A stretch of 64,000 nt of DNA. It comes from Nanobdellati archaeon. GTDB taxonomy: Archaea; EX4484-52; GLR71. The translations under genes and the position numbers were made by a program. The notes below the pieces were generated by a model. It ran no database searches. It was not told the origin of the DNA and saw nothing but the letters and a program-made list of their open reading frames with translations. The stretch is taken from positions 7,961 to 71,960 of the forward strand of contig JAHYJR010000003.1 in NCBI GenBank assembly GCA_019429005.1, in the 5' to 3' direction. Shown here one piece after another: positions 1 through 64,000 of this stretch (positions within the stretch are counted from its first letter, which is position 1; every line of letters starts with the position of its first letter).

Positions 1-643
1 AAAACAAATAATTAGTATAACAAATCTTGACAAAGATATTAAGATACATTATGAATTCACATCAGAAGAAAATCCAATAATTATCAAAAATATAATAGAC
101 AAAATTTTAAAACATACAGACAGTCTTGGTTGTAACGAAAGAGAACTCTGCATATTGCTTGAAAACATAAACAAAAAAAATATCGCAAAATATATAAAAG
201 AAATGAATTACAGTTCACCATCACTAATTTCAGGTGCAATGGCCGTTGCAAAAAAACTTAATATGAAAAGAATACATGTCCATAACTTAAACTATTTCCT
301 TTGTATCACAAGCAAAGATTATGGAATACCTCCAAAAGAAATCCGTACAGCTCTTCTTTATTCAGCTGAAGCAGTAATTACAAGATCAATAAAACAATCT
401 CTCAATAATATAAACGATATAGAAATAAACTTAAAACATGAAATCTCCGAAAAAGGTCTAAACGAAATTAAAAATGCATCTATGTTCCTTGGCAAAGACA
501 TGTCAGAAGGATACGTAGAACTTGAAGATTATAACATAAATATGATACCAACAAAACTTGCAGAGCATATAAAAACAACTGTCGGTCTTGGCGACATAGT
601 CTCATCTACAGCATTCTTTGGAGATATAGTTAAGACAAAATGA
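1..643 (+). CDS. ADP-dependent sugar kinase (ADP-GK/ADP-PFK family), C-terminal part. The gene starts upstream of the window.
   Basis: Frame is open from nt 2 (no stop before the listed Met at 155). It contains an NExEL-like motif (SLGCNEREL) and a C-terminal TVGLGDIVSSTAF motif (GxGD, ribokinase-superfamily anion hole). Stop TGA at 641-643. Confidence 0.5.
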   Translation, partial: KQIISITNLDKDIKIHYEFTSEENPIIIKNIIDKILKHTDSLGCNERELCILLENINKKNIAKYIKEMNYSSPSLISGAMAVAKKLNMKRIHVHNLNYFLCITSKDYGIPPKEIRTALLYSAEAVITRSIKQSLNNINDIEINLKHEISEKGLNEIKNASMFLGKDMSEGYVELEDYNINMIPTKLAEHIKTTVGLGDIVSSTAFFGDIVKTK

Positions 644-1189
644 TTAATCCAAACTAAAACCATTCTTAAAATTCCATTCAAGCGGATTATTAAGATAATC
701 CTTATAATTACCAACACATAAAGAATCAGTTTTACCAGAAACCACACCATAAACTAAAAAATTATCACGTTTTACCATAGAATGTAATTTAACACTAATA
801 GATTCAAGAGCCTTTTCAGCACCAAAACTATAATCAACAACACTAATTATATCTGTAACTTCTAAAGAATTATTTCTCAATGTTTCAATAGCTTTAATAG
901 ATGAAACTCCTGAATTAGTAACATCTTCAAACACAAAAGCATTTTAACCCTCTGAGATATAAGACTTATTAAGACCTATAACACTATCATTTTTAACATA
1001 ATCTTTTGAAACTCCACGAACAGATAATAAAGGTAATCCCAATCTATCAGAAAGACTTGTAGCAAACGGCACACTACCTGCAACAACACCAGCAACACAA
1101 TCAAAACTAAAATATTTAACAATATTATAAGCAAGATTGACAACAAATCGTCTCTCTGTTATACGCCCTGAAAGGTCCTTAAAATGCAC
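644..1189 (-). pseudogene. pyrE: Orotate phosphoribosyltransferase-like type I PRTase, interrupted by one in-frame TAA (nt 944-946)
   Basis: ORFs 944..1189 and 644..934 are in the same frame, separated only by TAA plus 3 codons. The N-terminal part has DCVAGVVAGSVPFATSLSDRLGLPLLSVRG. The C-terminal part has the PRPP loop FVFEDVTNSGVS and a VVDYSFGAEKAL...KLHS tail typical of OPRTase. Reading TAA as AAA gives the canonical EGKNLFVFEDV. Confidence 0.55.
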
Positions 1190-1355
1190 ATAAAAAGGAC
1201 TCTTATAACCCTAAGCATAAACAAAAGGTTCTGAAACCTATAAATTCCTAATCTCTATAACACCTGTATCCCACAAGATATCATATAATCATCCATTATA
1301 ACAATAAGAATTTACCATATAAACCAATTTCAAATTAATATTAAACTATAATTTA

Positions 1356-1580
1356 TTACTGTATTCCATACATAAAATAAAATACAACATAAACTATAAT
1401 TACAAATGCTAATACAAAAACAATAAAATCAAATATAAAACCATAACGATTTTTCATTTTATATAGTCTTTTCAATGTGCATCGTAATGATTTATAAGAT
1501 CTGACAGGGATATTAAAAATATAAATAATGAAATCATAAAAATAATCCAAAATATTTTTATAATGTATCTTAACAATCAT
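1356..1580 (-). CDS. Small membrane protein. The frame continues upstream to nt 1703 and encodes a C4 zinc ribbon (CNHC...CPRC) without a canonical start codon.
   Basis: ATG at 1580-1578 is followed by a strongly hydrophobic TM segment. Upstream in frame (1581-1703) reads KSVSKPNYRCNHCDYEWHFGFKHSTPKFCPRCYKK. This begins 2 nt after the stop of the upstream gene. Confidence 0.3.
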   Translation of the reverse strand: MIVKIHYKNILDYFYDFIIYIFNIPVRSYKSLRCTLKRLYKMKNRYGFIFDFIVFVLAFVIIVYVVFYFMYGIQ

Positions 1581-1708
1581 TTTCTTATAACATCTAGGAC
1601 AAAATTTTGGAGTACTATGTTTAAAACCAAAATGCCATTCATAATCACAATGATTACATCTATAATTAGGTTTTGAAACCGACTTTTTGATAACAATCCC
1701 CTTTTAAT

Positions 1709-3424
1709 TTATTTAGAATTCTCAACTGAATCTTTTGACGGTTCTATTCCAGTACCGTGTAATTCCTTTAATTTATAATAATTAGCTCTAACTAAATCAT
1801 AAACCTCATCAATCTTAGGATATGACTTTTTCTTAAGTTCAGCATATTCATTTAAAATATCCTGATATAAAGACTGTGTTTTACCTATATCCTTAGCATC
1901 TACCGCCTTATCAAAATCAGACATCAATGAATCAATCTTTGCTTTATCAGCATCATTATCAACAACTGGTACCGATTCAGACCCATCTGTAACTTCTTGC
2001 GTCTCACCTTCAGACTCTTCCACCTTTTTACTTTCAGCATCAGAAGGTAATGGTGTTTCAGATGAACTTTGGATTATATTATCTGATGATTGTATATTTT
2101 CATATAATGCTTTGATTGAAGAATAAATTACATGAACTCTTGGATTCTTATCATTCTGTAATTGTTTATAAATATCAATAACCCGTAAATATAACGTTTT
2201 TGCCAAAATTGTATTTCTTTCAGCTAATGCATTATTTGCTTGTGTAAGCATACCATATATATCCGTTTCAACTTGATCTAAGGATGGTATTAATGGCACA
2301 ACAGGTATATCTTTAGGCATAACTTGATTCGTACTTATAGCAAATTTAGGTGCTGTTTTCTCAACATGAATATGATGCTGTTTCTCAACCTCAAGCAATG
2401 CTTTTCCAATATCTTCAATAGAATGTTCAACTTCGTTATATTTATCAGATATATCTTCAACAGATTTCTGTTTTTTTTCAATATCTACAAGATTTAATGT
2501 CATCTCTGACAATTTAAGCATAATATTATCAACAGAACTCTTAAGCAAAGCAGTACCTTTAGTATAATCATCTTTAGTCACAAGACTTTTGGATTTAGTA
2601 TCAAGAGAATCAATTTCAGATGTAAGATCATTTACAATACCATCAATATTATCAATCTTTTCTTGAGATTCTATCAATCTTGAAATCCTATCAGAAATAT
2701 CAGAATATAAACCTTCAACTTTTGCAGCCATACGACCTGTATATTGCTTATCCTCTTCAAGCTTTTTAACCTGATCACGAATTTTACCATAAACATCTGC
2801 AAGATTCTCAAAACTTCGTATCTTTGACATCTGTTCACGATATGCTTTTAACTCAGTTTTAATAGTATCAACAAAAATACTAACCTTTTCAATCTTTACA
2901 GTATTATCAATAATCATTTTTTCTTTCTCATTAAACAATTTCTCAATGCGCTGTGGATCAAAACTTCGAGCCATATCACTTATTTTTTCATAACCCATCT
3001 GTATTGAATTAAATGTCTTTTCACGATCAAGAATCATAGACCTAAGTTCTCCAATCTCTTCAGTAAGCATAGATATACGCTCATTTAATGCATCTCTAGT
3101 ACCAACCTCAGCCTCAAGCTTACCTTCAAGCTTCTCAACCTTTAATGTCATATCATCTAGACTTTTTGATAAAATAAATACTTTTGAATATAAATCATCC
3201 TTAGGGACTGATAATTCTTCTTCAACTTTATCAGAAGTGTCCTCTTTCTTTTTACCAAAAATCTTATCCATAAGACCTTCTTTTTTTCCAAAATCAATTT
3301 CAATTTTATTGAAATCATCTGATGTAAGGATATCTGATTCTCGCTCATCAGTATTAGTTTCTTTAGAATCCGCTGCAGACTCATCTTTTTTAATCTTATC
3401 TGCATCATCAGCCATACATACCAC
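1709..3424 (-). CDS. Acidic coiled-coil protein (571 aa), cytoplasmic, function unknown
   Basis: Long ORF with long heptad-like, charged stretches and an acidic N- and C-terminus. No TM segment. It is co-directional with and 133 nt downstream of the ATPase-fused surface-protein gene. Confidence 0.6.
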   Translation of the reverse strand: MVCMADDADKIKKDESAADSKETNTDERESDILTSDDFNKIEIDFGKKEGLMDKIFGKKKEDTSDKVEEELSVPKDDLYSKVFILSKSLDDMTLKVEKLEGKLEAEVGTRDALNERISMLTEEIGELRSMILDREKTFNSIQMGYEKISDMARSFDPQRIEKLFNEKEKMIIDNTVKIEKVSIFVDTIKTELKAYREQMSKIRSFENLADVYGKIRDQVKKLEEDKQYTGRMAAKVEGLYSDISDRISRLIESQEKIDNIDGIVNDLTSEIDSLDTKSKSLVTKDDYTKGTALLKSSVDNIMLKLSEMTLNLVDIEKKQKSVEDISDKYNEVEHSIEDIGKALLEVEKQHHIHVEKTAPKFAISTNQVMPKDIPVVPLIPSLDQVETDIYGMLTQANNALAERNTILAKTLYLRVIDIYKQLQNDKNPRVHVIYSSIKALYENIQSSDNIIQSSSETPLPSDAESKKVEESEGETQEVTDGSESVPVVDNDADKAKIDSLMSDFDKAVDAKDIGKTQSLYQDILNEYAELKKKSYPKIDEVYDLVRANYYKLKELHGTGIEPSKDSVENSK

Positions 3425-3557
3425 ATAAAAAGAGATACTTATAACTATTTATATAAGACAATATATATAATTAACTAAAAAAGGTGCTACAACGGTATTA
3501 TATACACAAAATAAACGAATTTAAAACACGATTATACTTTTAAAAAGCAATAAAACC

Positions 3558-6500
3558 TTATTTTTTCTGAAGTTTCAAAACATTATCTTTCAAAGTATTT
3601 ATATAAATTTCAGCCATCCTAAACCGACCTTCTTTCAATTTATCTTTTGCTAATTTTAATTCAAGCAAGATATCGGACACATCAATACCTTTTGCTTCAA
3701 GATCATTAATATCCTTTTCAAGAGCCTCTAATACTTTAGCAAAAGCATAATATTGATTAAGATCTTCTTCAGGTATTTTATGGGGACTATGCAATGTTGG
3801 CCTAAAACTGACAAACCATGGCTTACCATCATTATAATGCGGATTTTGTATCATAGCAGTACCGATTGCTTCTCTAGAAATTCTACGTGCAAATTCCTCA
3901 CCGTACTTACTTTTAATTTTATTTATATCTTCCATACTTTTTGTATTAAGTTGGATTTCACTAAGGATATTACCTGCAACAGCCTCTTTAAAATCAGCAG
4001 ATACCTGAGACACCATTATAAGACCAATACCCCATTTACGAAATTCACGACATGCTTTTTCAAGAGCGATATATCCACCTTTACCACCATATTTTTCTAA
4101 AAGCCTATGAACTTCATCAAACACAATCAAAAGACGCATCTCGGGAGATTCATCCCAATGCATTGCAAAAATAGTATCAACAATTTTCATCACAGCCTGA
4201 TCATATTCACCTGGACCAAGCTTATTCAAATTAAAAACTGTAACTTCACCAGGATTCATATATTTCTTAAAATCAACTTCAACATCAGGCGAATCTACAT
4301 CAAAAATCATACCTTTAAAGGGTTTTGCATCTTCAAGATTCATATTGAAATCAGCATATTTTGAAGTTAAATTTACATCTTTACAAGCTTTTACAAATCC
4401 TGTCCATTGACTTGTTGGATCAAATATAACAACAGGTATTTTTTTAAGAAGTGCCTCTTCAACAAATATACTTGCAGTAACACTCTTACCACTACCAGTA
4501 CTCCCTGCAACAAGCATATGGGTTGTAATGTCATCAGGATTATACCACGCTTTGATATCAGTTTCTGCAATTTTTCCAATACTAAGTGCTCTTTCAGATT
4601 TCATTGGAAGTTTAGTATAATCCAAAGGAAATACATATCTTGCCTTATCTTTTTTACGTTTTGCAAACCATTTACGAACATACCACATTCCACCCCCTAA
4701 TATTATTGAGAATAATAAGAAGGTTGATGTCATTATACGGTCTTTTGTCCAGAATACAAGAAAGACATTGAATGATTTAAAAGTACTACCTATCTCCTCA
4801 CCATTATAAAGCGCATAAATTTCCATCACATAATTACCTTCAGGAAGTCCAAAATCGGGTATTGAAAATGATTGAATCGTTGAATTAGAAGATTTTAAAA
4901 ACATTGTTGAATTAAAAGATGCAAAGATGTCATCTGAATCTATTTTTTTTACATTATATATTAATGTAAGCTCAAAACTCTCCATATAACCATTATTATA
5001 AGCTGTAAGCTGTATTTTCATTTCTTCTTCAATATTAAGGTTTGAAGGCAAAAGATCCATTGACATAGTTATTAAAGAAACCTTGTCAACAGAAACAAAC
5101 AATGAAATTGGAACACGTGTCATTTTACCATCTGCATCAAAAATAAGATTTCCAGAATATACACCAGGAACAGCATCAATAGGTACCGAAATTTTCAATA
5201 TGTTTGAAACTTTACTCTTATTATCAATAGATTGTGTAACAGATTTAAAAGAAACAAATTCTTCAATATTTTTACTTGCTGTTACCCTAAGAATATATAT
5301 TTTTTCGTCCATATTATTTAATATAGTAAAATTAAAAATCTGTTTAGACCCTGGTGTTATCACAATTTCAGATAATGGTAGATTGACCGAAACAGCACCG
5401 ATAAGACAATCCATAGGACAGTTCTGCTTACTTTCATCAGTTTCACAAATATAATTACCACAATATGTTGTATAACAATCATCTATACAGGTTAATTCTT
5501 CTCCAGGCTCACACACACGATTACCGCATACAGCACAATCTTCAGGACAGTTAATACCATCCTCACCAAAACCACAGACCCTATCACCACAATAAGATTT
5601 TGATCCGCCAGATGAATAAGGAGGCACTATTGGTACTTCTTCTTTATCTTGACTAGATGTTGTCTCTTGAGACACAACAAACGCAGAACTGAAGGTCAGA
5701 TTATTTCCACCAAGATATGTAAAGATTATCTTATTAATTGAATCAACAACAGTATCTTTAGATACCCATATAATATCATATAACCAATCATCATTAAAAG
5801 GAAGCAAACAATTTCCTAAAGGACATTCAAATATTGTTGTCTTCAATGTTTGTACAAACGGATTATTTGAAAAATTAAGATATATAGAGGAATTATCATA
5901 AGGCCTATCTGAACTAAAAGCAAGACCAATTAATTTTTTATCTGTATACACATCAGGAAGATATGCTTCACTAAGAGATGGCCTTAAACTAATATTATTA
6001 TAAATCGATTGAAGATAAAGTGGATTCGTTATATTTGATGTGAAATTAAAAAAATCCATATTATTAAATTTAATCCTATGCACATCATTAATTGTCTGAA
6101 GCGTAACAATTGATAATACATCATAACCTCTAGAATAAATTATATCTGAAATATTTGCACTTGAACTATTAAAACTAAAATTATAAACTAATTGATCATC
6201 TACAAAATTTGTACCAGGACGATATAAATACAATTTGCTAGACATATAATTACCGAGAATTTCTGAAGGATACTGATACAATGTTGTAGTTTTTGGCTCA
6301 GAAATAACAAACATATGCGATACATTTGATTGAAACGAAGCATTTGTGATATTACCAGAAACAATATTGCCTGACGTTATATTTACCGAACTTACCAATA
6401 TATTCCAACTACCAATACAATATTCTGAGGACACATTCCAAGAAGAACATTCAAAAAATTCTATGGCTTTAGGATTATCACCACCCGTAATATTTGAATT

Positions 6501-7727
6501 ATGCATATAACCCATAGATATTTTTACAGAAGAATATTCAAAATAATTCTTAGATAAAATTGCAGATACAGTATAATTCAAATAAGACACATTATCAGAA
6601 ATATCTATATTATCTATAGACACATTATCAAAATAAACTGAATCAATTATCTCACTAGCACCATCACCACCTTTAATATTTGCAGATTCAGTAAGATTGA
6701 CATCATAAAAACTAAATAAATAAGATTGACCATTATGTAAAACTGAAATAACTATATCATAAACAGCTTTCCGAGCAGTATCATTATATGATGTATTTGA
6801 TGAGATAATACTATACAATTCTTTTGAAGTTCCCGGTCTATAAAATGTAAAATTTATATATACCTCACTGCTTACATTTTGAAACTCACTGATATTCCCA
6901 AGAAAATGAAGCGGAAAATATGCTTCAAACCATTCTGAATCCGAAATAACATTCCCACTTGTGTCTACACCATACAACACAATATCATACTCACCAATTA
7001 CAGAAACATTATAATCTATAACCCATAACCCTCCAGAATCAGATAAATTAATAATTGATTGAAATGATGTATTCTGAAAATCATAATTAATCTCAGCCCA
7101 AACATAAGATACATTAATATTATCTGTAACATTTGCAATAATTGTTATATTCTCATAAATATTTACAGAACGGTTCACAGCTAAAGACTGTATCACTGGT
7201 AATATATTATCATATAACGTAGACACAACAGTATTACTATCCATATAACTAACATTATCTGCCGTATTTAGAAACCATGTAAAATTACCTATTTTATTTG
7301 GAGTAAAAGCATCAAACCAAACATCTAAAGATTGTCCTTCAGTAAGATTACCTGTTGTAGTATTACATATAATAACTGCAACATTAATGCCAGTATCATT
7401 TTGAGAAAAACAAGACCAATTTACATTAGATATATTTATTGTAGATTGATTAACTAAAAAATAAGAATAACTCGAACCATTTTGAGGAACATTTATTACA
7501 ATCTCATAAATTGTATCATTTGAACCTACACCATTTGTCACACCAAAATTAAATAAAGCAGATGTATTTACAAGAACAGAAGTACTGCCACCATTAATCT
7601 CAAAAGAAACATCTGAACTATGCAAAGCATACACAGACGATATAAACACAAGATTAATTAAAACTAAAAAAAAACTTATACTAAAAAGAGCTTTAAAAAA
7701 TATAGAACATCTATTTTTAGTATTCAT
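3558..7727 (-). CDS. Large type-I membrane surface protein (about 1,390 aa) with a C-terminal cytoplasmic HerA/FtsK/VirB4-superfamily P-loop ATPase domain. Paralog of the C-terminus of the upstream giant gene.
   Basis: ATG at 7727 with SD AGGTG (plus-strand cacct, 7737-7741) 10 nt upstream. The listed ORF start at 7739 is GTG. Signal peptide FFKALFSISFFLVLINLVFISSVYA. The ectodomain is dense in N-x-S/T sequons. Triple Cys module (YCGDRVCGFGEDGINCPEDC / AVCGNRVCEPGEELTCIDDC / YCGNYICETDESKQNCPMDC, about nt 5403-5600). TM helix FLLFSIILGGGMWYV (about nt 4688-4740). Then Walker A VAGSTGSGKS, Walker B LLIVFDEVH, and FRKWGIGLIMVSQVSADF. Confidence 0.85.
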   Translation of the reverse strand: MNTKNRCSIFFKALFSISFFLVLINLVFISSVYALHSSDVSFEINGGSTSVLVNTSALFNFGVTNGVGSNDTIYEIVINVPQNGSSYSYFLVNQSTINISNVNWSCFSQNDTGINVAVIICNTTTGNLTEGQSLDVWFDAFTPNKIGNFTWFLNTADNVSYMDSNTVVSTLYDNILPVIQSLAVNRSVNIYENITIIANVTDNINVSYVWAEINYDFQNTSFQSIINLSDSGGLWVIDYNVSVIGEYDIVLYGVDTSGNVISDSEWFEAYFPLHFLGNISEFQNVSSEVYINFTFYRPGTSKELYSIISSNTSYNDTARKAVYDIVISVLHNGQSYLFSFYDVNLTESANIKGGDGASEIIDSVYFDNVSIDNIDISDNVSYLNYTVSAILSKNYFEYSSVKISMGYMHNSNITGGDNPKAIEFFECSSWNVSSEYCIGSWNILVSSVNITSGNIVSGNITNASFQSNVSHMFVISEPKTTTLYQYPSEILGNYMSSKLYLYRPGTNFVDDQLVYNFSFNSSSANISDIIYSRGYDVLSIVTLQTINDVHRIKFNNMDFFNFTSNITNPLYLQSIYNNISLRPSLSEAYLPDVYTDKKLIGLAFSSDRPYDNSSIYLNFSNNPFVQTLKTTIFECPLGNCLLPFNDDWLYDIIWVSKDTVVDSINKIIFTYLGGNNLTFSSAFVVSQETTSSQDKEEVPIVPPYSSGGSKSYCGDRVCGFGEDGINCPEDCAVCGNRVCEPGEELTCIDDCYTTYCGNYICETDESKQNCPMDCLIGAVSVNLPLSEIVITPGSKQIFNFTILNNMDEKIYILRVTASKNIEEFVSFKSVTQSIDNKSKVSNILKISVPIDAVPGVYSGNLIFDADGKMTRVPISLFVSVDKVSLITMSMDLLPSNLNIEEEMKIQLTAYNNGYMESFELTLIYNVKKIDSDDIFASFNSTMFLKSSNSTIQSFSIPDFGLPEGNYVMEIYALYNGEEIGSTFKSFNVFLVFWTKDRIMTSTFLLFSIILGGGMWYVRKWFAKRKKDKARYVFPLDYTKLPMKSERALSIGKIAETDIKAWYNPDDITTHMLVAGSTGSGKSVTASIFVEEALLKKIPVVIFDPTSQWTGFVKACKDVNLTSKYADFNMNLEDAKPFKGMIFDVDSPDVEVDFKKYMNPGEVTVFNLNKLGPGEYDQAVMKIVDTIFAMHWDESPEMRLLIVFDEVHRLLEKYGGKGGYIALEKACREFRKWGIGLIMVSQVSADFKEAVAGNILSEIQLNTKSMEDINKIKSKYGEEFARRISREAIGTAMIQNPHYNDGKPWFVSFRPTLHSPHKIPEEDLNQYYAFAKVLEALEKDINDLEAKGIDVSDILLELKLAKDKLKEGRFRMAEIYINTLKDNVLKLQKK

Positions 7728-7731
7728 ATAT

Positions 7732-10700
7732 CTATACACCTAACTTAGTTAGATTTTCAGCAAGAGAATTGATATATATTTCGGCCATCCTAAATCTACC
7801 TTCTTTAAGTTTATCTCTTGCAAGTTTTAATTCAAGACGTATATCTGAAACATCCTTACCTTTCTCTGAAAGGATATCAATCTTAATTTCAAGATTATCA
7901 AGTTTTGTAGTAAATTCTTTATACCTATTAAGATCTTCTTCAGGTATCCTATGTGGACTATGCATTGTAGGCCTGAAATTAACAAACCATGGTTTACCAT
8001 CATTATATTTAGGATTCTGAACCATAGCAACCCCAATAGCTTGCCTTGATATCCTCTCAGCAAATTCACTACCATACTTGCTTTCAATTTTATTTATATC
8101 CTCTATACTCTTTGTATTAAGCTGTATTTCTGTAAGAATATTACCTGCAACAGCCTCTTTGAAATCTGCAGAAACCTGAGAAACCATTATAAGACCAATT
8201 CCCCATTTACGGAATTCACGACAAGCTTTCTCAAGAGCAACATATCCACCTTTACCACCATACTTTTCTAAAAGTCTATGAACTTCATCAAACACTAAGA
8301 ACAATTTAAGATCTGCAGATTCTTCCCAAGTCTCCTTAAATATTTTAGCAATAATTCTCATAACAGCTTGATCATACTCACCAGCTTTAAGCTTATCAAG
8401 ATTAAATACAGTAATCTCACCAGGATTCATATATTTCTTGAAATCAACATCAACATCAGGTGTTTCAACATCATATATAAGTCCTTTAAATGGCCGTGCA
8501 TCTGAAGGTTTCATATTAAAGTTAGAATATTTTGAAGTCAAATTTACATCTTTACAAGCCTTCACAAATCCAGTCCACTGACTTGTAGGATCAAACACAA
8601 CAACAGGTATCTTCTTAAGAAGAGCTTCTTCAACAAATACGCTCGCAGTAACACTCTTACCACTACCTGTACTCCCTGCAACAAGTATATGTGTTGTTAT
8701 GTCAGTTGGATTAAACCAAGCTTTAATATTTGTCTCTGCAACTTTTCCAATATCAAAATTAGTTTCAGATTTCATTGGAAGTTTAGTATAATCAACTGGG
8801 AAAACATACCTTGCTTTACTCTTCTTCTGTTTCTGATACCATGTGTATATATACCATGTAAGCATTACAGTTGACAATAAGATAATCCAATATCCAACGA
8901 TTCTGATTCTCATTGTATTCCAAAATGGTTTCATAATTGTAAATGCACTTGTAGCTGAAGCCATACGATTACCTTCATAAGTAATTATTGCTTCAACAAA
9001 ATAATTGCCATTCTCTAACTCAAGCTCTTCAAGAGCTATAATATTAATTGACGAATTTGACGAAATAACATTAAGATTTTCTGAAAAATTATAAACCATT
9101 TCAGAATTAAAATCTTTGATAAGATACAATACATCAACATTAAAATTCTGCTTAAAACCTTTATTATATATAATTATTTGAGTCTTAAGAGTACTATCAA
9201 CAGTCACTTCTTTAGGCATAACATCAAATACAACATCAAGGAATCCTGCACCACTATATGTTACAACAAGCCTAACAGGCATCCTCTTAACAAAACCATC
9301 ACCATCTAAAAGAATATCTCCTGAATAGGTACCTATTTTGGTCTTATTGCTAACTTGTAAAAATGCCCTATTTGAAACAGTATCTCTTGATAACAATGAC
9401 GTTTTAGCTAACTCAAACCGTATGAATGGTTTCAAATTATCAGACACATCAAAAACAAACTCACCAATATCAAGATCCATATTATTTGTCACTTCAAATG
9501 GATATGTTCTAGATTCGCCTGGATATAATATTACATCATTCAAATCAGTCTCAACACTGAAAGGTCCTTCAACACAATCAATTTCACAATTATTTTCATT
9601 TTCACCAATATCACAGATATAATTACCACAATATGAAAAGACACAATCTGAGAAACATGTGAATTCCTCACCAAATTCGCAAATACTATTACCACAGACA
9701 GCACAATCTTCAGCACAATTAAAACCATTCTCACCAGCAGTACAACTACCATCACCACACACATTAAGTGTTCCAGCTGTACTTGCCCCACTAGTTGAAG
9801 GCATAACAGCTTGCTTAAAACAAGAACCACAATATTCAACAGCAGCATATGCAGATGTCTGACTAGATACATAACTAATCTTATTATTAATCATATCAAC
9901 ATAACTTTCATTATCAACTGAAATAACTCCTGATTCTACACTTTGTTTCTTTATCCAACCTGATGAACACACACCACTCTGAATATCCCAATTAGCACAA
10001 CGATACATATCAATATTACCTTCGTAACTGATTGATTTTCCTGAATTTGAATAATCAAGAACAATTGTCATATTTGAAAAGATCATATCTGTATGCACAG
10101 ATATGGATGAAAGAGCTCCAATCTCAGCTGTCCTTTCAGGTAAAGATAATATAGACGGATCAACATAACCAATAAAGAATGGTGACTCAACAGATGTTGT
10201 ATTTATAAAACTTACATTACTAAATAATGCACTCCCATCAAAAGCACTAAGCTTAACATCATATAATCTCTGTCGCATAGTCTTATTATAAACCGCCGTA
10301 GAACTATTTTGTTCTAAACTTGAAAAATGATCAAGAACTAGATTTGTACCAGGTCTATAAAATACAAAATTAACAGCAATAGGAATAGCCGAGATATAAC
10401 TATTTGCACCATAATCTGTACTATAACCATTAAATCTTAATTCAGGATAAACATCAAAAATGCCCATCTCTTGAGACAAAAGACCATTAGTATCATTTGT
10501 AAAAAAGATAACATCGTAATCACCATAACCATATGTCTTATCAAACATAGCATCCCAACTATTTCCTGAAGATACATTAAATTGAGGTATATTATATCTT
10601 ACAGATGTAGGCTGGTATGATATATTAAGGTCATCAATCCAAACACTGCCTTCATTTGATGATACATTTAAAATTGCAGTACAGTTCCCAACAGATGTTA

Positions 10701-13700
10701 ATGTACATGAATCAAGATATGCTTCTAATGCAGATGTTTCAAGTGCTATATCAATCTTACTAGTATTTGAAAATTCGCCATCATAAGACCATAATACGTT
10801 ATCTGTACCAACAAGAGTTATTAAAATATTATCAGGAAACGGTGGTCCACTAACAGCCTGAAGTGTCATTGTCATATTTCGTATCTGCACATATTTACGC
10901 ATATCAAGATATACCATATGAGACGGTTGTGAATTAAAATTAACTACAACTGGCGATGCATTCACAAAGTTTGTAATTGTCTCATTTGGCATAAGTGTCA
11001 TATTAGGTGTTATATAATCTACATAAGCCCATACTGTATCAATACCAGCTTCATCTGTCACATTTATATCTAAAACGATAGTCTCATTTATATCTGCAGA
11101 AGATATATCTATATAAAGTATCTCAGGTTCATCTATATCTGGAACAACCTCAATTTGTATTGTTAGATTGTCCATACACCTTGATGCATTTTGACAAAAT
11201 GTCCCTGTAGCATTAAAAAGAACAACTGCGGTATATGTTCCAAATGACTGATTCAAAGGAACGCCAACACTAACAGATACAACATCATCAAATCTCTTTG
11301 TTATGCTTGAGATAGATACAGGTTCATATGTTAAAGACCAGTTAATATCCATATTTCCAGATGCTTTTGAATATTCAATAACCCAAAGATCTTCATTACC
11401 AGTTGCTCCAATAGTTACATTAAAGATTTTTGTTTCACCAGGAACAAGAGATGCGGTTATATTTTTTGAAGATGGTACTAATAAACTTAATTCTGGACTT
11501 GACAATACAATAACATTAGTCAAATTAAATAATGATGGACCTGGATATGTATTTGATTTTAACCATGAAATAATTCCTTTGATATCATGTGTATTTACAG
11601 TTGCATCAGCTGTAACATTAACTGTTAATACTTTATGACATATTGAACCTGGCGCTATGTCACCACAACTTATCTTATAGTTATCAACAAACGTGAAATT
11701 ATTTGGTACTAAAATTATGCCTTGAGTCGCATCAGGATCATATGCACTACCATCACGATATACTATAATATCCGAATCAAACATTGTACCATTACCAATA
11801 TTTTCAAGATCAAATGTTATATTAAATAGATATGTATTCAATGTTGAAATTTCATTTACATATTCTCTATCAGGTGACTGATATAAAACATAATCTGTAG
11901 TTGTTATAATTGTTATGTTTGAAACAAACACATTATCTGCATTAGGTCCATATACATCTACCGCATAAACACTAAGATCATATAATCCTTGAACCATATT
12001 ATTGAACGGGTCAACAGGTAAATAAACTCCGCTATATTGACCATCTTTAGTATTACCTGATATAAGAGTCAAATTAACTGTAACAAGATATGCACCTTTA
12101 GAAATTGTAGCATACGCATATGACATCATAACATCATCTGAAATGTTCGCAAGAATTGTAATATTATCCTTATTTACTTCAACTGAAATCTTATCAAGAG
12201 ACGTACCATAAATAATTGGTGCAACAAGATCCTTTACATCCGTTGTATCGTTAACACTAATTACTGATGCATTATAATACAATGTTTGATTATCTCCTAT
12301 TGAACACATCAATGTTGCAACACCAAGTTGTTCAGGTATCCAAGAGAATGTTGCATTACCATCTAAACCTGTTGTTTTTGAACCTACAATAACATATCCA
12401 GGTATTGTTGAATTATAATAATAAACAGATACAGGATAATCTTGAACTGACATATTATTCGATGAATCTTTAACACCACATTTCACATTATTGACAACAC
12501 CATAAACCATAGTGCTTGATATATTGAACACAGGTTCTGATGTACCTATTACGACCATATCTGTCTGAAGTACATTTGAAAATCCATATAAATCTTTTGT
12601 CGCATTAAAATATATTGTATAATTACCAACTTCAGCATTATCATCAATATTCCATAAGACATCACAATATGTCATTGAACCAGTTGAACAATTATCTATA
12701 AAATGTAAAGCAGACGTTGTCAAATTTTCATAATAAAATGCAACTACAGAATCTGTACCAATATCCCCAGTTTCTGTAGTAATATTCGCTGTGAAATTTA
12801 CAGTATAAGGTGTAGCAAATGCATCATCACGATATATCATATCAGACTGTTTTGATAGATTGATATATACCTTACCTAAAACCCTTATCAATTTAAAATT
12901 TTCTTTTAGACTTGCAAAATAATATTGAGTCATATTATCTGTAATATTACACATGAATGTATGATTTCCAGCAGTCTCATTTGTTGCATTCCAAACAACA
13001 TTTGCATAACCTAATGCATCTGTATAATTCATACCAACATCAATTGATTCATAATTACCTGTGTCATTTTTCACAAAGAACATAACAGAATAATTAGCAA
13101 GCACTCTTGAATCATTTGCATCTGAGACTTTACAGGTAACATCAATTAAACCTCTTTGAATATCTACTGATGGTGAAACAACCTCAACTTTTGACCATCC
13201 ATATAATGTAATATTTGTTGAATTTGTATCCTCAACATTATAAGGTGCAACAACTTCAGCTGTAAGTGTATAATTGCCAGGCAACTCATTATCAGCAACA
13301 TACCATAAATCATTCATATTTACAGTTGATAAGATTGTTTTTTCAATAACACCATTTGAAATATTCCAAGTTACAACAGGTGAAATTACAGAACCACAAG
13401 TATTATTGAACGTTGAATTAAGTGCCTGATTAAGACTCTTATATATATTATAATCTGTAGCATTTGGATAATCAATAATAATAGATAACACATCAACAAT
13501 ATCAACATTATATGATGTAATATTTAATGGAATCTTTGGCGAATAAAACATATCTGAATTTGAAGTTATTGAAACATTCACAATATATGCACCAACTGAA
13601 TCAGTACAATCTGTAGACCATGTAATATTACAGATTCCAGTTCCATTTGTTTTAGTGACTGTAACAGACTCACCGGGTATTTCCCAAATACAATTATAAT

Positions 13701-16700
13701 CAGGTATTACAGAACTATTATGATAATCATAAACTTTAGCTGTAAATGTTATGTTATCCATTCTTGTTACATTAGTTGCATTAGATACAGTCTCAATTGC
13801 AGAATGTCCCCAAACATAAACTGAAACATTGTTAGATATAAATGGTGTCTCAATATTAATATTATCATAATAATCCTCAGTTGCGCTTACATTAATTATG
13901 TATGCTCCATGACTTTTTCCAACTGGAACTGTCCACCATGTATCAGCAGTATTTGTAAATAGACTTTCTTGACTACCTGTACCATTTAATTCAAATGTCC
14001 AATTAACGCCGGCAATATTTATCTCAGCCAAATTTTCATCAGTAACAGACGAATTCAAATAAACTAATTCATTCTTAAATATTATCAGACCATCTGCAAT
14101 TCCAATTATATTAATCCCATATCGTCCATAAACATCAACAGATTCAGATGTTTCTCCTGCCATAAATATTGGCGTTCCTTCATATAACGCTAAATATTTC
14201 AATGTATATGTCCCAACTTCAGCAATATCCGTTATATTCCACAAAACACCGCATGTACCATTTTCATTCGTTATACAACTATCAATTGTATGATTTTGTA
14301 AATCAGTAAGGTTAAAATAATAATATGTAACATTAGTATTATTTAATGCAGTCGCATTATCATCAAAGACGGTAATATTTACAAAAGATTCAAACGGTGA
14401 ATACAAATCATTTCTATAAATCTTTTTAGGATCTGAATCAAACTCAACTGTTACAAACTTTATTTCAGAATCAAAACTATTTTGATTTGGAAGTGCATGA
14501 TAATAAAGAGTTGCATTATCTGTTATGTTACAAGTATAATTGAATCGTGTTCCTTCAATTGCTGATGAATTCCATGAGGTATATGCAATACCGCTAGCAT
14601 CTGTTACATTAGATGGCACTGTATCATTTGTAATATAAAACTTAACAGGATAATCTTTAACTAAAATTGCAGGTGTCGGATTATCTAAAACATTACATTT
14701 GAAATCAATCATGCCTTTACTATAATATCCACTCTTTGGCTCAGAATTAGAATAACCTACTTCAACCCAACTATATACAGTCTTATTAGTTGAAACATAA
14801 GATGTGAAAAAACCATCAGATGCTAAACTAATATTTAGACTCACATTTCCAACAATACTGATACTTCCAACAGGCCATGACAATGTAACTGTATCTCCAC
14901 TTGTCACAGTAGAACTTTTAGGCGAACCATCAACATAAAGATAATCATTTGTAACAATGCTTTCATCTAAAAGATTATTACAAGAATCTCTTAATACTAC
15001 TGAAATTATTACAAGATCTTTCTTATGCACTTCAGGCCTTTCGATAATATCGGGATAACCATAAGGAGGATTTACAGAACCACTAGTTCTAGATGACCCT
15101 AGTATATCAAATGTAGATATTGTACCATTTATTATTGAAGTTATACCAGATATGATTAAATCTGAATCAACAGTAGGTTCTGGCGTATAAAATTTGCCAG
15201 CATCTTCAAATATTTCAACACCAATTGTATGATTTCCAACAGTATCAACATCATCACCAGCACCTGGAACTGTATTACAATCAGTATACCACGTTACATT
15301 ACAATAACCTGATGCATTCGTCTTATGGACTTCAGTCCGTCCATCAAGAGTCCATGAACAATTATAACCTTCAAGTCCTTCAGAATAATTATGGAAATTA
15401 TATACTCTTGCGATAAATGTTAAATTATCAAGCTGATTATACGTCGAATAATTAACAGGCGCAATATATTCAATACCAGCTCGACCCCAAACAGAAACAT
15501 TAAACATTGACCATGTGATAGAATTATTATCATCAGTATCATCATAATACTGTTTTTGGGCTGTCAGATTAAGATAATATTCTCCAAGAGCCTGTGTCAT
15601 ATTAATTATTTGACTATCTAATACAATCGAAGTATTAAGGAACTCTATAACCTGTGACATAGATGTTCTATTTATAAGATTCCAAAAAATCCAATCTGGA
15701 GATGATTGAACAACAGCAAGACCATTTTCATCAATAATTGTTGCATTTAAAGGATATATAATATCCCTATAAAGCCTTTGATCAAATACAGGTGTAATTA
15801 TACTAGCATTAAATTTAGCCTTAACTTGTACAACAAAATTACCTATCACAGCCGGTTTAAAATATGCAGCTGTAGTATTATAATATATCTGATAATCACC
15901 TGGTTCAGCATTATACGAGATATTCCAAGTGATATTGCAATATCCTGGAACAGCTACAGTTGTATTGCATAAACCTATTGTGATATTTTGTAATGATGTC
16001 AGATTAGTATAATAAAACGCAACAGTTGAATTCACAACAAGATTAGTATTCTCATCTGTAACTGTCACATTTAACATTGTCTTAAATGGAATAAATGAAT
16101 CATTTCTATATATCATAGCTTCTTGACTTTCAGCTACAGAATATAATTGTCCTCTAAGATCTATTCCTTGTGTAGCTTCTGCTCTAGGTGCCCATGATGT
16201 GAAATTTAAAGTTGAATTACTTGTAATATTACATTTGACTATATGCTCACCAACCTGAACCTGACTTGCATTCCAATAATAAACCGCAAGACCAGAACCA
16301 TTAGTAAGATTCACATTAGATACACTCAGATTTGTATAATCATAAAACCCTGGAAGAGAATCCCAGAAATATACAGGATACTCTGAAATAGATTCATTAG
16401 TATGATTATCTGTCACATTACAATATATTGGTATTGTATTATTCCTATCAAAAAGCATATCAACAATTGGAGATGTCAAATTGATAACAGACCAACCCCA
16501 AATTGGCATGTTATAAATCTCATATGAATGCGTATCATAATATGGATGCATTGCAGTTGCATTTAAGGTGAAATTACCTATTGGATATGTTCCATTTATG
16601 TACCATAAATCTGTACCATTACCATTCTCAACTGAAAGGTCTGTCCAACCATTCCTATAAACGGTCCAATTAACAACAGGATCTGTAGACCTGTATGAAT

Positions 16701-19700
16701 TTGAATAGACAAGAGTGTCACAAGAATCTGTTATGTTAAGATCCATTAATACAGTTGTATCTTTATTAAGCTCATATATAGACGCGTTCGGACTTAATAT
16801 TGTAACATTAAGAGTATCTCGCAATATCAGATTAGTCTGTTTTGAATACTCACTTACTTCAGGAGTATAATATTTTGGTGCATCTTCATAGATTGTTACA
16901 TTTATGATATGGTTTCCAACCCAGTTATCACCAGTAGCCCAATTACTACAATTTGTAATCCAAGTGAAATTACAATAACCACTTGAATTTGTAACAGTGA
17001 CAACCTCAACACCATCATCAGTACGCCATGTACAATTATAATCTGACAATCCATCGTCTGAAACGCTATTATAATTATAGACTTTAGCGATATATATTAT
17101 ATCTGAATCACCACGATATTTTGATGTGTAACTATTGATTATATTGACAGCCGCCCTACCCCAAACTTCAACAGTCATATTAATTGAAGAAACACTTTCA
17201 TTTGTAATTATATCATCATAATAGATTTTTTCAACAGTAGCATTAAGCCAATATTGACCAAGATCTTGAGTCTTACTCAATGAATCATCAATAGAAATAT
17301 CAGTTGTATTTGATATTGAAGTCACATCAGATAAATCTGTAAAATTTAATATTGTCCAATTAATACTTGTCGCATTCATAAACCCAACAGAGTTTTCATC
17401 TAAAATATCAATTGTGAAATTATGTGTTTCATTCCGATATAGGCGCATACCATAATAATTATCTGTACTGCCATTTGGATACGCAATCACAATAATATCA
17501 GTCTTAGCTTTAACAATGATACTTTCAAACACATCACTTTGTGACGTATAATCAAGATTTTCTGCAGACGCGATTATAGTATAATTTTCAGGTGATTCTA
17601 GATCATTTATATTAAATAATATCTCACAAAGACCACTTGAAATGTCTGTAGTGTTACATACACCAATTGACTTTTCCATAGGCGACCAAGATGGTAATGT
17701 ATAATTAAGTGTGACTGTCGCATTTGAGATTGTCATATTAAGCTCATCAGTGATGTTGAATGTAATATTTGTAGTGAATGGCGAAAAAGAATCATTCCTA
17801 TATATCACAGGATATTCTATATCGGTTATATTGATGTAAAGTTTACCTTTAAGATCCAATGTGATATTATTGCTTGTATTGATTGGTGCTGTATAATATA
17901 ATGTGTAATTATCAGCGATACGACAAGCAACATAATGCGATCCTGCATTATACAAACTTGTATCCCAACTAAATATTGCATCACCAGTCAGATTTGTCAC
18001 ATTTGTACCGATAATGCTATATGTTGATGAATATTTATCCATATTAAGGAACTCAACCGGATATGATTCAATATTTTGACTTGTATTGAGATCAAGAACA
18101 TTACAGCTCATAAGTATTGTAGTATTCCTCACATAACTTGCAGACTGTGGAAGGTTAAGTGTAACATTAGCCCAACCAAATACAGCAATAATTTTAGATG
18201 ACATTGTTGAATTATAAAGATCTTTTGATGAAGTCACATTCATTGTGTAGTTACCAAGATTATGATTATAAGTAACATTCCAGGTATCATTCTGCAAAGA
18301 TCCAACAGATTCATACCAAATTGATGTTGTCTGATTGTATATATCCCAATTGACAACAGATGCCGAAACAGTATTACCACACTCATCCCTTACTTCAGAT
18401 ATAAGAGATGTACTATCATTTCGCTGTATAAGATAATATGATGGTTCAACAATTGTCACATCAAGAGCACCGGTTAAATTAGTATAAGTCTCATCATTAT
18501 TATCATTAGGAGCATTAGGCTCATAATTTAACATGCTTGTTGATGAAATATTTACTTTTGTAGTATGCTGACCGATAGATTGATTATCACCTTCATCCGC
18601 ACCAGCACCAGGATTTGAACAGCCTGTTAACCAAGTCACATTACAATAACCAGACGCATTTGTAGGTGTCAATTTCTGTTGACCATCATAATCCCAAGTA
18701 CAATTATAACCTAATATTAAAAGAGATGCATTAAATTTATCAGACACTTTCGCAATATAAGTTATGTTTTCACCCCTCTCTCTAGAATCATATTCTTGCA
18801 CAATATCAACAACAGATTTTGCCCATACATCAACTGTCACATTTGCATCTAAAACAGATGCATTACTTCCCATAAATTCATAATATTGTTTCCAAACTGT
18901 AAGGTTCACAACATTATCATACAAAGAATGATACGGAACAACAACAGATATATTCTGTGATAACGTATCAATAAGAGGTGTTATAAGACCTAATGACACA
19001 TTTACAATACTCCAATTATTTTGTGTATCATAAACGAAATTACCATTTTCATCTGTAACTGTCACATTAAACCAAGTCAAGTCAAGTGGATATTGCCTAA
19101 ATACAACCTCATTTGGATATGGACTTGTTATATTAATTTGGATTTTTCCTTTTACTAAAACATTTGTGAAATACTCACTTGAATTCTCATAAGTTGTAAG
19201 TGTGTGAGTCGCTTTATATCGAATATTATAATTATTTGGAACAATTGTTGCAACCGGATTCCAAACAACCGGATTTGTACAATAACCAGTAATGTTTGTA
19301 ATACAAGTACCAATAAGCTGGAAAACATCATTTGTATCATTATACCAATATTCTATTGTTGCACCATCTACAGAAGATCCAACATCAATCACTTTTGATA
19401 TGAACTTTGTGCTATATGGACCAGATGCAGGTAATGTATCATTCCTATATATCATAGTTTCAGTAACATTCTGAAGATCAACTTCCATTGACGCCGTCAT
19501 ATTAAGCTGAACACTTGAAACCACACGAGATGCCGTATAGTTCAAAGTTGAATTATCTGTAATATTACAATAAATTGTATATAGACCACCTTTGATATTA
19601 AGTGTATCCCATGTAAAATTAAAATAACCATCTGAATCTGTAACACTATAATTAATAAAACCAGATTCATTTATTGTCGCTGTTATAAGAGAATATGTTA

Positions 19701-22700
19701 TATTTACAGGATATCCTTCAAGATCTAAAAGTGCAGGATTTGTAACATTTGCATCATTAACATAACAGCTTATATTCAATTCACTACGTTCATATGTTTT
19801 TGAAACATTTAAAACAGGCTCTACAATTGTAACATCGGAATAACCCCAAACACTAATTTCAAGATCATCATAATCTGAAACATAATATTGCTGTGTACCA
19901 TTAGCTCTTAATGTATAATTCTTTATCTCAAAGAAATCCGGATTAATGTTCCAAACATCACTAAGTCCATCACCAGATATATTAAGAGTGCCAACCGATG
20001 GCTCCGGAACCAAAGACCAATTCACAACAGACGGTGATGCAATAAGAAGATCGTCACCACATTGATCCTCAACACTTACAAAAAGATTCACAGTATCATC
20101 ACGATGTACAATTCTTGTAACACTAGCATCTACATAAGGTCCATCAGATGCTTTGAAAAATACATTAAGACTTCCATTAAGTGTTGTAACTATTTGAGAC
20201 GTTTCATAACCAGACCTTGGTGTATAAAACAAAGATGGTGTCTCATAAATTTTTACAATTACATCATTTGGACCAATATTATTATAATCATTATTTGTAC
20301 AATCTGTATCCCATGTATAATAACAGAAACTGGAACCCATTGTTTCATTTATAAGAATTGGGGTCACTGATTCAGTTATATTAAATTCACAATCAAAACC
20401 ACTTATAAACTTAGTATTATTGTAATAGTTATACACTTGTACACCATACAAAATCGAACTACTATCTAAAGGATAAATTGAATTGTTTTGACCAGGATAA
20501 AATTCAACTACAGAATAACCCCAAACTTCTACAGGTATCTCCTTTGAAACAAGATAATCATCATTATCAATACTTGGACTACCCAAAGAATCATAATATT
20601 CTTTAAGCATATCAACTTTGAATATAGACTCACCCAATGTCTGATTATAAGGAACTGTCACATTGGTTGCATCATAAGTATTTCCATTCTCAAGAAGCGT
20701 TGAATTTACATACCATTTAGTATCATTAAGAACATATAACACATCACCATTTTCAGATAAAATTGACGTGTTAAACATATAACTATCATTTTGATATAAT
20801 CTTAAATTTATAGATGGTTGGGTTATTGTGAAATTAAACCTACCTCGTGTTTCAACTTTCTCATATTTTGTATCATAATCAAACAATGGTTTTGTTACAA
20901 TAACTATTACAGAATAATTAAATGGTTCAATAGTATCTGACGGATTCCATATAACAGAAACTGGACACACACCAGATTCATTTGTGATACATGAATCAAT
21001 ATATATCTGTGAATTTGAACTTGTGTTATAATAATATGTCACATTTGTACCGTTAATTGGCCAATCTTCATCTGTAACATTAGCAAAAAGTACCGTCTGA
21101 CTTGGTGTAAATGTATCATTTCGATAGATCTTATTATCTGAAATATTATAACTTACATTAAGCACACCAAGTATTACTATATCCTGAATCATTTCAAAAT
21201 CAATTGTTGTATTATAATAGACATCAGTATAATCTGAAATATTACACTTTATTGTGTATATACCACCTGGTACATACCTAGCATCAAATACCGCAGATGT
21301 TACACCGCTAAGAGATGTATTGTCGGAGGCGATAAAATAATCGGTATAATTGAAAGTGTACCAGAACTCAACTGGATATGTAACATTTACAGGATCTGTC
21401 ATATTAGCATCTTTAACATCACAAGTTATGTTGATTAAAGATTTCTCAAACTGCTGCGGATTTTCTAGAGGGTATTTAGGATTTGTAATGTTTGACAGAT
21501 TTACAAAAGACCAACCCCAAACCTCAACAGGTTTAAAATCATACGACATATTATAATTGACAAGCTGTGTTGTCACATTCAAATCAAACTGCCCTAATTT
21601 ATGGTCATTTGGTATCAAATAGGTTCCATTTTCAGAATTATTAATAACACTATCAAAACCAGTCCGCTCAAGATTCCACTGAACTTGAGATCCTACCACA
21701 GTATCCATACATTCATCAACAATAATTGTTTCAAGGAACATTGTTTCAGTCTTAAAGAACGCTGTCATATTTGGCTGGACAATCGTTATGTTAAGAGGTG
21801 CTGTCAAATTAAGGTTAGTATTATTTGTACTATTACCTAAATCCGTAGTATAATACATATATGTCTCATTTGGTATCACAATAGATGCAATATGATTTCC
21901 AATAGTATCTGAATCACTTGATATGTCAACAACAGGACACATAGTATTCCATGTGATGTTACAGAAACCACTTTCATTTGTAAATGTTATATTATTCATA
22001 CCATTAAATGTCCAGTTACATGTGTAATTGTATATACCAGTAATATTATCTGCATCATAAACTCTTGCAATATATGTTATGTTTAAACCTCTTGCAAACT
22101 TTTCTGTAGGAAGAGGTGCAATAAATTCAACTGCAGATTTACCCCAAATACCAATTGAGACAGAATCATGGATATTCTCATGTGTTGGATTAGAAGTTAT
22201 ATCAAAATAATATGAATCCTTAAATGCATAGACTTCAACATCCTGTAAATTGGTTAAATTATTCCAGACATTCCAAGTTGTATTTTGACTGTTACCAATG
22301 ACATTTGCCATATCACCATTAAGATACCATAATATACTTGTGACAAACGATTCATCAACAACAGTCCCATTATCAAGGACCATTGTCATATTAAGTGACA
22401 CAGGGTCACCTTTATAATAAGAACTAGCAGGTAATGGACTTATGATTGTCGCATTTATTTTACCTAAAACTCTTGATGTGACATTTTTAGTGATGGAATT
22501 ATAATAATTCACACCCCTTGTCGCATTATAATATAATGTATATGAACTCGGATTAATTGTATTATCCGGATCCCATCCAAATATAACTTTTCCGTCAACA
22601 GCAGTCAAACCAGATTGGACAACACCAGGAGCCCCAGGAGTATACAACCATATTGTTGCATCTTTTATTGGCATTTGATTCTCATCGCTCACATTACATG

Positions 22701-25700
22701 AATACGAGATACTGTCACCCATCCGATAAACCCAATCTTTACTTACCGTCTGATTAACACAATCAACAAAAAGAAAACCTTTTAGATTTATAGTTGTTTC
22801 TGCTTCAGTTTTAAATGCTGTATAATTAATAAGAGGATAATCTGAGATGTTACATGTTACAATATGATCTCCTGTTGGAATCGTACTTATATTCCATTCA
22901 TAATATGCAATACCAACTGATGTCTGTGTAGTATTGATAAGAGTCACAAATGTTCCAGATACATTCGTAAAATTATCCCAGAATTTAACCTGATAACCAT
23001 TCAAAAGTGCATTAGTATCACGATCTGTGACATTACAAGTTAAATTTACAATAGAACTCCGATCATATTTTGTTATGTTACCTTCAAAAGGATTTATAAA
23101 AGATACATCTGAACGACCAAATATTTGCACATCACCAATAGAAGTAAAATTATTACCATAATAACTATGTGACACATTTGCAAAAAGTGTAAAATTGCCT
23201 AAATCATGACTCTGTTTTATATACCATGAATCAGTACCATTACCAGTATCATTCACAACCTCAAAAAAGGACGGTCTCTCTAAAGTCCAATTAATAGCAA
23301 CATCACCTAAATGTGTATTATCTGGTATATAATAACCACATTCATCTGTTATATTTGCTATAAGACTTACTGTATCATTCTTATGTAACGGATACATAGA
23401 CGAATTAGGTATAAGTATATCTATTTTTGATATATTTCCTCTTAAATCATTTGTAAAAGATCTATAATTTGCAGTCACGGTATCAACCGCATAAAATAAT
23501 GTAGCATTATCATATATTGTTGCATTTAAATCATGTCCACCAACCCAAGTAGAACAATCTGTAGTCCAATTATAATAACAGATACCATTATTTACAGACA
23601 CTGAAGATGTTCCACCAACATCATCACGAGCCCAGATACAGTTATAATCAACATCAATTTGTGGCGAATCATATTTGTTATGTACCCTTACAGCAAATTG
23701 AACAACATCACCACGTTCATCTGTAGTTGAAACAGATGAATTATATTCAATAAGTAAACGGCCCCAAACTTCAATTGAATTATTATATATTGTAACAGAA
23801 TCATTTGTATCTATACTATCATAAAATTCTTTTTCAACACGTATCTTTAATATATGATTACCAAGAACGTGATATGGCATAGTTAAACTTGAATTCAAAA
23901 AGGTTGTATTTGTAATATGAGTTTCACTTAAGTCAGTTCCATTAACAATTAACCATTCAGTATTATCTGTCAAATTTATATATTCGCCATTTTCCGTGAT
24001 AAATGTCATATTAAGATCTGATGTTTCGTTACGGAATATTCTGTATGTTGGATATGTGATATTCAATTTAATCTTTCCACGAACTTCAATAGTATTATTT
24101 TTCTGGACTGGTTGATATTGTGGTAAATTTGTTGCATTATAAGATATTATATAATCTGACGGTGATATGTCGTCTGGAACATCCATAATAACCGCACAAT
24201 TACCCGTCTCATTTGACAAACAATTATCTATAAAGATATTATCAGTACCATTATAATATGAAAAACTTACAAACGAATTATTCAAAAATAAACCAAGCTC
24301 ATCTATAACAACCACATAAAGTTCTGTAAAATTAGGATAAAAAGAATCATTTCTATATATATGACTTTCAGATTTAAAGAGCGTTATAAACGTATAACCT
24401 CTTAAATCTAGCATTGCTTTATTAGATTCTACTTGATATGCTGTATAATATTGTGTTGAATTATCTGTTATGTTACATGTCACATTATGTGGTGATGCTG
24501 AAGATTCACTTGCATTCCATAAAAATGTTGCATAACCAGAACTATTTGTAAAGTTAGTTCCAATTGTAGACGTATCTGTACCATTATTATCAATAAATGT
24601 CACAAAATAATTTTCTAATCCTGATGAATTACTCACATCATCTACATAACATATTAAATTAATTGTATCATTCCTAAAATAAATTTCACTAAGTGGAGAT
24701 ATGAAAGTTATATTCGACCAGCCCCATATTGAAACATCAACAGATGTCCAATTAGTGGTATAATATGTCCGCCCTGAAGTCACATGGATTGTAAAGTTAC
24801 CAAGAGCATGACTTATATCAATATATTTTGTAGTATTATACTCTCCAGATACACCAACACTTGAATAATTCCACCACTCTACATATGTGCTACCATCCCA
24901 TAATGTTACATTAACACCAACATCATCTATCTGGCGTCCACATTCAAATACCTGTACAGATACTGGAACAATTGTATCTTTCTGTAAAGGCATATCAATC
25001 ATTGCATTTGGAGATATAATGTATGAATCAATATCACCTCGTACTTCTAAACTAGTATTACTTGTATTCAAAGAAATGTCCTGTAATGGATTATAAAATA
25101 ATGATAATTCTTCACCAATCAAAACTGTTACATTTTGTATTGTCGCATTATCAGCACAATCTGTAGACCATGTATAATGACAATAACCAGTTGCATTTGT
25201 CTTATTGACAAACACATCTCCCTCACTTGTCTGCCATGTACAATTATAATCAGCAATTCCTGTGTCATTATAATAATCATAAACAAATGCAGTAAATAAA
25301 GCATCAGTACCACGAATAACAAGAGTAGGTGCAACAGTTATATTTACAACAGAACGTCCAAATATAACAACAGATTTATTTTTTGATGCAGTATCTAGAT
25401 ATGTTGGCATCTCATCATAATACTCTTTTGTAGTATTAACATAGATATAATGATTACCTAATGAATGATTAGACACATCAAAAAGTTTCAGACTGGTATC
25501 ATTTACAATAACTGAAATATTAGTATATTCCGATGTTGCATTATTAAATATCCACCAATTCATATAAAGTGGACTTTCAGATGCTGAAAATTGTGTTCCA
25601 TTCTCAAAAGACAAAATGGAACGGAAATAATGTGTTTCATCCTTATATACCCTATTATTGTATTTCTCAGTACCTGAATAATCATCTAATGGATAAAATA

Positions 25701-28700
25701 TATTATCAATATGATACATACCCCTAATCTGTACTGTAGTATTTTCAATTAAAGAATTATTGAAAAAAGGATGACTTCCATTATAGAATATATAATAATC
25801 ATCAGGAGTCATAGTATCAGATGCATTCCAAATAATATTACATTTACCTGTAGCATCTGTTGTACAATTCGCAAAATAAATCATTGAAAGACTATCATTA
25901 TCATCAGAATATTGGAAACTTATATTTGCACTCATTATATTTGCATCATTCTCATCAAAAGCTCTTACAGTAATATTTGCAAAATACGGATTAAATGTGT
26001 CATTCCTATAAAATACAGAATTAATCAAAGACGTAATATTTATATAAAGGTCTCCAATAAGCGTTATATCTACTACAGATTCATTCATCTCAGTCTCATT
26101 ATAAAAAAGAGTCGCATTATCTGTAATATTACATTTTAATCTGTGGTCACCAACTATAGACATAGAAGTATTCCATATATATATCGCATTCCCGTAAGCA
26201 TCAGTTAAATTAGAGTAAATTGTATCAATAGGCGCATAAGTTAGACCATTATCAATTGAATCCCAGAAATATACTGGATAATTTGTAATATTTTCAGAAG
26301 AATGATTATCCTTAACATTACAGCTTATATTCAATTCTGTCCTTTGATATGAATCAGATAAAGGTAAAACTAAATTAATTTTAGACCATCCATATATTAA
26401 CACGTTTTGAGTGTCATTACCTGATACATAATAAGTCTTATTTACTGTTGCATTGACATTGAACAAACCAATCTTATGATAACTTGGACTTGAAAGATCC
26501 CAATATGTAAGAGTCGTTCCTGCACCATCAATAATTTCAACATTACTTGTAATATTTGTACTTGTCCAATTGACTGTAGTCCCTAAAATAATCTGACTGC
26601 ATTCATCACGAACAGTCGAATTTAACGTAACATAATCATATCTATATACAATTTCTTTTGGTACTCCTGATACTTCCGGCTTATCCATTGTAATATTTAA
26701 TGTACCATTAAGTGCAACTGTAGTATTATCAGATTCATAACCTCCTGCTTTAGGTGAATAATAAAGTGTTGAATTTGTATAGATTGTCACATTAAGATCA
26801 TGCATACCTACAACATAACTGCAACCAGAATCCCATGTATAATTACAAAGACCAAGATTATTTGTTGTTGAATTAAACTGATCACCTTCATCATTTCTCC
26901 AATTACAAACATAATCTGATACATTATCAGAAGCATCATAATAATTATATACTCTTGCAATAAATGTTACATTATCAGTTCTTAATATTGAGGTATCGCT
27001 CTGACTAATTATTTCAACAACAGCTCTACCATAAACATCAACAGATTTATTTATAGACGTAACTGGAACATCATATGTATTGATATCATCATAATATGAT
27101 TTAATAACAGATACATTTAACCAATAAGAACCTATATTTTGTGCATTATCAATTGTTGCAGTATCTGTTATATTTGAAGTGTTCAAAATCAAGGTTACAC
27201 CAGAACCTGTTTGATTTATAATTGTCCAATTCAGATATAGGCCGCTTGTCAGTTCATCTCCATTTTCACTTGTAATTGTACCATTAAACCAATAATTTTC
27301 TCCACGATACAATATATCTTCAGAAGATAGACTAACCTTATATTTACCCCTAACTTCAACAGTCAAATTATGGTAGATTGAATTTTCATAAAATGTTTTG
27401 TATGCATAATATGTAATATTATACAAACCAGGAACATATGTATCTGACGGATTCCAAGCTGGTGTCATAACACAACCCCCTGTAGTGTTTGTTAAACATG
27501 TTCCAACAACATCGCCCGTATAATTAAGGAAAGTTACAGTAACAAGATTAACAGGATTATTATTATCATCAAGAACATTAGCTACAAAAGTTGTGTTATA
27601 ATTAACAAAAGAATCATTACGATAAATCCATAATAATTCAGGATATGCTGAAACACTCAAAAATCCACTCATATTAATAGACTTAGATGAGACATTCCAA
27701 ACATCTGTAGCATGGTAATATAATGTGTCATTATCTAAAATTTTACACCTTAATGTATATTCACCAGGATTAATTTCAGTCGTATTCCAACTATACATTG
27801 CAATACCATTTACGGTATAATTTGTTCCAAGCACATTTTCAACAGTCCCATTATCTTCTGTAAATTGGACAGGATAAAGATTAGAAACAACATCTGTAGT
27901 ATTCTGATCTGTAACATTACATTTTATTAAAAGAGTTTCATTTCTATTATGTACATCATAAGCAGGTTCAACAAGAGTTACATTTGACCATCCATAAACA
28001 AATACATTCCTAGCTTCTATATCAAAAACATAATATGTCTTTTCTGCTAGAGCTTCAATCATTATAGGACCCAATTGATAATCATTCAATATTTCCCATA
28101 ATGTACCACTTCCACTCTGATCTGAAGTGACAGATGGCGTCCAAACCCATGTCAAAGTCACATCATCTGTAATATTACCATCACTTTCATTTACAGTATA
28201 AGATTGTAATGATTCATTACTACCCCTATGGAATATTTGAGTCTCATACACATTTGTTATATTTGTCTCTAAATTACCCCAAATACCCAATATATAAGTT
28301 TCAGTTAAAGAATCCGACCATGATGTCTTTGTAGCATTAATATATACAGTATAATTATTTGGTAAAATATCTTCAGTCGCATTATACTTGATATAACAGT
28401 CACCAGACAAATCTGTAATACAATCACAAACTTTATTTGTTGAATTGATTTCATTTACATTACCATCTATGTCAGTACAATTTCCAGATGGAAGATATAT
28501 ATGAACTACAGCATTTAAAACTGGCACACCTGAATCAGAAGTAACAACCTTTGAACTAATTTGTACTTCATGTGGACTATAACTATCATTTCTTACAATA
28601 GGATCCTGATCAAATATGATATTTGTAACATTAAGACCTGTTACCGCCATTGTAGTTGAATTTTGCTCATAAAGATATGATGCATTATAATATAATAAAA

Positions 28701-31700
28701 CTGAATCTGTGATATTACATTTGACTTCATGCTCACCACCACCTACACTTGTAGTATCCCATTGCCACATAGCATACTCAGATAAATTCGCTTTTTCTAC
28801 AGATTGTAATACATCATCAAGATAAAAAGAGACATCATAAAGTGGATCAATATTAACTTGAGAATTTATTGCAGTATCGTTGAACTGTATCAAACAAGAA
28901 ACATTAACAATAGAACCTGGAACAAATTCACTTGCAGGATTAAAACTTATATTTTTTATTTCAGTATAACGGTATATGTCAATATATGTTATATTCTGTA
29001 CTTGATTTGGATAAAATGCATTTACAGGATCTGACACTTTTATAGTTACAGGCAGTGTTTGATAATCATACCAGAATACAGAATATACAGTATCTTCAAC
29101 AGTTTTAATATCAGCTGAAATATACCATTTTATACTATGACTATTTGAAGGGAAACCGCAACTATCTTTAACTGTAGAAAATAAATTTATATCATCATCT
29201 TTATGATATATTGAATTATTTAGAGGCGAATCAATAATTATTGTAAGATTATCAATTAAGCTTATATTCTCAACATCATTATCATCAAAAATATCCCAGA
29301 ATTCACTACCTGTTGCTGTAAGTGATAAATTAGTCTCATAATTTCCAAGAATATGCGTACAATCTGAATTCCATGTCATATTACACGTACCATTTATATC
29401 TGTAAGACTTGATGTTATAGTTGAATTTATAATCCAACTACAATTAAATCCAGATAATGGATAACCTGTTACAGAAACACCGCCAGCATCAACTAAACCA
29501 CCTTCAATCAATGAAGGAAGACCTCTATAATAAATATTGCCTTCAGAAGTCATATTTATTATAAGAAGACCTTTAATTTTTAATGGAATATAATCTGTGC
29601 TTGAATCATTAAAGTATTGTCTTGTCGCATTAAAATAAATTGAATAATTCGCAGGATAAATATCGTCTGCAGGATTCCAGCTAATATTACATAATCCATC
29701 AACACTCATACAATTTCCAAGATAATATAAGGTCGAATTTTCAGTTGAATTATAATAAAAAGATACATTTGCACCAGAAACAAGATTATCGCTAAACACA
29801 TCAGTAACATTTGCTTCAAAAATAGTCTCATTAGGTACACCACTATTATATCTGTATACCACAGATTCAGATGATGTCACATTAACATTAAGAAGACCTG
29901 TAAGAGTTATGTTATAAGATGTTTCTGGTATTGACACATTATAATATACTGTTGCGTTATCTGTAATATTGCATGTAATTATATAAGTGCCAACATTATG
30001 ACTTGTTGTATCCCATGTAAATGTGCTATTTCCTGAACTATCTGTAAGTGTTGAACCTAAATAAACTGTTGTTCCGCTACTGTTTGTCTCCCAGAACATA
30101 ACCGGATAATCTTGAATATTCTCACTTGAATTAAGATCGCTGACATGACAGATTACATCAATATTAGATCTTGTCTTTGTCGAATTATATGGTGCTGTCT
30201 GATTAATTCCAGACCAACCATATATCCAAATATTTTTAACAGATGAATTTGTTGCATAAAATGTCTTGTTTCCTGTCGCATTAACACTATTTGCACCAAG
30301 CACAAAAAGATTGTCAAGAGCCCAGGATGCATTAATACTTGTATTAATCATAGCATTTGTTATATTAAACCAATTCAAAGTCACATCAGAATCATCAAAT
30401 ATAACACCATTTTCATCTGTAACTGTAGAATTTAATGATACTGTTTCAGTCCTATGATAAATATCCCAAGGATTTACAGGTGAATCAATTGTTATATAGA
30501 TTCTTCCAATCACTGTAAAATTATAAGGATCTGTTTTTGTATAAACACCAATTGTATCTTTTGCTTCAATTTTATAATACCATACACCTGGAAGTTCTGT
30601 AACATTGATGCTTACATTCCAAGTATAATTACCAGCTCCATCTGTTGTTGTATATGGATACTCGTGTAAATAAACATTACCTAAATCATCAGCTTCTTTA
30701 ACAAATAATTTAGGCCAACCAGCTTCAATACTACCTCCAAGACCAATACCATCATCATATACTGTAGCATAAATGGTTTGATTACTTCCTCTAAATATTG
30801 GATCCAATTCAACAGAAACATTCTCAATAACAGGCGGTTCTTGATCTTCACAAGCTGTCATACAACGATAACGTCCAACATAAGAATCAAAGAAAATCGG
30901 ACATGACCAAAACTCTTGAGCATCTGTAATACCTGTAGATAATAAAGTATCATTAACTTCAACTGTAATATCATACCGTCCACTATTTCGTGGTAATGAA
31001 CTAATATTTATTTCACCAGAACATACAGCTTTACCTGCAACTGGTACTGAAAGTGCGATTGTACTTGTAAGTTGCGATACGCCCGTTGAGATATTATTAA
31101 ATTTAACTAAACACCCTGTAGGACTTGCTGAGAATGTACTTACAGATGATGTGAAATTGACATTAATTGTGATATTCTCATCATCATCATACCTTACTCT
31201 TCCAGGATATTCTAAATCGGTTATATTATAGAATCCTTGAAGAATAGGTGGGATTAAAACATCAAATACCATAGAAGTCTCATTTATATTATATGCACCA
31301 TCAACAGACCGAACACTAAGATTATATGACCCTACACTAAGTCCAGTAAATGTAAATTCACAATCACGCACATCAACAGTACTATAAGTATACCATCCAG
31401 TCGTATTCAATTTAAATTCACAATGATGTATACCTGAATTATATAAAACATTATCTGAGGTATTCACTTTAACTGTAACATCTGGCCCATATAAAGCCCC
31501 AGATTCGGCCATTCTTGATACAAATGAAATATTATTTATTATTGGTTTGTTATTTTCAAGAACATAAACTGAAATAAACATTTCTTCAGCCCCATCAATA
31601 TTTCCAGCAATCTTAAATGTATAAAAACTATTATCAACAATAGCATCTGTAATTGGAAGCTCTATATTATATGTAAGATCAAGCGCTTGAGTTGATGGAT

Positions 31701-34700
31701 AACTTGTAGATTCGGCAAAGAATATTCCTGTTGAAATTCCTTTTGTAAATTCAGATGCACTTGGACCTGTAAGCACAGATTTTACAGAATTAGCACCGTT
31801 AACATTAAAATCTGCAGGTAAAGGTGATGCAGCAATACCAACCGAAAAACTTACACTACTAACCATTTCAGTCTTATTTGTAAATCTTATTGTCCAGTTT
31901 TCACCACGCCTTACAACATAATCATAATCAATATACACTTTAGATGCTGTTGACTCCCACTTGAATATGACATCATTTGTCTGACAATGGATTGTTAAAT
32001 CACAATCATTTGTCGCATCAGAACAATCCGCATCAGTTCCTGGTGATTCTGGAGTATCATCATTATCAACATTATCAACACACATATTTGGTCCATATTC
32101 ATCAGAAGGACAAGATGGTGTTCCAGCACAAGCATCATCAAGACAATCTATAAAACCATTATCATCATTATCAACACCATCATCACAAGATAACTCAATA
32201 TTAAATTCACAGACTTTACCATCTGGACCAGCAAAGCCATTACATTCAGATTCTTTACAATCTTTTAAATCAACATCAAAAGTCCTATCAAAATCATTAT
32301 CAATACCATCTGAACATGCATCAACAGATACATTTTCAAATTCCGGACAAACATTACAAAGACCAAATTGTTTATGGCAGTTTGGATCCTCACAATCCGT
32401 ACCATTTTTACCAACTTCATAAATACTATCTGCATCTGGATCATTACCATCATTATCGCCACCATCACGACAATATTCAGGATATTCATTAAATGCACAT
32501 ACAACACCCTGTGGACCCATAGAACCAATACAATCACTATCAGCACAATCAAAATAATAATCAAGATCATTATCTGTTGTGTCATTACATACACTTTCAA
32601 ACAAAGTATATGGATTATTAGAACAGATATAACTTCCATTTAAATATGTCGCACCAGCACAATCATAATCATCACAATCTGCCGCATCAAGACCACCATA
32701 ATTTGCAGTATAATTAGGTTTATTACGTGTCAAATTAGCTAAATCAAAATCATTATCATAACCATCTGTACAATTCAATTCAGTACCAATCTCACAACGG
32801 AACACAGAACCTGTAACATTTACATAAGATAAATGACAATCAGAATCATAATCATTTGCAATCCAATTACAATCTATACCGGCACCAACTGTTACATTTT
32901 TAATTGTACCATTTGTATTATAAGCATCTAAATCATTATCTATGAAATCATAACAAGTATTTGCCCCACTTGAAGCACAAGCGAAATCACAAGACTCAGT
33001 CACAGGACATGAACCTAAACCCCTACAATTATAATCATCACAATCTGAACCATTCAAATTAGAATATCCTGCAAAATGAATATTTGCAACACCCCAATCC
33101 TGATCATTATCAAAACCATCTGTACAATTCATTTCCCAAAGAAGCTGACAATCACCAAATGGTATTGGACTATGACTATCATTTATTGCCGTCATATTAC
33201 AATCAGCATCATAATTATTATATCGACAATCAATACCAGCACCAATTGACATGTTTCTCACACCACTACTGTATGAACTTCCCGGTTGCATTTGGAAATA
33301 ATCCATATCATTATCAATATTATCTGTACAGTTCTCACCAATTTCTTGTGATGGCACGATTCCTAAAGTTCTACATTCAACTTGACAATCATATTCTGCA
33401 TTTCCTGTACCTTGTAAAAAACCATAAACAGGATCTGTAAATCTGTCAGCTGTTGCAACAAGATCACAATCTTTAAGCTGATACTGATCATTATTGAAAC
33501 CATCTGTACAATTCAATTCTTGACGATATTCACACAGATGTAATGTGTCTGTATAATTACCTTGTCTCATATCACAGTTAATATCTTGACAATCTGCACC
33601 TGATACATTAAAATAATCATTATCAACAAGATCATAACATGTAGTCTCTGCAGGCTGACATAAACCTTGTCCATAATCAGATGAATTTGAAAGACTTATA
33701 TCAGAAAAACCACGATAATCTACACAATCTGCACCGCTGCATCCGGGATCCCAACAATCAGGATCAGCACAATCAACTAAATAATCAAGATCATTATCTT
33801 CTTGATATTGATTTAATGCCGTACGATCACGACAACCATCTGTTATATTATGTTCATAAAGCATACCTGTTGCTGTAGTCCCAATCTCAATTGTAAGATT
33901 TATCTGATTTGTAAGATCTATTTGAAGGTCTCTAGAAACTGCAATCGTATGAATTCCGATAAGACCCGTTTCATTAGGTATTATTATATTCATAGTCATA
34001 TCAAGATTACCGCAATAAGAAACATTATCTGTAGCTACTAAAAATGTAACTTCTGAAGTTCCTAATTCAATCACATAAGGGGTAAAACTAGATGATTCTG
34101 AAAGATTATTAATAAACACATTACTTCCACCAGGAAGAACAAGACCAGACGGTAATGGTTGAGTTCCAACACCAAGCATAAATTGAACCGTCCTATTATC
34201 ACTAGAACCACAATTTCCAACAGGTCCAACAAAACGAACTGTAAGATTACCACCCAAAGCAACATTTTCAGTATAATATACTTTAGTATCTTGTATACCA
34301 TCAATTGTCGCTTGACATACACCACCAGAACATGTCGGTGTAAGTGATAATAATCCAAAGACCATATCCATAAAACCAAAACTTACAAATTGTCCACCAT
34401 CTTTAGTACGATCACCATTAGAACCAGGCGGACAACTATAAACAATACCCGCACAATCAGCATCATCACAATCAAGACCATCTGTAGGATAATACAGACC
34501 ATTCAGATAATCTTTTTCTAAAAGTGATGCATCATTACATTCAAATTCAGTATAAGTTCCTGAATATTTCTTAAAAGCAAAATCGTAATCATTCTTAAGA
34601 CATGATTCTTCCATAAAATATTTATATGGAATATCACCTGTACACTTAAAAGCGTTAGAAATCTCATCCCAAGTTGACCAATCATTATTCAGATGTAATG

Positions 34701-37700
34701 TTGCATTTCGCAGTCTTCCATCACTTGAATTTATAAATATTGTATAACCTCCATCAGAACGCGTATTTGTTGCATCATCTGAAATAGTATAAGTCAAATA
34801 ATAGATACCGCCACCAGCATCATAATATGACTCATTATGACTTGGTCCATAATCAGAATCAATTAATGAAAAATTTGCAAAAAGATCAAGTCCTGGAACA
34901 CCAGCATCAAGTGTTAGATTGATTGTTGTCCCATCCTCATAAAACACCCTATTTTTTTCAACACCAACATCAATACTAAAGAAAACTGTAGAATTACCAA
35001 CATTACTTTCAGAATCATTAACATAGACAGTAACTGTATGTTGACCAACATCATAAATTGCAGTCATATTTGTTACATTGCAATCAGGTATTGTGATATT
35101 TGCTGCACCATCAAGAGAATATCCACACCAATCAACATACTCATTTACTGAAAAATTAAGAAGCACTAATGGTGTTGTATATGTAGCATTTATCGGTGAA
35201 TGTATAGTTATTATAGGCGGATTATTATCTGTAAAATTAATATATCTCTTACTTGGTGAAAAAGACACATTATAATTCAAAGTTTTATTCTCCAAAATAG
35301 TACAAGTAATATTATGGCTACCAAGATTTACAAAATAAGAGTTCCATGTATAATTAACATAACCAGAAGAATTTGTAAATAATGTTGCAATCAATGTATC
35401 AACAGTTCCATTATTATCACTGATATTGACCTGATAACCAGAAATACCAGTTGTAGTATTATCATCATAAACCATACAAGTTATATTTATTATATCTCTA
35501 GGTAATACATCATCAACATCTGGTGCAGGTGATATCTCTGTAACATTAACAGCAACCCAACCATATATTTCAACATAACGTTCAAGTACAATTGGTACAA
35601 AACCCGTCTTATTAACATAAATACTTATTGTCTCATTAAAAGGTACAGTTCCAACAGGTATACTCCAAGTTGAATTTATAATTGAACCAATTGTAACATT
35701 CAAACTATTTTTCCATGTAACATTTACTTCAGAATCTAATAACGGAACACCTGCATCCGTCGTTACTGAAGAATTCAAATAATGTGAAAGACCTTTATAA
35801 CGTATATCTCCATCACTTACAGGATTAATAATGTTTGCAAATATAGAACCCTTAATATCAAGAGATGCAGTTACAGTTTGAGAACTAATCCAAAGTGGTC
35901 TTGATGCATTCACATAAAAATCATATAATTTAGGGAAAATTGTATCATTAGCATTAAAATCAATAGAACAATAACCAACTGAATCAGTTGTACAATTACA
36001 ATGATCAACAGTCTCATTTATATATTGCCCATTACCACAAGAACCGGTTGGACCATATATACTTACAATAGCACCTTCAACAAAAACAGAATAACCCTCT
36101 TCATCTGTAGTATTAACATATATATCTATATAGGTTTGATACGGTATGATATCAGTACGATAAATCCATGGAGAACCAATTTCTAATTTAGATATATTTA
36201 ATTGGGTTGCAACAACACCAATTGTAGAATTTGATCCAGATGAAACATTATAATAATATGGTGCTTGACGAGTATTATTAATTAAACAAGAAACATTATG
36301 CCAACCACCATAATATCCTGTAGTATCCCAAGACCATATTGCAAAAGATGTTAAATTTGAAATATTAGTATACTCATAAGTATTATCAACATAAAAATCA
36401 ACATTATAACCACTAGGAACAATCACACTTTGATTCAAATCTGTAACTTCACAATAAACACCGATGACATCATTTCTTGTAACTTCTGATGGATTAATTA
36501 ACATTCCACCAACATTTGAAAAACGATATAACATCAACTGTGTCATATTAGTGAAAAGTCCAGGATAATAGGTACCATTAACATTTGCAGTTATATTGAT
36601 AGGACCTCTTCCGGAAATATCTGCAACCCAACTATAATTCGCATATGAACTACCAAAATCAACTATTACGCCATTATTAGAAAAATTATCTGCATATATC
36701 CAAGATACTTGATAATCATTAGTTACATCAAATGAACATACAGATTCAATTATAGTTGAATTTAACCAATAATTATAATTATAATAAATTTCAGAATTTT
36801 GATTTGGACTATCTATAAATACCGTCAGATTATCTATAACAGTAATATTACCCATAACATTATCATCAAAAATATCCCAGTATTTATAATATGTCTGATT
36901 CATATATGAAATATTCACAAGATATGAACCTACACCAATAGAACATCCATCAGACCATGTATAATTACAAACACTATCTGTCCCCGTTAACGTTGTACCA
37001 GTTGAATCAAATGGAGATATTTCCCAAGAACAATTATAATCTGAAAGACCATACGCTGATACTGATAAATTAGCCTCATCATAAAGCTCAGCAAAAACAT
37101 TAATATCGCCATCACGATAATATCCCATATCTTCAGAAGTCAAATTAAGATGAAGAATACCTTTAACTTCAACACTACCATATTCAATCTGTAATATATA
37201 AAACAATTTTGTTGCATCATATTGTATTGAAATATTTCCAACTGAAGTATATATTGAAGGATTCCACAAGAAACTACAAGTACCCGTATTATCAGTTGTA
37301 CAATTTCCAAGATATTCTGAATCAGCTGTATTTGTAAAAACAACCGTTGTCTCATTAAGTATTTGTGATCGATTATCTGTAGCATTGACATTAAAAGTTA
37401 CATTATACGGATAACCTTTTGAGATTGCATACGCATCATCACGATAAATCAGATTATTATCCATTGAAATATTAATCAAAATTATTGTTGTAACAATAAT
37501 ACCCTGTTCACTATCATCAGTTTCATTAATACAGCCAAAATCTGCGGGATAATCTACATAACCATCATCATCATCATCAAAACCATTATTACATTCTGGA
37601 GACCATTCACGCGTATCATTTGCATCATCACAACCCCATGTATCATTTATGAAATCCGCAACACCGTTACCATCATCATCAAAACCATTATTACATTCAG

Positions 37701-40700
37701 GAGACCATTCCCAAATATCATCTGCGGATGAACAACCATAAAAATCCTCAGGCCAATCTATAAGACCATTACCATCATTATCAATACCATCATTACATTG
37801 AGCGATAGCTTCACTTTCATGAAATGGATCATAAGAAGATATATTTGATGCATTAAAATCAGTATGACATTCCGGATCATCAATATCAGAAAAGGTATCA
37901 AAATCATTATCCCATGTATCATTACATTGCGGTGTCCCTGAACCAAAAGTGCCACCTTCATCATTATCATATTGATCTGTACAATCGGGATCAGCTGGAA
38001 GACCACTATTATTATTATTGTCCTGCCAATCCATAGTTCCATCATTATCATTATCAATACCATCATTACATTGCGGAGTCACACCACCAGGGCCTGAACC
38101 ATCACCACCACCGCCACCAGTACCAGAAGTTGAATTACCTGCACCACCCCATACTAAAAGATAAACCTCTGGAAAATCAAAAATCTGACACTGAATTACA
38201 TTTTCAGTTCCACCTACAGGAGACCATAACCATGTTGCAATACCTGCTGAATTTGTAACACTTACTCCAAGCACAATCCCATTATTCAAAAAAGTTACAT
38301 TGTATCCACTAATATGCTCATTATTAATATAATCAAAAACATTACAGCTCAAAGTATAAGTAACATCTTCATATACATATTGAGGTAGTGATGTCGCACT
38401 AACACTTGCCCAACTCCACACAGTTATATTATAATATGTTTTAGAACTATTATATAATGGTCCTGCAGCCTCAACAGACCATGTCACATTACCCCTAGTC
38501 TGATAAGATGAACAATAACTACCAACACAACCCGTATTTCTATATTTTACATCAGATGAAAACATAGAATAATTACAATAACCATTAGAATCTGAAAGCA
38601 CCTCTCGTGCAGGACCTTCAATTGATAAATTATTATCAGAACTCATATTAGTTAAAAGTACTCTATAACGACAAGTCGCATTTTCAGGATATGTCTCTGT
38701 ATAATTATCATAGATTCTAACAGATAACATAGAAGATATATCATTTCTAAATATTTCGGAAGGTGCATCTAAATATGTAATCTCAGAATCATGAGATAAT
38801 ATTCTTGGATACCATTCATTTGACGGATTAGTAATTGTATCATTTATCAAAACAAGATCATCATCAGTAAGATGCAAACCATCTGAACCAAACCAATCAT
38901 GGAACCCATTACCGCCATCCGAATCATTTGTACCAGTAACATTATAATCAATATATGTCAGATTAAATGATATTGATTTTTCTTCACATAAATTATAATT
39001 ATGCTTAGAATCACATGATGTACCAATCCAACTCTTATTTACAGACACATTAAAAGTCACATAATCTATAACTGATGAATCAATTGTGATACTCTGTGAT
39101 AAATAATTTCTGATACTAAATGTCAAGTTTACATAATCATTCTCATAATCAGTAATATTATAAGAAACACTAAAATTCATTACACTATCATTCCAATAAA
39201 ATTCAGATGGACTGACCGTAGTTGCTGTAATAACAGGTGGATAATTATATCGACCGCCAATAGCATAAGTTACATTTTGATTTAATAAAATATCACCTGT
39301 AGCATTCCCGGTTCTAGGTTGTACAACCTTAACAAAATCAATTACACCATTTCCATTCGTATCTTCTGAACAGATAAACCATGTGTTCAAATAATCAATA
39401 TCCGACCAAGTACCACATGTTCTTATAGATGATTTAGCACCACAACAAGAACCAGTAGGATTTTCCCAATAATCAATAAGATACACACAATTTGATTTGA
39501 TATTACCTTTTTCAGGACCTTCAAGGCAAAGATAATCATTTACATCATGATCTACAACACCATACCTAGGCCCACTACTCCAACAATCAGTATAAACACT
39601 ATCTGTACAACCCCATATACACGCACCCTCACCAATTGAATACGCATTATCTGAACAAATATCACTCACAGTATTATAACGACCAACAGATTCATTTATT
39701 ACTTGATAATTATAATATGTAGTAGTACTACTAGGATTGCAAAATTTTTGTGTATAAAACGATTTCTGTGGTATAAATGATGGATTAGAACATCCTATCT
39801 GATTAAAAAGTGTGAGATCTAAACCTTTAACTCCTGAAGGTTGATCCGTATATAAACCAATATTAGTTGTATTTAAATAATAGGTCGCAGGATTCCCTAC
39901 ATTATCCCAATTAAGTAATTTTATATAAGGTTGATCAATAATATTGATTGTATCGTTATCATCAATACTTGTCGTAAACATTAAATTATAAAATACTTGA
40001 GTTTCTGTACTTCCATTTGGATTTCTAAATATAGTCACATTCTTTTCAGCAAATTCTCTATATTTAACATAATCTGTATCATTTGACCATGCAACAACCT
40101 CAACAGGCATAGAATTATCCCAGAAATAGAACTGTGAATAATTCCATAAATCCGTAACATTCACACCAGAACTTTTTACAGTAAAGTCTTCAATATCACA
40201 TTTTTCTTGAGAATTAAGATAAAAATCTTTATTAATACTACAATTTACTGCACCAGATCCCATCTGAATATCATATACATTCACATCAAAAAGAACACGA
40301 CTTAAATTTTCAAAAGTAATATTCAATGCTTTTGCAGGATATTTCTGATTGACTCTTATTAAATCAAGATATACAGGAACACCTTCAATAACAATAGTAT
40401 TCTTTGCAATCGAATCATTCAAAGAAATATTTCTACTAAAACTACCATTCCATAACCAATAAGCTTCCATATTCGACTGTGCGGCTTCTGATATGTTATA
40501 AGTATAATTAAAAGTAGTATCCTCAATAACAATACTTCCTTTCTTATCTCCCGAATAATTCGCAAACCAAGAATATATAATATTACAGGTTTCATTAATA
40601 GGACACTCTGATATTGATGCAGTTGATAAACGATTACTTATTGAAGATGTTGTATTATATTCAAGTACATCATATCTAAGTCGACCATCATAAGACCATT

Positions 40701-43700
40701 CATCAACACCGTCGGCTTCAACATCCATTCTTGGTTGAAAAGGGAAATTATTAAAATTATATATATATATTTTTTTATTTGAATCAGATGACAAAATAAT
40801 CTCATTACCTGATTCTATAAGATGATCTATTACAAGCATATTATAAAAGATTTGACCATTAAGAGACTCCTCTCGAACATATAATAAATTCCCATCACTA
40901 TCCAATTCATAAATTATATTTTCCACAAGATATATGATTTCTTCATCATCAGGTGTAAATGAATCCACTTCAGATATTGATACAGATATAACATTATCAT
41001 TAGTATGCACATTATTAATATCTGAATAATTAGTCCATATAAGATCACATGTTGAATTAAAAAGACTTAAATTTTCACTTGTACCTATTATTATTTCAAG
41101 TCCATCCAATGAATGTATCAAATCACCAATATCAAAAGATAAAATCGAACTAGAAACAGTACAAGTTTCAATTTCAGAACCATCAGTATAATTTAAGATA
41201 CGAAGAACAGAACCTGTTGAAAGTATAATATTTTCATAAGTATCATTATTAATATCATCAACTTTTATATCAGTCACTTTACTAGTAAATTGTTTCCCCC
41301 AAATTCTTTCAGCAGATGAATTAACCAATTGAAGTTCTTCGCCATCACCAGGTTCATGTCCAAAAATAATACTAGGGCCATAATCTGTAAAATTATAATA
41401 AAATACACTCGAACCTGCATCAGTACCAGGAGGATCATAATAAAAATTCCTACAAGGTATTATAGGATCATAAGGACCTAGATTAACAATACAAGTCATA
41501 TTATACCCATCAACACCCTTATTTGAATCTCCTGAATTAATCACAATTAATTCCATATTATCATCAGTTAAATTAATATTACCTAATTTAAAATCAATAG
41601 GCTCTAAAGCACCGGGATCAATCTTAAATATTGGCACATTACCAACTGTTGATTCCGAATTAAATGCCCTAATATCTACAAGTGTACTTACAAAAAAATC
41701 ATAAAGTGTTGAAGATGCATTAACTTTACCACCAACCAACATCTTTGTCCAAAATAAACCATCACCACCATTACTAATTATCTTAGGTGCCATCTCTCCA
41801 CTCAAAGAAACACTTGAATTGATAATAACAACATTTGTAGGTATTGTCACATTAACATCTTTATATATCGCTTCATTATCATAAGCAACAACATACGAAT
41901 TCTTCACTTGCGTAAAATTAAACCCAAATGTATACGGATCCAGAGCATATGAAAACTGAGTAACCTCACTATCACCTAAAGCCCATGCAAGATTCTTTGC
42001 ATAAGCAGTCATATTACCATAGGTAAACCCAACAAGATGCTTTCCAGACATGAGCTCATAATAAAGAACTTTACCGTGTTTATAATCCCATGAGATTGAT
42101 AAATTTTCACCGTCAAAAGTGGGATTAAGAACAACCCATTCTTCAGAAGCATTATCATAATAATAAAGTCCAGCAAATTCAATCCCTTCAGGATTATAAT
42201 TATCTATATAAAGTATGTCAGATCCCGTCGTATCAAAATATATTGTCCAATTACTTCCAACAAGCGGATATGACTGAATATTTAAAACAGTTATTGTAGA
42301 TTCAATAACAAAATCCTGTGATGATAACTGTGGCACATTCCAAAACATCTTATCAATAAGACCATTTTCATTTGTATCGACAAAAGTCACATTAAATATT
42401 GAATTTTCAGTAACATCAATTTTCTGACCATCCTTGAACCAATAAAGACTTATTTTGTTACCACGAACTTCAGATATATCCGAAAATGCTTGAACATCAT
42501 GATAATGCATAGAAACACTACTTGCAATAGTCACATTTTTTGTCCATCCAGACTGATAAGATTCAACATCACTTTCAAGAGAATATGGTGCATCTGTTTT
42601 ATATTCAATCTCAATAGCCTCAAATTCATCTGTAATAATTGATGCAACCATGCTCTGGATTTTTACAACCTTATCACGAGTCTCTGATGTAACTATAGCT
42701 TCACTAGGTACAAGATCATCAGATGAAATATTTTTTGATTTTCGCACCTTTCCTTTTAGTGTCCAACTAACAGGTTCACCAATAACAGCATTATTTTGAA
42801 TAATATCAAGATCTTGAACATCAGGCGGAATTATTTGTATTATTGTTGAAGAACCCAAACTTGATAAGGTATTCAAAGATTCGTTCCCAGCATAAAATGT
42901 TTTTATCGTATAAAGACCAGGACTTAAAGGTGATGTATTCCAAGATAATGTTGCAACACCAGACAAATTTGTATTGTTTATACCAAGAAGATGACTATCA
43001 ACATAAAACTCTAATTTTTGGCTAGGTATTGGTGTTCCATTCTCAAATGACAAGTTTGCCATTATTTTTGAAATTTCACCTTGAATTACTTTAACAGGAT
43101 CAAGAATAACATCAGTTATCTGTGTAACAATAGGTGCAATATGTTCATTTGAAATTATAGTAACCATTATTTTTTCAAAATAAGCAGATAATGTATCAAT
43201 TGCCTCATTACCATAATATGATAGATTAAAGAAATGTTCACCTTCATCTAAAAGAGATGCATCAACCGAAATCAATATTGTACCATTATCATCTGTAGCA
43301 TTCAGACCAATAAGAGTACCATTAGTATAAGCATACATTTCTTGATTAGGTATTGGTGTGTTGTTATCATACACTAATCTTGCTTTGATAAAAGCAAAAC
43401 CATCTCTAAAAACAACTCCAGGTGTAATAATAACATCAATAATACGAGATATAAATGATTTTATTTCAATCTCAACAACATCTGTAACATTTGTGCTATT
43501 ATCCATCCCATCAATAGAAATAGACCCATTTGTAGTTTCATTCAGATTATTTGTGATATTAACAAAAATTGTATCATTTACAATCAAAGTCCCATTAATA
43601 ATCATTGTATCATTAATCTGAATAGTACCATTAATAAGAATTGTATCATTGACTGAATCATCATCTGATGTCAAATTATCAGAAACATTAATAGATAAAT

Positions 43701-44115
43701 CATCTGTACCATTAACAGTAACATTTAACTCAAAACTCTCATTAAAAAGTATTGTATCGTTTAAAGTAGAATTTGAAAATGTCTCATTTTCAGAAATAGT
43801 TTCTAGAACAGTTGAATTCTCTTGACTCCCATTCAAAACATCAGCAGTTGATGTATCATTTGAATCGGTTAAATTACTTGTAACATTGTCTAAATCAAAA
43901 GCCGTTTGATTATCGGACAAAATAGAAGACTCGTTAGAAAGTAAAACAGCATCTAAATCAGCAGTTTGATTAACGGACACAGATAAGTTCTCAGAATAAA
44001 CAGTAGACATAGAAGAAATAAAAAACAAAAACATTATAGATAACGCTAATAAAAACTTAAAATTTAAGTAAAAAGGCTCAAACCTAATACTATTTCTATT
44101 AACCTTATTATCCAT
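7732..44115 (-). CDS. Giant 12,128-aa surface protein (36.4-kb single ORF). It has a signal peptide, a hyper-glycosylatable ectodomain built from tandem Ig-like super-repeats and Cys/Asp-rich metal-binding-like repeats, a membrane-proximal triple Cys module, one TM helix, and a C-terminal cytoplasmic HerA/VirB4-like ATPase.
   Basis: Uninterrupted frame in a low-GC genome. Likely ATG at 44115 (the listed TTG is at 44118). Signal peptide/anchor FLLALSIMFLFFISSMSTVYS. C-terminal TM IVGYWIILLSTVMLTWYIYTWY (about nt 8842-8905). ATPase motifs ILVAGSTGSGKS, FLVFDEVH and FRKWGIGLIMVSQ. The last about 480 aa are about 85% identical to the downstream paralog. Confidence 0.9.
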   Translation of the reverse strand: MDNKVNRNSIRFEPFYLNFKFLLALSIMFLFFISSMSTVYSENLSVSVNQTADLDAVLLSNESSILSDNQTAFDLDNVTSNLTDSNDTSTADVLNGSQENSTVLETISENETFSNSTLNDTILFNESFELNVTVNGTDDLSINVSDNLTSDDDSVNDTILINGTIQINDTMIINGTLIVNDTIFVNITNNLNETTNGSISIDGMDNSTNVTDVVEIEIKSFISRIIDVIITPGVVFRDGFAFIKARLVYDNNTPIPNQEMYAYTNGTLIGLNATDDNGTILISVDASLLDEGEHFFNLSYYGNEAIDTLSAYFEKIMVTIISNEHIAPIVTQITDVILDPVKVIQGEISKIMANLSFENGTPIPSQKLEFYVDSHLLGINNTNLSGVATLSWNTSPLSPGLYTIKTFYAGNESLNTLSSLGSSTIIQIIPPDVQDLDIIQNNAVIGEPVSWTLKGKVRKSKNISSDDLVPSEAIVTSETRDKVVKIQSMVASIITDEFEAIEIEYKTDAPYSLESDVESYQSGWTKNVTIASSVSMHYHDVQAFSDISEVRGNKISLYWFKDGQKIDVTENSIFNVTFVDTNENGLIDKMFWNVPQLSSQDFVIESTITVLNIQSYPLVGSNWTIYFDTTGSDILYIDNYNPEGIEFAGLYYYDNASEEWVVLNPTFDGENLSISWDYKHGKVLYYELMSGKHLVGFTYGNMTAYAKNLAWALGDSEVTQFSYALDPYTFGFNFTQVKNSYVVAYDNEAIYKDVNVTIPTNVVIINSSVSLSGEMAPKIISNGGDGLFWTKMLVGGKVNASSTLYDFFVSTLVDIRAFNSESTVGNVPIFKIDPGALEPIDFKLGNINLTDDNMELIVINSGDSNKGVDGYNMTCIVNLGPYDPIIPCRNFYYDPPGTDAGSSVFYYNFTDYGPSIIFGHEPGDGEELQLVNSSAERIWGKQFTSKVTDIKVDDINNDTYENIILSTGSVLRILNYTDGSEIETCTVSSSILSFDIGDLIHSLDGLEIIIGTSENLSLFNSTCDLIWTNYSDINNVHTNDNVISVSISEVDSFTPDDEEIIYLVENIIYELDSDGNLLYVREESLNGQIFYNMLVIDHLIESGNEIILSSDSNKKIYIYNFNNFPFQPRMDVEADGVDEWSYDGRLRYDVLEYNTTSSISNRLSTASISECPINETCNIIYSWFANYSGDKKGSIVIEDTTFNYTYNISEAAQSNMEAYWLWNGSFSRNISLNDSIAKNTIVIEGVPVYLDLIRVNQKYPAKALNITFENLSRVLFDVNVYDIQMGSGAVNCSINKDFYLNSQEKCDIEDFTVKSSGVNVTDLWNYSQFYFWDNSMPVEVVAWSNDTDYVKYREFAEKNVTIFRNPNGSTETQVFYNLMFTTSIDDNDTINIIDQPYIKLLNWDNVGNPATYYLNTTNIGLYTDQPSGVKGLDLTLFNQIGCSNPSFIPQKSFYTQKFCNPSSTTTYYNYQVINESVGRYNTVSDICSDNAYSIGEGACIWGCTDSVYTDCWSSGPRYGVVDHDVNDYLCLEGPEKGNIKSNCVYLIDYWENPTGSCCGAKSSIRTCGTWSDIDYLNTWFICSEDTNGNGVIDFVKVVQPRTGNATGDILLNQNVTYAIGGRYNYPPVITATTVSPSEFYWNDSVMNFSVSYNITDYENDYVNLTFSIRNYLSQSITIDSSVIDYVTFNVSVNKSWIGTSCDSKHNYNLCEEKSISFNLTYIDYNVTGTNDSDGGNGFHDWFGSDGLHLTDDDLVLINDTITNPSNEWYPRILSHDSEITYLDAPSEIFRNDISSMLSVRIYDNYTETYPENATCRYRVLLTNMSSDNNLSIEGPAREVLSDSNGYCNYSMFSSDVKYRNTGCVGSYCSSYQTRGNVTWSVEAAGPLYNSSKTYYNITVWSWASVSATSLPQYVYEDVTYTLSCNVFDYINNEHISGYNVTFLNNGIVLGVSVTNSAGIATWLWSPVGGTENVIQCQIFDFPEVYLLVWGGAGNSTSGTGGGGGDGSGPGGVTPQCNDGIDNDNDGTMDWQDNNNNSGLPADPDCTDQYDNDEGGTFGSGTPQCNDTWDNDFDTFSDIDDPECHTDFNASNISSYDPFHESEAIAQCNDGIDNDGNGLIDWPEDFYGCSSADDIWEWSPECNNGFDDDGNGVADFINDTWGCDDANDTREWSPECNNGFDDDDDGYVDYPADFGCINETDDSEQGIIVTTIILINISMDNNLIYRDDAYAISKGYPYNVTFNVNATDNRSQILNETTVVFTNTADSEYLGNCTTDNTGTCSFLWNPSIYTSVGNISIQYDATKLFYILQIEYGSVEVKGILHLNLTSEDMGYYRDGDINVFAELYDEANLSVSAYGLSDYNCSWEISPFDSTGTTLTGTDSVCNYTWSDGCSIGVGSYLVNISYMNQTYYKYWDIFDDNVMGNITVIDNLTVFIDSPNQNSEIYYNYNYWLNSTIIESVCSFDVTNDYQVSWIYADNFSNNGVIVDFGSSYANYSWVADISGRGPINITANVNGTYYPGLFTNMTQLMLYRFSNVGGMLINPSEVTRNDVIGVYCEVTDLNQSVIVPSGYNVDFYVDNTYEYTNISNLTSFAIWSWDTTGYYGGWHNVSCLINNTRQAPYYYNVSSGSNSTIGVVATQLNISKLEIGSPWIYRTDIIPYQTYIDIYVNTTDEEGYSVFVEGAIVSIYGPTGSCGNGQYINETVDHCNCTTDSVGYCSIDFNANDTIFPKLYDFYVNASRPLWISSQTVTASLDIKGSIFANIINPVSDGDIRYKGLSHYLNSSVTTDAGVPLLDSEVNVTWKNSLNVTIGSIINSTWSIPVGTVPFNETISIYVNKTGFVPIVLERYVEIYGWVAVNVTEISPAPDVDDVLPRDIINITCMVYDDNTTTGISGYQVNISDNNGTVDTLIATLFTNSSGYVNYTWNSYFVNLGSHNITCTILENKTLNYNVSFSPSKRYINFTDNNPPIITIHSPINATYTTPLVLLNFSVNEYVDWCGYSLDGAANITIPDCNVTNMTAIYDVGQHTVTVYVNDSESNVGNSTVFFSIDVGVEKNRVFYEDGTTINLTLDAGVPGLDLFANFSLIDSDYGPSHNESYYDAGGGIYYLTYTISDDATNTRSDGGYTIFINSSDGRLRNATLHLNNDWSTWDEISNAFKCTGDIPYKYFMEESCLKNDYDFAFKKYSGTYTEFECNDASLLEKDYLNGLYYPTDGLDCDDADCAGIVYSCPPGSNGDRTKDGGQFVSFGFMDMVFGLLSLTPTCSGGVCQATIDGIQDTKVYYTENVALGGNLTVRFVGPVGNCGSSDNRTVQFMLGVGTQPLPSGLVLPGGSNVFINNLSESSSFTPYVIELGTSEVTFLVATDNVSYCGNLDMTMNIIIPNETGLIGIHTIAVSRDLQIDLTNQINLTIEIGTTATGMLYEHNITDGCRDRTALNQYQEDNDLDYLVDCADPDCWDPGCSGADCVDYRGFSDISLSNSSDYGQGLCQPAETTCYDLVDNDYFNVSGADCQDINCDMRQGNYTDTLHLCEYRQELNCTDGFNNDQYQLKDCDLVATADRFTDPVYGFLQGTGNAEYDCQVECRTLGIVPSQEIGENCTDNIDNDMDYFQMQPGSSYSSGVRNMSIGAGIDCRYNNYDADCNMTAINDSHSPIPFGDCQLLWEMNCTDGFDNDQDWGVANIHFAGYSNLNGSDCDDYNCRGLGSCPVTESCDFACASSGANTCYDFIDNDLDAYNTNGTIKNVTVGAGIDCNWIANDYDSDCHLSYVNVTGSVFRCEIGTELNCTDGYDNDFDLANLTRNKPNYTANYGGLDAADCDDYDCAGATYLNGSYICSNNPYTLFESVCNDTTDNDLDYYFDCADSDCIGSMGPQGVVCAFNEYPEYCRDGGDNDGNDPDADSIYEVGKNGTDCEDPNCHKQFGLCNVCPEFENVSVDACSDGIDNDFDRTFDVDLKDCKESECNGFAGPDGKVCEFNIELSCDDGVDNDDNGFIDCLDDACAGTPSCPSDEYGPNMCVDNVDNDDTPESPGTDADCSDATNDCDLTIHCQTNDVIFKWESTASKVYIDYDYVVRRGENWTIRFTNKTEMVSSVSFSVGIAASPLPADFNVNGANSVKSVLTGPSASEFTKGISTGIFFAESTSYPSTQALDLTYNIELPITDAIVDNSFYTFKIAGNIDGAEEMFISVYVLENNKPIINNISFVSRMAESGALYGPDVTVKVNTSDNVLYNSGIHHCEFKLNTTGWYTYSTVDVRDCEFTFTGLSVGSYNLSVRSVDGAYNINETSMVFDVLIPPILQGFYNITDLEYPGRVRYDDDENITINVNFTSSVSTFSASPTGCLVKFNNISTGVSQLTSTIALSVPVAGKAVCSGEINISSLPRNSGRYDITVEVNDTLLSTGITDAQEFWSCPIFFDSYVGRYRCMTACEDQEPPVIENVSVELDPIFRGSNQTIYATVYDDGIGLGGSIEAGWPKLFVKEADDLGNVYLHEYPYTTTDGAGNYTWNVSINVTELPGVWYYKIEAKDTIGVYTKTDPYNFTVIGRIYITIDSPVNPWDIYHRTETVSLNSTVTDENGVIFDDSDVTLNWFNITNAMINTSINASWALDNLFVLGANSVNATGNKTFYATNSSVKNIWIYGWSGINQTAPYNSTKTRSNIDVICHVSDLNSSENIQDYPVMFWETNSSGTTVYLGSTLTDSSGNSTFTWDTTSHNVGTYIITCNITDNATVYYNVSIPETSYNITLTGLLNVNVTSSESVVYRYNSGVPNETIFEANVTDVFSDNLVSGANVSFYYNSTENSTLYYLGNCMSVDGLCNISWNPADDIYPANYSIYFNATRQYFNDSSTDYIPLKIKGLLIINMTSEGNIYYRGLPSLIEGGLVDAGGVSVTGYPLSGFNCSWIINSTITSSLTDINGTCNMTWNSDCTHILGNYETNLSLTATGSEFWDIFDDNDVENISLIDNLTIIIDSPLNNSIYHKDDDINLFSTVKDSCGFPSNSHSIKWYISADIKTVEDTVYSVFWYDYQTLPVTIKVSDPVNAFYPNQVQNITYIDIYRYTEIKNISFNPASEFVPGSIVNVSCLIQFNDTAINSQVNIDPLYDVSFYLDDVLQSVEKANLSEYAMWQWDTTSVGGGEHEVKCNITDSVLLYYNASYLYEQNSTTMAVTGLNVTNIIFDQDPIVRNDSYSPHEVQISSKVVTSDSGVPVLNAVVHIYLPSGNCTDIDGNVNEINSTNKVCDCITDLSGDCYIKYNATEDILPNNYTVYINATKTSWSDSLTETYILGIWGNLETNITNVYETQIFHRGSNESLQSYTVNESDGNITDDVTLTWVWTPSVTSDQSGSGTLWEILNDYQLGPIMIEALAEKTYYVFDIEARNVFVYGWSNVTLVEPAYDVHNRNETLLIKCNVTDQNTTDVVSNLYPVQFTEDNGTVENVLGTNYTVNGIAMYSWNTTEINPGEYTLRCKILDNDTLYYHATDVWNVSSKSINMSGFLSVSAYPELLWIYRNDSFVNYNTTFVANVLDDNNNPVNLVTVTFLNYTGDVVGTCLTNTTGGCVMTPAWNPSDTYVPGLYNITYYAYKTFYENSIYHNLTVEVRGKYKVSLSSEDILYRGENYWFNGTITSENGDELTSGLYLNWTIINQTGSGVTLILNTSNITDTATIDNAQNIGSYWLNVSVIKSYYDDINTYDVPVTSINKSVDVYGRAVVEIISQSDTSILRTDNVTFIARVYNYYDASDNVSDYVCNWRNDEGDQFNSTTNNLGLCNYTWDSGCSYVVGMHDLNVTIYTNSTLYYSPKAGGYESDNTTVALNGTLNITMDKPEVSGVPKEIVYRYDYVTLNSTVRDECSQIILGTTVNWTSTNITSNVEIIDGAGTTLTYWDLSSPSYHKIGLFNVNATVNKTYYVSGNDTQNVLIYGWSKINLVLPLSDSYQRTELNISCNVKDNHSSENITNYPVYFWDSIDNGLTYAPIDTIYSNLTDAYGNAIYIWNTSMSIVGDHRLKCNITDNATLFYNETEMNESVVDITLIGDLYINITSLINSVFYRNDTFNPYFANITVRAFDENDANIMSANISFQYSDDNDSLSMIYFANCTTDATGKCNIIWNASDTMTPDDYYIFYNGSHPFFNNSLIENTTVQIRGMYHIDNIFYPLDDYSGTEKYNNRVYKDETHYFRSILSFENGTQFSASESPLYMNWWIFNNATSEYTNISVIVNDTSLKLFDVSNHSLGNHYIYVNTTKEYYDEMPTYLDTASKNKSVVIFGRSVVNITVAPTLVIRGTDALFTAFVYDYYNDTGIADYNCTWQTSEGDVFVNKTNATGYCHYTWSTDCADNATIQNVTVLIGEELSLFYNPLQDISLNTSNTSLEVRGDIDSYIISPNAMIDMPLQKDTIVPVSVQVFECGRQIDDVGVNVTLWDGSTYVEWWNYSSVGVSGEYNTTKYIDISHALGNFTIHVTSGRTYYTTNWTSVDVSIWGWSNITFISPLSEIYFRNDTINLICYVDDVSNSSGLENYFVTFIDNNGTDTSTIGTNFTNSSGYATFLWNASESSASPHNVTCNITDNSTQYYTAYQVESNKAMLDLRGYTFITLFKSESHIYRNDSFYPNFTELYVVVIDELGLFLNNSFVSFSYYNGTDNIFIDNCLSNETGNCAVIMDVPDDISPSDYIISYNATNLPQYQPVQKNNTIEVRGKIKLNITYPTYRIFRNETSDLNMTFITENGEYINLTDNTEWLIVNGTDLSETHITNTTFLNSSLTMPYHVLGNHILKIRVEKEFYDSIDTNDSVTIYNNSIEVWGRLLIEYNSSVSTTDERGDVVQFAVRVHNKYDSPQIDVDYNCIWARDDVGGTSSVSVNNGICYYNWTTDCSTWVGGHDLNATIYDNATLFYAVDTVTANYRSFTNDLRGNISKIDILIPNSSMYPLHKNDTVSLIANITDECGYYIPDNTHLGDVAINWTLERPSFFEVVNDTGNGTDSWYIKQSHDLGNFTLFANVSHSYYGNNFTSIGDVQIFGRSDVSFINPFEGNITKYDRSSIVNLTCNVTDRDTNALLNGYQVKFWDNFTNVSGTFVTLINTTQTSVGIAYYEWNISTIPTGDHIVTCNISDYPLINYTAFKTEAETTINLKGFLFVDCVNQTVSKDWVYRMGDSISYSCNVSDENQMPIKDATIWLYTPGAPGVVQSGLTAVDGKVIFGWDPDNTINPSSYTLYYNATRGVNYYNSITKNVTSRVLGKINATIISPLPASSYYKGDPVSLNMTMVLDNGTVVDESFVTSILWYLNGDMANVIGNSQNTTWNVWNNLTNLQDVEVYAFKDSYYFDITSNPTHENIHDSVSIGIWGKSAVEFIAPLPTEKFARGLNITYIARVYDADNITGIYNYTCNWTFNGMNNITFTNESGFCNITWNTMCPVVDISSDSDTIGNHIASIVIPNETYMYYTTDLGNSTNNTNLNLTAPLNITIVQPNMTAFFKTETMFLETIIVDECMDTVVGSQVQWNLERTGFDSVINNSENGTYLIPNDHKLGQFDLNVTTQLVNYNMSYDFKPVEVWGWSFVNLSNITNPKYPLENPQQFEKSLINITCDVKDANMTDPVNVTYPVEFWYTFNYTDYFIASDNTSLSGVTSAVFDARYVPGGIYTIKCNISDYTDVYYNTTIDFEMIQDIVILGVLNVSYNISDNKIYRNDTFTPSQTVLFANVTDEDWPINGTNVTYYYNTSSNSQIYIDSCITNESGVCPVSVIWNPSDTIEPFNYSVIVIVTKPLFDYDTKYEKVETRGRFNFTITQPSINLRLYQNDSYMFNTSILSENGDVLYVLNDTKWYVNSTLLENGNTYDATNVTVPYNQTLGESIFKVDMLKEYYDSLGSPSIDNDDYLVSKEIPVEVWGYSVVEFYPGQNNSIYPLDSSSILYGVQVYNYYNNTKFISGFDCEFNITESVTPILINETMGSSFCYYTWDTDCTNNDYNNIGPNDVIVKIYETPSLFYTPRSGYETSQIVTTLNGSLNVFFKASDGPYVDASVTRIVHRDDTVNLFVSVEDQCGDDLLIASPSVVNWSLVPEPSVGTLNISGDGLSDVWNINPDFFEIKNYTLRANGTQQYYVSDYDDLEISVWGYSDVTIVEPVLNVSKTYERSELNISCYVNDANVTNPALLDLEGYPVNITYSLITATINESGFINYSVTDSDGYFNFTWDTLNIKGGLYTIYCNITDNSTLNYTASRVVSSVQLNMTASMEVDLQNVTETMIYRNDTLPASGPYSTKFISKVIDVGSSVDGATIEYWYNDTNDVFQLIGTCITNITGYCTNPVVWNPVATIVPNNYNIRYKATHTLTTYENSSEYFTNVLVKGKIQINITSPYPNEVVFRQYPLDLTWFNVTVTDENGNFVYDTQNNWSIVNVSLGLITPLIDTLSQNISVVVPYHSLYDNVVNLTVWKQYYEFMGSNASVLDANVTVDVWAKSVVDIVQEYDSRERGENITYIAKVSDKFNASLLILGYNCTWDYDGQQKLTPTNASGYCNVTWLTGCSNPGAGADEGDNQSIGQHTTKVNISSTSMLNYEPNAPNDNNDETYTNLTGALDVTIVEPSYYLIQRNDSTSLISEVRDECGNTVSASVVNWDIYNQTTSIWYESVGSLQNDTWNVTYNHNLGNYTMNVTSSKDLYNSTMSSKIIAVFGWANVTLNLPQSASYVRNTTILMSCNVLDLNTSQNIESYPVEFLNMDKYSSTYSIIGTNVTNLTGDAIFSWDTSLYNAGSHYVACRIADNYTLYYTAPINTSNNITLDLKGKLYINITDIEYPVIYRNDSFSPFTTNITFNITDELNMTISNATVTLNYTLPSWSPMEKSIGVCNTTDISSGLCEILFNINDLESPENYTIIASAENLDYTSQSDVFESIIVKAKTDIIVIAYPNGSTDNYYGMRLYRNETHNFTIDILDENSVGFMNATSINWTILNFTDLSDVTSISNTTDISIDDSLSKTQDLGQYWLNATVEKIYYDDIITNESVSSINMTVEVWGRAAVNIINSYTSKYRGDSDIIYIAKVYNYNSVSDDGLSDYNCTWRTDDGVEVVTVTNSSGYCNFTWITNCSNWATGDNWVGNHIINVTIYEDAPKYYTPEVSEYSKQTNLILRDTLNVTILSPNASIYELNKDTTVLMDLNITDSCDTLVYSNSYRSTDPVVNWTVYRNGWTDLSVENGNGTDLWYINGTYPIGNFTLNATAMHPYYDTHSYEIYNMPIWGWSVINLTSPIVDMLFDRNNTIPIYCNVTDNHTNESISEYPVYFWDSLPGFYDYTNLSVSNVNLTNGSGLAVYYWNASQVQVGEHIVKCNITSNSTLNFTSWAPRAEATQGIDLRGQLYSVAESQEAMIYRNDSFIPFKTMLNVTVTDENTNLVVNSTVAFYYTNLTSLQNITIGLCNTTVAVPGYCNITWNISYNAEPGDYQIYYNTTAAYFKPAVIGNFVVQVKAKFNASIITPVFDQRLYRDIIYPLNATIIDENGLAVVQSSPDWIFWNLINRTSMSQVIEFLNTSIVLDSQIINMTQALGEYYLNLTAQKQYYDDTDDNNSITWSMFNVSVWGRAGIEYIAPVNYSTYNQLDNLTFIARVYNFHNYSEGLEGYNCSWTLDGRTEVHKTNASGYCNVTWYTDCNTVPGAGDDVDTVGNHTIGVEIFEDAGKFYTPEPTVDSDLIISGITSIINGTISTFDILGSSRTSGSVNPPYGYPDIIERPEVHKKDLVIISVVLRDSCNNLLDESIVTNDYLYVDGSPKSSTVTSGDTVTLSWPVGSISIVGNVSLNISLASDGFFTSYVSTNKTVYSWVEVGYSNSEPKSGYYSKGMIDFKCNVLDNPTPAILVKDYPVKFYITNDTVPSNVTDASGIAYTSWNSSAIEGTRFNYTCNITDNATLYYHALPNQNSFDSEIKFVTVEFDSDPKKIYRNDLYSPFESFVNITVFDDNATALNNTNVTYYYFNLTDLQNHTIDSCITNENGTCGVLWNITDIAEVGTYTLKYLALYEGTPIFMAGETSESVDVYGRYGINIIGIADGLIIFKNELVYLNSSVTDENLAEINIAGVNWTFELNGTGSQESLFTNTADTWWTVPVGKSHGAYIINVSATEDYYDNINIETPFISNNVSVYVWGHSAIETVSNATNVTRMDNITFTAKVYDYHNSSVIPDYNCIWEIPGESVTVTKTNGTGICNITWSTDCTDSVGAYIVNVSITSNSDMFYSPKIPLNITSYNVDIVDVLSIIIDYPNATDYNIYKSLNQALNSTFNNTCGSVISPVVTWNISNGVIEKTILSTVNMNDLWYVADNELPGNYTLTAEVVAPYNVEDTNSTNITLYGWSKVEVVSPSVDIQRGLIDVTCKVSDANDSRVLANYSVMFFVKNDTGNYESIDVGMNYTDALGYANVVWNATNETAGNHTFMCNITDNMTQYYFASLKENFKLIRVLGKVYINLSKQSDMIYRDDAFATPYTVNFTANITTETGDIGTDSVVAFYYENLTTSALHFIDNCSTGSMTYCDVLWNIDDNAEVGNYTIYFNATKDLYGFSNVLQTDMVVIGTSEPVFNISSTMVYGVVNNVKCGVKDSSNNMSVQDYPVSVYYYNSTIPGYVIVGSKTTGLDGNATFSWIPEQLGVATLMCSIGDNQTLYYNASVISVNDTTDVKDLVAPIIYGTSLDKISVEVNKDNITILANISDDVMMSYAYATISKGAYLVTVNLTLISGNTKDGQYSGVYLPVDPFNNMVQGLYDLSVYAVDVYGPNADNVFVSNITIITTTDYVLYQSPDREYVNEISTLNTYLFNITFDLENIGNGTMFDSDIIVYRDGSAYDPDATQGIILVPNNFTFVDNYKISCGDIAPGSICHKVLTVNVTADATVNTHDIKGIISWLKSNTYPGPSLFNLTNVIVLSSPELSLLVPSSKNITASLVPGETKIFNVTIGATGNEDLWVIEYSKASGNMDINWSLTYEPVSISSITKRFDDVVSVSVGVPLNQSFGTYTAVVLFNATGTFCQNASRCMDNLTIQIEVVPDIDEPEILYIDISSADINETIVLDINVTDEAGIDTVWAYVDYITPNMTLMPNETITNFVNASPVVVNFNSQPSHMVYLDMRKYVQIRNMTMTLQAVSGPPFPDNILITLVGTDNVLWSYDGEFSNTSKIDIALETSALEAYLDSCTLTSVGNCTAILNVSSNEGSVWIDDLNISYQPTSVRYNIPQFNVSSGNSWDAMFDKTYGYGDYDVIFFTNDTNGLLSQEMGIFDVYPELRFNGYSTDYGANSYISAIPIAVNFVFYRPGTNLVLDHFSSLEQNSSTAVYNKTMRQRLYDVKLSAFDGSALFSNVSFINTTSVESPFFIGYVDPSILSLPERTAEIGALSSISVHTDMIFSNMTIVLDYSNSGKSISYEGNIDMYRCANWDIQSGVCSSGWIKKQSVESGVISVDNESYVDMINNKISYVSSQTSAYAAVEYCGSCFKQAVMPSTSGASTAGTLNVCGDGSCTAGENGFNCAEDCAVCGNSICEFGEEFTCFSDCVFSYCGNYICDIGENENNCEIDCVEGPFSVETDLNDVILYPGESRTYPFEVTNNMDLDIGEFVFDVSDNLKPFIRFELAKTSLLSRDTVSNRAFLQVSNKTKIGTYSGDILLDGDGFVKRMPVRLVVTYSGAGFLDVVFDVMPKEVTVDSTLKTQIIIYNKGFKQNFNVDVLYLIKDFNSEMVYNFSENLNVISSNSSINIIALEELELENGNYFVEAIITYEGNRMASATSAFTIMKPFWNTMRIRIVGYWIILLSTVMLTWYIYTWYQKQKKSKARYVFPVDYTKLPMKSETNFDIGKVAETNIKAWFNPTDITTHILVAGSTGSGKSVTASVFVEEALLKKIPVVVFDPTSQWTGFVKACKDVNLTSKYSNFNMKPSDARPFKGLIYDVETPDVDVDFKKYMNPGEITVFNLDKLKAGEYDQAVMRIIAKIFKETWEESADLKLFLVFDEVHRLLEKYGGKGGYVALEKACREFRKWGIGLIMVSQVSADFKEAVAGNILTEIQLNTKSIEDINKIESKYGSEFAERISRQAIGVAMVQNPKYNDGKPWFVNFRPTMHSPHRIPEEDLNRYKEFTTKLDNLEIKIDILSEKGKDVSDIRLELKLARDKLKEGRFRMAEIYINSLAENLTKLGV
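12900..30200 (-). repeat. Intragenic tandem super-repeats (approximate bounds). Dozens of Ig-like modules of about 100 aa in 4 recurring types, arranged in super-repeats of about 450-900 aa.
   Basis: Recurrent signatures in the translation. Type D: V(W/Y)GWS...C.V.D....YPV.F....G.A...W.T....G.H...C.ITDN.TLYY, at least 12 copies. Type C: C.WT.......TN.SGYCN.TW.T.C, at least 10 copies. Types A/B: G.L.V..........YR.D with cysteines G.C.T...G.C.I.W. Confidence 0.6.
32000..33800 (-). repeat. Cluster of at least 9 MopE-like Cys/Asp-rich putative metal-binding repeats (C.DG.DND.D....DC.D.DC)
   Basis: Translation shows NCTDGFNNDQ..DCD, NCTDGFDNDQD..DCDDYNC, NCTDGYDNDFD, CNDTTDNDLDYYFDCADSDC, CRDGGDNDGNDPDADS..DCEDPNC, CSDGIDNDFD..DCKESEC, CDDGVDNDDNGFIDCLDDAC, CVDNVDNDD..DADCSD, DCADPDCWDPGC. 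On the nucleotide level this is GAT/AAT-rich low-complexity sequence that creates spurious antisense ORFs. Confidence 0.6.
37490..38150 (-). repeat. Second cluster of CxDGxDNDxDG Asp/Cys repeats (5 copies), preceded by a GC-rich Gly/Ser tract (GGAGNSTSGTGGGGGDGSGPGG)
   Basis: PQCNDGIDNDNDGTMDW, QCNDTWDNDFDTFSDIDDPEC, AQCNDGIDNDGNGLIDWPEDFYGC, SPECNNGFDDDGNGVADF, SPECNNGFDDDDDGYVDY. The GC-rich island at about 38085-38150 is atypical for this genome. Confidence 0.55.
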
Positions 44116-44141
44116 CAAATTAACCGGATTTTTTAGTGTAA

Positions 44142-44214
44142 ATATCGTTAAAAATCGATATGTAATACATCAAACTGCTTAGATATAATTGTGTTTAAAT
44201 GGTATATATAGTTT
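44142..44214 (-). promoter_or_regulatory. Candidate promoter and leader of the giant gene. TATA-like GGTATATATAG (44201-44211) and inverted repeat ATATCG-n8-CGATAT (44142-44161).
   Basis: This is the only AT-palindromic TATA-like element in the 176-nt intergenic region upstream of the start. The IR lies between the TATA-like element and the ATG at 44115. Confidence 0.3.
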
Positions 44215-44294
44215 TATAAAAACAGATGCATAAGAAACAAAAAGTATAACTTAACAGTACTCAAATAAACTTAAAAAAACAATAAAAAACAGAT

Positions 44295-45239
44295 TTATTT
44301 TATCTTTTCGCGCAAAATACAAACTTTACAAACCTCATTTGAAGCTGGTTCACCACACATTTTACAAGTCGCAATCTCTGAACCCGAAAAATCTTTTCTA
44401 AAAACAGGAAGCGTCCTATCAAAAGACTTAACAATAGAATATTTTGTACCAGGATATTTATCTTCAAGAGAATTAATAATATCACGCATATCCCATCTAA
44501 AACTTTCACTAGCATAAGGACACTCGCCAAAATCAACATCAAACCCTTTAAGAAGAACATAAAGACCCGTATCTTTTTCAAGAACATTGCGCAAAGGCTT
44601 GATACGTGGTATAAATCGTTTATCCTCAATAACAAACGCTTTCGCACCCAAACGCACCTGACGAAGCATATCGCCACGCACATAATTTGCCATTATAGAT
44701 TGAGATTCATCATCAAGATTATGTCCTATTACAAGCTTTGTAGCACCATATTTTCTTGCAGTTTTATTTAAAATATCACGTCTAAACACACCACAAAAAG
44801 TGCATGCTTTAAGTTTTGTTGAATCTCGCATAGAGACAATCTGATCAAGAGTCTTGCCATACTCTTTTTTAAATGATGCAACATGAAGTTTCACACCAAT
44901 CTCTTTACAAAACTTTTTTGATGAAACTAAACTTTTATTACGATAGCCCTTAATACCTTCATCAATTATAACTGCAAAAATCTCTAAATCATCCCTTTTT
45001 AAGAAAAGTTTATTTAAAAAATATAATGTCAAAATTGAATCTTTACCACCAGAAAGTGCAATACAAAGCTTATCATGTCTTTCAATAAGACTATTTTGAC
45101 GTATCGTTTTACGGATTGTAGACTCAACACTTTCAAAAAAATGTTTTCGGCAAAGTGCACGACCTTCATATTTTCGATATATTACTGCATCTTTTCCACA
45201 ATTGCATTTTAAAACTTGCATACATCTATTAAAAGACAA
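44295..45239 (-). CDS. TtuA/Ncs6(NcsA)-family tRNA 2-thiolation PP-loop ATPase with N- and C-terminal zinc fingers
   Basis: PP-loop SGGKDS, N-terminal CNCG...C..H and C-terminal CKMCG...CKVC zinc fingers, and a central CTFCGVFRR motif typical of TtuA/TtcA proteins. Confidence 0.8.
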   Translation of the reverse strand: MSFNRCMQVLKCNCGKDAVIYRKYEGRALCRKHFFESVESTIRKTIRQNSLIERHDKLCIALSGGKDSILTLYFLNKLFLKRDDLEIFAVIIDEGIKGYRNKSLVSSKKFCKEIGVKLHVASFKKEYGKTLDQIVSMRDSTKLKACTFCGVFRRDILNKTARKYGATKLVIGHNLDDESQSIMANYVRGDMLRQVRLGAKAFVIEDKRFIPRIKPLRNVLEKDTGLYVLLKGFDVDFGECPYASESFRWDMRDIINSLEDKYPGTKYSIVKSFDRTLPVFRKDFSGSEIATCKMCGEPASNEVCKVCILREKIK

Positions 45240-45281
45240 AACTTTAAAAAAAGAGAGATTTAGTACAGATATTTAAACTTT

Positions 45282-46328
45282 TTATTTAACAGATTGTGCT
45301 GAAATAGGCATATTTTCAACCACATACACATCATCAAACTTTACAAATAAAAGATATACAAATGACAAAATGCCTGTAAAAAACATCGCAATACGGAAAA
45401 AGAAAAACATTGTAAATGCAACCATCAAAGGATAAATAAACTTAATAATATCAAAAAGATTTGAAAGCATCTGTAAATTATTATCTACGCTGCTAGAAAC
45501 ATCTAAATCATCAAACGTGGAATCAATTAAATCAAACTGTGCATCGATATTAGCTTTGACATCCTTATCAATATAAACCATACTGCTATTCAGCGCAGAA
45601 AAACATTTCTGACGTTCCAAAGGCGTAAGTCCATAAGATTCATCAAAAACAGAGTACAATAAAGCCTGCTCAAGACCCTCAAGCATCGCATAATTTGCAT
45701 TTTTCTGAGACTCAATGGCTACACTCTGAATATCACCCAAATCATCTTCAGACATATTAAGTGTTGAGGTAAGCATAGAATCAATTTCATTTGATGCCAA
45801 AAGCGGATTATTAAAAACATATATTAAAAGAGCAAATGTAAAAATCAATGAAAACACAGAAAATGCCTTTGATAAAGCCACCCCTGCAAGTTTCTTATAT
45901 GGCGGTTTTTTATAAATATCAGAAATTTTTGCACCTTTAAAAACTATAAAAAATGAAATAAATACACTTAAACTTGCAACAATATTAAAAAACGTAAATC
46001 CACCAAAAAATAATGTGAAAATAGATAATAACAAAGGTGTTATAAGTATAGAATAATCGGATTTTAAATCAGCTATAACAATCTTAAAAAATATAATAAA
46101 AGGTATGGGCACAGTCAAAAGAAACATTATAAAATAACTGAAATTCATACCAAATGAAAAATCACCAGCAGACATTGCTGTAGAAATATTTGCACTAGGC
46201 GAGATAATCAAATCAAGATTAAAATGTGATAAGTATAAGAAAATAAAAGATAATATAAATGTAAAAACAACAAGCATAAGACCTTTATTTTTATCCATAA
46301 TGACAACCATTTTAATATTATTTATCAT
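45282..46328 (-). CDS. Polytopic membrane protein of unknown function. Its start overlaps the stop of the upstream IPT-repeat surface protein by 4 nt.
   Basis: At least 6 hydrophobic helices. 4-nt start/stop overlap with the 2,110-aa gene (translational coupling). Confidence 0.6.
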   Translation of the reverse strand: MINNIKMVVIMDKNKGLMLVVFTFILSFIFLYLSHFNLDLIISPSANISTAMSAGDFSFGMNFSYFIMFLLTVPIPFIIFFKIVIADLKSDYSILITPLLLSIFTLFFGGFTFFNIVASLSVFISFFIVFKGAKISDIYKKPPYKKLAGVALSKAFSVFSLIFTFALLIYVFNNPLLASNEIDSMLTSTLNMSEDDLGDIQSVAIESQKNANYAMLEGLEQALLYSVFDESYGLTPLERQKCFSALNSSMVYIDKDVKANIDAQFDLIDSTFDDLDVSSSVDNNLQMLSNLFDIIKFIYPLMVAFTMFFFFRIAMFFTGILSFVYLLFVKFDDVYVVENMPISAQSVK

Positions 46329-49300
46329 ACTGTGTATTTCTCAAGAGTTTTCTGATTTGTTCCAACAGATTTAGATGATTTTGATTTAAAAACATCCTTT
46401 AATTTCTTAAAAAACTCTTTAACATCATGCTTAAAACCTATAATAAATTTAGTCTGTTTGTTACGATACTCATAACTAAAAGAATTATTAGTATGTATTT
46501 TAGGTGCAACTGCTTTATGATGTGCAACAGCACCATGTGCAACAGCACCATGTGCAACAGCACCATGTGCAACAGCACCATGTGCAACAGCACCATGAGC
46601 AACAGCACCATGTGCAACAACAGTATTATAACTATGCTCATGACCCGATTTAACTGTATCTGTTTTAGATTCAACATAATTCTTATATGCTAAATATAAA
46701 GCTGATTTACCTGGCATCATATAACCTTTATTATTATCAAAACCGGTCTCCTCTTTTGGTGGCAACCACATATACAGGAAAACACCAAGCATAATAATTA
46801 TCAAAAATAAAACAAAAATAGTCTTAAATGTATCTAATCCGACATCAACTAAACCATTATGTACAAAACCTATATCTGAATCCAGTTTTGTTATAAGCTG
46901 TTCAATCTGATTCTTTTTATCGTATGCAGACTTATAATCGCCAACATTGACAGCACTTTTCAGATCTTTAAACAATGTATTAATATCACCTAAAGTCACA
47001 TTCAAAACTTGATATTCACTATCATTAATCTTACCAATCAAGCTTTCAAGAACATCCTGAATTAAGGATATATTTGTTTCAATACCAGAAATACCATTAA
47101 TCAGCACAGTCGTACTAGCATTATCAGGCAAAACAGAAATAACAATAGAATCTGTTGTATTAAACTGTTCAGAACTGATTTTAACATTAATTGGTATATC
47201 TTTAATCCCTGTATTATTAGGCACTGTAATTTTAACAGAATAAGTTGCAATCTGATCTTTACCAAGATATGAAATCAAATTTGGACTTATTGAATACCAA
47301 TTACTTATGTTTTCACCAAAATCACTTGACGAAAATGCAACTTTAAGATTTTTAACAGAGTAGGTCCCAGCATTTTTCAATTTTAAATCAAATGATTTAC
47401 TTTCACCAACAACAATCTGTGGATTTGATTTATCAACAAGATCAAATGAATAAGTATGAGGTAAACATTTATGTAAAGATACAAATTCTTTTGCAACATC
47501 ACAGGATACAGAAGTACACACTGAATTAACACATGCTTTTGTAGATGAACAATCAGTATTCGATGTACAACTATCAGTATTTGTTGTCGTTGCTGTAGTT
47601 GATACTGGAGATTCTGCAGGTGGTGTAGTTACAACAGTACAAGTAAATGTTGAGATTGGTTCATTAAGGTTTGAAGTTCTTTCAATCTTTATTGTTTTTG
47701 CACCAGAACACGAAGTTGGAATTACAAATGTATTAGCACCATAAATTTGACCTAATGAATTTATAGATACAGTCTTTTGGAAAACATCATCAAAAGTAAT
47801 ATTTGCGTAAGTTTCAGATGCCGAAAAACCAGTTCCAGACACCGTAACTGTAATTGAATTCGCAACAATACCAGATTCTGGAGATATTGTAATAATTGGT
47901 TTTACAGTAAATACATTTGTAAATGTTTTACCATTAACAGTTATACTCTTCACACCTTCAATCAAAGTGCTTGACACAATGATTTGTTTTGATGTGAATG
48001 CACCATTAACAATCTCAAACGCAGAATGTGTCGTTGCTGAACCACTAACAGTTATTGTGTTTGCACCTATTGTCTGATCTGAAAAACCCGTACCCGATAA
48101 AGTTATTATCTGGCCAGACGCACCATAACCAAGAATAGGTGTCAATGATAAAGTTGCAACAACAGTATAAGAATCAATAAATGTTTTCTCTTGGATTGTT
48201 ATTGATTTTGAACCTTCACTAAGAGTCTCTGTAATTGTGACCGAAACAGGTGCAAAAGTACCATCAGATGCAACAGTTATTGCAGCATGTGTAGTCGCAG
48301 AACCGCCTATAGTTATTGTATTTGCTAAAATTTGTCCAGGACTGAAATAACTACCATTAATAATAACCACTCTTGATGCAGCACCAGTTCCAAAAGAAGG
48401 ATTTACATAAATCAATGAATCCTCTAAATAAAAATTAGTATCAAGACTGTAACCTTGAACTGAAAAACTACTCGCACCACCTGATAGTTCAGGCACAGTA
48501 AAGCTGAGATCTGTAAAAGAACCATTTACAGGCATAACAGCCCAATGCGTTCCAGAAACACCACCTATAGTTATATTGCTTGAACTTATAAGAGCATCTT
48601 TGAACCCAGTACCGTTTATAATTATATTTGTACCGTAAGTCCCAGATTGAACACTTGCTGAAATCTTTGGTTTTATTGCTATTGAAACCGGCGTTGGATT
48701 TGAAGTTCCAACAGTATCAATATTATAACTATTTTCAGGCATTTCAACAACATTGAAACTTGCAGAGAAACTACCAAGATTTGTTGCGTTAACAGATGCA
48801 ACAACAGTTCCATCAAAAATAACATTTACAGACTCATTTGAGGTAAATCCTGTTCCTGTAACAAAAATTGTGTCGCCTACATTTGTTTCTGTTACGTTCA
48901 AAAGTATTTTTGGATTAACTGTTAAAGTTTCAGAATCAGCCTCATCAGTATCAACAATATAAGTACCACTACTAATCTCGGGAACTGTAAACAACACTTT
49001 AAATGCACCATTACTAGATGAGATTTTATCTGTAGATTCAATCACATTACCAACCAATAAATCAGATGGGATTGGATCATTTGTAACTGTTGTAAGATTT
49101 ACACCATCAAAATCAATATAATAACCACCATAAGAATCATTAAATCCTGTACCATACACAAGCACAACATCCCCAACATTAACAGATGTTGCATTTAAAA
49201 CCAAATCAGCTAAATTTGTTGAAGTTGAATAAAAGAACGCGTCAGAAAAGACAACACCAAACACAGTCATATCTTTTACACCATAAGATTCATCTCCCAA

Positions 49301-52300
49301 ATTTGGTATCTCAAACTTAAACCCATCATCAACACTAAAATTACCATCAGAATATATTGTCCAGGGTACATGAGTACAATTTGTTGTATTTAAGAGAGTG
49401 GTATTCGCTAAAACAGAACCACTTGACTGATTAAAACCATGACCAGTAAATTTTATTTTATAACCCGGACCACCAGACCTTGAAGTAAATCCTGTAATAA
49501 ACGGAGATATATTAAAACCATCATTTCCATAAGTTGAAATTGTTCCAGATAAATTACCATTCACACTCAACTGAACAAGACCAGCCAAATGATCCGGAAC
49601 TATAATTGAAATATTAGACATAAATGTACCATCAGATTTTACAGTAGTGCTTATTGGACTTCCAACTAACGGCAAAGTATCAAACTTAAAAGTATCAATA
49701 CTTTCACCAGATACAAAACCGGTACCACTCAAAATAATAGTATCACCAAAATGACCACTATTTAAAGATAGTTTCAAACTAGGAACTAGATTAAAGGTAT
49801 CATTTACAAATGATGCACTAAGATCTTGTACAGTAATCACACTATAACCACCAGATTTTCCAGAAACACTAGGTATTGTATAGTTCAATCCTGAAAAATA
49901 ACCAGTTGATGGAATTACAATTTTATGTATACCTCTGACACCATTAATAGCTATAGTATTCTGTAAAATAGCACCATCTTTAAAACCAGTACCTGTCAAA
50001 ACAACAACATCACCGACACCCGCTGTGGTTATCACAGTCACATTTATTGCAGGATTAACAGTAAAATTAACATCACTATATATTTGACCAGTTGAACCAT
50101 CATTAGCACTTATTCGCCTTTGACCGTTTGTAGAATTAGGTATTGTGATATTAACATTAAAATTACCATTACTGATAGAATTTCCAGCACTAACCGAAAC
50201 ACCATCAAAATACACAACAAGATTACCACTCTGACCTGAATTAAAACCAGTCCCCGTAACAAGAACAATATCACCAACAATACCAATTGAAGAGGAAATT
50301 ACAACTTTAGGATCAATTGTTAATTGAGCTGATGCAGTCGTATTTGTACCAACCACTTGTACAGTGTAAGAACCTTGATTCTTATCAGAAGGTATTGTAA
50401 AAGTTATATTTGAAACAAAGTCACCATTACTTCCAACAACAGTTGTTGATGAACTGATACTTGGACCACCAAAATAAATAGAACTAACAGTTTCACCAGG
50501 AACAAAACCAGTACCAAACACGTTTACAGTATCACCAATATTGCCTGACGAATTATAAAGGATTAAATTTGGACTCAAAATAAATGATGTAGAAGTTGAT
50601 GTAGTTCCAATAAAAGACGAACTACTTTGTATATGTGGTATAGTCACATTTATAGAAAAAGCACCATTTGAATCAGTAACAAAAGTATCATCAAGAAAAT
50701 AACTGGTTGATTTATTATACCTTATTGAATTCCCACCATCATTTGCAGCAAAATTAGAACCATACACAGTTACAATATCACCAACATATCCCGAAGCGGC
50801 ACTTAATTCAATCTTTGCAGTTTCTGAAACATTCGAATAAATAAACAAAACATCACTAACACTACTAAATGCCGTAACATTACCAACCGCATCTACATAA
50901 TAATAATTAACACCGCTTGGTTTATCCCCAACATCAACTTCAGATGAAAAAGTTCCATCTATACCAACTAAAATATTGCTAGACCCCCTAAGAATTCCAC
51001 CAATAGTAACATTAACAATTTCGTCCGCAACAAATCCAGTACCATTAACTAAAATAGTCTGACCCACAGCAGCTGAACTCTGATTCAATATCAACTTAGG
51101 AAGAATTGTAATATTACTGAGAGCAACAACAGTTGTCATATTTTCATTACGAGACACATCAACAGTATAAACACCACCAGATAACGGAGGAACAACAAAA
51201 TAATTAGATGCATTTGAAAATAACCCAGAACCAATAACCCCTGTTGGGATAACAACATTACCATTAAAAGTCACATTAAGTGATTCACTCACATTAAATC
51301 CATAACCAAAAACATAAACACTATCCCCTACATAAGCCGAATCAGAACTAACATTAAGTTGCGGCGATACAATAAAACCTTCATCACTACGAGTTACAAC
51401 AAGACCTGTACTAACACCAGAAACTGATACAGGATAACTTGAACTAGCATAACCAAATGGCAATTTAAACACAATCGGTGCTTCGAAACTACCATTAGCT
51501 AACACAATCGCTTTCTCAACCAAATATGTTGGAACAACACTATTAAATTTAGCATTGCTTACAACATCACCATAAATAAAACCATACCCATTAATTGAAA
51601 GAGATTCACCTAAAATACCTGTTGTTGAATTAATAAGAATTTTAGGAACAATAGAAAGCACTTTACTTGTCAAATTAGACTGTGATGTTGTAATATTAAG
51701 TGTTCTTGAAACAGCCGGAATATTTAAAGCAACATAGGGAACTGTAAAATTATAATTAAATGTGCCGTTCACATTAGCCGAAATACTGTCATCATAAATA
51801 AAAACAAGAGCAGGATTTAAAAGACTGTAAGCCAAATCACCAAAAGTCAGATTAATTTCACTTTCTAACGACTTAAAACCAGTACCTATTATCTCAATAA
51901 CATCATTTGGACTCGGAGATGAAACATTCAACACAATTTTAGGCAAAACAGTAAATTCAAAAGTGATGCCTGTCGAATTATCACCACTCACAGTAACGTT
52001 CGTATTTGCAACATCAGATGCACTCTCAGGTATAATTATATTAACTGAAAATAATCCATCACTTGTTGCATTCAAAGTATCATAACTTAAATTACCCTCA
52101 TTGATAGCAGAAGTTACACCAGTCGCTGTAAAATTATAGATAACATTACCACCAAAACTGACATTTAGATATTTCTCAACTGAAGCAAAACCATAACCAT
52201 ACACAGTTATAATATCACCGACATACCCTGAAGCAGTTGATAAATTGACTTTAGGATTAATAGAAAAATTGCTTGAAGAATAAATAACATTTGACCCATT

Positions 52301-52657
52301 TGAACTAGTATAACAAAAACTTGTACTATTATAATAACATAATCCTGTTACAGAAACAGTATAATTTGCCATGGATTTTAGAGGTACAATAAAAGATATC
52401 GTTGAATTGAAATTTCCAGTTGAATTTACAGGAACATCCACAATATCAAATAATGTTGAACCAAAATAAACAAAACTTATTGTATCAGTTTCATTAAAAC
52501 CAGTGCCAAAAATAGTAACATTTGTACCAACAACACCCGTTGAAACACTTAAACTTACCTGTGGTAAAGCATAAGCAGAAGATATTAACATCAAACTAAA
52601 CAATAAAGAGACTAAAAACACAAACAATGATATCTTTTTCGGTATTTTATTAACCAT
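46325..52657 (-). CDS. 2,110-aa surface protein with about 20 tandem IPT/TIG-like Ig-fold modules, a Thr-rich linker, Cys-rich and CARDB-like beta-sandwich domains, one TM helix and a His-rich cytoplasmic tail
   Basis: Signal peptide ISLFVFLVSLLFSLMLISSAYA. Repeating signature P.(I/L).L..S.G.VGD.(I/V).V.GTGF about every 90 aa. TM IFVLFLIIIMLGVFLYMWL. Tail contains (AVAHG)x6. Confidence 0.85.
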   Translation of the reverse strand: MVNKIPKKISLFVFLVSLLFSLMLISSAYALPQVSLSVSTGVVGTNVTIFGTGFNETDTISFVYFGSTLFDIVDVPVNSTGNFNSTISFIVPLKSMANYTVSVTGLCYYNSTSFCYTSSNGSNVIYSSSNFSINPKVNLSTASGYVGDIITVYGYGFASVEKYLNVSFGGNVIYNFTATGVTSAINEGNLSYDTLNATSDGLFSVNIIIPESASDVANTNVTVSGDNSTGITFEFTVLPKIVLNVSSPSPNDVIEIIGTGFKSLESEINLTFGDLAYSLLNPALVFIYDDSISANVNGTFNYNFTVPYVALNIPAVSRTLNITTSQSNLTSKVLSIVPKILINSTTGILGESLSINGYGFIYGDVVSNAKFNSVVPTYLVEKAIVLANGSFEAPIVFKLPFGYASSSYPVSVSGVSTGLVVTRSDEGFIVSPQLNVSSDSAYVGDSVYVFGYGFNVSESLNVTFNGNVVIPTGVIGSGLFSNASNYFVVPPLSGGVYTVDVSRNENMTTVVALSNITILPKLILNQSSAAVGQTILVNGTGFVADEIVNVTIGGILRGSSNILVGIDGTFSSEVDVGDKPSGVNYYYVDAVGNVTAFSSVSDVLFIYSNVSETAKIELSAASGYVGDIVTVYGSNFAANDGGNSIRYNKSTSYFLDDTFVTDSNGAFSINVTIPHIQSSSSFIGTTSTSTSFILSPNLILYNSSGNIGDTVNVFGTGFVPGETVSSIYFGGPSISSSTTVVGSNGDFVSNITFTIPSDKNQGSYTVQVVGTNTTASAQLTIDPKVVISSSIGIVGDIVLVTGTGFNSGQSGNLVVYFDGVSVSAGNSISNGNFNVNITIPNSTNGQRRISANDGSTGQIYSDVNFTVNPAINVTVITTAGVGDVVVLTGTGFKDGAILQNTIAINGVRGIHKIVIPSTGYFSGLNYTIPSVSGKSGGYSVITVQDLSASFVNDTFNLVPSLKLSLNSGHFGDTIILSGTGFVSGESIDTFKFDTLPLVGSPISTTVKSDGTFMSNISIIVPDHLAGLVQLSVNGNLSGTISTYGNDGFNISPFITGFTSRSGGPGYKIKFTGHGFNQSSGSVLANTTLLNTTNCTHVPWTIYSDGNFSVDDGFKFEIPNLGDESYGVKDMTVFGVVFSDAFFYSTSTNLADLVLNATSVNVGDVVLVYGTGFNDSYGGYYIDFDGVNLTTVTNDPIPSDLLVGNVIESTDKISSSNGAFKVLFTVPEISSGTYIVDTDEADSETLTVNPKILLNVTETNVGDTIFVTGTGFTSNESVNVIFDGTVVASVNATNLGSFSASFNVVEMPENSYNIDTVGTSNPTPVSIAIKPKISASVQSGTYGTNIIINGTGFKDALISSSNITIGGVSGTHWAVMPVNGSFTDLSFTVPELSGGASSFSVQGYSLDTNFYLEDSLIYVNPSFGTGAASRVVIINGSYFSPGQILANTITIGGSATTHAAITVASDGTFAPVSVTITETLSEGSKSITIQEKTFIDSYTVVATLSLTPILGYGASGQIITLSGTGFSDQTIGANTITVSGSATTHSAFEIVNGAFTSKQIIVSSTLIEGVKSITVNGKTFTNVFTVKPIITISPESGIVANSITVTVSGTGFSASETYANITFDDVFQKTVSINSLGQIYGANTFVIPTSCSGAKTIKIERTSNLNEPISTFTCTVVTTPPAESPVSTTATTTNTDSCTSNTDCSSTKACVNSVCTSVSCDVAKEFVSLHKCLPHTYSFDLVDKSNPQIVVGESKSFDLKLKNAGTYSVKNLKVAFSSSDFGENISNWYSISPNLISYLGKDQIATYSVKITVPNNTGIKDIPINVKISSEQFNTTDSIVISVLPDNASTTVLINGISGIETNISLIQDVLESLIGKINDSEYQVLNVTLGDINTLFKDLKSAVNVGDYKSAYDKKNQIEQLITKLDSDIGFVHNGLVDVGLDTFKTIFVLFLIIIMLGVFLYMWLPPKEETGFDNNKGYMMPGKSALYLAYKNYVESKTDTVKSGHEHSYNTVVAHGAVAHGAVAHGAVAHGAVAHGAVAHGAVAHHKAVAPKIHTNNSFSYEYRNKQTKFIIGFKHDVKEFFKKLKDVFKSKSSKSVGTNQKTLEKYTV
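46516..46620. repeat. 15-bp tandem repeat (caccatgtgcaacag, about 7 copies). It encodes the (HGAVA)n tail of the IPT-repeat protein.
   Basis: Directly visible perfect and near-perfect 15-nt units at 46531-46620 with a degenerate leading copy. The period is a multiple of 3, so copy-number change keeps the frame. Confidence 0.9.
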
Positions 52658-52802
52658 CTGATAAACCTTATAAATCGATTACTTAACAACTTCGCTAAAA
52701 ACTATTATATATTTATGTGAATTGTTAAAAAATATTGATTTTTAACATCACATTTTGAACATCATATATCACTAAAATAATTAAGACATGTAAGTATAAA
52801 TA

Positions 52803-53510
52803 TTAATATTCAATAAGGTTCTGTGCAATATCTGATATAACTTTAGCAGGTTGAGATAAAGGCGAATAATCAACAACAGGCATACCTACAGCAATACTTT
52901 CCCTAACGTGCTTATGATCCTCAATTCTTGCAATAATGGGAACATCTAAAAATGAACCAATAGCATCTGATTTAATCTCAAAGGAATCGCCATGTATTTG
53001 ATTGATAACAACACCTAATACAGTCTTAGACATATTATGACATAACCTTAAAGCAAGAGCAACATTTGATACAGCAGTCAATTCAGGCGTAGTTACAAGC
53101 ATAACTGCATCAGAACATGAAACGGCAGCATAAACTTCAGATTCAATACCAGCTGCAACATCAATAATAACATAATCGTAATAACCAACAAGATTAGAAA
53201 TCACATTTTTAAACCCAGACATATCACCATCTAACCTTGTAAGTGATGCTGGAATTATATCAACACCACTTCCATGACGATACATAGCACCCGATAAATC
53301 AATAGAACCATCAAGCACATCATTTAATGAATTATCATACTGTACAAGCCCAAGATGAACACTTAAATTAGCTCCAGTTATATTAGCATCAATAACAGCT
53401 ACACGTTTATCTAAATGACTTAATGCAACAACAAGATTGCTTACAAGCGTAGTCTTACCGACGCCACCTTTACCAGATATTACAGATATTACACGACTCA
53501 CTCTAATCAT
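52803..53510 (-). CDS. minD: MinD/ParA-family P-loop ATPase (deviant Walker A)
   Basis: ISGKGGVGKTT deviant Walker A and the overall MinD/Mrp-like sequence. Confidence 0.85.
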   Translation of the reverse strand: MIRVSRVISVISGKGGVGKTTLVSNLVVALSHLDKRVAVIDANITGANLSVHLGLVQYDNSLNDVLDGSIDLSGAMYRHGSGVDIIPASLTRLDGDMSGFKNVISNLVGYYDYVIIDVAAGIESEVYAAVSCSDAVMLVTTPELTAVSNVALALRLCHNMSKTVLGVVINQIHGDSFEIKSDAIGSFLDVPIIARIEDHKHVRESIAVGMPVVDYSPLSQPAKVISDIAQNLIEY

Positions 53511-53652
53511 ATAAATTATAGCTTACAAGGTATAAAAATCTATCTTAAAGAACAAAAAATAATCTTTAACTTATAGAAAAAAACATTTGTCAAAATCAAA
53601 TAAAAAGTATCCAAAAAATAGACTAAAACAGTTTAGAACCCCTTACTAAAAC

Positions 53653-53762
53653 AGCTAAAAACAGATACAAAAACGACTAAAAACATATACAAAAACGACT
53701 AAAAACATATACAAAAACGACTAAAAACATATACAAAAACGACTAAAAACATATACAAAAGC
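53653..53762. repeat. 5 x 22-bp tandem direct repeat (gactaaaaacatatacaaaaac) with phased A5 tracts, between the S-layer gene 3' end and the minD start
   Basis: Units at 53675-53696, 53697-53718, 53719-53740 and 53741-53762, plus a degenerate copy at 53653-53674. A-tracts recur every 10-12 bp. Confidence 0.9.
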
Positions 53763-53780
53763 ACATTAAAAACTAAGATA

Positions 53781-53842
53781 AAATAAGAAAAAATAAATAG
53801 GGCGTTTAAGCCCTAAAAAATAAAATAAGGTTAAAAACCTTA
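53781..53842 (-). terminator. Two successive hairpin plus T-run terminators for the S-layer gene
   Basis: Hairpin 1 is taaggtt-aaa-aacctta (53826-53842). It incorporates the TAA stop and is followed on the coding strand by TTATTTTATTTTTT. Hairpin 2 is tagggc-gtttaa-gcccta (53798-53815), followed by TTTATTTTTTCTTATTT. Confidence 0.55.
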
Positions 53843-56280
53843 TTCTACATCAGCAACAGTAATACCACTTACAGTCACTTCAGTTTTACCAGCAAGAGCG
53901 GAACTGAATGTGTTGTAGTTCTGTAATACATAAGCTGCGTTACCTGTATCAACTGCACTATAACCTGCAACGATTAAAGCAACGGAACCATCACCGAATG
54001 CATTATCAACAATTTGGATTTTTGCTTTATCTTTGTTGATTCTTACACCAGTCTCGTCCTCAGCTCTCCAATCAGTAGCAGCCATTGCTTTACCATCTGC
54101 AGCAAGCTCAGCAACAAGTGTGTTTACAGCTGGACCACCTACAAGAATTAGGTTTCCGAGTTTCTCTGCGTCACTCACTTTACTGTCAAGTTTTGCAATA
54201 CCAGCAGTTGGAATAGCTGGAACAGATACAGATGCACTAGCACTGGATGTTGTACCATCAGTAGTTGAAGTTGCAACAGACATTCCTGGCTCACCTACGA
54301 ATACTTGAGCTACGGATGGAGACTCAGCATAGGATATCTTTGCATTCAATGGACCATTACTATCACCAGATAACTCAATAGAAGTACCCCATTTTGTTAT
54401 ACCAGTATATAGGTATGTATCGCCAACTTGTGCAAGAGATGCACTAGTACCTGTTAAGTAATTAGCAGTAACACCAGTTGATGTATATGCACTAATACCA
54501 TATCGGTTTGTTGATGCAGCTGTATAAACTGCATTAACAACAATTACGGAATTCGAACCAAATACACTATCAGGAACTCTATCAGCACCATCTTCAGTTA
54601 CAGTTACAGTTACATCACCAGAAGTCTCATTTACAGCACCGATATCAATCTTTGCTGCATTAGGTGTATATATTGAAGTTACACCAGCATCCATAATATC
54701 ACCATTTCCATTCATATCAACAGTCAAATTTGAAATTGATGGAGTAGCTGAATTAAAGTCTACAACATACTTAAATGGTATACCTGCAACATAAAAGAAA
54801 TTGTCTTCTGCATCATTATATGAATATATAGTAGTTGCACCAGTTCCAAGATCTTTTATTGTTGTTTTGCTTGCTGTAGAACCTACATCAAAACTTGTTA
54901 TTTGTAACAGTTTAGATCCAGTATCAGCTGTACCTATTGTAAAGTATTCAGTTTTTTTAATAGCTATACCTTCAGTAAGAACAATTGAATAGTTAGATTT
55001 ATCTGCAAGATAAAAATTTGTTCCATCAAAGTGTGCAAATTGAAGTGTAGCCATACCAGACACAGTTGGTAAAGTTATAGCCATGGTTGAACTTCCATCC
55101 TGTTTAACAGTTATAGTTTCCCTACCAGCAGCATTCATTGCAGGATCAATTCCATTGAATTGGAATTTTATTGCGTTAAATACCGGCTCAGTAATACTAT
55201 TACCAACAGCAACAAAAGAATCTTCATTTGGTGCATAAGTAATTGTCAAGGAACTGTTAGTTACAGTAGCAGTAGCCCCCTGTATTGTTTCTTCATCCTT
55301 TCCAGCTTTTACAGCATTACTTTCAAAGATAAGTTTATCAGAACCTACGAAAAGTTCAGCATAAGCAGACTCACCAGCTCCACCAGCAGCGGAAGGTGTT
55401 TTAGTTGCAGTAACTGTCTTTACATATATTTTAGAATCAAAACCAGCTATAGAGATATATGATCCTTGAGCGTATGTATCAGTAACACCGTTTACTGTAA
55501 TAATTGCTTTTGCAGGTATATCAGATGTCCATGAACTCATCTGTATTGTTACAGTTTTACCTTCAAGTTCTACTGATTTCTGAGCACCACCAGCATCAAC
55601 TGTCATTTTCTCGCCACCACCATATAATACTAATTTCGTTAGTTGAAGCTCATCTACAGCACTTGAGAATGTGTAATCTTTACCGAACATATTGATTGTT
55701 TTTCCAGATAATGTTGTATAATCAACAGCATTCTCAAACACAACTTTCATTGTAGTAAGTAATTCATCTGTAGGAACATCCATATATAATGTTGGTGTTG
55801 TTACATCAGTTGTTGGTTTACCGAAAGATACAGTATTACCACCAAGGATTAATTGCTGTGTGAATTTTATCTCGTCCTGCTTTGTATTAAGAACAGTTCC
55901 GTCTGCAAGAACATTTGGAAGATCAGCTGAAGTAACTCTTCTTTTTAAAGTATCATTTAATGCACCTTCAAGATATAAGTTAGTTGCAACGGATTTTACT
56001 TGTACACCATCTGTTACAGAAGCTGAACCAGCATCGCATGATACGGAAACAGTCTGTGACTCTGCACCAGTCTGTGCTAATTTAGCACCTATGTTAATAG
56101 CTCCAACAACATCTTCTGTTGCTGCAGTTGCACCTACTACTATAACTGAACTGATCCCATCCACTGTTGCGAAAGGTGCTGGATATTGATCAAGAGTTGT
56201 AGCTGCAGATGCTGGACCTAATAGTGTTGCTCCCATTAAAAGAGAACCCATCATTATTGTCCCTAATTTTTTCATTATTT
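53840..56280 (-). CDS. S-layer protein, MJ0822/Methanococcales-type (S_layer_N and S_layer_C domains)
   Basis: Likely start is ATG at 56280 (MQKIMKKLGTIMMGSLLMGATLLGPASA signal peptide) with SD AGAGGT 8 nt upstream. The listed ORF start is TTG at 56323. N-terminal SSVIVVGATAATEDVVGAINIGAKL and C-terminal LILVGGPAVNTLVAEL...ALIVAGYSAVDTGNAAYVL match the archaeal S-layer family. GC content and codon usage are markedly higher than in neighbouring genes. Confidence 0.8.
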
Positions 56281-56344
56281 TCTGCATATTTATAACCTCT
56301 TTACTTATTTGCATAAAAAGCAAATTACTCGTGCAATCAAAATC

Positions 56345-56447
56345 TATCTATAATAGATATTTCTTAATTACTCTGCAAAAAGAATCTATCTGTAAGAGAT
56401 AGTTCCAAATCACATAAACATAGATTGTGTGAGGGTATATATATACC
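56345..56447 (-). promoter_or_regulatory. S-layer gene upstream region. 14-bp perfect palindrome GGTATATATATACC (56434-56447, TATA/BRE-like or operator) and two ATCTAT-type inverted repeats (56345-56359 tatctataatagata; 56386-56402 ctatct-gtaag-agatag).
   Basis: Palindromes read directly from the sequence. They lie 65-170 nt upstream of the ATG at 56280. Confidence 0.35.
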
Positions 56448-56784
56448 TTTCTCGAAACAGTTCCAACACTATAAACAACCATTTTGAAAAACACTTTAAA
56501 TTAAAAAAGAAGGTCAATTTAAACGTTTAAATGTTCCAATGAGAATAATTAATGTTTAAATTAGTTATAAAAGACTTTTGAAGAGTTTAAAATTTTTAAC
56601 AAAAAAACAGACCAATTTAAACACCATTTTAGATAGGTCTAATAAACAACAGAAAAATCCTAAAAGACTCACAATTTTAACCAGACTAAACCCTAAAATA
56701 CCTGAAAACTTACAAAAATCAAGATAAATAAACCAAAAAAAAAACACAAAATAAAACAAAAAATCTGATAAAACAAAAATAATT

Positions 56785-56894
56785 CCATAAAATAACCTAA
56801 AAATCACCATAAAATAACCTAAAAAGCACCATAAAATAACCTAAAAAGCACCATAAAATGACCTAAAAAGCACCATAAAATAACCTAAAAAAAC
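56785..56894. repeat. 5 x 22-bp tandem direct repeat (ccataaaataacctaaaaagca) with phased A-tracts, far upstream of the S-layer gene in the divergent intergenic region
   Basis: Units at 56785-56806, 56807-56828, 56829-56850, 56851-56872 and 56873-56894. Same period and copy number as the array at 53653-53762. Confidence 0.9.
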
Positions 56895-56963
56895 CACTAT
56901 ATAACACAAAACAGCCCTTAACTAAAAACATAAAAATCAAACCCATAACTAACACAACAAACA

Positions 56964-56972
56964 CATATATAT
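56964..56972 (+). promoter_or_regulatory. TATA-like box (catatatat) centred about 27 nt upstream of the ATG at 56995, implying a leaderless transcript
   Basis: Archaeal TATA-to-TSS spacing of about 25-27 nt places the TSS at or next to the start codon. No SD is visible. Confidence 0.3.
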
Positions 56973-56994
56973 CACATAAATACAAATAGTAAAT

Positions 56995-58782
56995 ATGACA
57001 GTAGAAACAAAAAAGACAATACTCCTTATAAAAGAAAGTCTATATATGAAAAAATGCACACACACAGACAAACTTACGACAACATTAAATATAGACAACA
57101 AAAAGATTGCAAAATACACTATAAAACTCAATAAAAAAGACATAAAAAACAAACATATCAAAGAATGTTTGCCTGAAGAATACAAAATTACTTTAAAATT
57201 CGACATAAATGACATAAAAATAGATGAAATAAACACAATAGAACAAGATTATTTTATTTCAACAATACAAATCAATAATAAAAATGAGAACAACATAAAC
57301 ATATTATGTGAATCAGATAAGCATATTAAAAAAATAGAACTCAATAAAGTTAGAAATTGTATAATCTTCCATTTAGAAAAGGGTGCAGCCATCCTAGGTT
57401 ACATTTCAAAAGATATAGAAATGACTAAAAAAGAAAATTCAATTGATACAACAACAAACAATAATGAAATCAAGCTTATATTCACATTCTCAAAAAAAAA
57501 TGTATTGTCTGCACTAGATAAATATGATACAATCAACCGAAACATAGCCCTAAACACAAAAGAATACCAACAAATTGATAACGAAACCGAAGATTTAACA
57601 ACAAACAAAGAGATAAATGAAGCCTTCAAATGGTCTTCCATACACCTTAAAAATATAGATCCGAACAACATACCAGAAACCCGAAAAATGACTTCAGAAG
57701 AAAAATTATATTATACACTTGGTGCAAACAGTATTGGAGAAACTAAAAAAGCAGAACTTATTTTTGAAGAAATATCAAAAAACATAGAAACACTAACTGA
57801 AAAAACATATCCATTATTCATCTTTACATTAGAAAACCACATAAATCATATAAATGACAGAATAACAAGAGAGCATTTAGAAAAAAGATTCAAAAACACA
57901 ATTGATTATTGTATCACACAATACAAAATATACAAACATAAACAAAAAAATGATATAGAACTTGACGCATTATGGCTTTTAGCCTTAGATACAACAGACA
58001 AAAAAGAAGCAAGGAATATATTACACACAATAGAATCCAAATGTAATACAGATGATATCACAATAAAACACATACTACCTCTTTTTAGCGGAAAAATTAC
58101 AAAACTAAATGCAAATAACATAATCAAAATAATAAAACAAGAATTTATGACCTCTTATGGTATAAGAACAAGAAGCTGCCTTAATCCAAAATACAAACCC
58201 TCAATAGAACAAGAAGGCGCAATATCATTAATAAAAACTGCATTATTCACAATAGGTGTACTTCAATATGATATTGATGAAGGCCATGCAATGCTAAAAA
58301 ACCTATCAAAACTAATGGGAACACACACAATAGGGCACTTTCAGAAAACATTAAATGCTGCAGATGGATCACAAATAAAAACAAGTCAAAATGACATATC
58401 GCTTGAAACGACAGCATTAATTATTTATGCAATTGACACATATCTTGCAGGAATAAAACCTAAATTATCATCAAATAGGATATTTATAAGACCTAAAATA
58501 TCACGAAACCTGAATGATATAATGCGTAATGACAAACAAATTGGAACAAATAAAATGCACACATACATAAAATGGAACGATACAGAAGATAAAGACCTTA
58601 TAAGCATGAATATAATATTTGAAAACAGACCAAACAACAAAGGAATAATTGAATTACCAGGTGAATTTAAAACATTTATAATAAATGGAAAAGAAACTGT
58701 TGGTCCAAAATGCGAATTTCGTATGAAACAGATCAACAATATATTAGCATTAAAAAATAAATCAATCAATATAAGTCGATAA
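56995..58782 (+). CDS. Divergent glycogen-debranching-enzyme C-terminal (GDE_C)-like (alpha/alpha)6-barrel glycoside hydrolase-like protein. Tentative.
   Basis: DALWLLALD and SYGIRTRSCLNPKYKP resemble GDE_C signature regions (DAxLWf; GLRTLS..p.Y.P). The YHNGxVWP motif is absent. Its 3' end overlaps the pan 3' end by 21 nt (convergent). Confidence 0.35.
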   Translation: MTVETKKTILLIKESLYMKKCTHTDKLTTTLNIDNKKIAKYTIKLNKKDIKNKHIKECLPEEYKITLKFDINDIKIDEINTIEQDYFISTIQINNKNENNINILCESDKHIKKIELNKVRNCIIFHLEKGAAILGYISKDIEMTKKENSIDTTTNNNEIKLIFTFSKKNVLSALDKYDTINRNIALNTKEYQQIDNETEDLTTNKEINEAFKWSSIHLKNIDPNNIPETRKMTSEEKLYYTLGANSIGETKKAELIFEEISKNIETLTEKTYPLFIFTLENHINHINDRITREHLEKRFKNTIDYCITQYKIYKHKQKNDIELDALWLLALDTTDKKEARNILHTIESKCNTDDITIKHILPLFSGKITKLNANNIIKIIKQEFMTSYGIRTRSCLNPKYKPSIEQEGAISLIKTALFTIGVLQYDIDEGHAMLKNLSKLMGTHTIGHFQKTLNAADGSQIKTSQNDISLETTALIIYAIDTYLAGIKPKLSSNRIFIRPKISRNLNDIMRNDKQIGTNKMHTYIKWNDTEDKDLISMNIIFENRPNNKGIIELPGEFKTFIINGKETVGPKCEFRMKQINNILALKNKSINISR

Positions 58783-59925
58783 TGCATTTTTCTTCTTCTT
58801 AATACCTAAAACTTTATCTCGTGCTTTAAGGAAATCATCTGTAAAAACATGTTTACGATTTTCACGTATAGCAAAATAGCCAGCCTCAACACACACAGAC
58901 CTTATTTCAGCACCAGTAAATCCTTTAATGTTTTTAACAATAATTTCAGAATCAACAGATTTGTCAAGAGTCATCTTTTTTGTGTGAATCTCAAATATAG
59001 CTTTACGACCGTCTTTATCTGGTTCAGGTATCAACAATATACGATCCAACCTACCCGGCCTTATAACTGCAGAATCCAATATATCAATCCTGTTTGTCGC
59101 ACCGATAACCTTAACATTATCAAGCGATTTAAAACCATCAATCTCAGCAAGAAGCTGCATAAAAGTCCTTTGAACCTCACGCTCACCTGAAGTACCAACT
59201 TCAATCCTCTTTGAAGCAATAGCATCAATTTCATCAATAAATATTATTGCAGGTGCCTTATCTCTTGCAAGCTGAAATATAGATTTTACAAGTTTTGCAC
59301 CCTGACCTATAAATTTCTGGACAAGTTCACTCCCAACAATCTCAATAAATACAGCATTAGTACTATTTGCAACAGCTTTTGCAAGAAGAGTCTTACCAGT
59401 TCCAGGAGGACCATAAAGCAAAATACCTTTAGGTGGTTCAATACCTACTTCCTTAAAAAGTTCAGGTTTTGTAAGTGGTAATTCTATAACTTCTTTAATC
59501 TCAATAATCTCCTGCTTAAGACCACCTATATTTTTCCAAGTTGTATTAGGTTTTTCAATTATTACAAACTCATTTACATCATAATTCTTTTTCAACCCAA
59601 TTTTCTGGACAACTGAAAGTGATTTCTGATCAAGTAAAACTTCATCACCAGGAACAAGCTTAGAATCAAGAGCCTTATCTACAAACACAGAAAACTCATT
59701 ACCATTCTTCAAACGTACAATAACATTATCATAAGATAACAGTTCAATAACTTCCCCTACTAACAAAGGCGGTATCTTATATCGCATAAGTTCAGCTTTA
59801 AGCTCTGCTATCTGAGTTTTTGCATGTATAAGTTTATCTTCATCACTACCTGAATCAGAAACAACATTATATTCTGGATTATCAGAAAAAACATCATCAT
59901 CATAAAAAGAATCTTCATCTGCCAT
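58762..59925 (-). CDS. pan: Proteasome-activating nucleotidase PAN (AAA+ ATPase)
   Basis: N-terminal coiled coil, OB region, GPPGTGKT Walker A, DEID Walker B, second region of homology with arginine fingers, C-terminal hydrophobic-Tyr-X motif (STYID). Confidence 0.9.
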   Translation of the reverse strand: MADEDSFYDDDVFSDNPEYNVVSDSGSDEDKLIHAKTQIAELKAELMRYKIPPLLVGEVIELLSYDNVIVRLKNGNEFSVFVDKALDSKLVPGDEVLLDQKSLSVVQKIGLKKNYDVNEFVIIEKPNTTWKNIGGLKQEIIEIKEVIELPLTKPELFKEVGIEPPKGILLYGPPGTGKTLLAKAVANSTNAVFIEIVGSELVQKFIGQGAKLVKSIFQLARDKAPAIIFIDEIDAIASKRIEVGTSGEREVQRTFMQLLAEIDGFKSLDNVKVIGATNRIDILDSAVIRPGRLDRILLIPEPDKDGRKAIFEIHTKKMTLDKSVDSEIIVKNIKGFTGAEIRSVCVEAGYFAIRENRKHVFTDDFLKARDKVLGIKKKKNALSTYID

Positions 59926-59981
59926 AACATAATCTTGTAGTAAATACCTTTAAATATTTGATAAGAATCCACAATACAAAA

Positions 59982-60815
59982 TCAAATAAGAGGTCTCAAA
60001 ACAGGATAATTCAGTTTAAAATCAATATCACTAAGCTCAAATACAGATTCACTATTACACACAGCTTTACACCTATGTTCTTTTGCTAAGGTCTCAATCA
60101 AATCAACATCTAAAGTATCACCTTCAATAATTAGGATTTCAGGATCATATGTTTTCAAATAATCAATATCTAATTGAGAAATATTTGATGCCAATACAAT
60201 AATCTTGCAACCCCTCTTCATGATAAGTCTTGCAGCTTCAACACCCTCTTTTGAATCTATAAGTGCAATCACCGAACCTTCAACACTAATAGGAAGACCA
60301 CCCACACACGAAAAGGTATCTAAAAATAAATAAGTCTTATCACTTCTAATTTCTAGATTAAAAGAGACATCAGGTTTTGAAAGATTTACCTTATTTGTAA
60401 AAGTATCAACGATCCAAGAACCAATCTCAGCTGCAAATTCTTGACTTGTAAACTCATGCTTTCCAACACGTTTAACTCTAACTGCAAAAGTCTTATTTTT
60501 TGTTAATTGAATTTTCGCCAAATCCAAAACAGATTTTTTTAAAATAGCTTTATCCGTATCAACCACAATAACTTGAGATACCGAAACAAGACCAAAAACC
60601 TTTTGAATTATACCGATTGCAACTTTTGTATCACTATTTGGCACAGATACAAAAATACGATTACGATCATACCGTACTTTAAACTTAACCATCCCACGAT
60701 ACAGATTACCTTTAATATTTTTGACAAGCTGAATCAAAAATTTGTTCTTAACCTGATCAGATTTAAGCCAAAGTTCACCGAATTTACAAAGCAATAGATT
60801 ATCCATAAATACCAA
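59982..60815 (-). CDS. ThiI-like THUMP-domain protein, short, with a degenerate PP-loop
   Basis: N-terminus FGELWLKSDQVKNKFLIQLVKNI matches the ThiI N-terminal ferredoxin-like/THUMP region. The PP-loop position reads GGLPISVEGSVIALIDSKEGVEAARLIMKRGCKIIVL, so SGGxDS is not conserved. The protein ends about 85 aa later. Confidence 0.55.
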   Translation of the reverse strand: MVFMDNLLLCKFGELWLKSDQVKNKFLIQLVKNIKGNLYRGMVKFKVRYDRNRIFVSVPNSDTKVAIGIIQKVFGLVSVSQVIVVDTDKAILKKSVLDLAKIQLTKNKTFAVRVKRVGKHEFTSQEFAAEIGSWIVDTFTNKVNLSKPDVSFNLEIRSDKTYLFLDTFSCVGGLPISVEGSVIALIDSKEGVEAARLIMKRGCKIIVLASNISQLDIDYLKTYDPEILIIEGDTLDVDLIETLAKEHRCKAVCNSESVFELSDIDFKLNYPVLRPLI

Positions 60816-60895
60816 TCACAATAATTTATTAAAAGTTTGATTTTAATAGACATTATAGAGTTAATTTAATAAAACTTACAGGAGATTATAAGAAA

Positions 60896-61885
60896 ATGAT
60901 TACAATTGGTATTGAAGGAACTGCACACACCTTTGGAATTGGTATAATAGAAAAGAAAGGAAAAAAGTGTACAATTCTTTCAAGCATTAAAAAAACATAT
61001 TTCCCAGACAAAGGTATACACCCACGAGAAGCTGCACAACACCATATAACCGTCGCAAAAGACATATATCTAGAGGCTCTCAAAAAAGCAGAAATAAAAG
61101 AAAAAGACATCGATCTTGTATCATTCTCAATGGGTCCTGGTCTTATGCCAAGCTTAAAAACAGCAGCTATCTTTGCAAGAACACTTTCACAGAAGCTTAA
61201 AAAACCAATCATAGGCGTAAATCACTGCGTAGCACACATTGAAATTGGAAAAATCTTGACAAACGCAAAAGACCCAATTGTAATATTTGTCTCAGGTGGA
61301 AATTCACAAATTATCGGATATTCTGGTGGAAGATACAGAATATTTGGTGAAACCCTTGATATCGCGGTTGGAAATGCGATTGATAAATTTGCACGTATCG
61401 CAAAACTTGGAAACCCAGGTGGACCAAAACTAGATAAGGCTGCAATTGGTGGCAATTACATTAAAATGCCCTATTCTGTAAAAGGAATGGATTTCTCATT
61501 TTCAGGACTGCTCACTTCAGCCTCAACAAAAATAGACCAAAATAAAAATGAGCTCAAAGACATATGCTATTCATTCAGGCATAACTGTTTTGCAATGCTC
61601 ACTGAAGTCGCCGAACGTGCATTATCACACACAGAAAAATCTGAAATCTTAGTAGTAGGTGGTGTCGCTGCATCTGAAACTTTCAAAAACATGCTCAATA
61701 TTATGTGCAAAGAGCGAGGTGCAAAAGCCTATGCAGTACCAACAGAATATTCCGGCGACAACGGTGCTATGATTGCATGGCAAGGTGCTTTAGAACACAG
61801 TGCGGGACGAGAACATAAGATTGAAGACACACATGTCACACCCAAATGGCGCACAGACCAAGTTGAGATTGAATATATTAAATAA
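60896..61885 (+). CDS. kae1: tRNA N6-adenosine threonylcarbamoyltransferase Kae1 (KEOPS catalytic subunit), not fused to Bud32
   Basis: ASKHA fold with metal-binding motifs HxxH (VNHCVAHIE) and SGG. C-terminal GDNGAMIAW. Ends with a stop at 61885. Confidence 0.9.
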   Translation: MITIGIEGTAHTFGIGIIEKKGKKCTILSSIKKTYFPDKGIHPREAAQHHITVAKDIYLEALKKAEIKEKDIDLVSFSMGPGLMPSLKTAAIFARTLSQKLKKPIIGVNHCVAHIEIGKILTNAKDPIVIFVSGGNSQIIGYSGGRYRIFGETLDIAVGNAIDKFARIAKLGNPGGPKLDKAAIGGNYIKMPYSVKGMDFSFSGLLTSASTKIDQNKNELKDICYSFRHNCFAMLTEVAERALSHTEKSEILVVGGVAASETFKNMLNIMCKERGAKAYAVPTEYSGDNGAMIAWQGALEHSAGREHKIEDTHVTPKWRTDQVEIEYIK

Positions 61886-61930
61886 ACAAATCCACAAATC
61901 AAAACATTTCAAAATTAATTCAATAACAAA

Positions 61931-62902
61931 TCACAAATGCTTAATATAATCAAAAAAATCTGATATATTCACATCAATATTTAATTCTACAGCATCCACA
62001 ATCCTAGAATCTAACGGTTTAGGTAAACAACCAGAATCATAAAAATTATAATACCTACCTAAAACAGCGTCAATTTTTGACATATCACAATCATCAATAG
62101 AAAATGGAATTGTACACAATTTAAAATCCTTATAAGACATACCTTTCTGAAGACATTTATTCAAAAACAAACTTTCCATAGCAAGATTTGAGATATAATT
62201 ATCAGACAATTCATGATAACCTCCCAATTCAGAAGATGTATGATCAACACCAAAAAGACCATAACCACCATCAATCGTAGAAAATATATAATTTGCAGGA
62301 TCAATCGAATCTTCAAATTTAACTATACCAATATTACAATGTTTAAGAGAATATTGATTAAATCCTAACCACTCAACAACATTCAAGATAAAATCATCAA
62401 CAAAATCAGTATCATAACTAAAGATTTCAAGAAATTTATTTAAAAAAGGTGTTAATCGCATTTCGCCATTTGTCTCAATAACATTACATGCAAGACCTTT
62501 AGAATCAATAGGATTATCATACAAATAATAACCACAAGGATTATGAGGTGATACAACACCATAAGACTCATAAAATGTTTTAAGAACATCTGTCACCCTA
62601 AGTTCATTTAAAGCTTTTTCAGGACTTAATACACCAAAAATAGAAGTACCTCTAAAATAAGTCCCATCATAAGGCCGACAACCTTTCAATTTATAAAAAG
62701 AATTACCATCAACACCCTCAACCAAAAACACCGAAGATCTATAGCCTACAGAATATGCTTCTTGACCTCCAACATCACTCATTATCCATGGTGACTGCAA
62801 TATTTCAGGCACATCAAAAGAACCAAAAGGAACAAAATAACCATCAGTCTGCTTTAATTGTACTTTAGATTTACAATCTAAACTTATACCCATACAACAC
62901 AA
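61931..62902 (-). CDS. Hypothetical protein (possibly kinase-like fold), function unknown
   Basis: 323-aa ORF with reasonable codon usage. Only weak kinase-like hints (G-rich loop VGGQEAYSVGY, H.N, DGGYG). Confidence 0.4.
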   Translation of the reverse strand: MCCMGISLDCKSKVQLKQTDGYFVPFGSFDVPEILQSPWIMSDVGGQEAYSVGYRSSVFLVEGVDGNSFYKLKGCRPYDGTYFRGTSIFGVLSPEKALNELRVTDVLKTFYESYGVVSPHNPCGYYLYDNPIDSKGLACNVIETNGEMRLTPFLNKFLEIFSYDTDFVDDFILNVVEWLGFNQYSLKHCNIGIVKFEDSIDPANYIFSTIDGGYGLFGVDHTSSELGGYHELSDNYISNLAMESLFLNKCLQKGMSYKDFKLCTIPFSIDDCDMSKIDAVLGRYYNFYDSGCLPKPLDSRIVDAVELNIDVNISDFFDYIKHL

Positions 62903-63005
62903 TAGATAGAGTATAATTTTAAATAAGTTTTTAAAAACAAATTAAAGCATCAAAAATATAAAGTAAGATAAATCACTAAAGATATTCTTACAATACAAAA
63001 AACAC

Positions 63006-64000
63006 TCAAACAAGATTCAACATCTTCTCAGCAGCCTCAATCGCTGCAAGCGTCTGATCAGAATCAACACCAAGAGTCTTAAACCGTTTTCCGCCCAATT
63101 CCCAAATGATAGTTGTTTCAACAAGAGCATCGGTTTTTCCACCAGGAGGTATTCTCACCTCATAATCAACAAGTACAGGTACTTGAAATTTAAGTTTAGG
63201 AGCAATCCCTTTAACACCATTCCAAAAAGCATCAAAACCACCATCACCAATACCTTTAACATCCACTTCAATACCCTTATAATTCAACTTAAAACGTGCT
63301 TTCTGTTTTGAACCAGACCTAACAGAAATACAAACATCAGATATTTTAGCATGAATCTCAAGTGGTGTACCTAAAACATCTGCGATAATATAAGGAAGAT
63401 CGCTCGAAGTTATCTGTTTTTTCCCCATACCAAGCTCGACCACACGCTCATACACACGTTTTTTATCACAATCAGAAAGACGAATTCCAAGCTTATCAAG
63501 ATTCATCTCAACACTTGCCATACCACTCAATTTGCCAAGTGCATATGTACGCTCACGCCCAAATCTATCAGGTGTCAAAAGACTCATATACAGACCTTTT
63601 TTCTTATCGCCATCAGCATGAATCCCTGCAGTCTGAGTAAAAACATCATCACCAACAATAGGCTTATTTGACGCAATCCTTTTGCCCGAAAAAGTATTTA
63701 CAAGCAGGCTCGCATTCAAAAGCTTAGATTCATCAATACCCGTAACATACAAACGACCATCAACACTACGACTATCCCGCAACACATCTTTAACCGAAAC
63801 AACAACCTCATCAAGAGAAGTGTTTCCTGCCCGTTCACCAAAACCATTCACAGTCGTATGAACTCCAGAAACACCGTTCACAATCGCAGCTAAAGTGTTT
63901 GATACTGCAAGACCATAATCATTATGTGCATGAAAATCAAAATGAACCTTTGGATATTTCCTTACCAAATCAGATACAAAATCTGATACTTGCATAAAAT
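63006..64000 (-). CDS. 2-isopropylmalate synthase / (R)-citramalate synthase family (LeuA/CimA), C-terminal two thirds. The gene continues past the window end.
   Basis: HAHNDYGLAVSNTLAAIVNGVSGVHTTVNGFGERAGNTSLDEVV is the catalytic signature. The C-terminal LeuA-dimer regulatory domain is present. Confidence 0.8.
   Translation of the reverse strand, partial: FMQVSDFVSDLVRKYPKVHFDFHAHNDYGLAVSNTLAAIVNGVSGVHTTVNGFGERAGNTSLDEVVVSVKDVLRDSRSVDGRLYVTGIDESKLLNASLLVNTFSGKRIASNKPIVGDDVFTQTAGIHADGDKKKGLYMSLLTPDRFGRERTYALGKLSGMASVEMNLDKLGIRLSDCDKKRVYERVVELGMGKKQITSSDLPYIIADVLGTPLEIHAKISDVCISVRSGSKQKARFKLNYKGIEVDVKGIGDGGFDAFWNGVKGIAPKLKFQVPVLVDYEVRIPPGGKTDALVETTIIWELGGKRFKTLGVDSDQTLAAIEAAEKMLNLV

Follow-up and report, generated by a model that had tools for sequence, protein, structure and literature searches.

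The window, that is, the whole 64,000-nucleotide stretch of DNA analysed, carries on its minus strand a single open reading frame of 36.4 kb, followed on the same strand by a shorter paralogue and by a gene for a coiled-coil protein (Table 1). The listed start codon of the giant gene is a TTG at 44118. An ATG is found as codon 2 (44115), directly after it, so that the protein is probably 12,127 residues long. Its predicted mass is 1,352 kDa (about 1.35 MDa) before glycosylation. The short paralogue has a probable ATG at 7727, 4 nt past the stop codon of the giant gene. A tRNA search of the window found none.

Table 1. Features of the giant gene and of the two genes downstream of it, with positions counted in the window.
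Feature	Position	Strand	Residues	Remarks
Giant SPEARE-type gene	7732..44118	minus		one stop-free frame, 12,128 codons, single terminal stop
N-terminal signal peptide / hydrophobic segment	43987..44118	minus	~16-41	followed by VYS-EN; predicted from hydropathy and sequence reading
Asn/Ser/Thr-rich N-terminal region	42865..43986	minus	45-418	two weak Ig-like (Big_3_5) domains
Conserved head module	39934..41361	minus	~920-1395	putative diverged PQQ/BamB-type beta-propeller blades and a conserved ~230-aa domain
Second conserved head module	38959..39501	minus	~1540-1720	
First beta-sandwich array	35233..38580	minus	1847-2962	
Cys/Asp-rich 'C-x-D-G-x-D-N-D' repeat region	31969..33921	minus	~3400-4050	from sequence reading
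Main beta-sandwich array	12265..30831	minus	4430-10618	
Nine complete super-repeats	13396..28188	minus	5311-10241	five MG/Ig-like domains each
Membrane-proximal stalk	8905..12264	minus	10619-11738	kept in other long family members
Three CG(D/N)xxC...NCxxDC Cys-rich repeats	9559..9759	minus		within the stalk, alongside Ig-like domains
Single TM helix	8836..8901	minus	11740-11761	IVGYWIILLSTVMLTWYIYTWY; QKQKKSKAR then on the cytoplasmic side
Cytoplasmic HerA-type (FtsK-HerA superfamily, DUF87) P-loop ATPase	7735..8841	minus		plus C-terminal helical hairpin
Walker A	8653..8676	minus		GSTGSGKS; giant ATPase
Walker B	8278..8298	minus		LVFDEVH; giant ATPase
Short paralogue	3558..7739	minus		1,393 aa as listed; shares the stalk-TM-ATPase module with the giant
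Conserved cytoplasmic coiled-coil partner	1709..3424	minus		571 aa, no TM

The giant frame is a genuine, intact gene. An earlier note had described an uninterrupted frame of 12,128 aa in DNA of roughly 30% GC, and the frame is present at exactly the position given in Table 1, in DNA of about 31% GC whose composition is uniform throughout the window (0.28-0.36 per 2-kb interval). Base composition gives a stop probability of about 0.081 per codon, and 12,128 stop-free codons would therefore arise by chance with P ~1e-443. The remaining five frames over the same interval contain 646-1,986 stops each, in agreement with the earlier view that chance cannot account for the frame. The description of the gene as built from tandem repeats is accurate for the protein domains, but at the DNA level the repeats are nearly invisible. 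Tandem Repeats Finder lists no more than four short arrays, in six overlapping rows, and the largest of them spans 239 nt. The longest exact repeat in the gene is 28 nt, and the best match of the gene to itself in blastn is 75% over 142 nt. The super-repeats, of which there are 9-10 with a length of 525-575 aa each, are 28-36% identical to one another in protein. Between head and ATPase, complete homologues of 2.9 kaa and 7.8 kaa run collinear with the giant, which speaks against a chimera. Because the repeats are old and diverged, no long exact DNA word is present, the composition is uniform and the order is shared, the earlier claim that length and copy number are assembly-sensitive is not supported. 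The source is a metagenome-assembled genome and the protein collections searched contain no entry identical to the giant, as might be expected of a chimeric or mis-joined repeat region or of a decaying pseudogene still open by chance. Such an origin is nevertheless extremely improbable in view of the chance estimate, the near absence of DNA repeats, the uniform composition, the intact catalytic motifs and the identical order of head, arrays, stalk, TM helix and ATPase in the complete homologues.

The ectodomain of about 11,700 aa is adhesin-like and makes up over 96% of the giant. It is acidic (pI ~4) and has 671 N-x-S/T sequons, compared with about 227 expected; there are almost none in the cytoplasmic tail. 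About a dozen family members share the head module, which they carry in their N-terminal region. Its family profile matches PQQ-type beta-propellers with E = 1e-50, whereas a single-sequence PDB search with the head region gave no match, the propeller being visible only via the family profile. The assignment of a propeller to the giant itself thus depends on alignment to its homologues. The arrays comprise at least 69 beta-sandwich domains, as found by HMM tiling, and there are about a hundred Ig-like domains overall. An AF2 model of one super-repeat is all-beta (pLDDT 79.5) and resembles the MG domains of C3/C5/A2M as a fold match (E ~4e-17). The Cys/Asp-rich modules, with 41 Cys in residues 3501-4000, are probably disulfide- and metal-stabilised, judging from their residues; a Pfam scan of this region in small pieces found no family match.

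Pfam matches in the ectodomain are weak (Big_1, Big_3_5 and MG2). A word-indexed protein search with one super-repeat returned no match, which was a sensitivity artefact: an exhaustive profile search recovered 399 relatives, and the notion that the ectodomain is an orphan was rejected. No close relative of the repeat array turned up in a metagenome scan.

The TM helix is followed by the cytoplasmic ATPase, which matches Pfam DUF87 at 9.8e-12 (45.9 bits, cut-off 23.2). The G-x-T-G-x-G-K and D-E motifs and residues R242, R261 and R264 are invariant in 40 homologous sequences. In a Foldseek search with a model of the monomer (pLDDT 90), hexameric HerA translocases came top (E ~1e-12), with the SIR2-HerA defence complex first, followed by TcpA and FtsK. 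The best PDB sequence matches are also HerA proteins, at 13-19% identity only. By sequence and by modelled fold the ATPase is nearer to HerA than to VirB4/TraG, which is a new result.

Narrower family assignments were not sustained. With the NCBIfam HerA models the ATPase reaches 21-37 bits, where the cut-offs are 800-970, and the scanned neighbours include no NurA, SIR2 or DUF4297 partner, so that a HerA sensu stricto, of the DSB-repair or the defence type, was rejected. Membership among type IV secretion (T4SS) ATPases was rejected as well, because the scores are below or marginal to the cut-offs (TraC 26.6 vs 567, TraD 15.3 vs 521 and conju_CD1110 18.3 vs 325 bits; AAA_10 marginal at 28.3 vs 27.5; TrwB_AAD_bind below its cut-off) and no VirB6/8/9/10, pilin or relaxase was found among the scanned neighbours. 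The best NCBIfam match is CedD NF053655 (1e-14), yet it reaches 54 bits against a cut-off of 600 and no Ced partners (CedA-type membrane protein, pilin) were detected, and membership in the Ced DNA-import system was rejected on these grounds. PADLOC matches to HerA/mad8 reach at most 55 bits. They reflect similarity only at the level of the HerA superfamily and no effector accompanies them, so a defence system was likewise rejected.

The ATPase of the short paralogue is 78% identical to that of the giant. Long and short ATPases are 78-86% similar within a genome and 50-72% similar between lineages, and a genome scan gave no relative with more than about 72% ATPase identity. The similarity of the third protein to SMC/Rad50 is limited to its coiled coil. 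In 11 of 14 related loci the gene that directly follows the ATPase gene codes for a homologue of this protein, and another is found in the SPEARE locus of N. occultus (E = 8e-26); the conservation of this partner is a new finding. The module of giant, short paralogue and coiled-coil protein, with the giant gene first, recurs across DPANN loci, while the short paralogue is absent from many related loci.

The giant is very probably a SPEARE-type protein in both identity and architecture. Over its last ~600 aa it shares 42% identity with the tail of SVXNc_0300 (9,409 aa, Ca. Nanohalococcus occultus; E = 8.6e-151), its intracellular portion is 45% identical to SVXNc_0299, and its ectodomain aligns with SVXNc_0300 at E = 5e-32. 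The intracellular portions of bona fide SPEARE proteins give the same weak ResIII/DUF87 Pfam signature. The architecture agrees with published descriptions (PMC10266531, PMC6642349): the protein is very long and mostly extracytoplasmic, tandem Ig-like adhesion domains dominate the ectodomain, to which the sequons are confined, and a C-terminal TM helix precedes the cytoplasmic end. The second ATPase paralogue directly downstream, as described by Reva et al. (2023), is also present. At least one laminin-G domain is expected in the ectodomain according to Hamm (2019), but Pfam scans, which included ten short pieces at E <= 0.5, gave no Laminin_G/Concanavalin-clan match, this being a test at the sequence level only. 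No protease, toxin, glycosidase or nuclease domain came up when the ectodomain was scanned against Pfam in large and small pieces. The missing peptidase and nuclease domains were not counted against membership, since Reva et al. dispute protease and nuclease domains in any SPEARE protein and found no endonuclease domain (PMC10266531). A precedent for expression is provided by the 81 peptides detected from the Nha-C SPEARE protein (PMC6642349). A search of the literature on DPANN together with HerA/DUF87 found no paper on the protein family of the giant.

Published SPEARE proteins have 5,998 (NAR1_1133), 8,553 (SG9 AQV86_04780), 8,880 (BNXNv_0298) and 9,409 aa (SVXNc_0300), the last being the largest (PMC6642349, PMC10266531). 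The giant exceeds all of these, which is new, and is the largest member of the family encountered in the analysis. It is also longer than halomucin (~9,000 aa, as cited in PMC6642349) and than all 150 best relatives in a library of 1.84 billion proteins (maximum 7,878 aa). Its exceptional size among archaeal giants, as proposed in the earlier note, was thus borne out. To place it among the largest prokaryotic proteins went too far, as bacteria have proteins that reach or exceed 30,000 aa and a few archaeal ones over 10,000 aa, mostly from Asgard, have been reported (bioRxiv 10.1101/2023.11.21.568195).

Taken together, the locus probably encodes a giant type-I membrane protein of the SPEARE family in a tiny, symbiotic DPANN archaeon that is not halophilic. 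The function proposed for the giant is host adhesion combined with ATP-driven translocation. The glycosylated ectodomain would extend for hundreds of nanometres as a rod or tentacle, whose head and Ig-like arrays would find and bind the surface of the host cell; such a role in host adhesion is likely. Beneath the membrane, the giant and the short paralogue may assemble through their cytoplasmic domains into a HerA-like ring that docks to the coiled-coil partner. The ring would spend ATP on moving a macromolecule through the symbiont membrane at the site of contact, DNA or some other polymer being the most plausible cargo. This translocase role is proposed tentatively, at somewhat less than even odds. 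A ring of six subunits, each with 11,700 aa outside the cell, would be sterically awkward, and the lack of a short paralogue in many loci also speaks against this reading. No pore-forming or channel component could be identified.

A more far-reaching and rather doubtful version holds that the three proteins form a previously uncharacterised, DPANN-wide intercellular transport machine that imports host DNA or polymers. A mixed HerA-type ring, for example of one giant "tentacle" subunit and several short subunits, would sit beneath the symbiont membrane on a coiled-coil scaffold and, at the site of contact, reel in or pump host-derived DNA or other polymers. In its mechanism this machine would differ from both T4SS and Ced, and the 78-86% similarity of long and short ATPases within genomes, against 50-72% between lineages, would then reflect co-evolution of ring partners.

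The ATPase might instead move nothing. The giant would then be a purely structural adhesin or tether, which the ATPase anchors or remodels through the coiled-coil partner, serving clustering, tension or turnover much as in the link between integrins and the cytoskeleton. The predominance of the adhesin-like ectodomain, the long cytoplasmic coiled coil of the partner, SMC/Rad50-like in that part only, and the failure to identify a channel protein are consistent with a tether. This alternative is unlikely, however, because the catalytic residues are strictly kept across phyla, pointing to a processive motor, the nearest folds are nucleic-acid translocases, and a HerA-type ATPase acting as an anchor is without precedent.

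Reva et al. (2023) have proposed for homologues of the giant a type IV secretion-like "straw", with the protein as motor and conduit, in which the giant binds the host and a VirB4/TraG-like ATPase exports effectors into it (PMC10266531). The ATPase does belong to the FtsK-HerA superfamily together with VirB4/VirD4, it has weak matches to AAA_10, TrwB_AAD_bind, TraC and TraD, and the coupling protein TcpA is among its fold matches. Nevertheless, HerA proteins are the best matches in both sequence and fold, the TraC and TraD scores are far below their cut-offs, and the other secretion components are missing among the scanned neighbours, so that a straw is judged a little less probable still than a tether. 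A device of defence or DNA restriction (the "RE" of SPEARE, or a HerA-type anti-virus system) that degrades or excludes incoming DNA would fit the weak ResIII match (7e-4), the PADLOC matches and the SIR2-HerA fold match. It is very improbable, as the neighbourhood contains no nuclease or SIR2/DUF4297/NurA effector, SPEARE proteins have no endonuclease domain according to Reva et al. (PMC10266531), and defence HerA proteins are soluble and not fused to giant ectodomains. Adhesion coupled to ATP-driven translocation is therefore preferred.

How DPANN archaea attach to their hosts and take up resources is an open question, for which SPEARE proteins are leading candidates. These have so far been described essentially from the halophilic Nanohaloarchaeota, in few genomes. 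The full SPEARE architecture, at a larger size, is present here in a non-halophilic, AT-rich DPANN lineage, which is new. Family members with lengths of at least 2,000 to over 3,750 aa are also found on contigs bearing the label Aenigmatarchaeota or Nanoarchaeota, as well as on archaeal contigs that carry no classification. What is conserved is a module of three genes, and its motor is closest to HerA DNA translocases. The locus yields testable hypotheses on ring composition, substrate and partner binding, and a broader family set for comparison. Genome annotators should be aware that giant reading frames of this kind are genuine, and should neither break them up nor remove them.

The giant resembles the SPEARE proteins of Nanohaloarchaeota in its signal peptide, huge Ig-like ectodomain, one C-terminal TM helix, cytoplasmic ATPase and helical or coiled-coil tail, and the loci share a shorter ATPase paralogue directly downstream, followed by a homologous gene of about 500 aa. 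It differs in its length, which exceeds that of the largest published member by about 2,700 aa, in its putative diverged PQQ-type propeller head and Cys/Asp-rich module, and in lacking a detectable laminin-G, protease or toxin-like domain. The AT-rich genome (~31% GC) and non-acidic proteome show that the source organism is not a salt-in halophile. With HerA hexamers (Sulfolobus HerA 4d2i, HerA-NurA, SIR2-HerA, DUF4297-HerA) the giant shares the DUF87/HerA central domain, Walker A/B and Arg motifs, but it is anchored in the membrane by a TM helix where HerA has a soluble N-terminal HAS barrel. VirB4/TraC, VirD4/TraG/TraD/TcpA, CedD and FtsK are also P-loop motors with an N-terminal TM tether, although none has a giant ectodomain. 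The likeness to alpha-2-macroglobulin/C3 is limited to the MG-type fold of the repeat unit; Pfam scans of the giant gave no A2M, TED or thioester family match, and, having no thioester or bait region, it is not a member of the A2M family. Halomucin of Haloquadratum and Big/invasin-type adhesins likewise expose beta-sandwich domains in long rows at the cell surface. In contrast to these adhesins and to MG-domain proteins, the giant ends in a cytoplasmic motor ATPase and is encoded in a conserved operon.

The uninterrupted ORF of 12,128 aa that an earlier note had placed at 7732-44118 is borne out by the ORF listing of the window and by the translation, which has a stop codon at its end alone and none internally. 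It lies on the minus strand, which that note had not given. The listed start is TTG and the next codon is ATG (44115). From the base composition, one stop is expected per ~12 codons of this frame, and 12,128 stop-free codons would occur by chance with P ~1e-443; the five remaining frames each contain 646-1,986 stops over the same span. The earlier statement that such a frame is not due to chance thus stands. In 2-kb windows across the sequence, GC content is 0.28-0.36 and the skew is uniform. The giant ORF is a real feature.

A rival account makes the ORF an assembly artefact. As a protein, the giant is rich in repeats: tiled self-BLAST reveals a super-period of ~550 aa over residues ~4,400-10,600, and phmmer finds ten near-complete copies of the super-repeat. 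The nine aligned copies are only 28-36% identical in amino acids to the reference copy, and almost no repeats are left in the DNA. No exact repeat within the ORF exceeds 28 nt, and when the ORF is compared with itself by blastn the top match reaches 75% over 142 nt. TRF picks up just four short arrays (given as six overlapping rows), the largest spanning 239 nt. An assembler could not collapse or expand copies as diverged as these, and the suggestion that tandem repeats make the length assembly-sensitive is not supported. The single appreciable DNA tandem repeat of the ORF, a 102-nt unit present in 2.3 copies with 76% matches (TRF), encodes a small Cys-containing motif. It is plausibly the one spot where slippage might alter the length of the giant, in frame only. 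The giant is collinear with four complete shorter relatives, P0247 (2,958 aa), P0261 (2,909 aa), P0160 (7,852 aa) and P0167 (7,878 aa), all having the order head, arrays, stalk and TM/ATPase. Judged from these alignments, the collinearity argues against a chimeric locus. The added length of the giant lies in enlarged middle arrays and a Cys/Asp-rich insert.

The giant has a type I topology that places ~11,700 aa on the extracellular side. There are 671 N-x-S/T sequons vs ~227 expected, and the tail is nearly without any. The ectodomain has a computed pI of ~4.05, and the full giant has a computed mass of 1,352 kDa before glycosylation. Pfam recognizes almost nothing in the ectodomain, with weak matches to Big_3_5, Big_1 and MG2 only. 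An AF2 model of the super-repeat, for which the nine copies served as the input alignment, consists entirely of beta structure and comprises some five sandwiches (mean pLDDT 79.5). In the PDB it comes closest to the MG-domain strings of complement C3/C5 and alpha-2-macroglobulin (E ~4e-17); a different arrangement of the domains relative to one another keeps the TM score at only ~0.2. Tiling with HMMs of the five sub-domains recovers 69 domains or more across 6,764 aa of the giant.

Features of the giant (residue numbers) and of the surrounding genes (window positions)
Feature	Window position	Residues	Strand	Basis
Signal/anchor segment, hydrophobic		16-41	-	Hydropathy/sequence
Head module, also present N-terminally in about a dozen family members		~920-1,395 and ~1,540-1,720	-	Family alignment
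DNA tandem repeat encoding Cys-containing motif	37561..37799	~2107-2186		TRF
Cys/Asp-rich repeat region	31969..33921	~3,400-4,050	-	Sequence
Membrane-proximal stalk, conserved in other long members and the short paralogue		10,619-11,738	-	Sequence comparison
Sole other membrane segment, IVGYWIILLSTVMLTWYIYTWY, then QKQKKSKAR		11,740-11,761	-	
Polytopic membrane protein, 348 aa	45282..46328		-	
Further large surface protein, 2,110 aa	46325..52657		-	
ParA/MinD-type ATPase and S-layer protein	52803..56323		-	
ORF of 595 aa, Lys/Asn/Ile-rich	56995..58782		+	
ORF of 323 aa	61931..62902		-	

The head profile matches PDB chains of PQQ/BamB-type beta-propellers. The top matches are designed propellers (the Cake, Bagel and Scone series) with E down to 1e-50, and 3hxj, BamB and chains deposited as 'Cell surface protein' are also found. 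Pfam beta-propeller families are matched by seven of the nine members; the blades of the giant itself have diverged too far to score when scanned alone. The Cys/Asp-rich region carries the motif C-x-D-G-x-D-N-D...D-C-x-D-x-D-C, with 41 Cys in residues 3501-4000. It has no Pfam family match even at E <= 0.5, and its sequence resembles metal- or Ca-binding cysteine-rich surface modules.

Residues ~11,790-12,128 match the DUF87/HerA central domain of Pfam above cut-off (9.8e-12), with weaker matches of the tail to AAA_10, HerA_C, TrwB, FtsK and ResIII. The top NCBIfam match of the tail is CedD ('DNA-translocating ATPase') with 54 bits vs a 600-bit cut-off, and the HerA, TraC and TraD models score lower still relative to their own cut-offs. 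The closest solved proteins by sequence are HerA helicases (4d2i, 2.4e-6). The 40-member family alignment shows no variation in Walker A (G-x-T-G-x-G-K), in Walker B (D-E) or at several Arg, Ser and Gln positions. The confident AF2 model of the TM segment, ATPase and helical tail (pLDDT 90, pTM 0.84) has hexameric HerA translocases (SIR2-HerA, Sulfolobus HerA, HerA-NurA) as its top folds; next in rank are TcpA, which is a conjugative coupling protein, DndH, STIV B204 and FtsK. The family scores, PDB sequence matches, invariant motifs and fold matches therefore identify the tail as a motor of the FtsK-HerA superfamily, nearest to HerA. Assignment to HerA sensu stricto, T4SS ATPases or the Ced family was rejected, the NCBIfam scores being below the cut-offs.

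The short paralogue (1,393 aa) is situated directly downstream of the giant gene, its probable ATG lying 4 nt past the giant's stop. The two proteins are 55% identical over 738 aa, and 78% identical in the ATPase domain. The third gene (1709..3424, minus strand) encodes a 571-aa cytoplasmic coiled-coil protein without a TM segment, whose family matches are of coiled-coil type alone (SMC-related, Rad50, LmuB) and far below cut-offs. In 11 of 14 related DPANN loci, and in the Ca. Nanohalococcus occultus locus (L015:11917-13455), a homologue of this partner is the next gene downstream of the ATPase gene(s). The excerpts considered here of two papers on the family (PMC6642349, PMC10266531) do not describe it as part of the SPEARE system. 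Long and short ATPases were compared in the window (7735..8841 vs 3561..4826) and in L001, L002, L005, L008 and L015. Within a genome they are 78-86% identical, except in L002 and L005 (64-68%), and between lineages 50-72%. The close relatives L001 and L008 retain long-long and short-short orthology (94-95%). The within-genome similarity is compatible with co-evolving ring partners, gene conversion or repeated duplication.

A word-indexed protein search with the C-terminal module found 123 homologues, most of 550-1,300 aa, and all those with a source name are from DPANN (Nanohalo-, Aenigm-, Woese-, Nano- and Altiarchaeota). The ATPase-terminated ORF is often huge among the 14 loci: it reaches at least 3,750 aa and runs off the flank in L002, L003, L007 and L012, whereas L004 and L006 contain the complete ORF, of ~2,950 aa. 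The long-then-short gene pair is present in L001, L002, L005 and L008. The super-repeat gave zero matches in the word-indexed search vs 399 proteins in an exhaustive HMMER profile search (130 at E <= 1e-30), many of them giants. The same ATPase ends 34 of the 150 best of these, the longest having 7,878 aa. The 12,128-aa giant itself is apparently absent from both protein libraries, in which very long proteins may therefore be under-represented.

The flanking genes are archaeal (S-layer protein PF05124, PAN, Kae1, ThiI, ADP-PFK, LeuA). The cytoplasmic proteins of the window are neutral to basic (pI as high as 9.5), in contrast to the acidic N. occultus proteome (pI 4.2-4.8); the organism is thus not a salt-in halophile. 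In the 2,110-aa surface protein encoded upstream of the giant, a signal segment at the N-terminus and a hydrophobic anchor at the C-terminus (residues ~1936-1968) accompany an IPT/TIG domain (1.6e-12); the ATPase is absent. Close to the SPEARE-type gene, ORFs of 1,250-1,830 aa also occur in L002, L003, L005, L006, L010 and L011, some sharing the giant's beta-sandwich domains. Between the 2,110-aa protein gene and a TtuA-like gene, just upstream of the giant, is the polytopic membrane protein, with about six hydrophobic segments and zero matches in Pfam or NCBIfam. Directly upstream of the surface-protein cluster are genes for a ParA/MinD-type ATPase (235 aa) and an S-layer protein of Methanococcales/Thermococcales type (PF05124, 1.7e-22). 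With these adjoining the cluster, cell-envelope genes on one strand make up almost all of the sequence between 1.7 and 56 kb. The 595-aa and 323-aa ORFs, without a Pfam or NCBIfam match, are placed among housekeeping genes (PAN, ThiI, Kae1).

Topology and domain composition are demonstrated, as are the intactness of the catalytic motifs and the conservation of the three-gene module. The roles as tether and motor would follow by analogy, from what is established about Ig-like repeat adhesins and FtsK-HerA motors. On this view the ectodomain, carrying glycans, would be an extended tether. An extended beta-sandwich domain is ~4 nm long, and the 69 detected domains alone would span ~280 nm, comparable to the cell. 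The host surface would be bound by the propeller head and the Ig arrays. The cytoplasmic domains may assemble into a ring. Subunits of the short paralogue may be mixed in, easing the crowding that six giant ectodomains would cause. The ring would dock to the coiled-coil partner and, by burning ATP, drive a polymer through the membrane of the symbiont.

Three rival readings bear on this tether-and-motor mechanism. A purely structural tether would call for the same ectodomain, and not for the catalytic motifs retained in the tail. A T4SS-like 'straw' for secretion, proposed for SPEARE proteins by Reva et al. 2023 (PMC10266531), would make the giant an export route; TcpA is among the fold matches, ranking behind the HerA translocases. 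A defence or restriction device is an improbable reading. SIR2-HerA and HerA-NurA are among the top folds of the cytoplasmic module, and in the account of Reva et al. neither a protease nor an endonuclease was found in SPEARE proteins (PMC10266531).

The name 'SPEARE' was given by Hamm et al. 2019 to proteins of up to 8,553 aa in Nanohaloarchaeota. These are mostly extracytoplasmic, with a C-terminal TM segment and a conserved intracellular part that also occurs in Woese-, Aenigm- and Micrarchaeota and Altiarchaeales; the Nha-C protein was seen by proteomics, and the work gives a hint that the ecto and cytoplasmic parts may be separated by processing (PMC6642349). The layout described by Reva et al. 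has ~75 tandem Ig-like domains, a TM segment, a 'VirB4/TraG-like' ATPase and a coiled coil, with a second ATPase gene downstream; SVXNc_0300 (9,409 aa) is there termed the largest protein of any cultivated archaeon (PMC10266531). The locus broadens this family and sharpens testable hypotheses about a kind of protein that is already known and has a putative function.

The last ~600 aa of the giant are 42% identical to the SVXNc_0300 tail (E = 8.6e-151) and 45% identical to SVXNc_0299. Its ectodomain aligns with that of SVXNc_0300 at 23-24% identity over ~800 aa (E = 5e-32), and the coiled-coil partner matches the 512-aa gene after SVXNc_0299 (E = 7.7e-26). Because tail, ectodomain and partner all match, the window contains a bona fide SPEARE-type locus. 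Few archaeal proteins above 10,000 aa have been reported, mostly from Asgard archaea (bioRxiv 10.1101/2023.11.21.568195), and a survey of non-hypersaline Nanohaloarchaeota found small SPEARE-like genes only and no ORF above 9,000 nt (PMC9563170). The giant is a new, record-size member of the known SPEARE family; no giant members had previously been described from its lineage and type of habitat.

What the first reader, a model, noticed from the sequence alone, without database searches (positions are those of the whole stretch)
7735..8940. Duplicated C-terminal cassette shared by the two ATPase-fused proteins (7735-8940 vs 3558-4760)
The last about 480 aa are about 85% identical between the two paralogs, with long identical nucleotide runs such as tattacctgcaacagcctcttt in both. 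The membrane-proximal triple-Cys module and beta-sandwich region upstream are also recognisably homologous. The ectodomains are unrelated in size and content. This looks like a conserved membrane/ATPase 'socket' onto which different ectodomains are grafted. The about 1.2-kb direct repeat, 33 kb apart, is a substrate for homologous recombination or gene conversion that could swap or delete ectodomains. The near-identical ATPase domains could also co-assemble into hetero-hexamers.
Basis: seen in the sequence. Interest (0 to 1): 0.6.

Follow-up and report, generated by a model that had tools for sequence, protein, structure and literature searches.

The report
Duplicated ATPase tail of giant archaeal protein
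Two neighbouring genes of a tiny symbiotic (DPANN) archaeon, one of them encoding a 12,128-residue surface protein, end in the same membrane anchor plus HerA-like motor ATPase; this is a new example of the already described but functionally unsolved "SPEARE" giant proteins, and the copies are old, selection-preserved duplicates rather than a currently recombining repeat.

Summary
Genes A (3558-7727, 1389 aa) and B (7732-44118, 12,128 aa) lie head to tail on the minus strand. They share a cytoplasmic C-terminal ATPase domain of about 363 aa (78% aa, 78.6% nt identity). The copies are 4,171 nt apart, not 33 kb. Upstream, a triple four-Cys module is 66% identical, and the rest of the stalk is 21-39% identical per 50-column window. 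The window comes from a GenBank 'DPANN group archaeon' MAG.

The cassette belongs to the published SPEARE giant-protein family: giant ectodomain, TM helix, ATPase and coiled-coil tip, with a second ATPase paralog gene immediately downstream. By sequence and predicted fold the ATPase is closest to HerA hexameric DNA translocases, not VirB4 or restriction enzymes.

A coiled-coil protein gene (1709-3415) follows the cassette in most related loci. In this window there is no sign of recent gene conversion: dS is about 0.8, and the longest identical run is 31 nt (p=0.30). Tandem pairs in other genomes do carry identical tracts of 97-491 nt.

Verdict: new member of a known kind. The recombination idea holds for the family but not for this locus. 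The hetero-hexamer idea is untested.

The parts
7732..44118 (-). Gene B: a 12,128-aa giant surface protein. It has an N-terminal signal-peptide-like hydrophobic segment, an ectodomain of ~11,700 aa, one TM helix, and a cytoplasmic ATPase with a coiled-coil tip.
   Evidence: Uninterrupted ORF. Hydrophobic segments at aa 15-42 and 11740-11758. There are 669 N-x-S/T sequons outside versus 2 inside. No Pfam family matches the first 8,000 aa; the rest gives only a sub-threshold Big_1 hit outside the ATPase. Divergent internal repeats with ~1,671-nt spacing.
7741..8823 (-). Copy 2 of the cassette: the cytoplasmic HerA-like P-loop ATPase domain plus C-terminal coiled coil of B (aa ~11766-12128).
   Evidence: tblastn with A's domain gives 78.7% identity over 361 aa. 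Pfam DUF87 1.8e-13, AAA_10 and HerA_C. Walker A is GSTGSGKS and Walker B is VFDEVH.
8839..8907 (-). Transmembrane helix of B (aa ~11738-11760), followed by the basic stretch QKQKKSKAR on the cytoplasmic side.
   Evidence: Hydropathy scan and sequence. The TM sequence is not conserved with A.
9574..9759 (-). Triple four-Cys module of B, three units of CGxxxCxxGExxxxCxxDC (aa 11454-11515).
   Evidence: Regex and coordinates. The 50-column window covering it is 66% identical to A's module. The same motif lies near the N-terminus of the 16-sequence family consensus.
3558..7727 (-). Gene A: a 1,389-aa paralog (GenBank MBW6451565.1, 'DUF87 domain-containing protein'). It has a signal peptide, an ectodomain of ~1,000 aa, a TM helix, and an ATPase with a coiled-coil tip.
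   Evidence: ORF. Exact match in the protein collection. 46 sequons outside versus 1 inside. Its start lies 4 nt after B's stop if the ATG is used, or overlaps B by 8 nt if the GTG at 7739 is used.
3561..4652 (-). Copy 1 of the cassette: the cytoplasmic HerA-like ATPase domain plus coiled-coil tip of A (aa 1030-1393 in GTG numbering).
   Evidence: Pfam DUF87 1.1e-11. NCBIfam best hit CedD 1.7e-14, far below its cut-off. AF2 model pLDDT 93.2. Foldseek top hit is HerA 4d2i at 1.9e-12.
4671..4739 (-). Putative transmembrane helix of A (aa ~1001-1023, TSTFLLFSIILGGGMWYV), followed by RKWFAKRKKDKAR.
   Evidence: Sequence. Modelled as a helix in AF2. It falls below the strict hydropathy threshold I used, so the assignment rests on position and flanking charges.
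5406..5591 (-). Triple four-Cys module of A (aa 717-778).
   Evidence: alignment.
1709..3415 (-). Gene D: a 568-aa cytoplasmic coiled-coil protein (GenBank MBW6451564.1) and the conserved downstream partner of the cassette.
   Evidence: 100% match to K0B02_02440. tblastn hits in 69 of the 80 locus files held (L001 and L006 are the same contig), downstream of the ATPase wherever coordinates were printed, once on the opposite strand (L007). In ORF clustering it is the only robust conserved neighbour: 58 loci, median +15 nt, 57 on the same strand. AF2 gives an all-helical model with long helices, pLDDT 65 and pTM 0.22.

Best explanation
The locus is a three-gene surface module of a DPANN archaeon of the published 'SPEARE' type.
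- Gene B encodes a Sec-exported giant fibre, probably heavily N-glycosylated, held in the membrane by one TM helix. Its cytoplasmic tail is a HerA-clade (FtsK-HerA superfamily) P-loop ATPase ending in a coiled coil.
- Gene A, immediately downstream, is a short version of the same protein. It looks like a tandem copy of the 3' ~4 kb of the giant gene, with the same stalk repeat types, Cys module, TM helix and ATPase.
- Gene D encodes a cytoplasmic coiled-coil partner.

Shown:
- The 1.1-kb 'direct repeat' is the ATPase-coding part of the two paralogs.
- It is similar because the ATPase is under strong purifying selection (dN/dS about 0.18) on an old duplicate (dS about 0.8).
- There is no sign of recent recombination at this locus.
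- Across the family, the neighbouring cassettes are homogenised from time to time by gene conversion.

Inferred mechanism (not shown):
- Like other HerA/FtsK ATPases, the cytoplasmic domains assemble into a ring under the membrane and use ATP to move a polymer through the ring.
- DNA is the most likely substrate, by analogy with HerA, FtsK, CedB and CedD.
- This would couple contact made by the extracellular fibre with a host cell to import or export across the symbiont's membrane.
- The short paralog may supply most ring subunits while the giant one supplies the tether.
For: Family identity:
- The ATPase domain is 53-57% identical over 97% of its length to nanohaloarchaeal proteins. These include SG9 AQV86_02330 (P0082), which carries a locus tag listed among the SPEARE proteins in PMC6642349, and a Ca. 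Nanohalococcus occultus protein (P0057).
- PMC6642349 and PMC10266531 describe the same architecture and the same downstream ATPase paralog.

Conserved arrangement:
- 13 tandem 'large plus short' loci among 79 genome loci plus the window, and one more in metagenomes.
- D lies downstream in 69 of the 80 locus files held.

HerA assignment:
- Pfam DUF87, HerA_C and AAA_10.
- PDB sequence hits are led by HerA proteins.
- AF2 pLDDT 93.2. In the Foldseek top 50, 47 hits are HerA-containing entries, and the rest are the coupling protein TcpA and DndH.
- NCBIfam best hits are CedD, HerA and CedB.

Topology:
- Sequon counts are 669 versus 2 in B and 46 versus 1 in A.
- Hydrophobic N-terminal segments, a TM segment, and a basic stretch on the cytoplasmic side.

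Age and selection:
- dS 0.80, dN 0.12-0.16.
- Longest identical run 31 nt, p=0.30.

Origin of A:
- A's ectodomain scores best against B's own stalk (327 bits, versus 238 for the next best).

Family-level conversion: and the tree.

Both copies keep the Walker A and B residues that are invariant in 77 family members.
Against: - No substrate, oligomeric state or partner interaction was tested, so DNA translocation and ring assembly are analogies.
- The domain lacks HerA's N-terminal HAS-barrel, and no NurA-like nuclease is nearby. It is therefore not a canonical HerA.
- Foldseek TM-scores are only about 0.5.
- Many genomes carry a single large copy without a short paralog. A mixed ring therefore cannot be obligatory.
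- 'Partial tandem duplication in this lineage' and 'ancient duplication plus old conversion' cannot be separated, because dS in the ectodomain is saturated.
- A's TM helix is only moderately hydrophobic.
Confidence: 0.7

Rival explanations
1. The repeat is an actively recombining or gene-converting direct repeat at this locus. Its high similarity reflects recent DNA exchange that can swap or delete ectodomains.
For: The copies are in direct orientation, 4.17 kb apart, with 1.09 kb of homology. Other genomes show clear conversion tracts between the equivalent cassettes. Seven of 13 tandem pairs cluster by genome. Identical codons among identical residues are somewhat more frequent in the ATPase (about 70%) than in the stalk (about 58%), from counts I summed by hand from the windows.
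Against: In the window, nt identity is 78.6% and the longest perfect match is 31 nt, no longer than expected from shuffled codon columns (p=0.30). dS is about 0.8 along the whole domain, with no low-dS tract; sliding windows give 0.50-2.1. The best-matching stretches coincide with the most conserved protein motifs.
Confidence: 0.1
2. The cassette is a VirB4/TraG-type ATPase of a type IV secretion system that injects effectors into the host through the giant protein. This is the proposal of Reva et al. 2023.
For: The cassette belongs to the same superfamily. There are weak Pfam hits to TrwB_AAD_bind and T4SS-DNA_transf and NCBIfam hits to VirB4-like, TraC, TraD and TraG models at E 5e-5 to 0.07. 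PMC10266531 reports a CagE/TrbE/VirB N-terminal domain in the nanohaloarchaeal short paralog.
Against: PF03135 was not found in A or in B's C-terminal 1,022 aa at E<=0.01. The VirB4- and TraG-type hits cover only ~30-75 residues, mostly around the P-loop, and score 12-22 bits against cut-offs of 325-800. No VirB4 appears in the Foldseek top 50, whereas HerA entries fill 47 of the 50 places. No other T4SS component was recognised among the window's ORFs. The only conserved neighbour is a coiled-coil protein.
Confidence: 0.12
3. The cytoplasmic domain is a type III restriction-enzyme-like helicase or nuclease that degrades imported host DNA. This is the original SPEARE proposal of Hamm et al. 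2019.
For: Pfam ResIII hits at E 1e-4 to 5e-3. PMC6642349 makes this assignment.
Against: ResIII scores are 17-22.6 bits, at or below the 22.5-bit gathering score, and lie under stronger DUF87/HerA hits in the same P-loop region. No nuclease domain was detected. Fold matches are to HerA translocases. PMC10266531 also found no endonuclease domain.
Confidence: 0.03
4. The duplication is an assembly artefact, in which a repeat-rich giant gene was mis-joined or a collapsed repeat was resolved wrongly.
For: The source is a MAG contig, and giant repetitive genes are hard to assemble.
Against: The two copies differ at 21% of nucleotides and both ORFs are intact. The same giant-then-short-then-coiled-coil order recurs in independent assemblies from several lineages.
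Confidence: 0.02

Closest known systems
SPEARE giant surface proteins of Nanohaloarchaeota and their downstream ATPase paralog (Hamm et al. 2019, PMC6642349; Reva et al. 2023, PMC10266531: SVXNc_0300/0299, BNXNv_0298/0297, Ca. Nanopetramus SG9 proteins)
   Same: - Signal peptide, huge ectodomain, single TM helix near the C-terminus, then a conserved cytoplasmic P-loop ATPase with a coiled-coil tip.
- A second gene with the same ATPase lies immediately downstream.
- The ATPase is 53-57% identical to nanohaloarchaeal members.
- Hamm et al. already noted similar sequences in Woese-, Aenigm- and Micrarchaeota and in Altiarchaeales.
   Different: - The host is a low-GC (~31%) 'DPANN group archaeon', not a nanohaloarchaeon.
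- At 12,128 aa the protein is longer than the 9,409-aa protein reported as the largest in cultivated archaea.
- No laminin-G, protease or WD40 domains were detected.
- The downstream paralog has an ectodomain of ~1,000 aa rather than ~190-370 aa.
- In the papers read here I saw no mention of the Cys module, the coiled-coil partner gene or the conversion tracts; no dedicated literature search for these three features was made.
HerA hexameric DNA translocases (Sulfolobus HerA 4d2i; HerA-NurA; Sir2-HerA and DUF4297-HerA defence complexes)
   Same: - Best sequence and fold matches.
- RecA-like P-loop core with Walker A and B motifs.
- Works with a partner encoded next to it.
   Different: - There is no HAS-barrel; a TM helix precedes the core instead.
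- No nuclease or Sir2 partner is present.
- The protein is membrane-anchored with an extracellular part.
- TM-score is only about 0.5.
CedD/CedB of the crenarchaeal Ced DNA-import system (PMC11823120; bioRxiv 10.1101/2024.09.27.615246)
   Same: - Membrane-bound FtsK-HerA superfamily ATPases acting as a pair of paralogs.
- Both are needed for DNA uptake from a partner cell.
- CedD is the best NCBIfam hit.
   Different: - The score is 53 bits against a 600-bit cut-off.
- No CedA, CedA1 or CedA2 was recognised.
- Ced ATPases carry no ectodomain.
FtsK/SpoIIIE and conjugative coupling proteins (TrwB, TcpA, TraB)
   Same: - N-terminal membrane anchor plus a C-terminal hexameric pumping ATPase.
- TcpA is the first non-HerA fold hit.
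   Different: - Only weak sequence hits, below the Pfam cut-offs.
- One TM helix and a giant extracellular region instead of a polytopic anchor.

Membership tests
SPEARE-type giant surface proteins (DPANN) | Most of the length is extracytoplasmic, with a single TM helix toward the C-terminus and the C-terminal region in the cytoplasm | tested here: met
   Hydrophobic N-terminal segment and one C-proximal TM segment. Sequon counts are 669 versus 2 in B and 46 versus 1 in A. A basic stretch follows the TM helix. No dedicated signal-peptide or TM predictor was available.
SPEARE-type giant surface proteins (DPANN) | Conserved intracellular P-loop domain homologous to that of nanohaloarchaeal SPEARE proteins | tested here: met
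   53% identity over 97% coverage (E 1.6e-144) to SG9 AQV86_02330, and 56% to a Ca. Nanohalococcus occultus protein. The SG9 locus tag is listed among SPEARE proteins in PMC6642349.
SPEARE-type giant surface proteins (DPANN) | Second ATPase paralog gene immediately downstream of the giant gene (Reva et al. 2023) | tested here: met
   A starts 4 nt after B's stop. The same order is seen in 12 other genome loci and one metagenome locus.
SPEARE-type giant surface proteins (DPANN) | Recognisable adhesion domains in the ectodomain (laminin-G, Ig-like) | tested here: inconclusive
   No Pfam hit over the first 8,000 aa. Elsewhere only sub-threshold Big_1 and Ig_VWA7 hits. No structure prediction of the ectodomain was run.
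SPEARE-type giant surface proteins (DPANN) | [quoted passage not shown] | tested here: not met
   No protease or nuclease family was found. ResIII hits are at or below the cut-off and lie under HerA/DUF87 hits.
HerA (FtsK-HerA superfamily, HerA clade) | RecA-like P-loop core with a HerA-type fold and Walker A/B motifs | tested here: met
   DUF87, HerA_C and AAA_10 above or near their cut-offs. Foldseek gives 4d2i at E 1.9e-12, and 47 of the top 50 hits are HerA-containing entries. Motifs are seen.
HerA (FtsK-HerA superfamily, HerA clade) | N-terminal HAS-barrel domain | tested here: not met
   The TM helix directly precedes the core. The AF2 model shows no barrel N-terminal to the P-loop.
HerA (FtsK-HerA superfamily, HerA clade) | Operon partner nuclease (NurA) or defence effector (Sir2, DUF4297) | tested here: not met
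   None was recognised among the window ORFs. The conserved neighbour is a coiled-coil protein.
HerA (FtsK-HerA superfamily, HerA clade) | Hexameric ring with a central pore that translocates DNA | not testable with these tools
   Only monomer prediction was available.
VirB4/TraG type IV secretion ATPases | CagE/TrbE/VirB N-terminal domain (PF03135), VirB4-type core, and T4SS partner genes | tested here: not met
   PF03135 is absent at E<=0.01. VirB4-like NCBIfam hits score 20-22 bits against cut-offs of 325-590 and cover ~45 residues. No VirB4 appears in the Foldseek top 50. No T4SS genes were recognised.
CedD/CedB DNA-import ATPases | Score above the NCBIfam equivalog cut-off, and co-occurrence with CedA/CedA1/CedA2 | tested here: not met
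   CedD scores 53.4 bits against a 600-bit cut-off, and CedB 23.3 against 700. No Ced partner was recognised in the window.

The most novel reading that the evidence does not exclude
The giant protein and its short paralog co-assemble through their near-identical HerA-like domains into one mixed ring under the membrane. A few giant 'tether' subunits would sit among several short 'filler' subunits, which solves the steric problem of packing six 11,700-aa ectodomains. The ring would be docked to the conserved coiled-coil protein D. Selection for ring compatibility, helped by occasional gene conversion, would keep the two cassettes alike within each genome. The machine would pull DNA or another polymer across the symbiont membrane at host contact sites. 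That would make it a new kind of contact-dependent uptake or export apparatus, distinct from type IV secretion and from the Ced system.
Probability: 0.25. Interest if true: 0.7.

Novelty: new member of a known kind. Interest (0 to 1): 0.4.

Why it matters
SPEARE-type giant proteins are the most conspicuous candidate host-interaction factors of DPANN archaea, and their function is still unknown. The published proposals conflict: a restriction enzyme, or a VirB4/TraG secretion ATPase.

This locus extends the family to a non-halophilic DPANN lineage with one of the longest archaeal genes on record.

The comparative work done here adds three testable points:
- The motor is HerA-like rather than VirB4-like.
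- A coiled-coil protein is its near-universal genomic partner.
- Tandem motor cassettes evolve in concert in several genomes, which fits the idea that the two proteins act in one assembly.

None of this changes the category of the finding. It sharpens hypotheses for a known but unsolved system.

Tried and rejected
- Recent gene conversion at this locus was rejected. The evidence is the permutation test of the longest identical run (p=0.30) and dS of about 0.8 with no low-dS tract.
- The VirB4/TraG and ResIII assignments were rejected on Pfam and NCBIfam scores and on fold ranking.
- An assembly artefact was rejected because the copies are 21% diverged and the arrangement recurs elsewhere.
- Rfam and tRNA scans of the window found nothing.
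- Pfam found no family for the first 8,000 aa of B's ectodomain, and beyond that only a sub-threshold Big_1 hit. It gave only sub-threshold Ig-like hits for the membrane-proximal module. 'Beta-sandwich' therefore remains unverified.
- A self-BLAST of B as one sequence gave no off-diagonal hits. Tiling into 300-aa pieces was needed to see the repeats.
- The look-up of encoding contigs had no record for D. B is too long for the cluster look-up.
- The metagenome scan found no relative above 72% identity. Population variants and chimeric junctions of this locus therefore could not be examined.
- The AF2 model of D was too poor (pTM 0.22) to justify a fold search. Its NCBIfam hits (SMC-related, Rad50, SpiroCoCo) are generic coiled-coil matches far below their cut-offs.
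- PAN, ParA and the other window neighbours are not conserved next to the cassette elsewhere. The proteasome-activator link suggested for Nanohalococcus was therefore not pursued.
Full report
**What is in the sequence**

Positions 1,700-44,100 of the window hold three co-directional minus-strand genes.
- B is 7732..44118, 12,128 aa.
- A is 3558..7739 from a GTG start. The GenBank protein starts at the ATG at 7727 and has 1,389 aa.
- D is 1709..3424; the database protein has 568 aa.

B's stop and A's ATG are 4 nt apart.

The window is AT-rich, about 31% GC. Its other genes are archaeal housekeeping genes: PAN, Kae1, TtuA, a ThiI/THUMP-domain protein, ADP-PFK, LeuA and an S-layer protein. D and A match GenBank proteins MBW6451564.1 and MBW6451565.1 exactly. 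Both come from a 'DPANN group archaeon' MAG, on a 143,923-bp contig.

**Check of the observation**

The C-terminal homology is real. blastp aligns A505-1390 with B11253-12126 at 49% identity over 904 columns. A residue-level map splits this into parts.

| Region | A coordinates (aa) | Identity to B |
|---|---|---|
| Cytoplasmic ATPase plus coiled-coil tail | 1030-1393 | 78% aa, 78.6% nt over 1,089 nt |
| TM helix | ~1001-1023 | not conserved |
| Membrane-proximal region | 781-996 | 24-34% per 50-column window |
| Three tandem four-Cys units (CGxxxCxxGExxxxCxxDC) | 717-778 | 66%, all 12 Cys aligned |
| Further upstream | 494-716 | 21-39% per window |

The quoted 22-mer occurs exactly twice, 4,171 nt apart. 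It encodes the family-wide motif KEAVAGNI.

- The highly similar block is about 363 aa at 78%, not 480 aa at 85%.
- The DNA repeat is about 1.09 kb.
- The copies are 4.17 kb apart, not 33 kb.

The ectodomains are not unrelated. Tiles of A's ectodomain hit the last ~1,500 extracellular residues of B at 25-39% identity. A's ectodomain also scores better against B's stalk than against any other genome's protein.

**What it is**

Both cassettes hit Pfam DUF87 (HerA central domain), AAA_10 and HerA_C. Hits to FtsK, TrwB, T4SS and ResIII are weaker or sub-threshold.

A search of 5.8 billion proteins returned 348 relatives (120 listed). The named ones come mainly from Woese-, Aenigm-, Nano- and Nanohaloarchaeota. 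They include SG9 AQV86_02330 and proteins of Ca. Nanohalococcus occultus and Ca. Nanohalovita haloferacivicina.

The literature identifies this family.
- Hamm et al. 2019 (PMC6642349) named the giant nanohaloarchaeal proteins SPEARE. They placed most of the protein outside the cell, with one TM helix near the C-terminus. They found the cytoplasmic portion to be the most conserved part, and reported similar sequences in other DPANN lineages.
- Reva et al. 2023 (PMC10266531) re-annotated the cytoplasmic part as a VirB4/TraG-like ATPase followed by a coiled coil. They also noted that the next gene downstream encodes another ATPase of the same family.

The window therefore holds a new, non-halophilic member of a described architecture, including the paired arrangement.

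**Topology**

Both proteins begin with a hydrophobic, signal-peptide-like segment. N-x-S/T sequons number 669 in B's ~11,740 N-terminal residues against 2 in its tail. In A the counts are 46 against 1. The TM segment is followed by a K/R-rich stretch. This fits an N-out, C-in type I topology with a glycosylated ectodomain.

B's ectodomain has no Pfam match. It consists largely of divergent repeats spaced about 557 aa (1,671 nt) apart.

**Which ATPase**

An AlphaFold2 model of A's TM-to-C-terminus region, built on a 77-sequence alignment, is confident (pLDDT 93.2, pTM 0.91).

Foldseek against the PDB ranks HerA-containing entries in 47 of the top 50 places. These include Sulfolobus HerA 4d2i (E 1.9e-12), Sir2-HerA, HerA-NurA and DUF4297-HerA. 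The other three places go to the coupling protein TcpA (twice) and DndH. No VirB4 is among them.

PDB sequence hits agree. NCBIfam's best hits are CedD, Thermoproteota HerA and CedB, all far below their cut-offs. CedB and CedD are membrane-bound FtsK-HerA paralogs required for DNA import in Sulfolobales.

The domain is thus a HerA-clade motor that lacks the HAS-barrel and is anchored by a TM helix. Walker A and B residues are invariant in all 77 aligned members, including both window copies.

**Family context**

A pattern scan of one genome per GTDB species gave at least 566 confirmed stretches, and 79 loci were kept. In these loci the domain is the C-terminal end of ORFs whose upstream part ranges from ~190 aa to more than 3,300 aa, and many run off the fetched flank. 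One Woesearchaeota MAG has a 15,808-aa member.

An exhaustive HMMER search of 1.84 billion representatives found 353 clusters at E<=1e-30. In the 150 listed, the domain lies at or near the C-terminus of most proteins, which are 270-7,900 aa long.

Thirteen loci, including the window, are tandem: a large gene followed by a short paralog. One more was found in metagenomes.

D has tblastn hits in 69 of the 80 locus files held. In unbiased clustering of flanking ORFs it is the only robust conserved neighbour: 58 loci, median 15 nt downstream, 57 on the same strand. Its model is all-helical with very long helices, but overall confidence is low.

**Recombination or gene conversion**

Within the window, Nei-Gojobori estimates for the ATPase are dS 0.80 and dN 0.12-0.16. 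Sliding windows give dS 0.50-2.1 and show no young tract. The longest identical run, 31 nt, is not longer than in shuffled codon columns (p=0.30). The similarity is therefore explained by purifying selection on an old duplicate. At 78.6% identity the repeat is a poor recombination substrate today.

Elsewhere the picture differs.
- For most tandem pairs, the two copies are more alike than either is to any other genome's copy, and seven pairs are sisters in an NJ tree.
- Several pairs carry mosaic tracts of perfect DNA identity: 491 nt in L053, 106 in L001, 104 in L041's relative L004, 97 in L041, and 116 in L081. None of the permutations reached these lengths.

Within each genome examined, the short paralog's ectodomain is also closest to its own giant neighbour's stalk. 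The short gene therefore looks like a copy of the 3' part of the giant gene. My data cannot say whether that reflects repeated duplication or long conversion.

**How it most likely works**

Shown:
- A three-gene module conserved across archaeal lineages.
- An extracellular giant fibre and a cytoplasmic HerA-like ATPase joined by one TM helix.
- Two catalytically intact paralogs.
- Purifying selection on the motor.

Inferred:
- The motor domains form a ring under the membrane, as HerA and FtsK ATPases do.
- The ring uses ATP to move a polymer. DNA is the leading candidate, by analogy with HerA, FtsK, CedB and CedD.
- This links host contact by the fibre to transport.
- The short paralog may fill ring positions, and D may dock on the coiled-coil tips.

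None of these steps was testable here.

The rivals are a T4SS VirB4/TraG ATPase, a restriction enzyme, an actively recombining repeat and an assembly artefact. They are weighed in the rival section and are less well supported.

**Novelty and verdict**

The architecture and the adjacent paralog are published, so this is a new member of a known kind. New elements from this analysis are:
- the HerA-clade assignment by fold;
- the conserved coiled-coil partner;
- the juxtamembrane Cys module;
- the evidence for concerted evolution in several genomes;
- the absence of such evolution at present in this one.

Interest is moderate. The system is biologically important and unsolved, but the specific finding is an expected feature of it.

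Noticed in passing
window 53625-53778 and 56750-56891: Two arrays of 22-nt A-rich tandem repeats (about 5-7 units each) flank the S-layer gene (53840-56323, minus strand). One lies just downstream of its stop and one upstream of its start. They could be phased bent DNA or regulatory repeats of a highly expressed gene.
   Followed up: no
window 46325-52657 (repeat at 46505-46639): A third large surface protein (2,110 aa, TIG domain) lacks the ATPase cassette. It ends in a TM helix and a cytoplasmic tail with (HGAVA)x8, encoded by a near-perfect 15-nt tandem repeat.
   Followed up: partly
window ~12400-30000 (inside gene B): The giant ectodomain is built from divergent super-repeats spaced about 1,671 nt (557 aa) apart. 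It has no Pfam match over ~11,700 aa.
   Followed up: partly
L046 8160-9236 and 10031-11107 (Nanohaloarchaea archaeon B1-Br10_U2g21): The tandem ATPase pair is 96.7% identical in protein but only 84.9% in DNA, with dS about 1.6 and no long identical run. The two proteins track each other without DNA identity, unlike the conversion tracts seen in L053 and L001.
   Followed up: partly
L001 1-10004 and 15145-22100 (Woesearchaeota MAG GCA_021734865.1): The gene-call table lists a 15,808-aa member of the family, followed by a short paralog, a D homolog and a further ORF of more than 4,143 aa. It is larger than the window's protein and than the 9,409-aa protein reported as the largest in cultivated archaea.
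   Followed up: partly
window 45282-46328, 56995-58782, 61931-62902: Three ORFs of 323-595 aa have no Pfam or NCBIfam match.
   Followed up: no
one search hit list (e.g. P0215, P0221, P0222, P0242): Some family members carry the ATPase domain in the middle or near the N-terminus, with a long C-terminal extension. This may correspond to the 'reversed' SPEARE topology mentioned by Hamm et al. 2019.
   Followed up: no

Follow-up and report, generated by a model that had tools for sequence, protein, structure and literature searches.

The window, i.e., the complete 64,000-nt stretch of DNA analysed here, contains one giant gene that carries two clusters of Cys/Asp-rich repeats. This gene and the features discussed below are the following (aa, residue numbers within the giant ORF):

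7732..44118, minus strand: host gene of both repeat clusters, an ORF of 12,128 aa
43996-44073, minus strand: predicted hydrophobic N-terminal signal anchor of the host ORF, aa 16-41
37498-38079, minus strand: cluster 2, six two-Cys units, aa 2014-2207
37498..37806, minus strand: three head-to-tail 34-aa units of cluster 2, aa 2105-2207
34432-34542, minus strand: isolated degenerate unit ECNDASLLEKDY...DGLDCDDADCAGIVYSC, aa 3193-3229
31984-33813, minus strand: cluster 1, 11 core units plus one degenerate unit, aa 3436-4045
33007..33345, minus strand: super-repeat 1, type B followed by type A, aa 3592-3704
32623..32970, minus strand: super-repeat 2, again in the order B+A, with insertions of 14 and 18 residues, aa 3717-3832
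32497..32598, minus strand: second canonical four-Cys unit ESVCNDTTDNDLDYYFDCADSDCIGSMGPQGVVC, aa 3841-3874, 26.0 bits
32107..32196, minus strand: canonical four-Cys unit ELSCDDGVDNDDNGFIDCLDDACAGTPSCP, aa 3975-4004, 32.3 bits
8836-8907, minus strand: predicted sole C-terminal membrane segment of the host ORF, aa 11738-11761
8653-8676, minus strand: Walker A motif GSTGSGKS of a HerA/FtsK-like P-loop ATPase within the host ORF

Between the N-terminal anchor and the C-terminal membrane segment extends a very large predicted ectodomain. Given the predicted topology of the host ORF, both clusters would be extracellular, because the N-terminal anchor is combined with a single C-terminal membrane segment that is followed by a basic stretch and then by the P-loop ATPase, i.e., by the putative cytoplasmic side. 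This is in accordance with a previous sequence-only reading of the same DNA, which had placed the repeats within a giant ectodomain. Along the entire host ORF, EGF, NHL, RHS/YD and Tox-GHH models gave no match. The window also shows overlapping short ORFs in other frames (32265-32639 and 37758-38066 on the minus strand, 32368-32643 and 33084-33440 on the plus strand), which we regard as arising from the biased codon usage of the giant gene. Apart from a paralogous ATPase 3' end, the window has no long direct repeat.

We searched for the repeat core using the regular expression C.[DN]..[DN][ND]D. It yields 17 matches, all in one reading frame of the host ORF, and zero matches in all remaining frames of the window. 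Composition-preserving shuffles of the whole protein show on average 0.11 core matches with a maximum of 2. When only the Cys/Asp-rich segments are shuffled, 0.17 matches are left versus 11 observed for cluster 1 and 0.08 versus 6 observed for cluster 2. Chance or low-complexity Asp/Asn-rich sequence is thus ruled out as the source of the cores, and the motifs of the sequence-only reading are confirmed at their places. That is, cluster 1 had been placed at 32000-33800 and spans 31984-33813, while its 'at least nine copies' amount to 11 units plus the degenerate one, in agreement with nine stretches from the NCBIfam model NF033662. Both quoted examples, NCTDGFDNDQD...DCDDYNC (aa 3664-3699) and CDDGVDNDDNGFIDCLDDAC (aa 3978-3997), are present. 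For the second cluster, five units at 37490-38080 had been claimed, compared to six cores at 37498-38079 and five NF033662 stretches.

The conserved columns of the units consist of Cys, Asp and Asn only, without any conserved His, Met or Trp. Relative to the first Cys (C1), position +7 is Asp in 17/17 units and +5 in 16/17, while +2 is Asp in 15/17 (Asn in the other two) and +6 is Asn in 15/17 (Asp in two). Position +9 is less strict, i.e., D/N in 12/17 units and F, Y or T in three. Within cluster 1, Asp precedes C2 in 11/11 units and C2+2 is D/E in 9/11. The latter holds for all eight type-A units with the C2-x4-C3 box (C2-x-D/E-x-x-C3); seven of these have D, N or E at C2+4 and one has Ala. 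The Glu at -3 is found in just 6/11 cluster-1 units, and several units miss single ligands. The Asp/Cys spacing, on which the earlier interpretation depended, is therefore conserved among the copies, though the distance from one half of a unit to the other varies, with 0-20 residues inserted.

Cluster 1 combines 52 Cys and 126 Asp+Glu with 20 Lys+Arg per 610 residues; its degenerate unit lacks the first Cys. The compact spacing C-x13-C-x4-C-x5-11-C is kept by two units (aa 3844 and 3978), at most two or three. The unit at aa 3975-4004 is the top match to both the family profile and the teneurin C-rich domain, and the one at aa 3841-3874 agrees with the teneurin consensus ExxCxDxxDxDxDxxxDCxxxDC as far as the first Cys of the 'CC' pair. 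Six further units preserve the C2-x4-C3 box and C4 with insertions of 2-18 residues. Deviating are the two type-B units as well as those at 3537 and 4013, with unit 3537 lacking the C3 box. All insertions sit between the ligand at +9 and the Asp at -1 of C2, which corresponds to the loop that gives a backbone ligand in teneurin. Two copies of a super-repeat of about 120 residues are found in cluster 1. In super-repeat 1, type B is a long-loop unit of the form C..DND.D...GAGIDC...DADC...C, and type A reads CTDGFDNDQD...DCDDYNC......C with a 14-residue insertion. The isolated unit at aa 3193-3229 has lost the DND core and retains the C-terminal DC-x-D-x-D-C box.

Cluster 2 is even more one-sided in charge (55 Asp+Glu versus 1 Lys+Arg per 195 residues) and holds 10 Cys. 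Its units follow the pattern C-N-[DN]-G-x-D-[ND]-D-G-N-G-x-x-D-[WFY]-x-x-D-x-x-G-C. The first three are irregular, and a tandem repeat of 102 bp is visible at the DNA level (37561-37799, 2.3 copies, 76% matches). Units 4-6 align end-to-end with a profile of 132 bacterial units (38, 20 and 35 bits). An hhalign comparison of profiles A1 and A4 results in 98% probability (E=2e-13) and places C1 onto C1 and C3 onto the last Cys. By profile alignment, cluster 2 is of the same family as the compact units. The first of the three 34-aa units includes DNDGNGLIDWPE (aa 2113-2124), in agreement with the 12-residue loop pattern of EF-hands. We rejected an EF-hand for this stretch, given no Pfam EF-hand match and a unit that is predicted to be disulfide-closed and not helix-flanked. 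When searched against the PDB, the cluster-2 profile finds no teneurin, only non-significant matches to EF-hand loops including calmodulin (E of at least 0.055). The even Cys totals of both clusters are consistent with the predicted disulfides, as is the extracellular location.

An NCBIfam scan of the clusters at E<=1 returned NF033662 (acid_disulf_rpt, acidic double-disulfide repeat) as the sole family. With 46.2 bits for cluster 1 and 65.2 bits for cluster 2, both exceed the curated cutoff of 41 bits, which refers to the whole-sequence score; ORF residues 1-4100 reach 54.8 bits. For cluster 2, only profile positions 5-20 are aligned, with two Cys compared to four. Canonical bacterial members that we found score up to 198.7 bits (P0003). 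The clusters represent a novel and diverged member of this known repeat family. The significant profile match on which the sequence-only reading had staked its claim thus exists, for a family that it had not named. In the literature, our search found no paper under the name 'acidic double-disulfide repeat'.

The families that had been named fared differently. No Pfam model matches either cluster at E<=1, and nothing relevant is found on the whole ORF at E<=0.01. Membership in PF11617 (Cu-binding_MopE), TSP_3, dockerin, Ldl_recept_a or EF-hand families is therefore rejected, and TIGR02232 (myxo_disulf_rpt, the Myxococcus cysteine-rich repeat) gave no match in the NCBIfam scan at E<=1. Hence, the HMMER check suggested against the MopE and TIGR02232 models turned out negative for both, with NF033662 matching instead, and thrombospondin type-3 in the sense of TSP_3 has to be dropped as well. 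The label 'MopE-like' is acceptable in a loose sense, i.e., Tucker et al. found the teneurin Cys-rich core alignable with the MopE motif (PMC3278476) and relatives with 'DNDC' units match PF11617, but not as PF11617 membership. Likewise, 'Myxococcus-type' loosely applies to cluster 2, which has named relatives from Myxococcota and with MYXO-CTERM, but not in terms of TIGR02232.

To relate the units to known structures, we used a profile (A1) made of the window unit and 94 compact units from relatives. It matches 13 PDB sequences, all of which are teneurins (best 7PLP, E=1.7e-9), and 7PLP is already the top match for the window sequence alone (E=0.038). An AlphaFold2 model of aa 3973-4009 (window 32092-32202) shows a pLDDT of 83.7, and Foldseek returned only teneurin C-rich domains from the PDB for it. 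Superposition with 7PLP gives an rmsd of 1.0 Å over 31 columns (TM 0.76, probability 1.00, 42% identity). For the B+A super-repeat (8-row alignment), AlphaFold2 provides no confident fold (pLDDT 38.8). That is, the 7PLP fold is predicted for one canonical unit only and not for the long-loop units.

The C-rich domain of teneurin-4 (7PLP) binds three Ca2+ via E835, D840, D843, N844, D845, D847, D851, D854 and D856; sites I and II are coordinated like T3 repeats and site III like LDL-receptor A modules, while the disulfides 1-3, 2-5 and 4-6 follow the LA-module pattern (PMC9058538). Removal of Ca2+ destabilises the teneurin-4 ectodomain (PMC9058538). Among the units studied here, the equivalents of its acidic ligand positions at +2, +5, +6 and +7 are conserved in 16-17/17 cases. 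The teneurin consensus continues as ...DCxxx(D/E)CCxxxxCxxxxxC with six Cys in three disulfides (Tucker 2012, PMC3278476); its 'CC' pair is absent from all our units, which show no more than four in-register Cys. The comparison with Ca-binding loops of thrombospondin type 3 made by the sequence-only reading is sound, since the nearest solved structure has two T3-like Ca2+ sites. Its broader view of real, repeated Cys/Asp modules of metal-binding type in the extracellular part of a giant protein is supported at the sequence level; overall, its interpretation is partly supported.

In a library of 1.84 billion representatives, 16,270 proteins match the family profile. The sequence-only reading regarded such repeats as unusual in archaeal surface proteins; among archaea, we found similar arrays in two Woesearchaeota MAGs and one 'Nanoarchaeota archaeon' protein, while all other organism-named relatives are bacterial; for cluster 2, this holds for all named relatives (Myxococcota and others). 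The super-repeats of about 120 residues turned up in no more than a few Woesearchaeota-like sequences; a profile search for further ones added just 4 fragments. Among relatives, loops vary in length and sequence, and Cys and Asp are invariant. In the A2/A3 super-repeats, the residues invariant across organisms are D8, D11, N12, D13, D15, D39 and D46 as well as D76, D79, N80, D81, D83, D101 and D104. These coincide exactly with the Ca2+ ligand positions. In bacterial relatives, lamin-tail, PA14/fibro-slime and MYXO-CTERM modules accompany the repeat. The loop variability is not attributable to a diversity-generating retroelement within the window, which has neither a reverse transcriptase among its ORFs nor a long template/variable repeat pair.

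We propose that each cluster is a series of small Ca2+-binding mini-domains outside the cell that belong to the NF033662 family, i.e., that represent the same module as the teneurin C-rich domain, and assign this reading a probability of about 0.7. It builds on the family assignment, on the conserved ligands and Cys and on the fold predicted for a single canonical unit. From these we infer Ca2+ binding by homology and, further on, Ca2+ occupancy, how the disulfides pair, rigidity and any role in adhesion. A canonical unit E-x-x-C1-x-D-x-x-D-N-D-x-D-x-x-x-D-C2-x-D-x-(D/N)-C3-x5-11-C4 would form a mini-domain without regular secondary structure, in which acidic side chains enclose up to three Ca2+, namely in two sites resembling thrombospondin type 3 and one resembling LDL-receptor A. 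The knot would be closed by two disulfides, which link C1 to C3 and C2 to C4. Since acidic ligands would hold the Ca2+ and the disulfides would seal the knot, the fold should depend on both Ca2+ and oxidised Cys. Non-compact units retain the ligand positions with variable loops of 2-20 residues between their halves, and two unit pairs make up the lineage-specific super-repeat. In cluster 2, an aromatic residue takes the place of C2, which would leave the C1-C3 disulfide and a DxDxDG-type loop. Strung together, the units would form stiff, very acidic and Ca2+-loaded stalk segments in the giant surface protein of this DPANN-type (Woesearchaeota-like) archaeon. They could act there as rigid spacers, perhaps also as scaffolds presenting the variable loops.

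Several observations on cluster 1 would also fit a different fate of its long-loop units, namely that they are disulfide-knotted relics with mostly lost metal binding, such that the loops matter and not Ca2+. Non-compact units are in the majority (9/11, with either 2-20 inserted residues or a changed C2-C3 box), their split halves score a low 3-12 bits against the profile, the super-repeat has no confident AlphaFold model, and relatives differ in the loops while keeping Cys and Asp. However, the residues that stay invariant in the super-repeat across organisms are the Ca2+ ligand positions, which is unexpected under lost metal binding, and we consider relics unlikely. We are quite doubtful whether the units act as Ca2+-dependent recognition modules (dockerin- or LDL-A-like) for a partner such as a second subunit or a glycan or protein on the host surface, contacting it by Ca2+-ordered acidic loops and by the inserted variable ones, and not as passive stiffeners. 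DPANN archaea are known for living attached to hosts, and a giant surface protein of such an archaeon, a conserved scaffold bearing variable insertions, the LDL-receptor-A type of the third teneurin Ca2+ site and the lamin-tail, PA14/fibro-slime and MYXO-CTERM partners in bacteria would suit this role. On the other hand, no partner is known, Pfam's dockerin and Ldl_recept_a remain unmatched, and the teneurin-4 C-rich domain packs on a neighbouring domain, stabilising a conformation, and binds no ligand (PMC9058538).

Capture of copper or zinc at the cell surface in the manner of MopE, via the 'putative metal-binding motif', is very improbable. It is motivated by the core CxDGxDNDxDG, which resembles the C-terminal half of PF11617, and by bacterial relatives: 7 of the 120 cluster-2 relatives listed carry PF11617, and our positive control P0008, a relative with 'DNDC' units, reaches 38.8 bits in CSDGIDNDCNGYIDC given a gathering score of 27 bits. 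Yet PF11617 is silent on the clusters and the whole protein, and the Cys directly after DND that characterises the matching form (C-x-D-G-x-D-N-D-C-x-G) is found in 0/17 units. No MopE structure is among the PDB matches at E<=1, and the solved homologue binds Ca2+. Moreover, MopE coordinates Cu by two His and a kynurenine (PMC3423442), so that the copper binding proposed by the sequence-only reading finds no counterpart in the conserved columns given above.

For the preferred reading of Ca2+-binding mini-domains, a concrete picture, in which each compact unit has two disulfides and about three Ca2+, would replace the vague 'metal-binding motif' label, with copper dropped. A curated but unpublished NCBIfam repeat family is now tied to a solved 1.5 Å structure, and thousands of bacterial and archaeal surface proteins that lack annotation could therefore be treated likewise. 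Two segments of the giant protein should vary in stiffness with Ca2+ and redox state, which is of use for fragment expression and for reading tomograms of cell-cell contacts. Acidic Ca2+-binding repeats are common among giant prokaryotic surface proteins, and the repeats in themselves are thus unsurprising. A speculative and rather unlikely extension is that marine Woesearchaeota-type archaea have recast the Ca2+/disulfide knot as a display scaffold, with hypervariable loops as the host-recognition surfaces of a giant adhesin. Here, three loops, which range from 5 to 50 residues among relatives, would be mounted on the invariant Cys/Asp skeleton of the B+A super-repeat, and the adhesin would be coupled to the HerA/FtsK-like cytoplasmic ATPase. 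Finally, the teneurin C-rich domain may share the prokaryotic origin of the remaining teneurin ectodomain, given a family of more than 16,000 members in a mostly prokaryotic genome and metagenome library. A proposal from 2012 reportedly derived this domain from a diatom or alga.

Compared to known systems, the units share the register E-x-x-C-x-D-x-x-D-N-D-x-D-x-x-x-D-C-x-D-x-D-C with the teneurin C-rich domain (human teneurin-4 834-871). The latter is a single copy with six Cys, a 'CC' pair and a third disulfide, whereas we observe 17-19 arrayed copies with four or two Cys and loop insertions. It also lies between upstream EGF repeats and a TTR domain, with FN-plug, NHL and YD shell following downstream, i.e., among neighbours that the host ORF lacks. 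The likeness to thrombospondin type-3 repeats and LDL-A modules is limited to the coordination. With PF11617, the units have the core C-x-D-G-x-D-N-D-x-D-G-x-x-D in common; MopE itself binds copper elsewhere, via its two His and the kynurenine. NF033662 shares its acidic core with both clusters and its four-Cys spacing with the compact units, but most cluster-1 units are broken by loops of 2-20 residues such that only halves of the profile align. The 34-residue CxDGxDNDGDGxxDYPxDPGC repeats of Myxococcota and MYXO-CTERM proteins have no model of their own in the libraries searched and are caught only by the N-terminal half of NF033662; their period of 34 aa and their two Cys are both as in units 4-6 of cluster 2.

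Both repeat clusters are encoded by the same giant ORF on the minus strand. Its relevant parts are:

7732-44118, minus strand: giant ORF of 12,128 aa, a single ORF
aa 16-41: N-terminal hydrophobic anchor
37498-38079 (aa 2014-2207): cluster 2
31984-33813 (aa 3436-4045): cluster 1
aa 3193-3229: isolated degenerate unit, found by profile search
aa 3436-3462: degenerate unit without the first Cys, found by profile search
aa 3597 and aa 3722: type B units of cluster 1, with a long loop ending G-A-G-I-D-C2, then 9-11 residues to D-x-D-C3
aa 11738-11761: the single further membrane segment, with a basic stretch after it
7735-8907 (aa 11738-12128): span of this segment and the HerA/FtsK/VirB4-like P-loop ATPase that follows it at the C-terminus (Pfam DUF87, 45.9 bits)

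Given the anchor, the C-terminal membrane segment, the basic stretch and the ATPase, both clusters are located in the predicted ectodomain, with the HerA/FtsK-like ATPase predicted to be cytoplasmic. The best NCBIfam match of the latter ('DNA-translocating ATPase CedD', 49.9 bits) is far under the cutoff of 600. The same ATPase forms the end of the downstream ORF (3558-7739, minus strand, 1393 aa), and a 300-nt direct repeat with 75% identity (3594-3893 and 7765-8064) is common to the 3' ends of both genes. Archaeal genes nearby encode an NcsA-type tRNA thiolation protein, a proteasome-activating nucleotidase, Kae1, ThiI and an S-layer family protein. The gene of the latter (53840-56323) is flanked by two intergenic arrays (53625-53778 and 56750-56891) of a 22-bp tandem repeat (e.g., AAAAACGACTAAAAACATATAC, at least 5 copies); across the whole window, Rfam found nothing at gathering thresholds. 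Another near-perfect tandem repeat of 15 bp (ATGTGCAACAGCACC, about 8 copies, 46505-46639) is found within ORF 46325-52657 (minus strand), close to the 3' end of the gene for a 2110-aa TIG-domain surface protein, where translation would yield a short pentapeptide repeat. The G+C content of the window is about 31%, with a GC skew of -0.33 in 32001-34000.

N-x-S/T sequons are very frequent in the giant ORF (671, i.e., 5.5 per 100 residues) and somewhat rarer within the repeat clusters (3.3 and 3.7 per 100), frequencies that would fit an archaeal surface protein with heavy N-glycosylation. Its middle part (about 13600-29400) consists of diverged super-repeats that recur about every 1671 bp (557 aa); they are visible as DNA repeat families of 60-80% identity, and for them Pfam gives only weak hints (Ig-like, MG2 or transthyretin-like). 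Just outside the membrane (9574-9759, aa 11454-11515), we observe a different Cys-rich repeat with three units CG[DN]xxCxxGExxxxCxxDC (CGDGSCTAGENGFNCAEDC, CGNSICEFGEEFTCFSDC, CGNYICDIGENENNCEIDC) that has no match in Pfam or NCBIfam. A further Cys-rich stretch (about 39350-39800, aa ~1440-1590, 12 Cys in the bin aa 1401-1600) is unlike the Asp-rich repeat and shows no family match.

The sequence-only reading had reported Cys/Asp-rich repeats practically within the boundaries of the two clusters, and the translation of the giant ORF contains them there, including both units quoted as examples. The core C-x-[DN]-x-x-[DN]-[ND]-D matches 17 times, always in the frame of the giant ORF (11 at aa 3494-4018, 6 at aa 2017-2176), compared to a mean of 0.11 and a maximum of 2 in composition-preserving shuffles of the whole protein and means of 0.17 and 0.08 when shuffling within the two Cys/Asp-rich segments. 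Relative to the first Cys (C1 = 0), the units read E(-3), C1, D(+2), D(+5), N(+6), D(+7), D/N(+9), loop, D-C2, x, D/E, x, D/N, C3, 5-13 residues, C4. The N-terminal positions hardly vary, with D or N at +2 and D at +7 in 17/17 units and D at +5 in 16/17, and all 11 cluster-1 units have the Asp preceding C2, which establishes the conservation of ligand and Cys positions. The spacing between the unit halves varies from 0 extra residues in three units (aa 3537, 3844, 3978) to 2-20 in the others. The 610 aa of cluster 1 include 52 Cys along with 126 acidic and 20 basic residues; in the 195 aa of cluster 2, the corresponding counts are 10, 55 and 1. At the DNA level, no tandem repeat was found in cluster 1, and a 102-bp tandem repeat with 76% identity persists in the last three units of cluster 2. 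Across the clusters, other frames and the opposite strand contain short ORFs of 91-124 aa (32265-32639 and 37758-38066, minus; 32368-32643 and 33084-33440, plus), which are probably not genes but a consequence of the biased Asp/Asn/Cys codon content.

Pfam gave no match at E<=1 on either cluster and nothing relevant along the whole giant ORF, such that the models proposed by the sequence-only reading, PF11617 (MopE motif) and TSP_3, fail; TIGR02232 found no match on the clusters in the NCBIfam scan. The same scan assigns both clusters to NF033662 ('acidic double-disulfide repeat'), with 46.2 bits over 9 stretches for cluster 1 and 65.2 bits over 5 stretches for cluster 2, both above the curated cutoff of 41 bits. 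This model also matches a bacterial relative with nine compact units (198.7 bits), a MYXO-CTERM protein (91.7 bits), two Woesearchaeota proteins (63.5 and 40.9 bits) and a TARA fragment (53.4 bits). PF11617 matches only relatives with units C-x-D-G-x-D-N-D-C (e.g., the bacterial P0008, 38.8 bits), which carry a Cys after DND, whereas 0/17 window units have that Cys. Judged by these profiles, the family assignment is established, and the window repeats are a new, diverged member of a known, catalogued family.

For cluster 2, we found 129 relatives at E<=1e-3, which are short fragments; the named ones are all bacterial (Myxococcota, 'Deltaproteobacteria', Bradymonadales, Kofleriaceae, Anaerolineae, CPR Peribacter, MYXO-CTERM proteins), and PF11617 is present in 7 among the 120 listed. 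The consensus of their 132 distinct units is KPQCSDGIDNDGDGLIDYPADPGCSSATDDSEEP, repeating every 34 aa. The tandem units of aa 2105-2207, three in all, align with the profile of these units over its full length (38, 20 and 35 bits), and the first three units are irregular. Profile-profile comparison with the four-Cys profile (98% probability, E=2e-13) places C1 on C1, C3 on the last Cys and an aromatic residue at the place of C2; by this alignment, cluster 2 is a single-disulfide variant of the same module. One of its units reads DNDGNGLIDWPE, which is an EF-hand loop pattern, yet the 132-unit profile finds only non-significant EF-hand loop matches in the PDB (E>=0.055). Ca2+ binding via a DxDxDG-type loop is therefore plausible for cluster 2, though with weaker support than in the compact cluster-1 units.

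Within cluster 1, a type A unit comes after each type B unit, and the pair forms a super-repeat of about 120 residues with eight invariant Cys. It was also found in the TARA and GOS fragments, in the proteins of both Woesearchaeota MAGs and, by profile search, in 2/4 further metagenomic fragments; these four were all that the search added, i.e., the super-repeat is rare. Across relatives, the Cys/Asp/Asn columns are the same and invariant, and the loops are very different. We consider the super-repeat a lineage-specific elaboration. In the species-representative collection, only three MAGs encode relatives of cluster 1, two of 'Candidatus Woesearchaeota' and one deltaproteobacterial. At the protein level, the best relatives are fragmentary sequences of a TARA station (0.1-0.22 um fraction), of GOS and of a 'Nanoarchaeota archaeon'. 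Together with the archaeal genes nearby, these relatives suggest that the organism is a DPANN-type archaeon, probably Woesearchaeota-like. One Woesearchaeota protein (3390 aa, JACJVV010000001.1, L002 4667-14839) has 11 cluster-1-type units (aa 1781-2319) and, close to the C-terminus, three two-Cys units (aa 2915, 3023, 3197), and thus the co-occurrence of both variants is not unique to the window. The module family itself is large, is not peculiar to this genome and for the most part lacks annotation. Searched against 1.84 billion cluster representatives, a four-Cys profile (A1) from window unit aa 3973-4009 and 94 compact units of relatives matches 16,270 proteins at E<=1e-3 (5,712 at E<=1e-10, 1,347 at E<=1e-30); a single protein has as many as 45 units.

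Searching the PDB with the window sequence alone gives as best match human teneurin-4's C-rich domain (7PLP, E=0.038). The A1 profile finds 13 distinct sequences, all of them teneurins (7PLP, E=1.7e-9). AlphaFold2 modelling of aa 3973-4009 with the A1 alignment and without templates reached a pLDDT of 83.7, which establishes a predicted fold for one canonical unit; Foldseek matched this model in the PDB to teneurin C-rich domains only (7PLP: rmsd 1.0 A over 31 columns, TM 0.76, 42% identity, probability 1.00). For the B+A super-repeat, the sole modelling of insertion-bearing units, no confident fold was obtained (pLDDT 38.8), and the insertions of most cluster-1 units fall inside the Ca2+-binding loop; together these are the chief weak point of the mechanism proposed below.

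The earlier proposal of MopE-like, Ca/Cu-binding units thus holds in part. The label 'MopE-like' is loosely right despite the failed Pfam model, since the teneurin consensus ExxCx(D/N)xxDx(D/E)xDxxxDCxxx(D/E)CC resembles the MopE motif and a diatom enzyme (Tucker et al., PMC3278476). Copper is not supported: the copper of MopE is held by two His and a kynurenine (PMC3423442), and the window units have no conserved His, Met or Trp. Ca2+ as ligand stands by the homology to 7PLP.

Most likely, each unit would be a knot filled with Ca2+ and stapled by disulfides, and the units would lend stiffness to two very acidic stalk segments of a giant surface protein. For such knots, we infer the metal occupancy and disulfide pairing as well as rigidity and any role in adhesion; additional surfaces for recognition may be provided by the variable loops. 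The closest relatives suggest a marine organism, in which case the Ca2+ sites would be occupied at all times.

The 1.5 A structure 7PLP contains three fully coordinated Ca2+ with the ligands E835, D840, D843, N844, D845, D847, D851, D854, D856 and backbone carbonyls, and Ca2+ removal lowers the thermal stability of the teneurin-4 ectodomain (PMC9058538). These ligands fall in register on the conserved Asp/Asn/Glu positions of the window units. Teneurin-4 has the disulfides 1-3, 2-5 and 4-6 (PMC9058538). C1-C3 and C2-C4 of the window units correspond to its C838-C857 and C852-C863, and the third teneurin disulfide ('CC' pair) is missing from them. Sites I and II are coordinated like thrombospondin type-3 repeats and site III like LDL-receptor A modules (PMC9058538), such that the thrombospondin type-3-like Ca comparison of the sequence-only reading is borne out via this homology.
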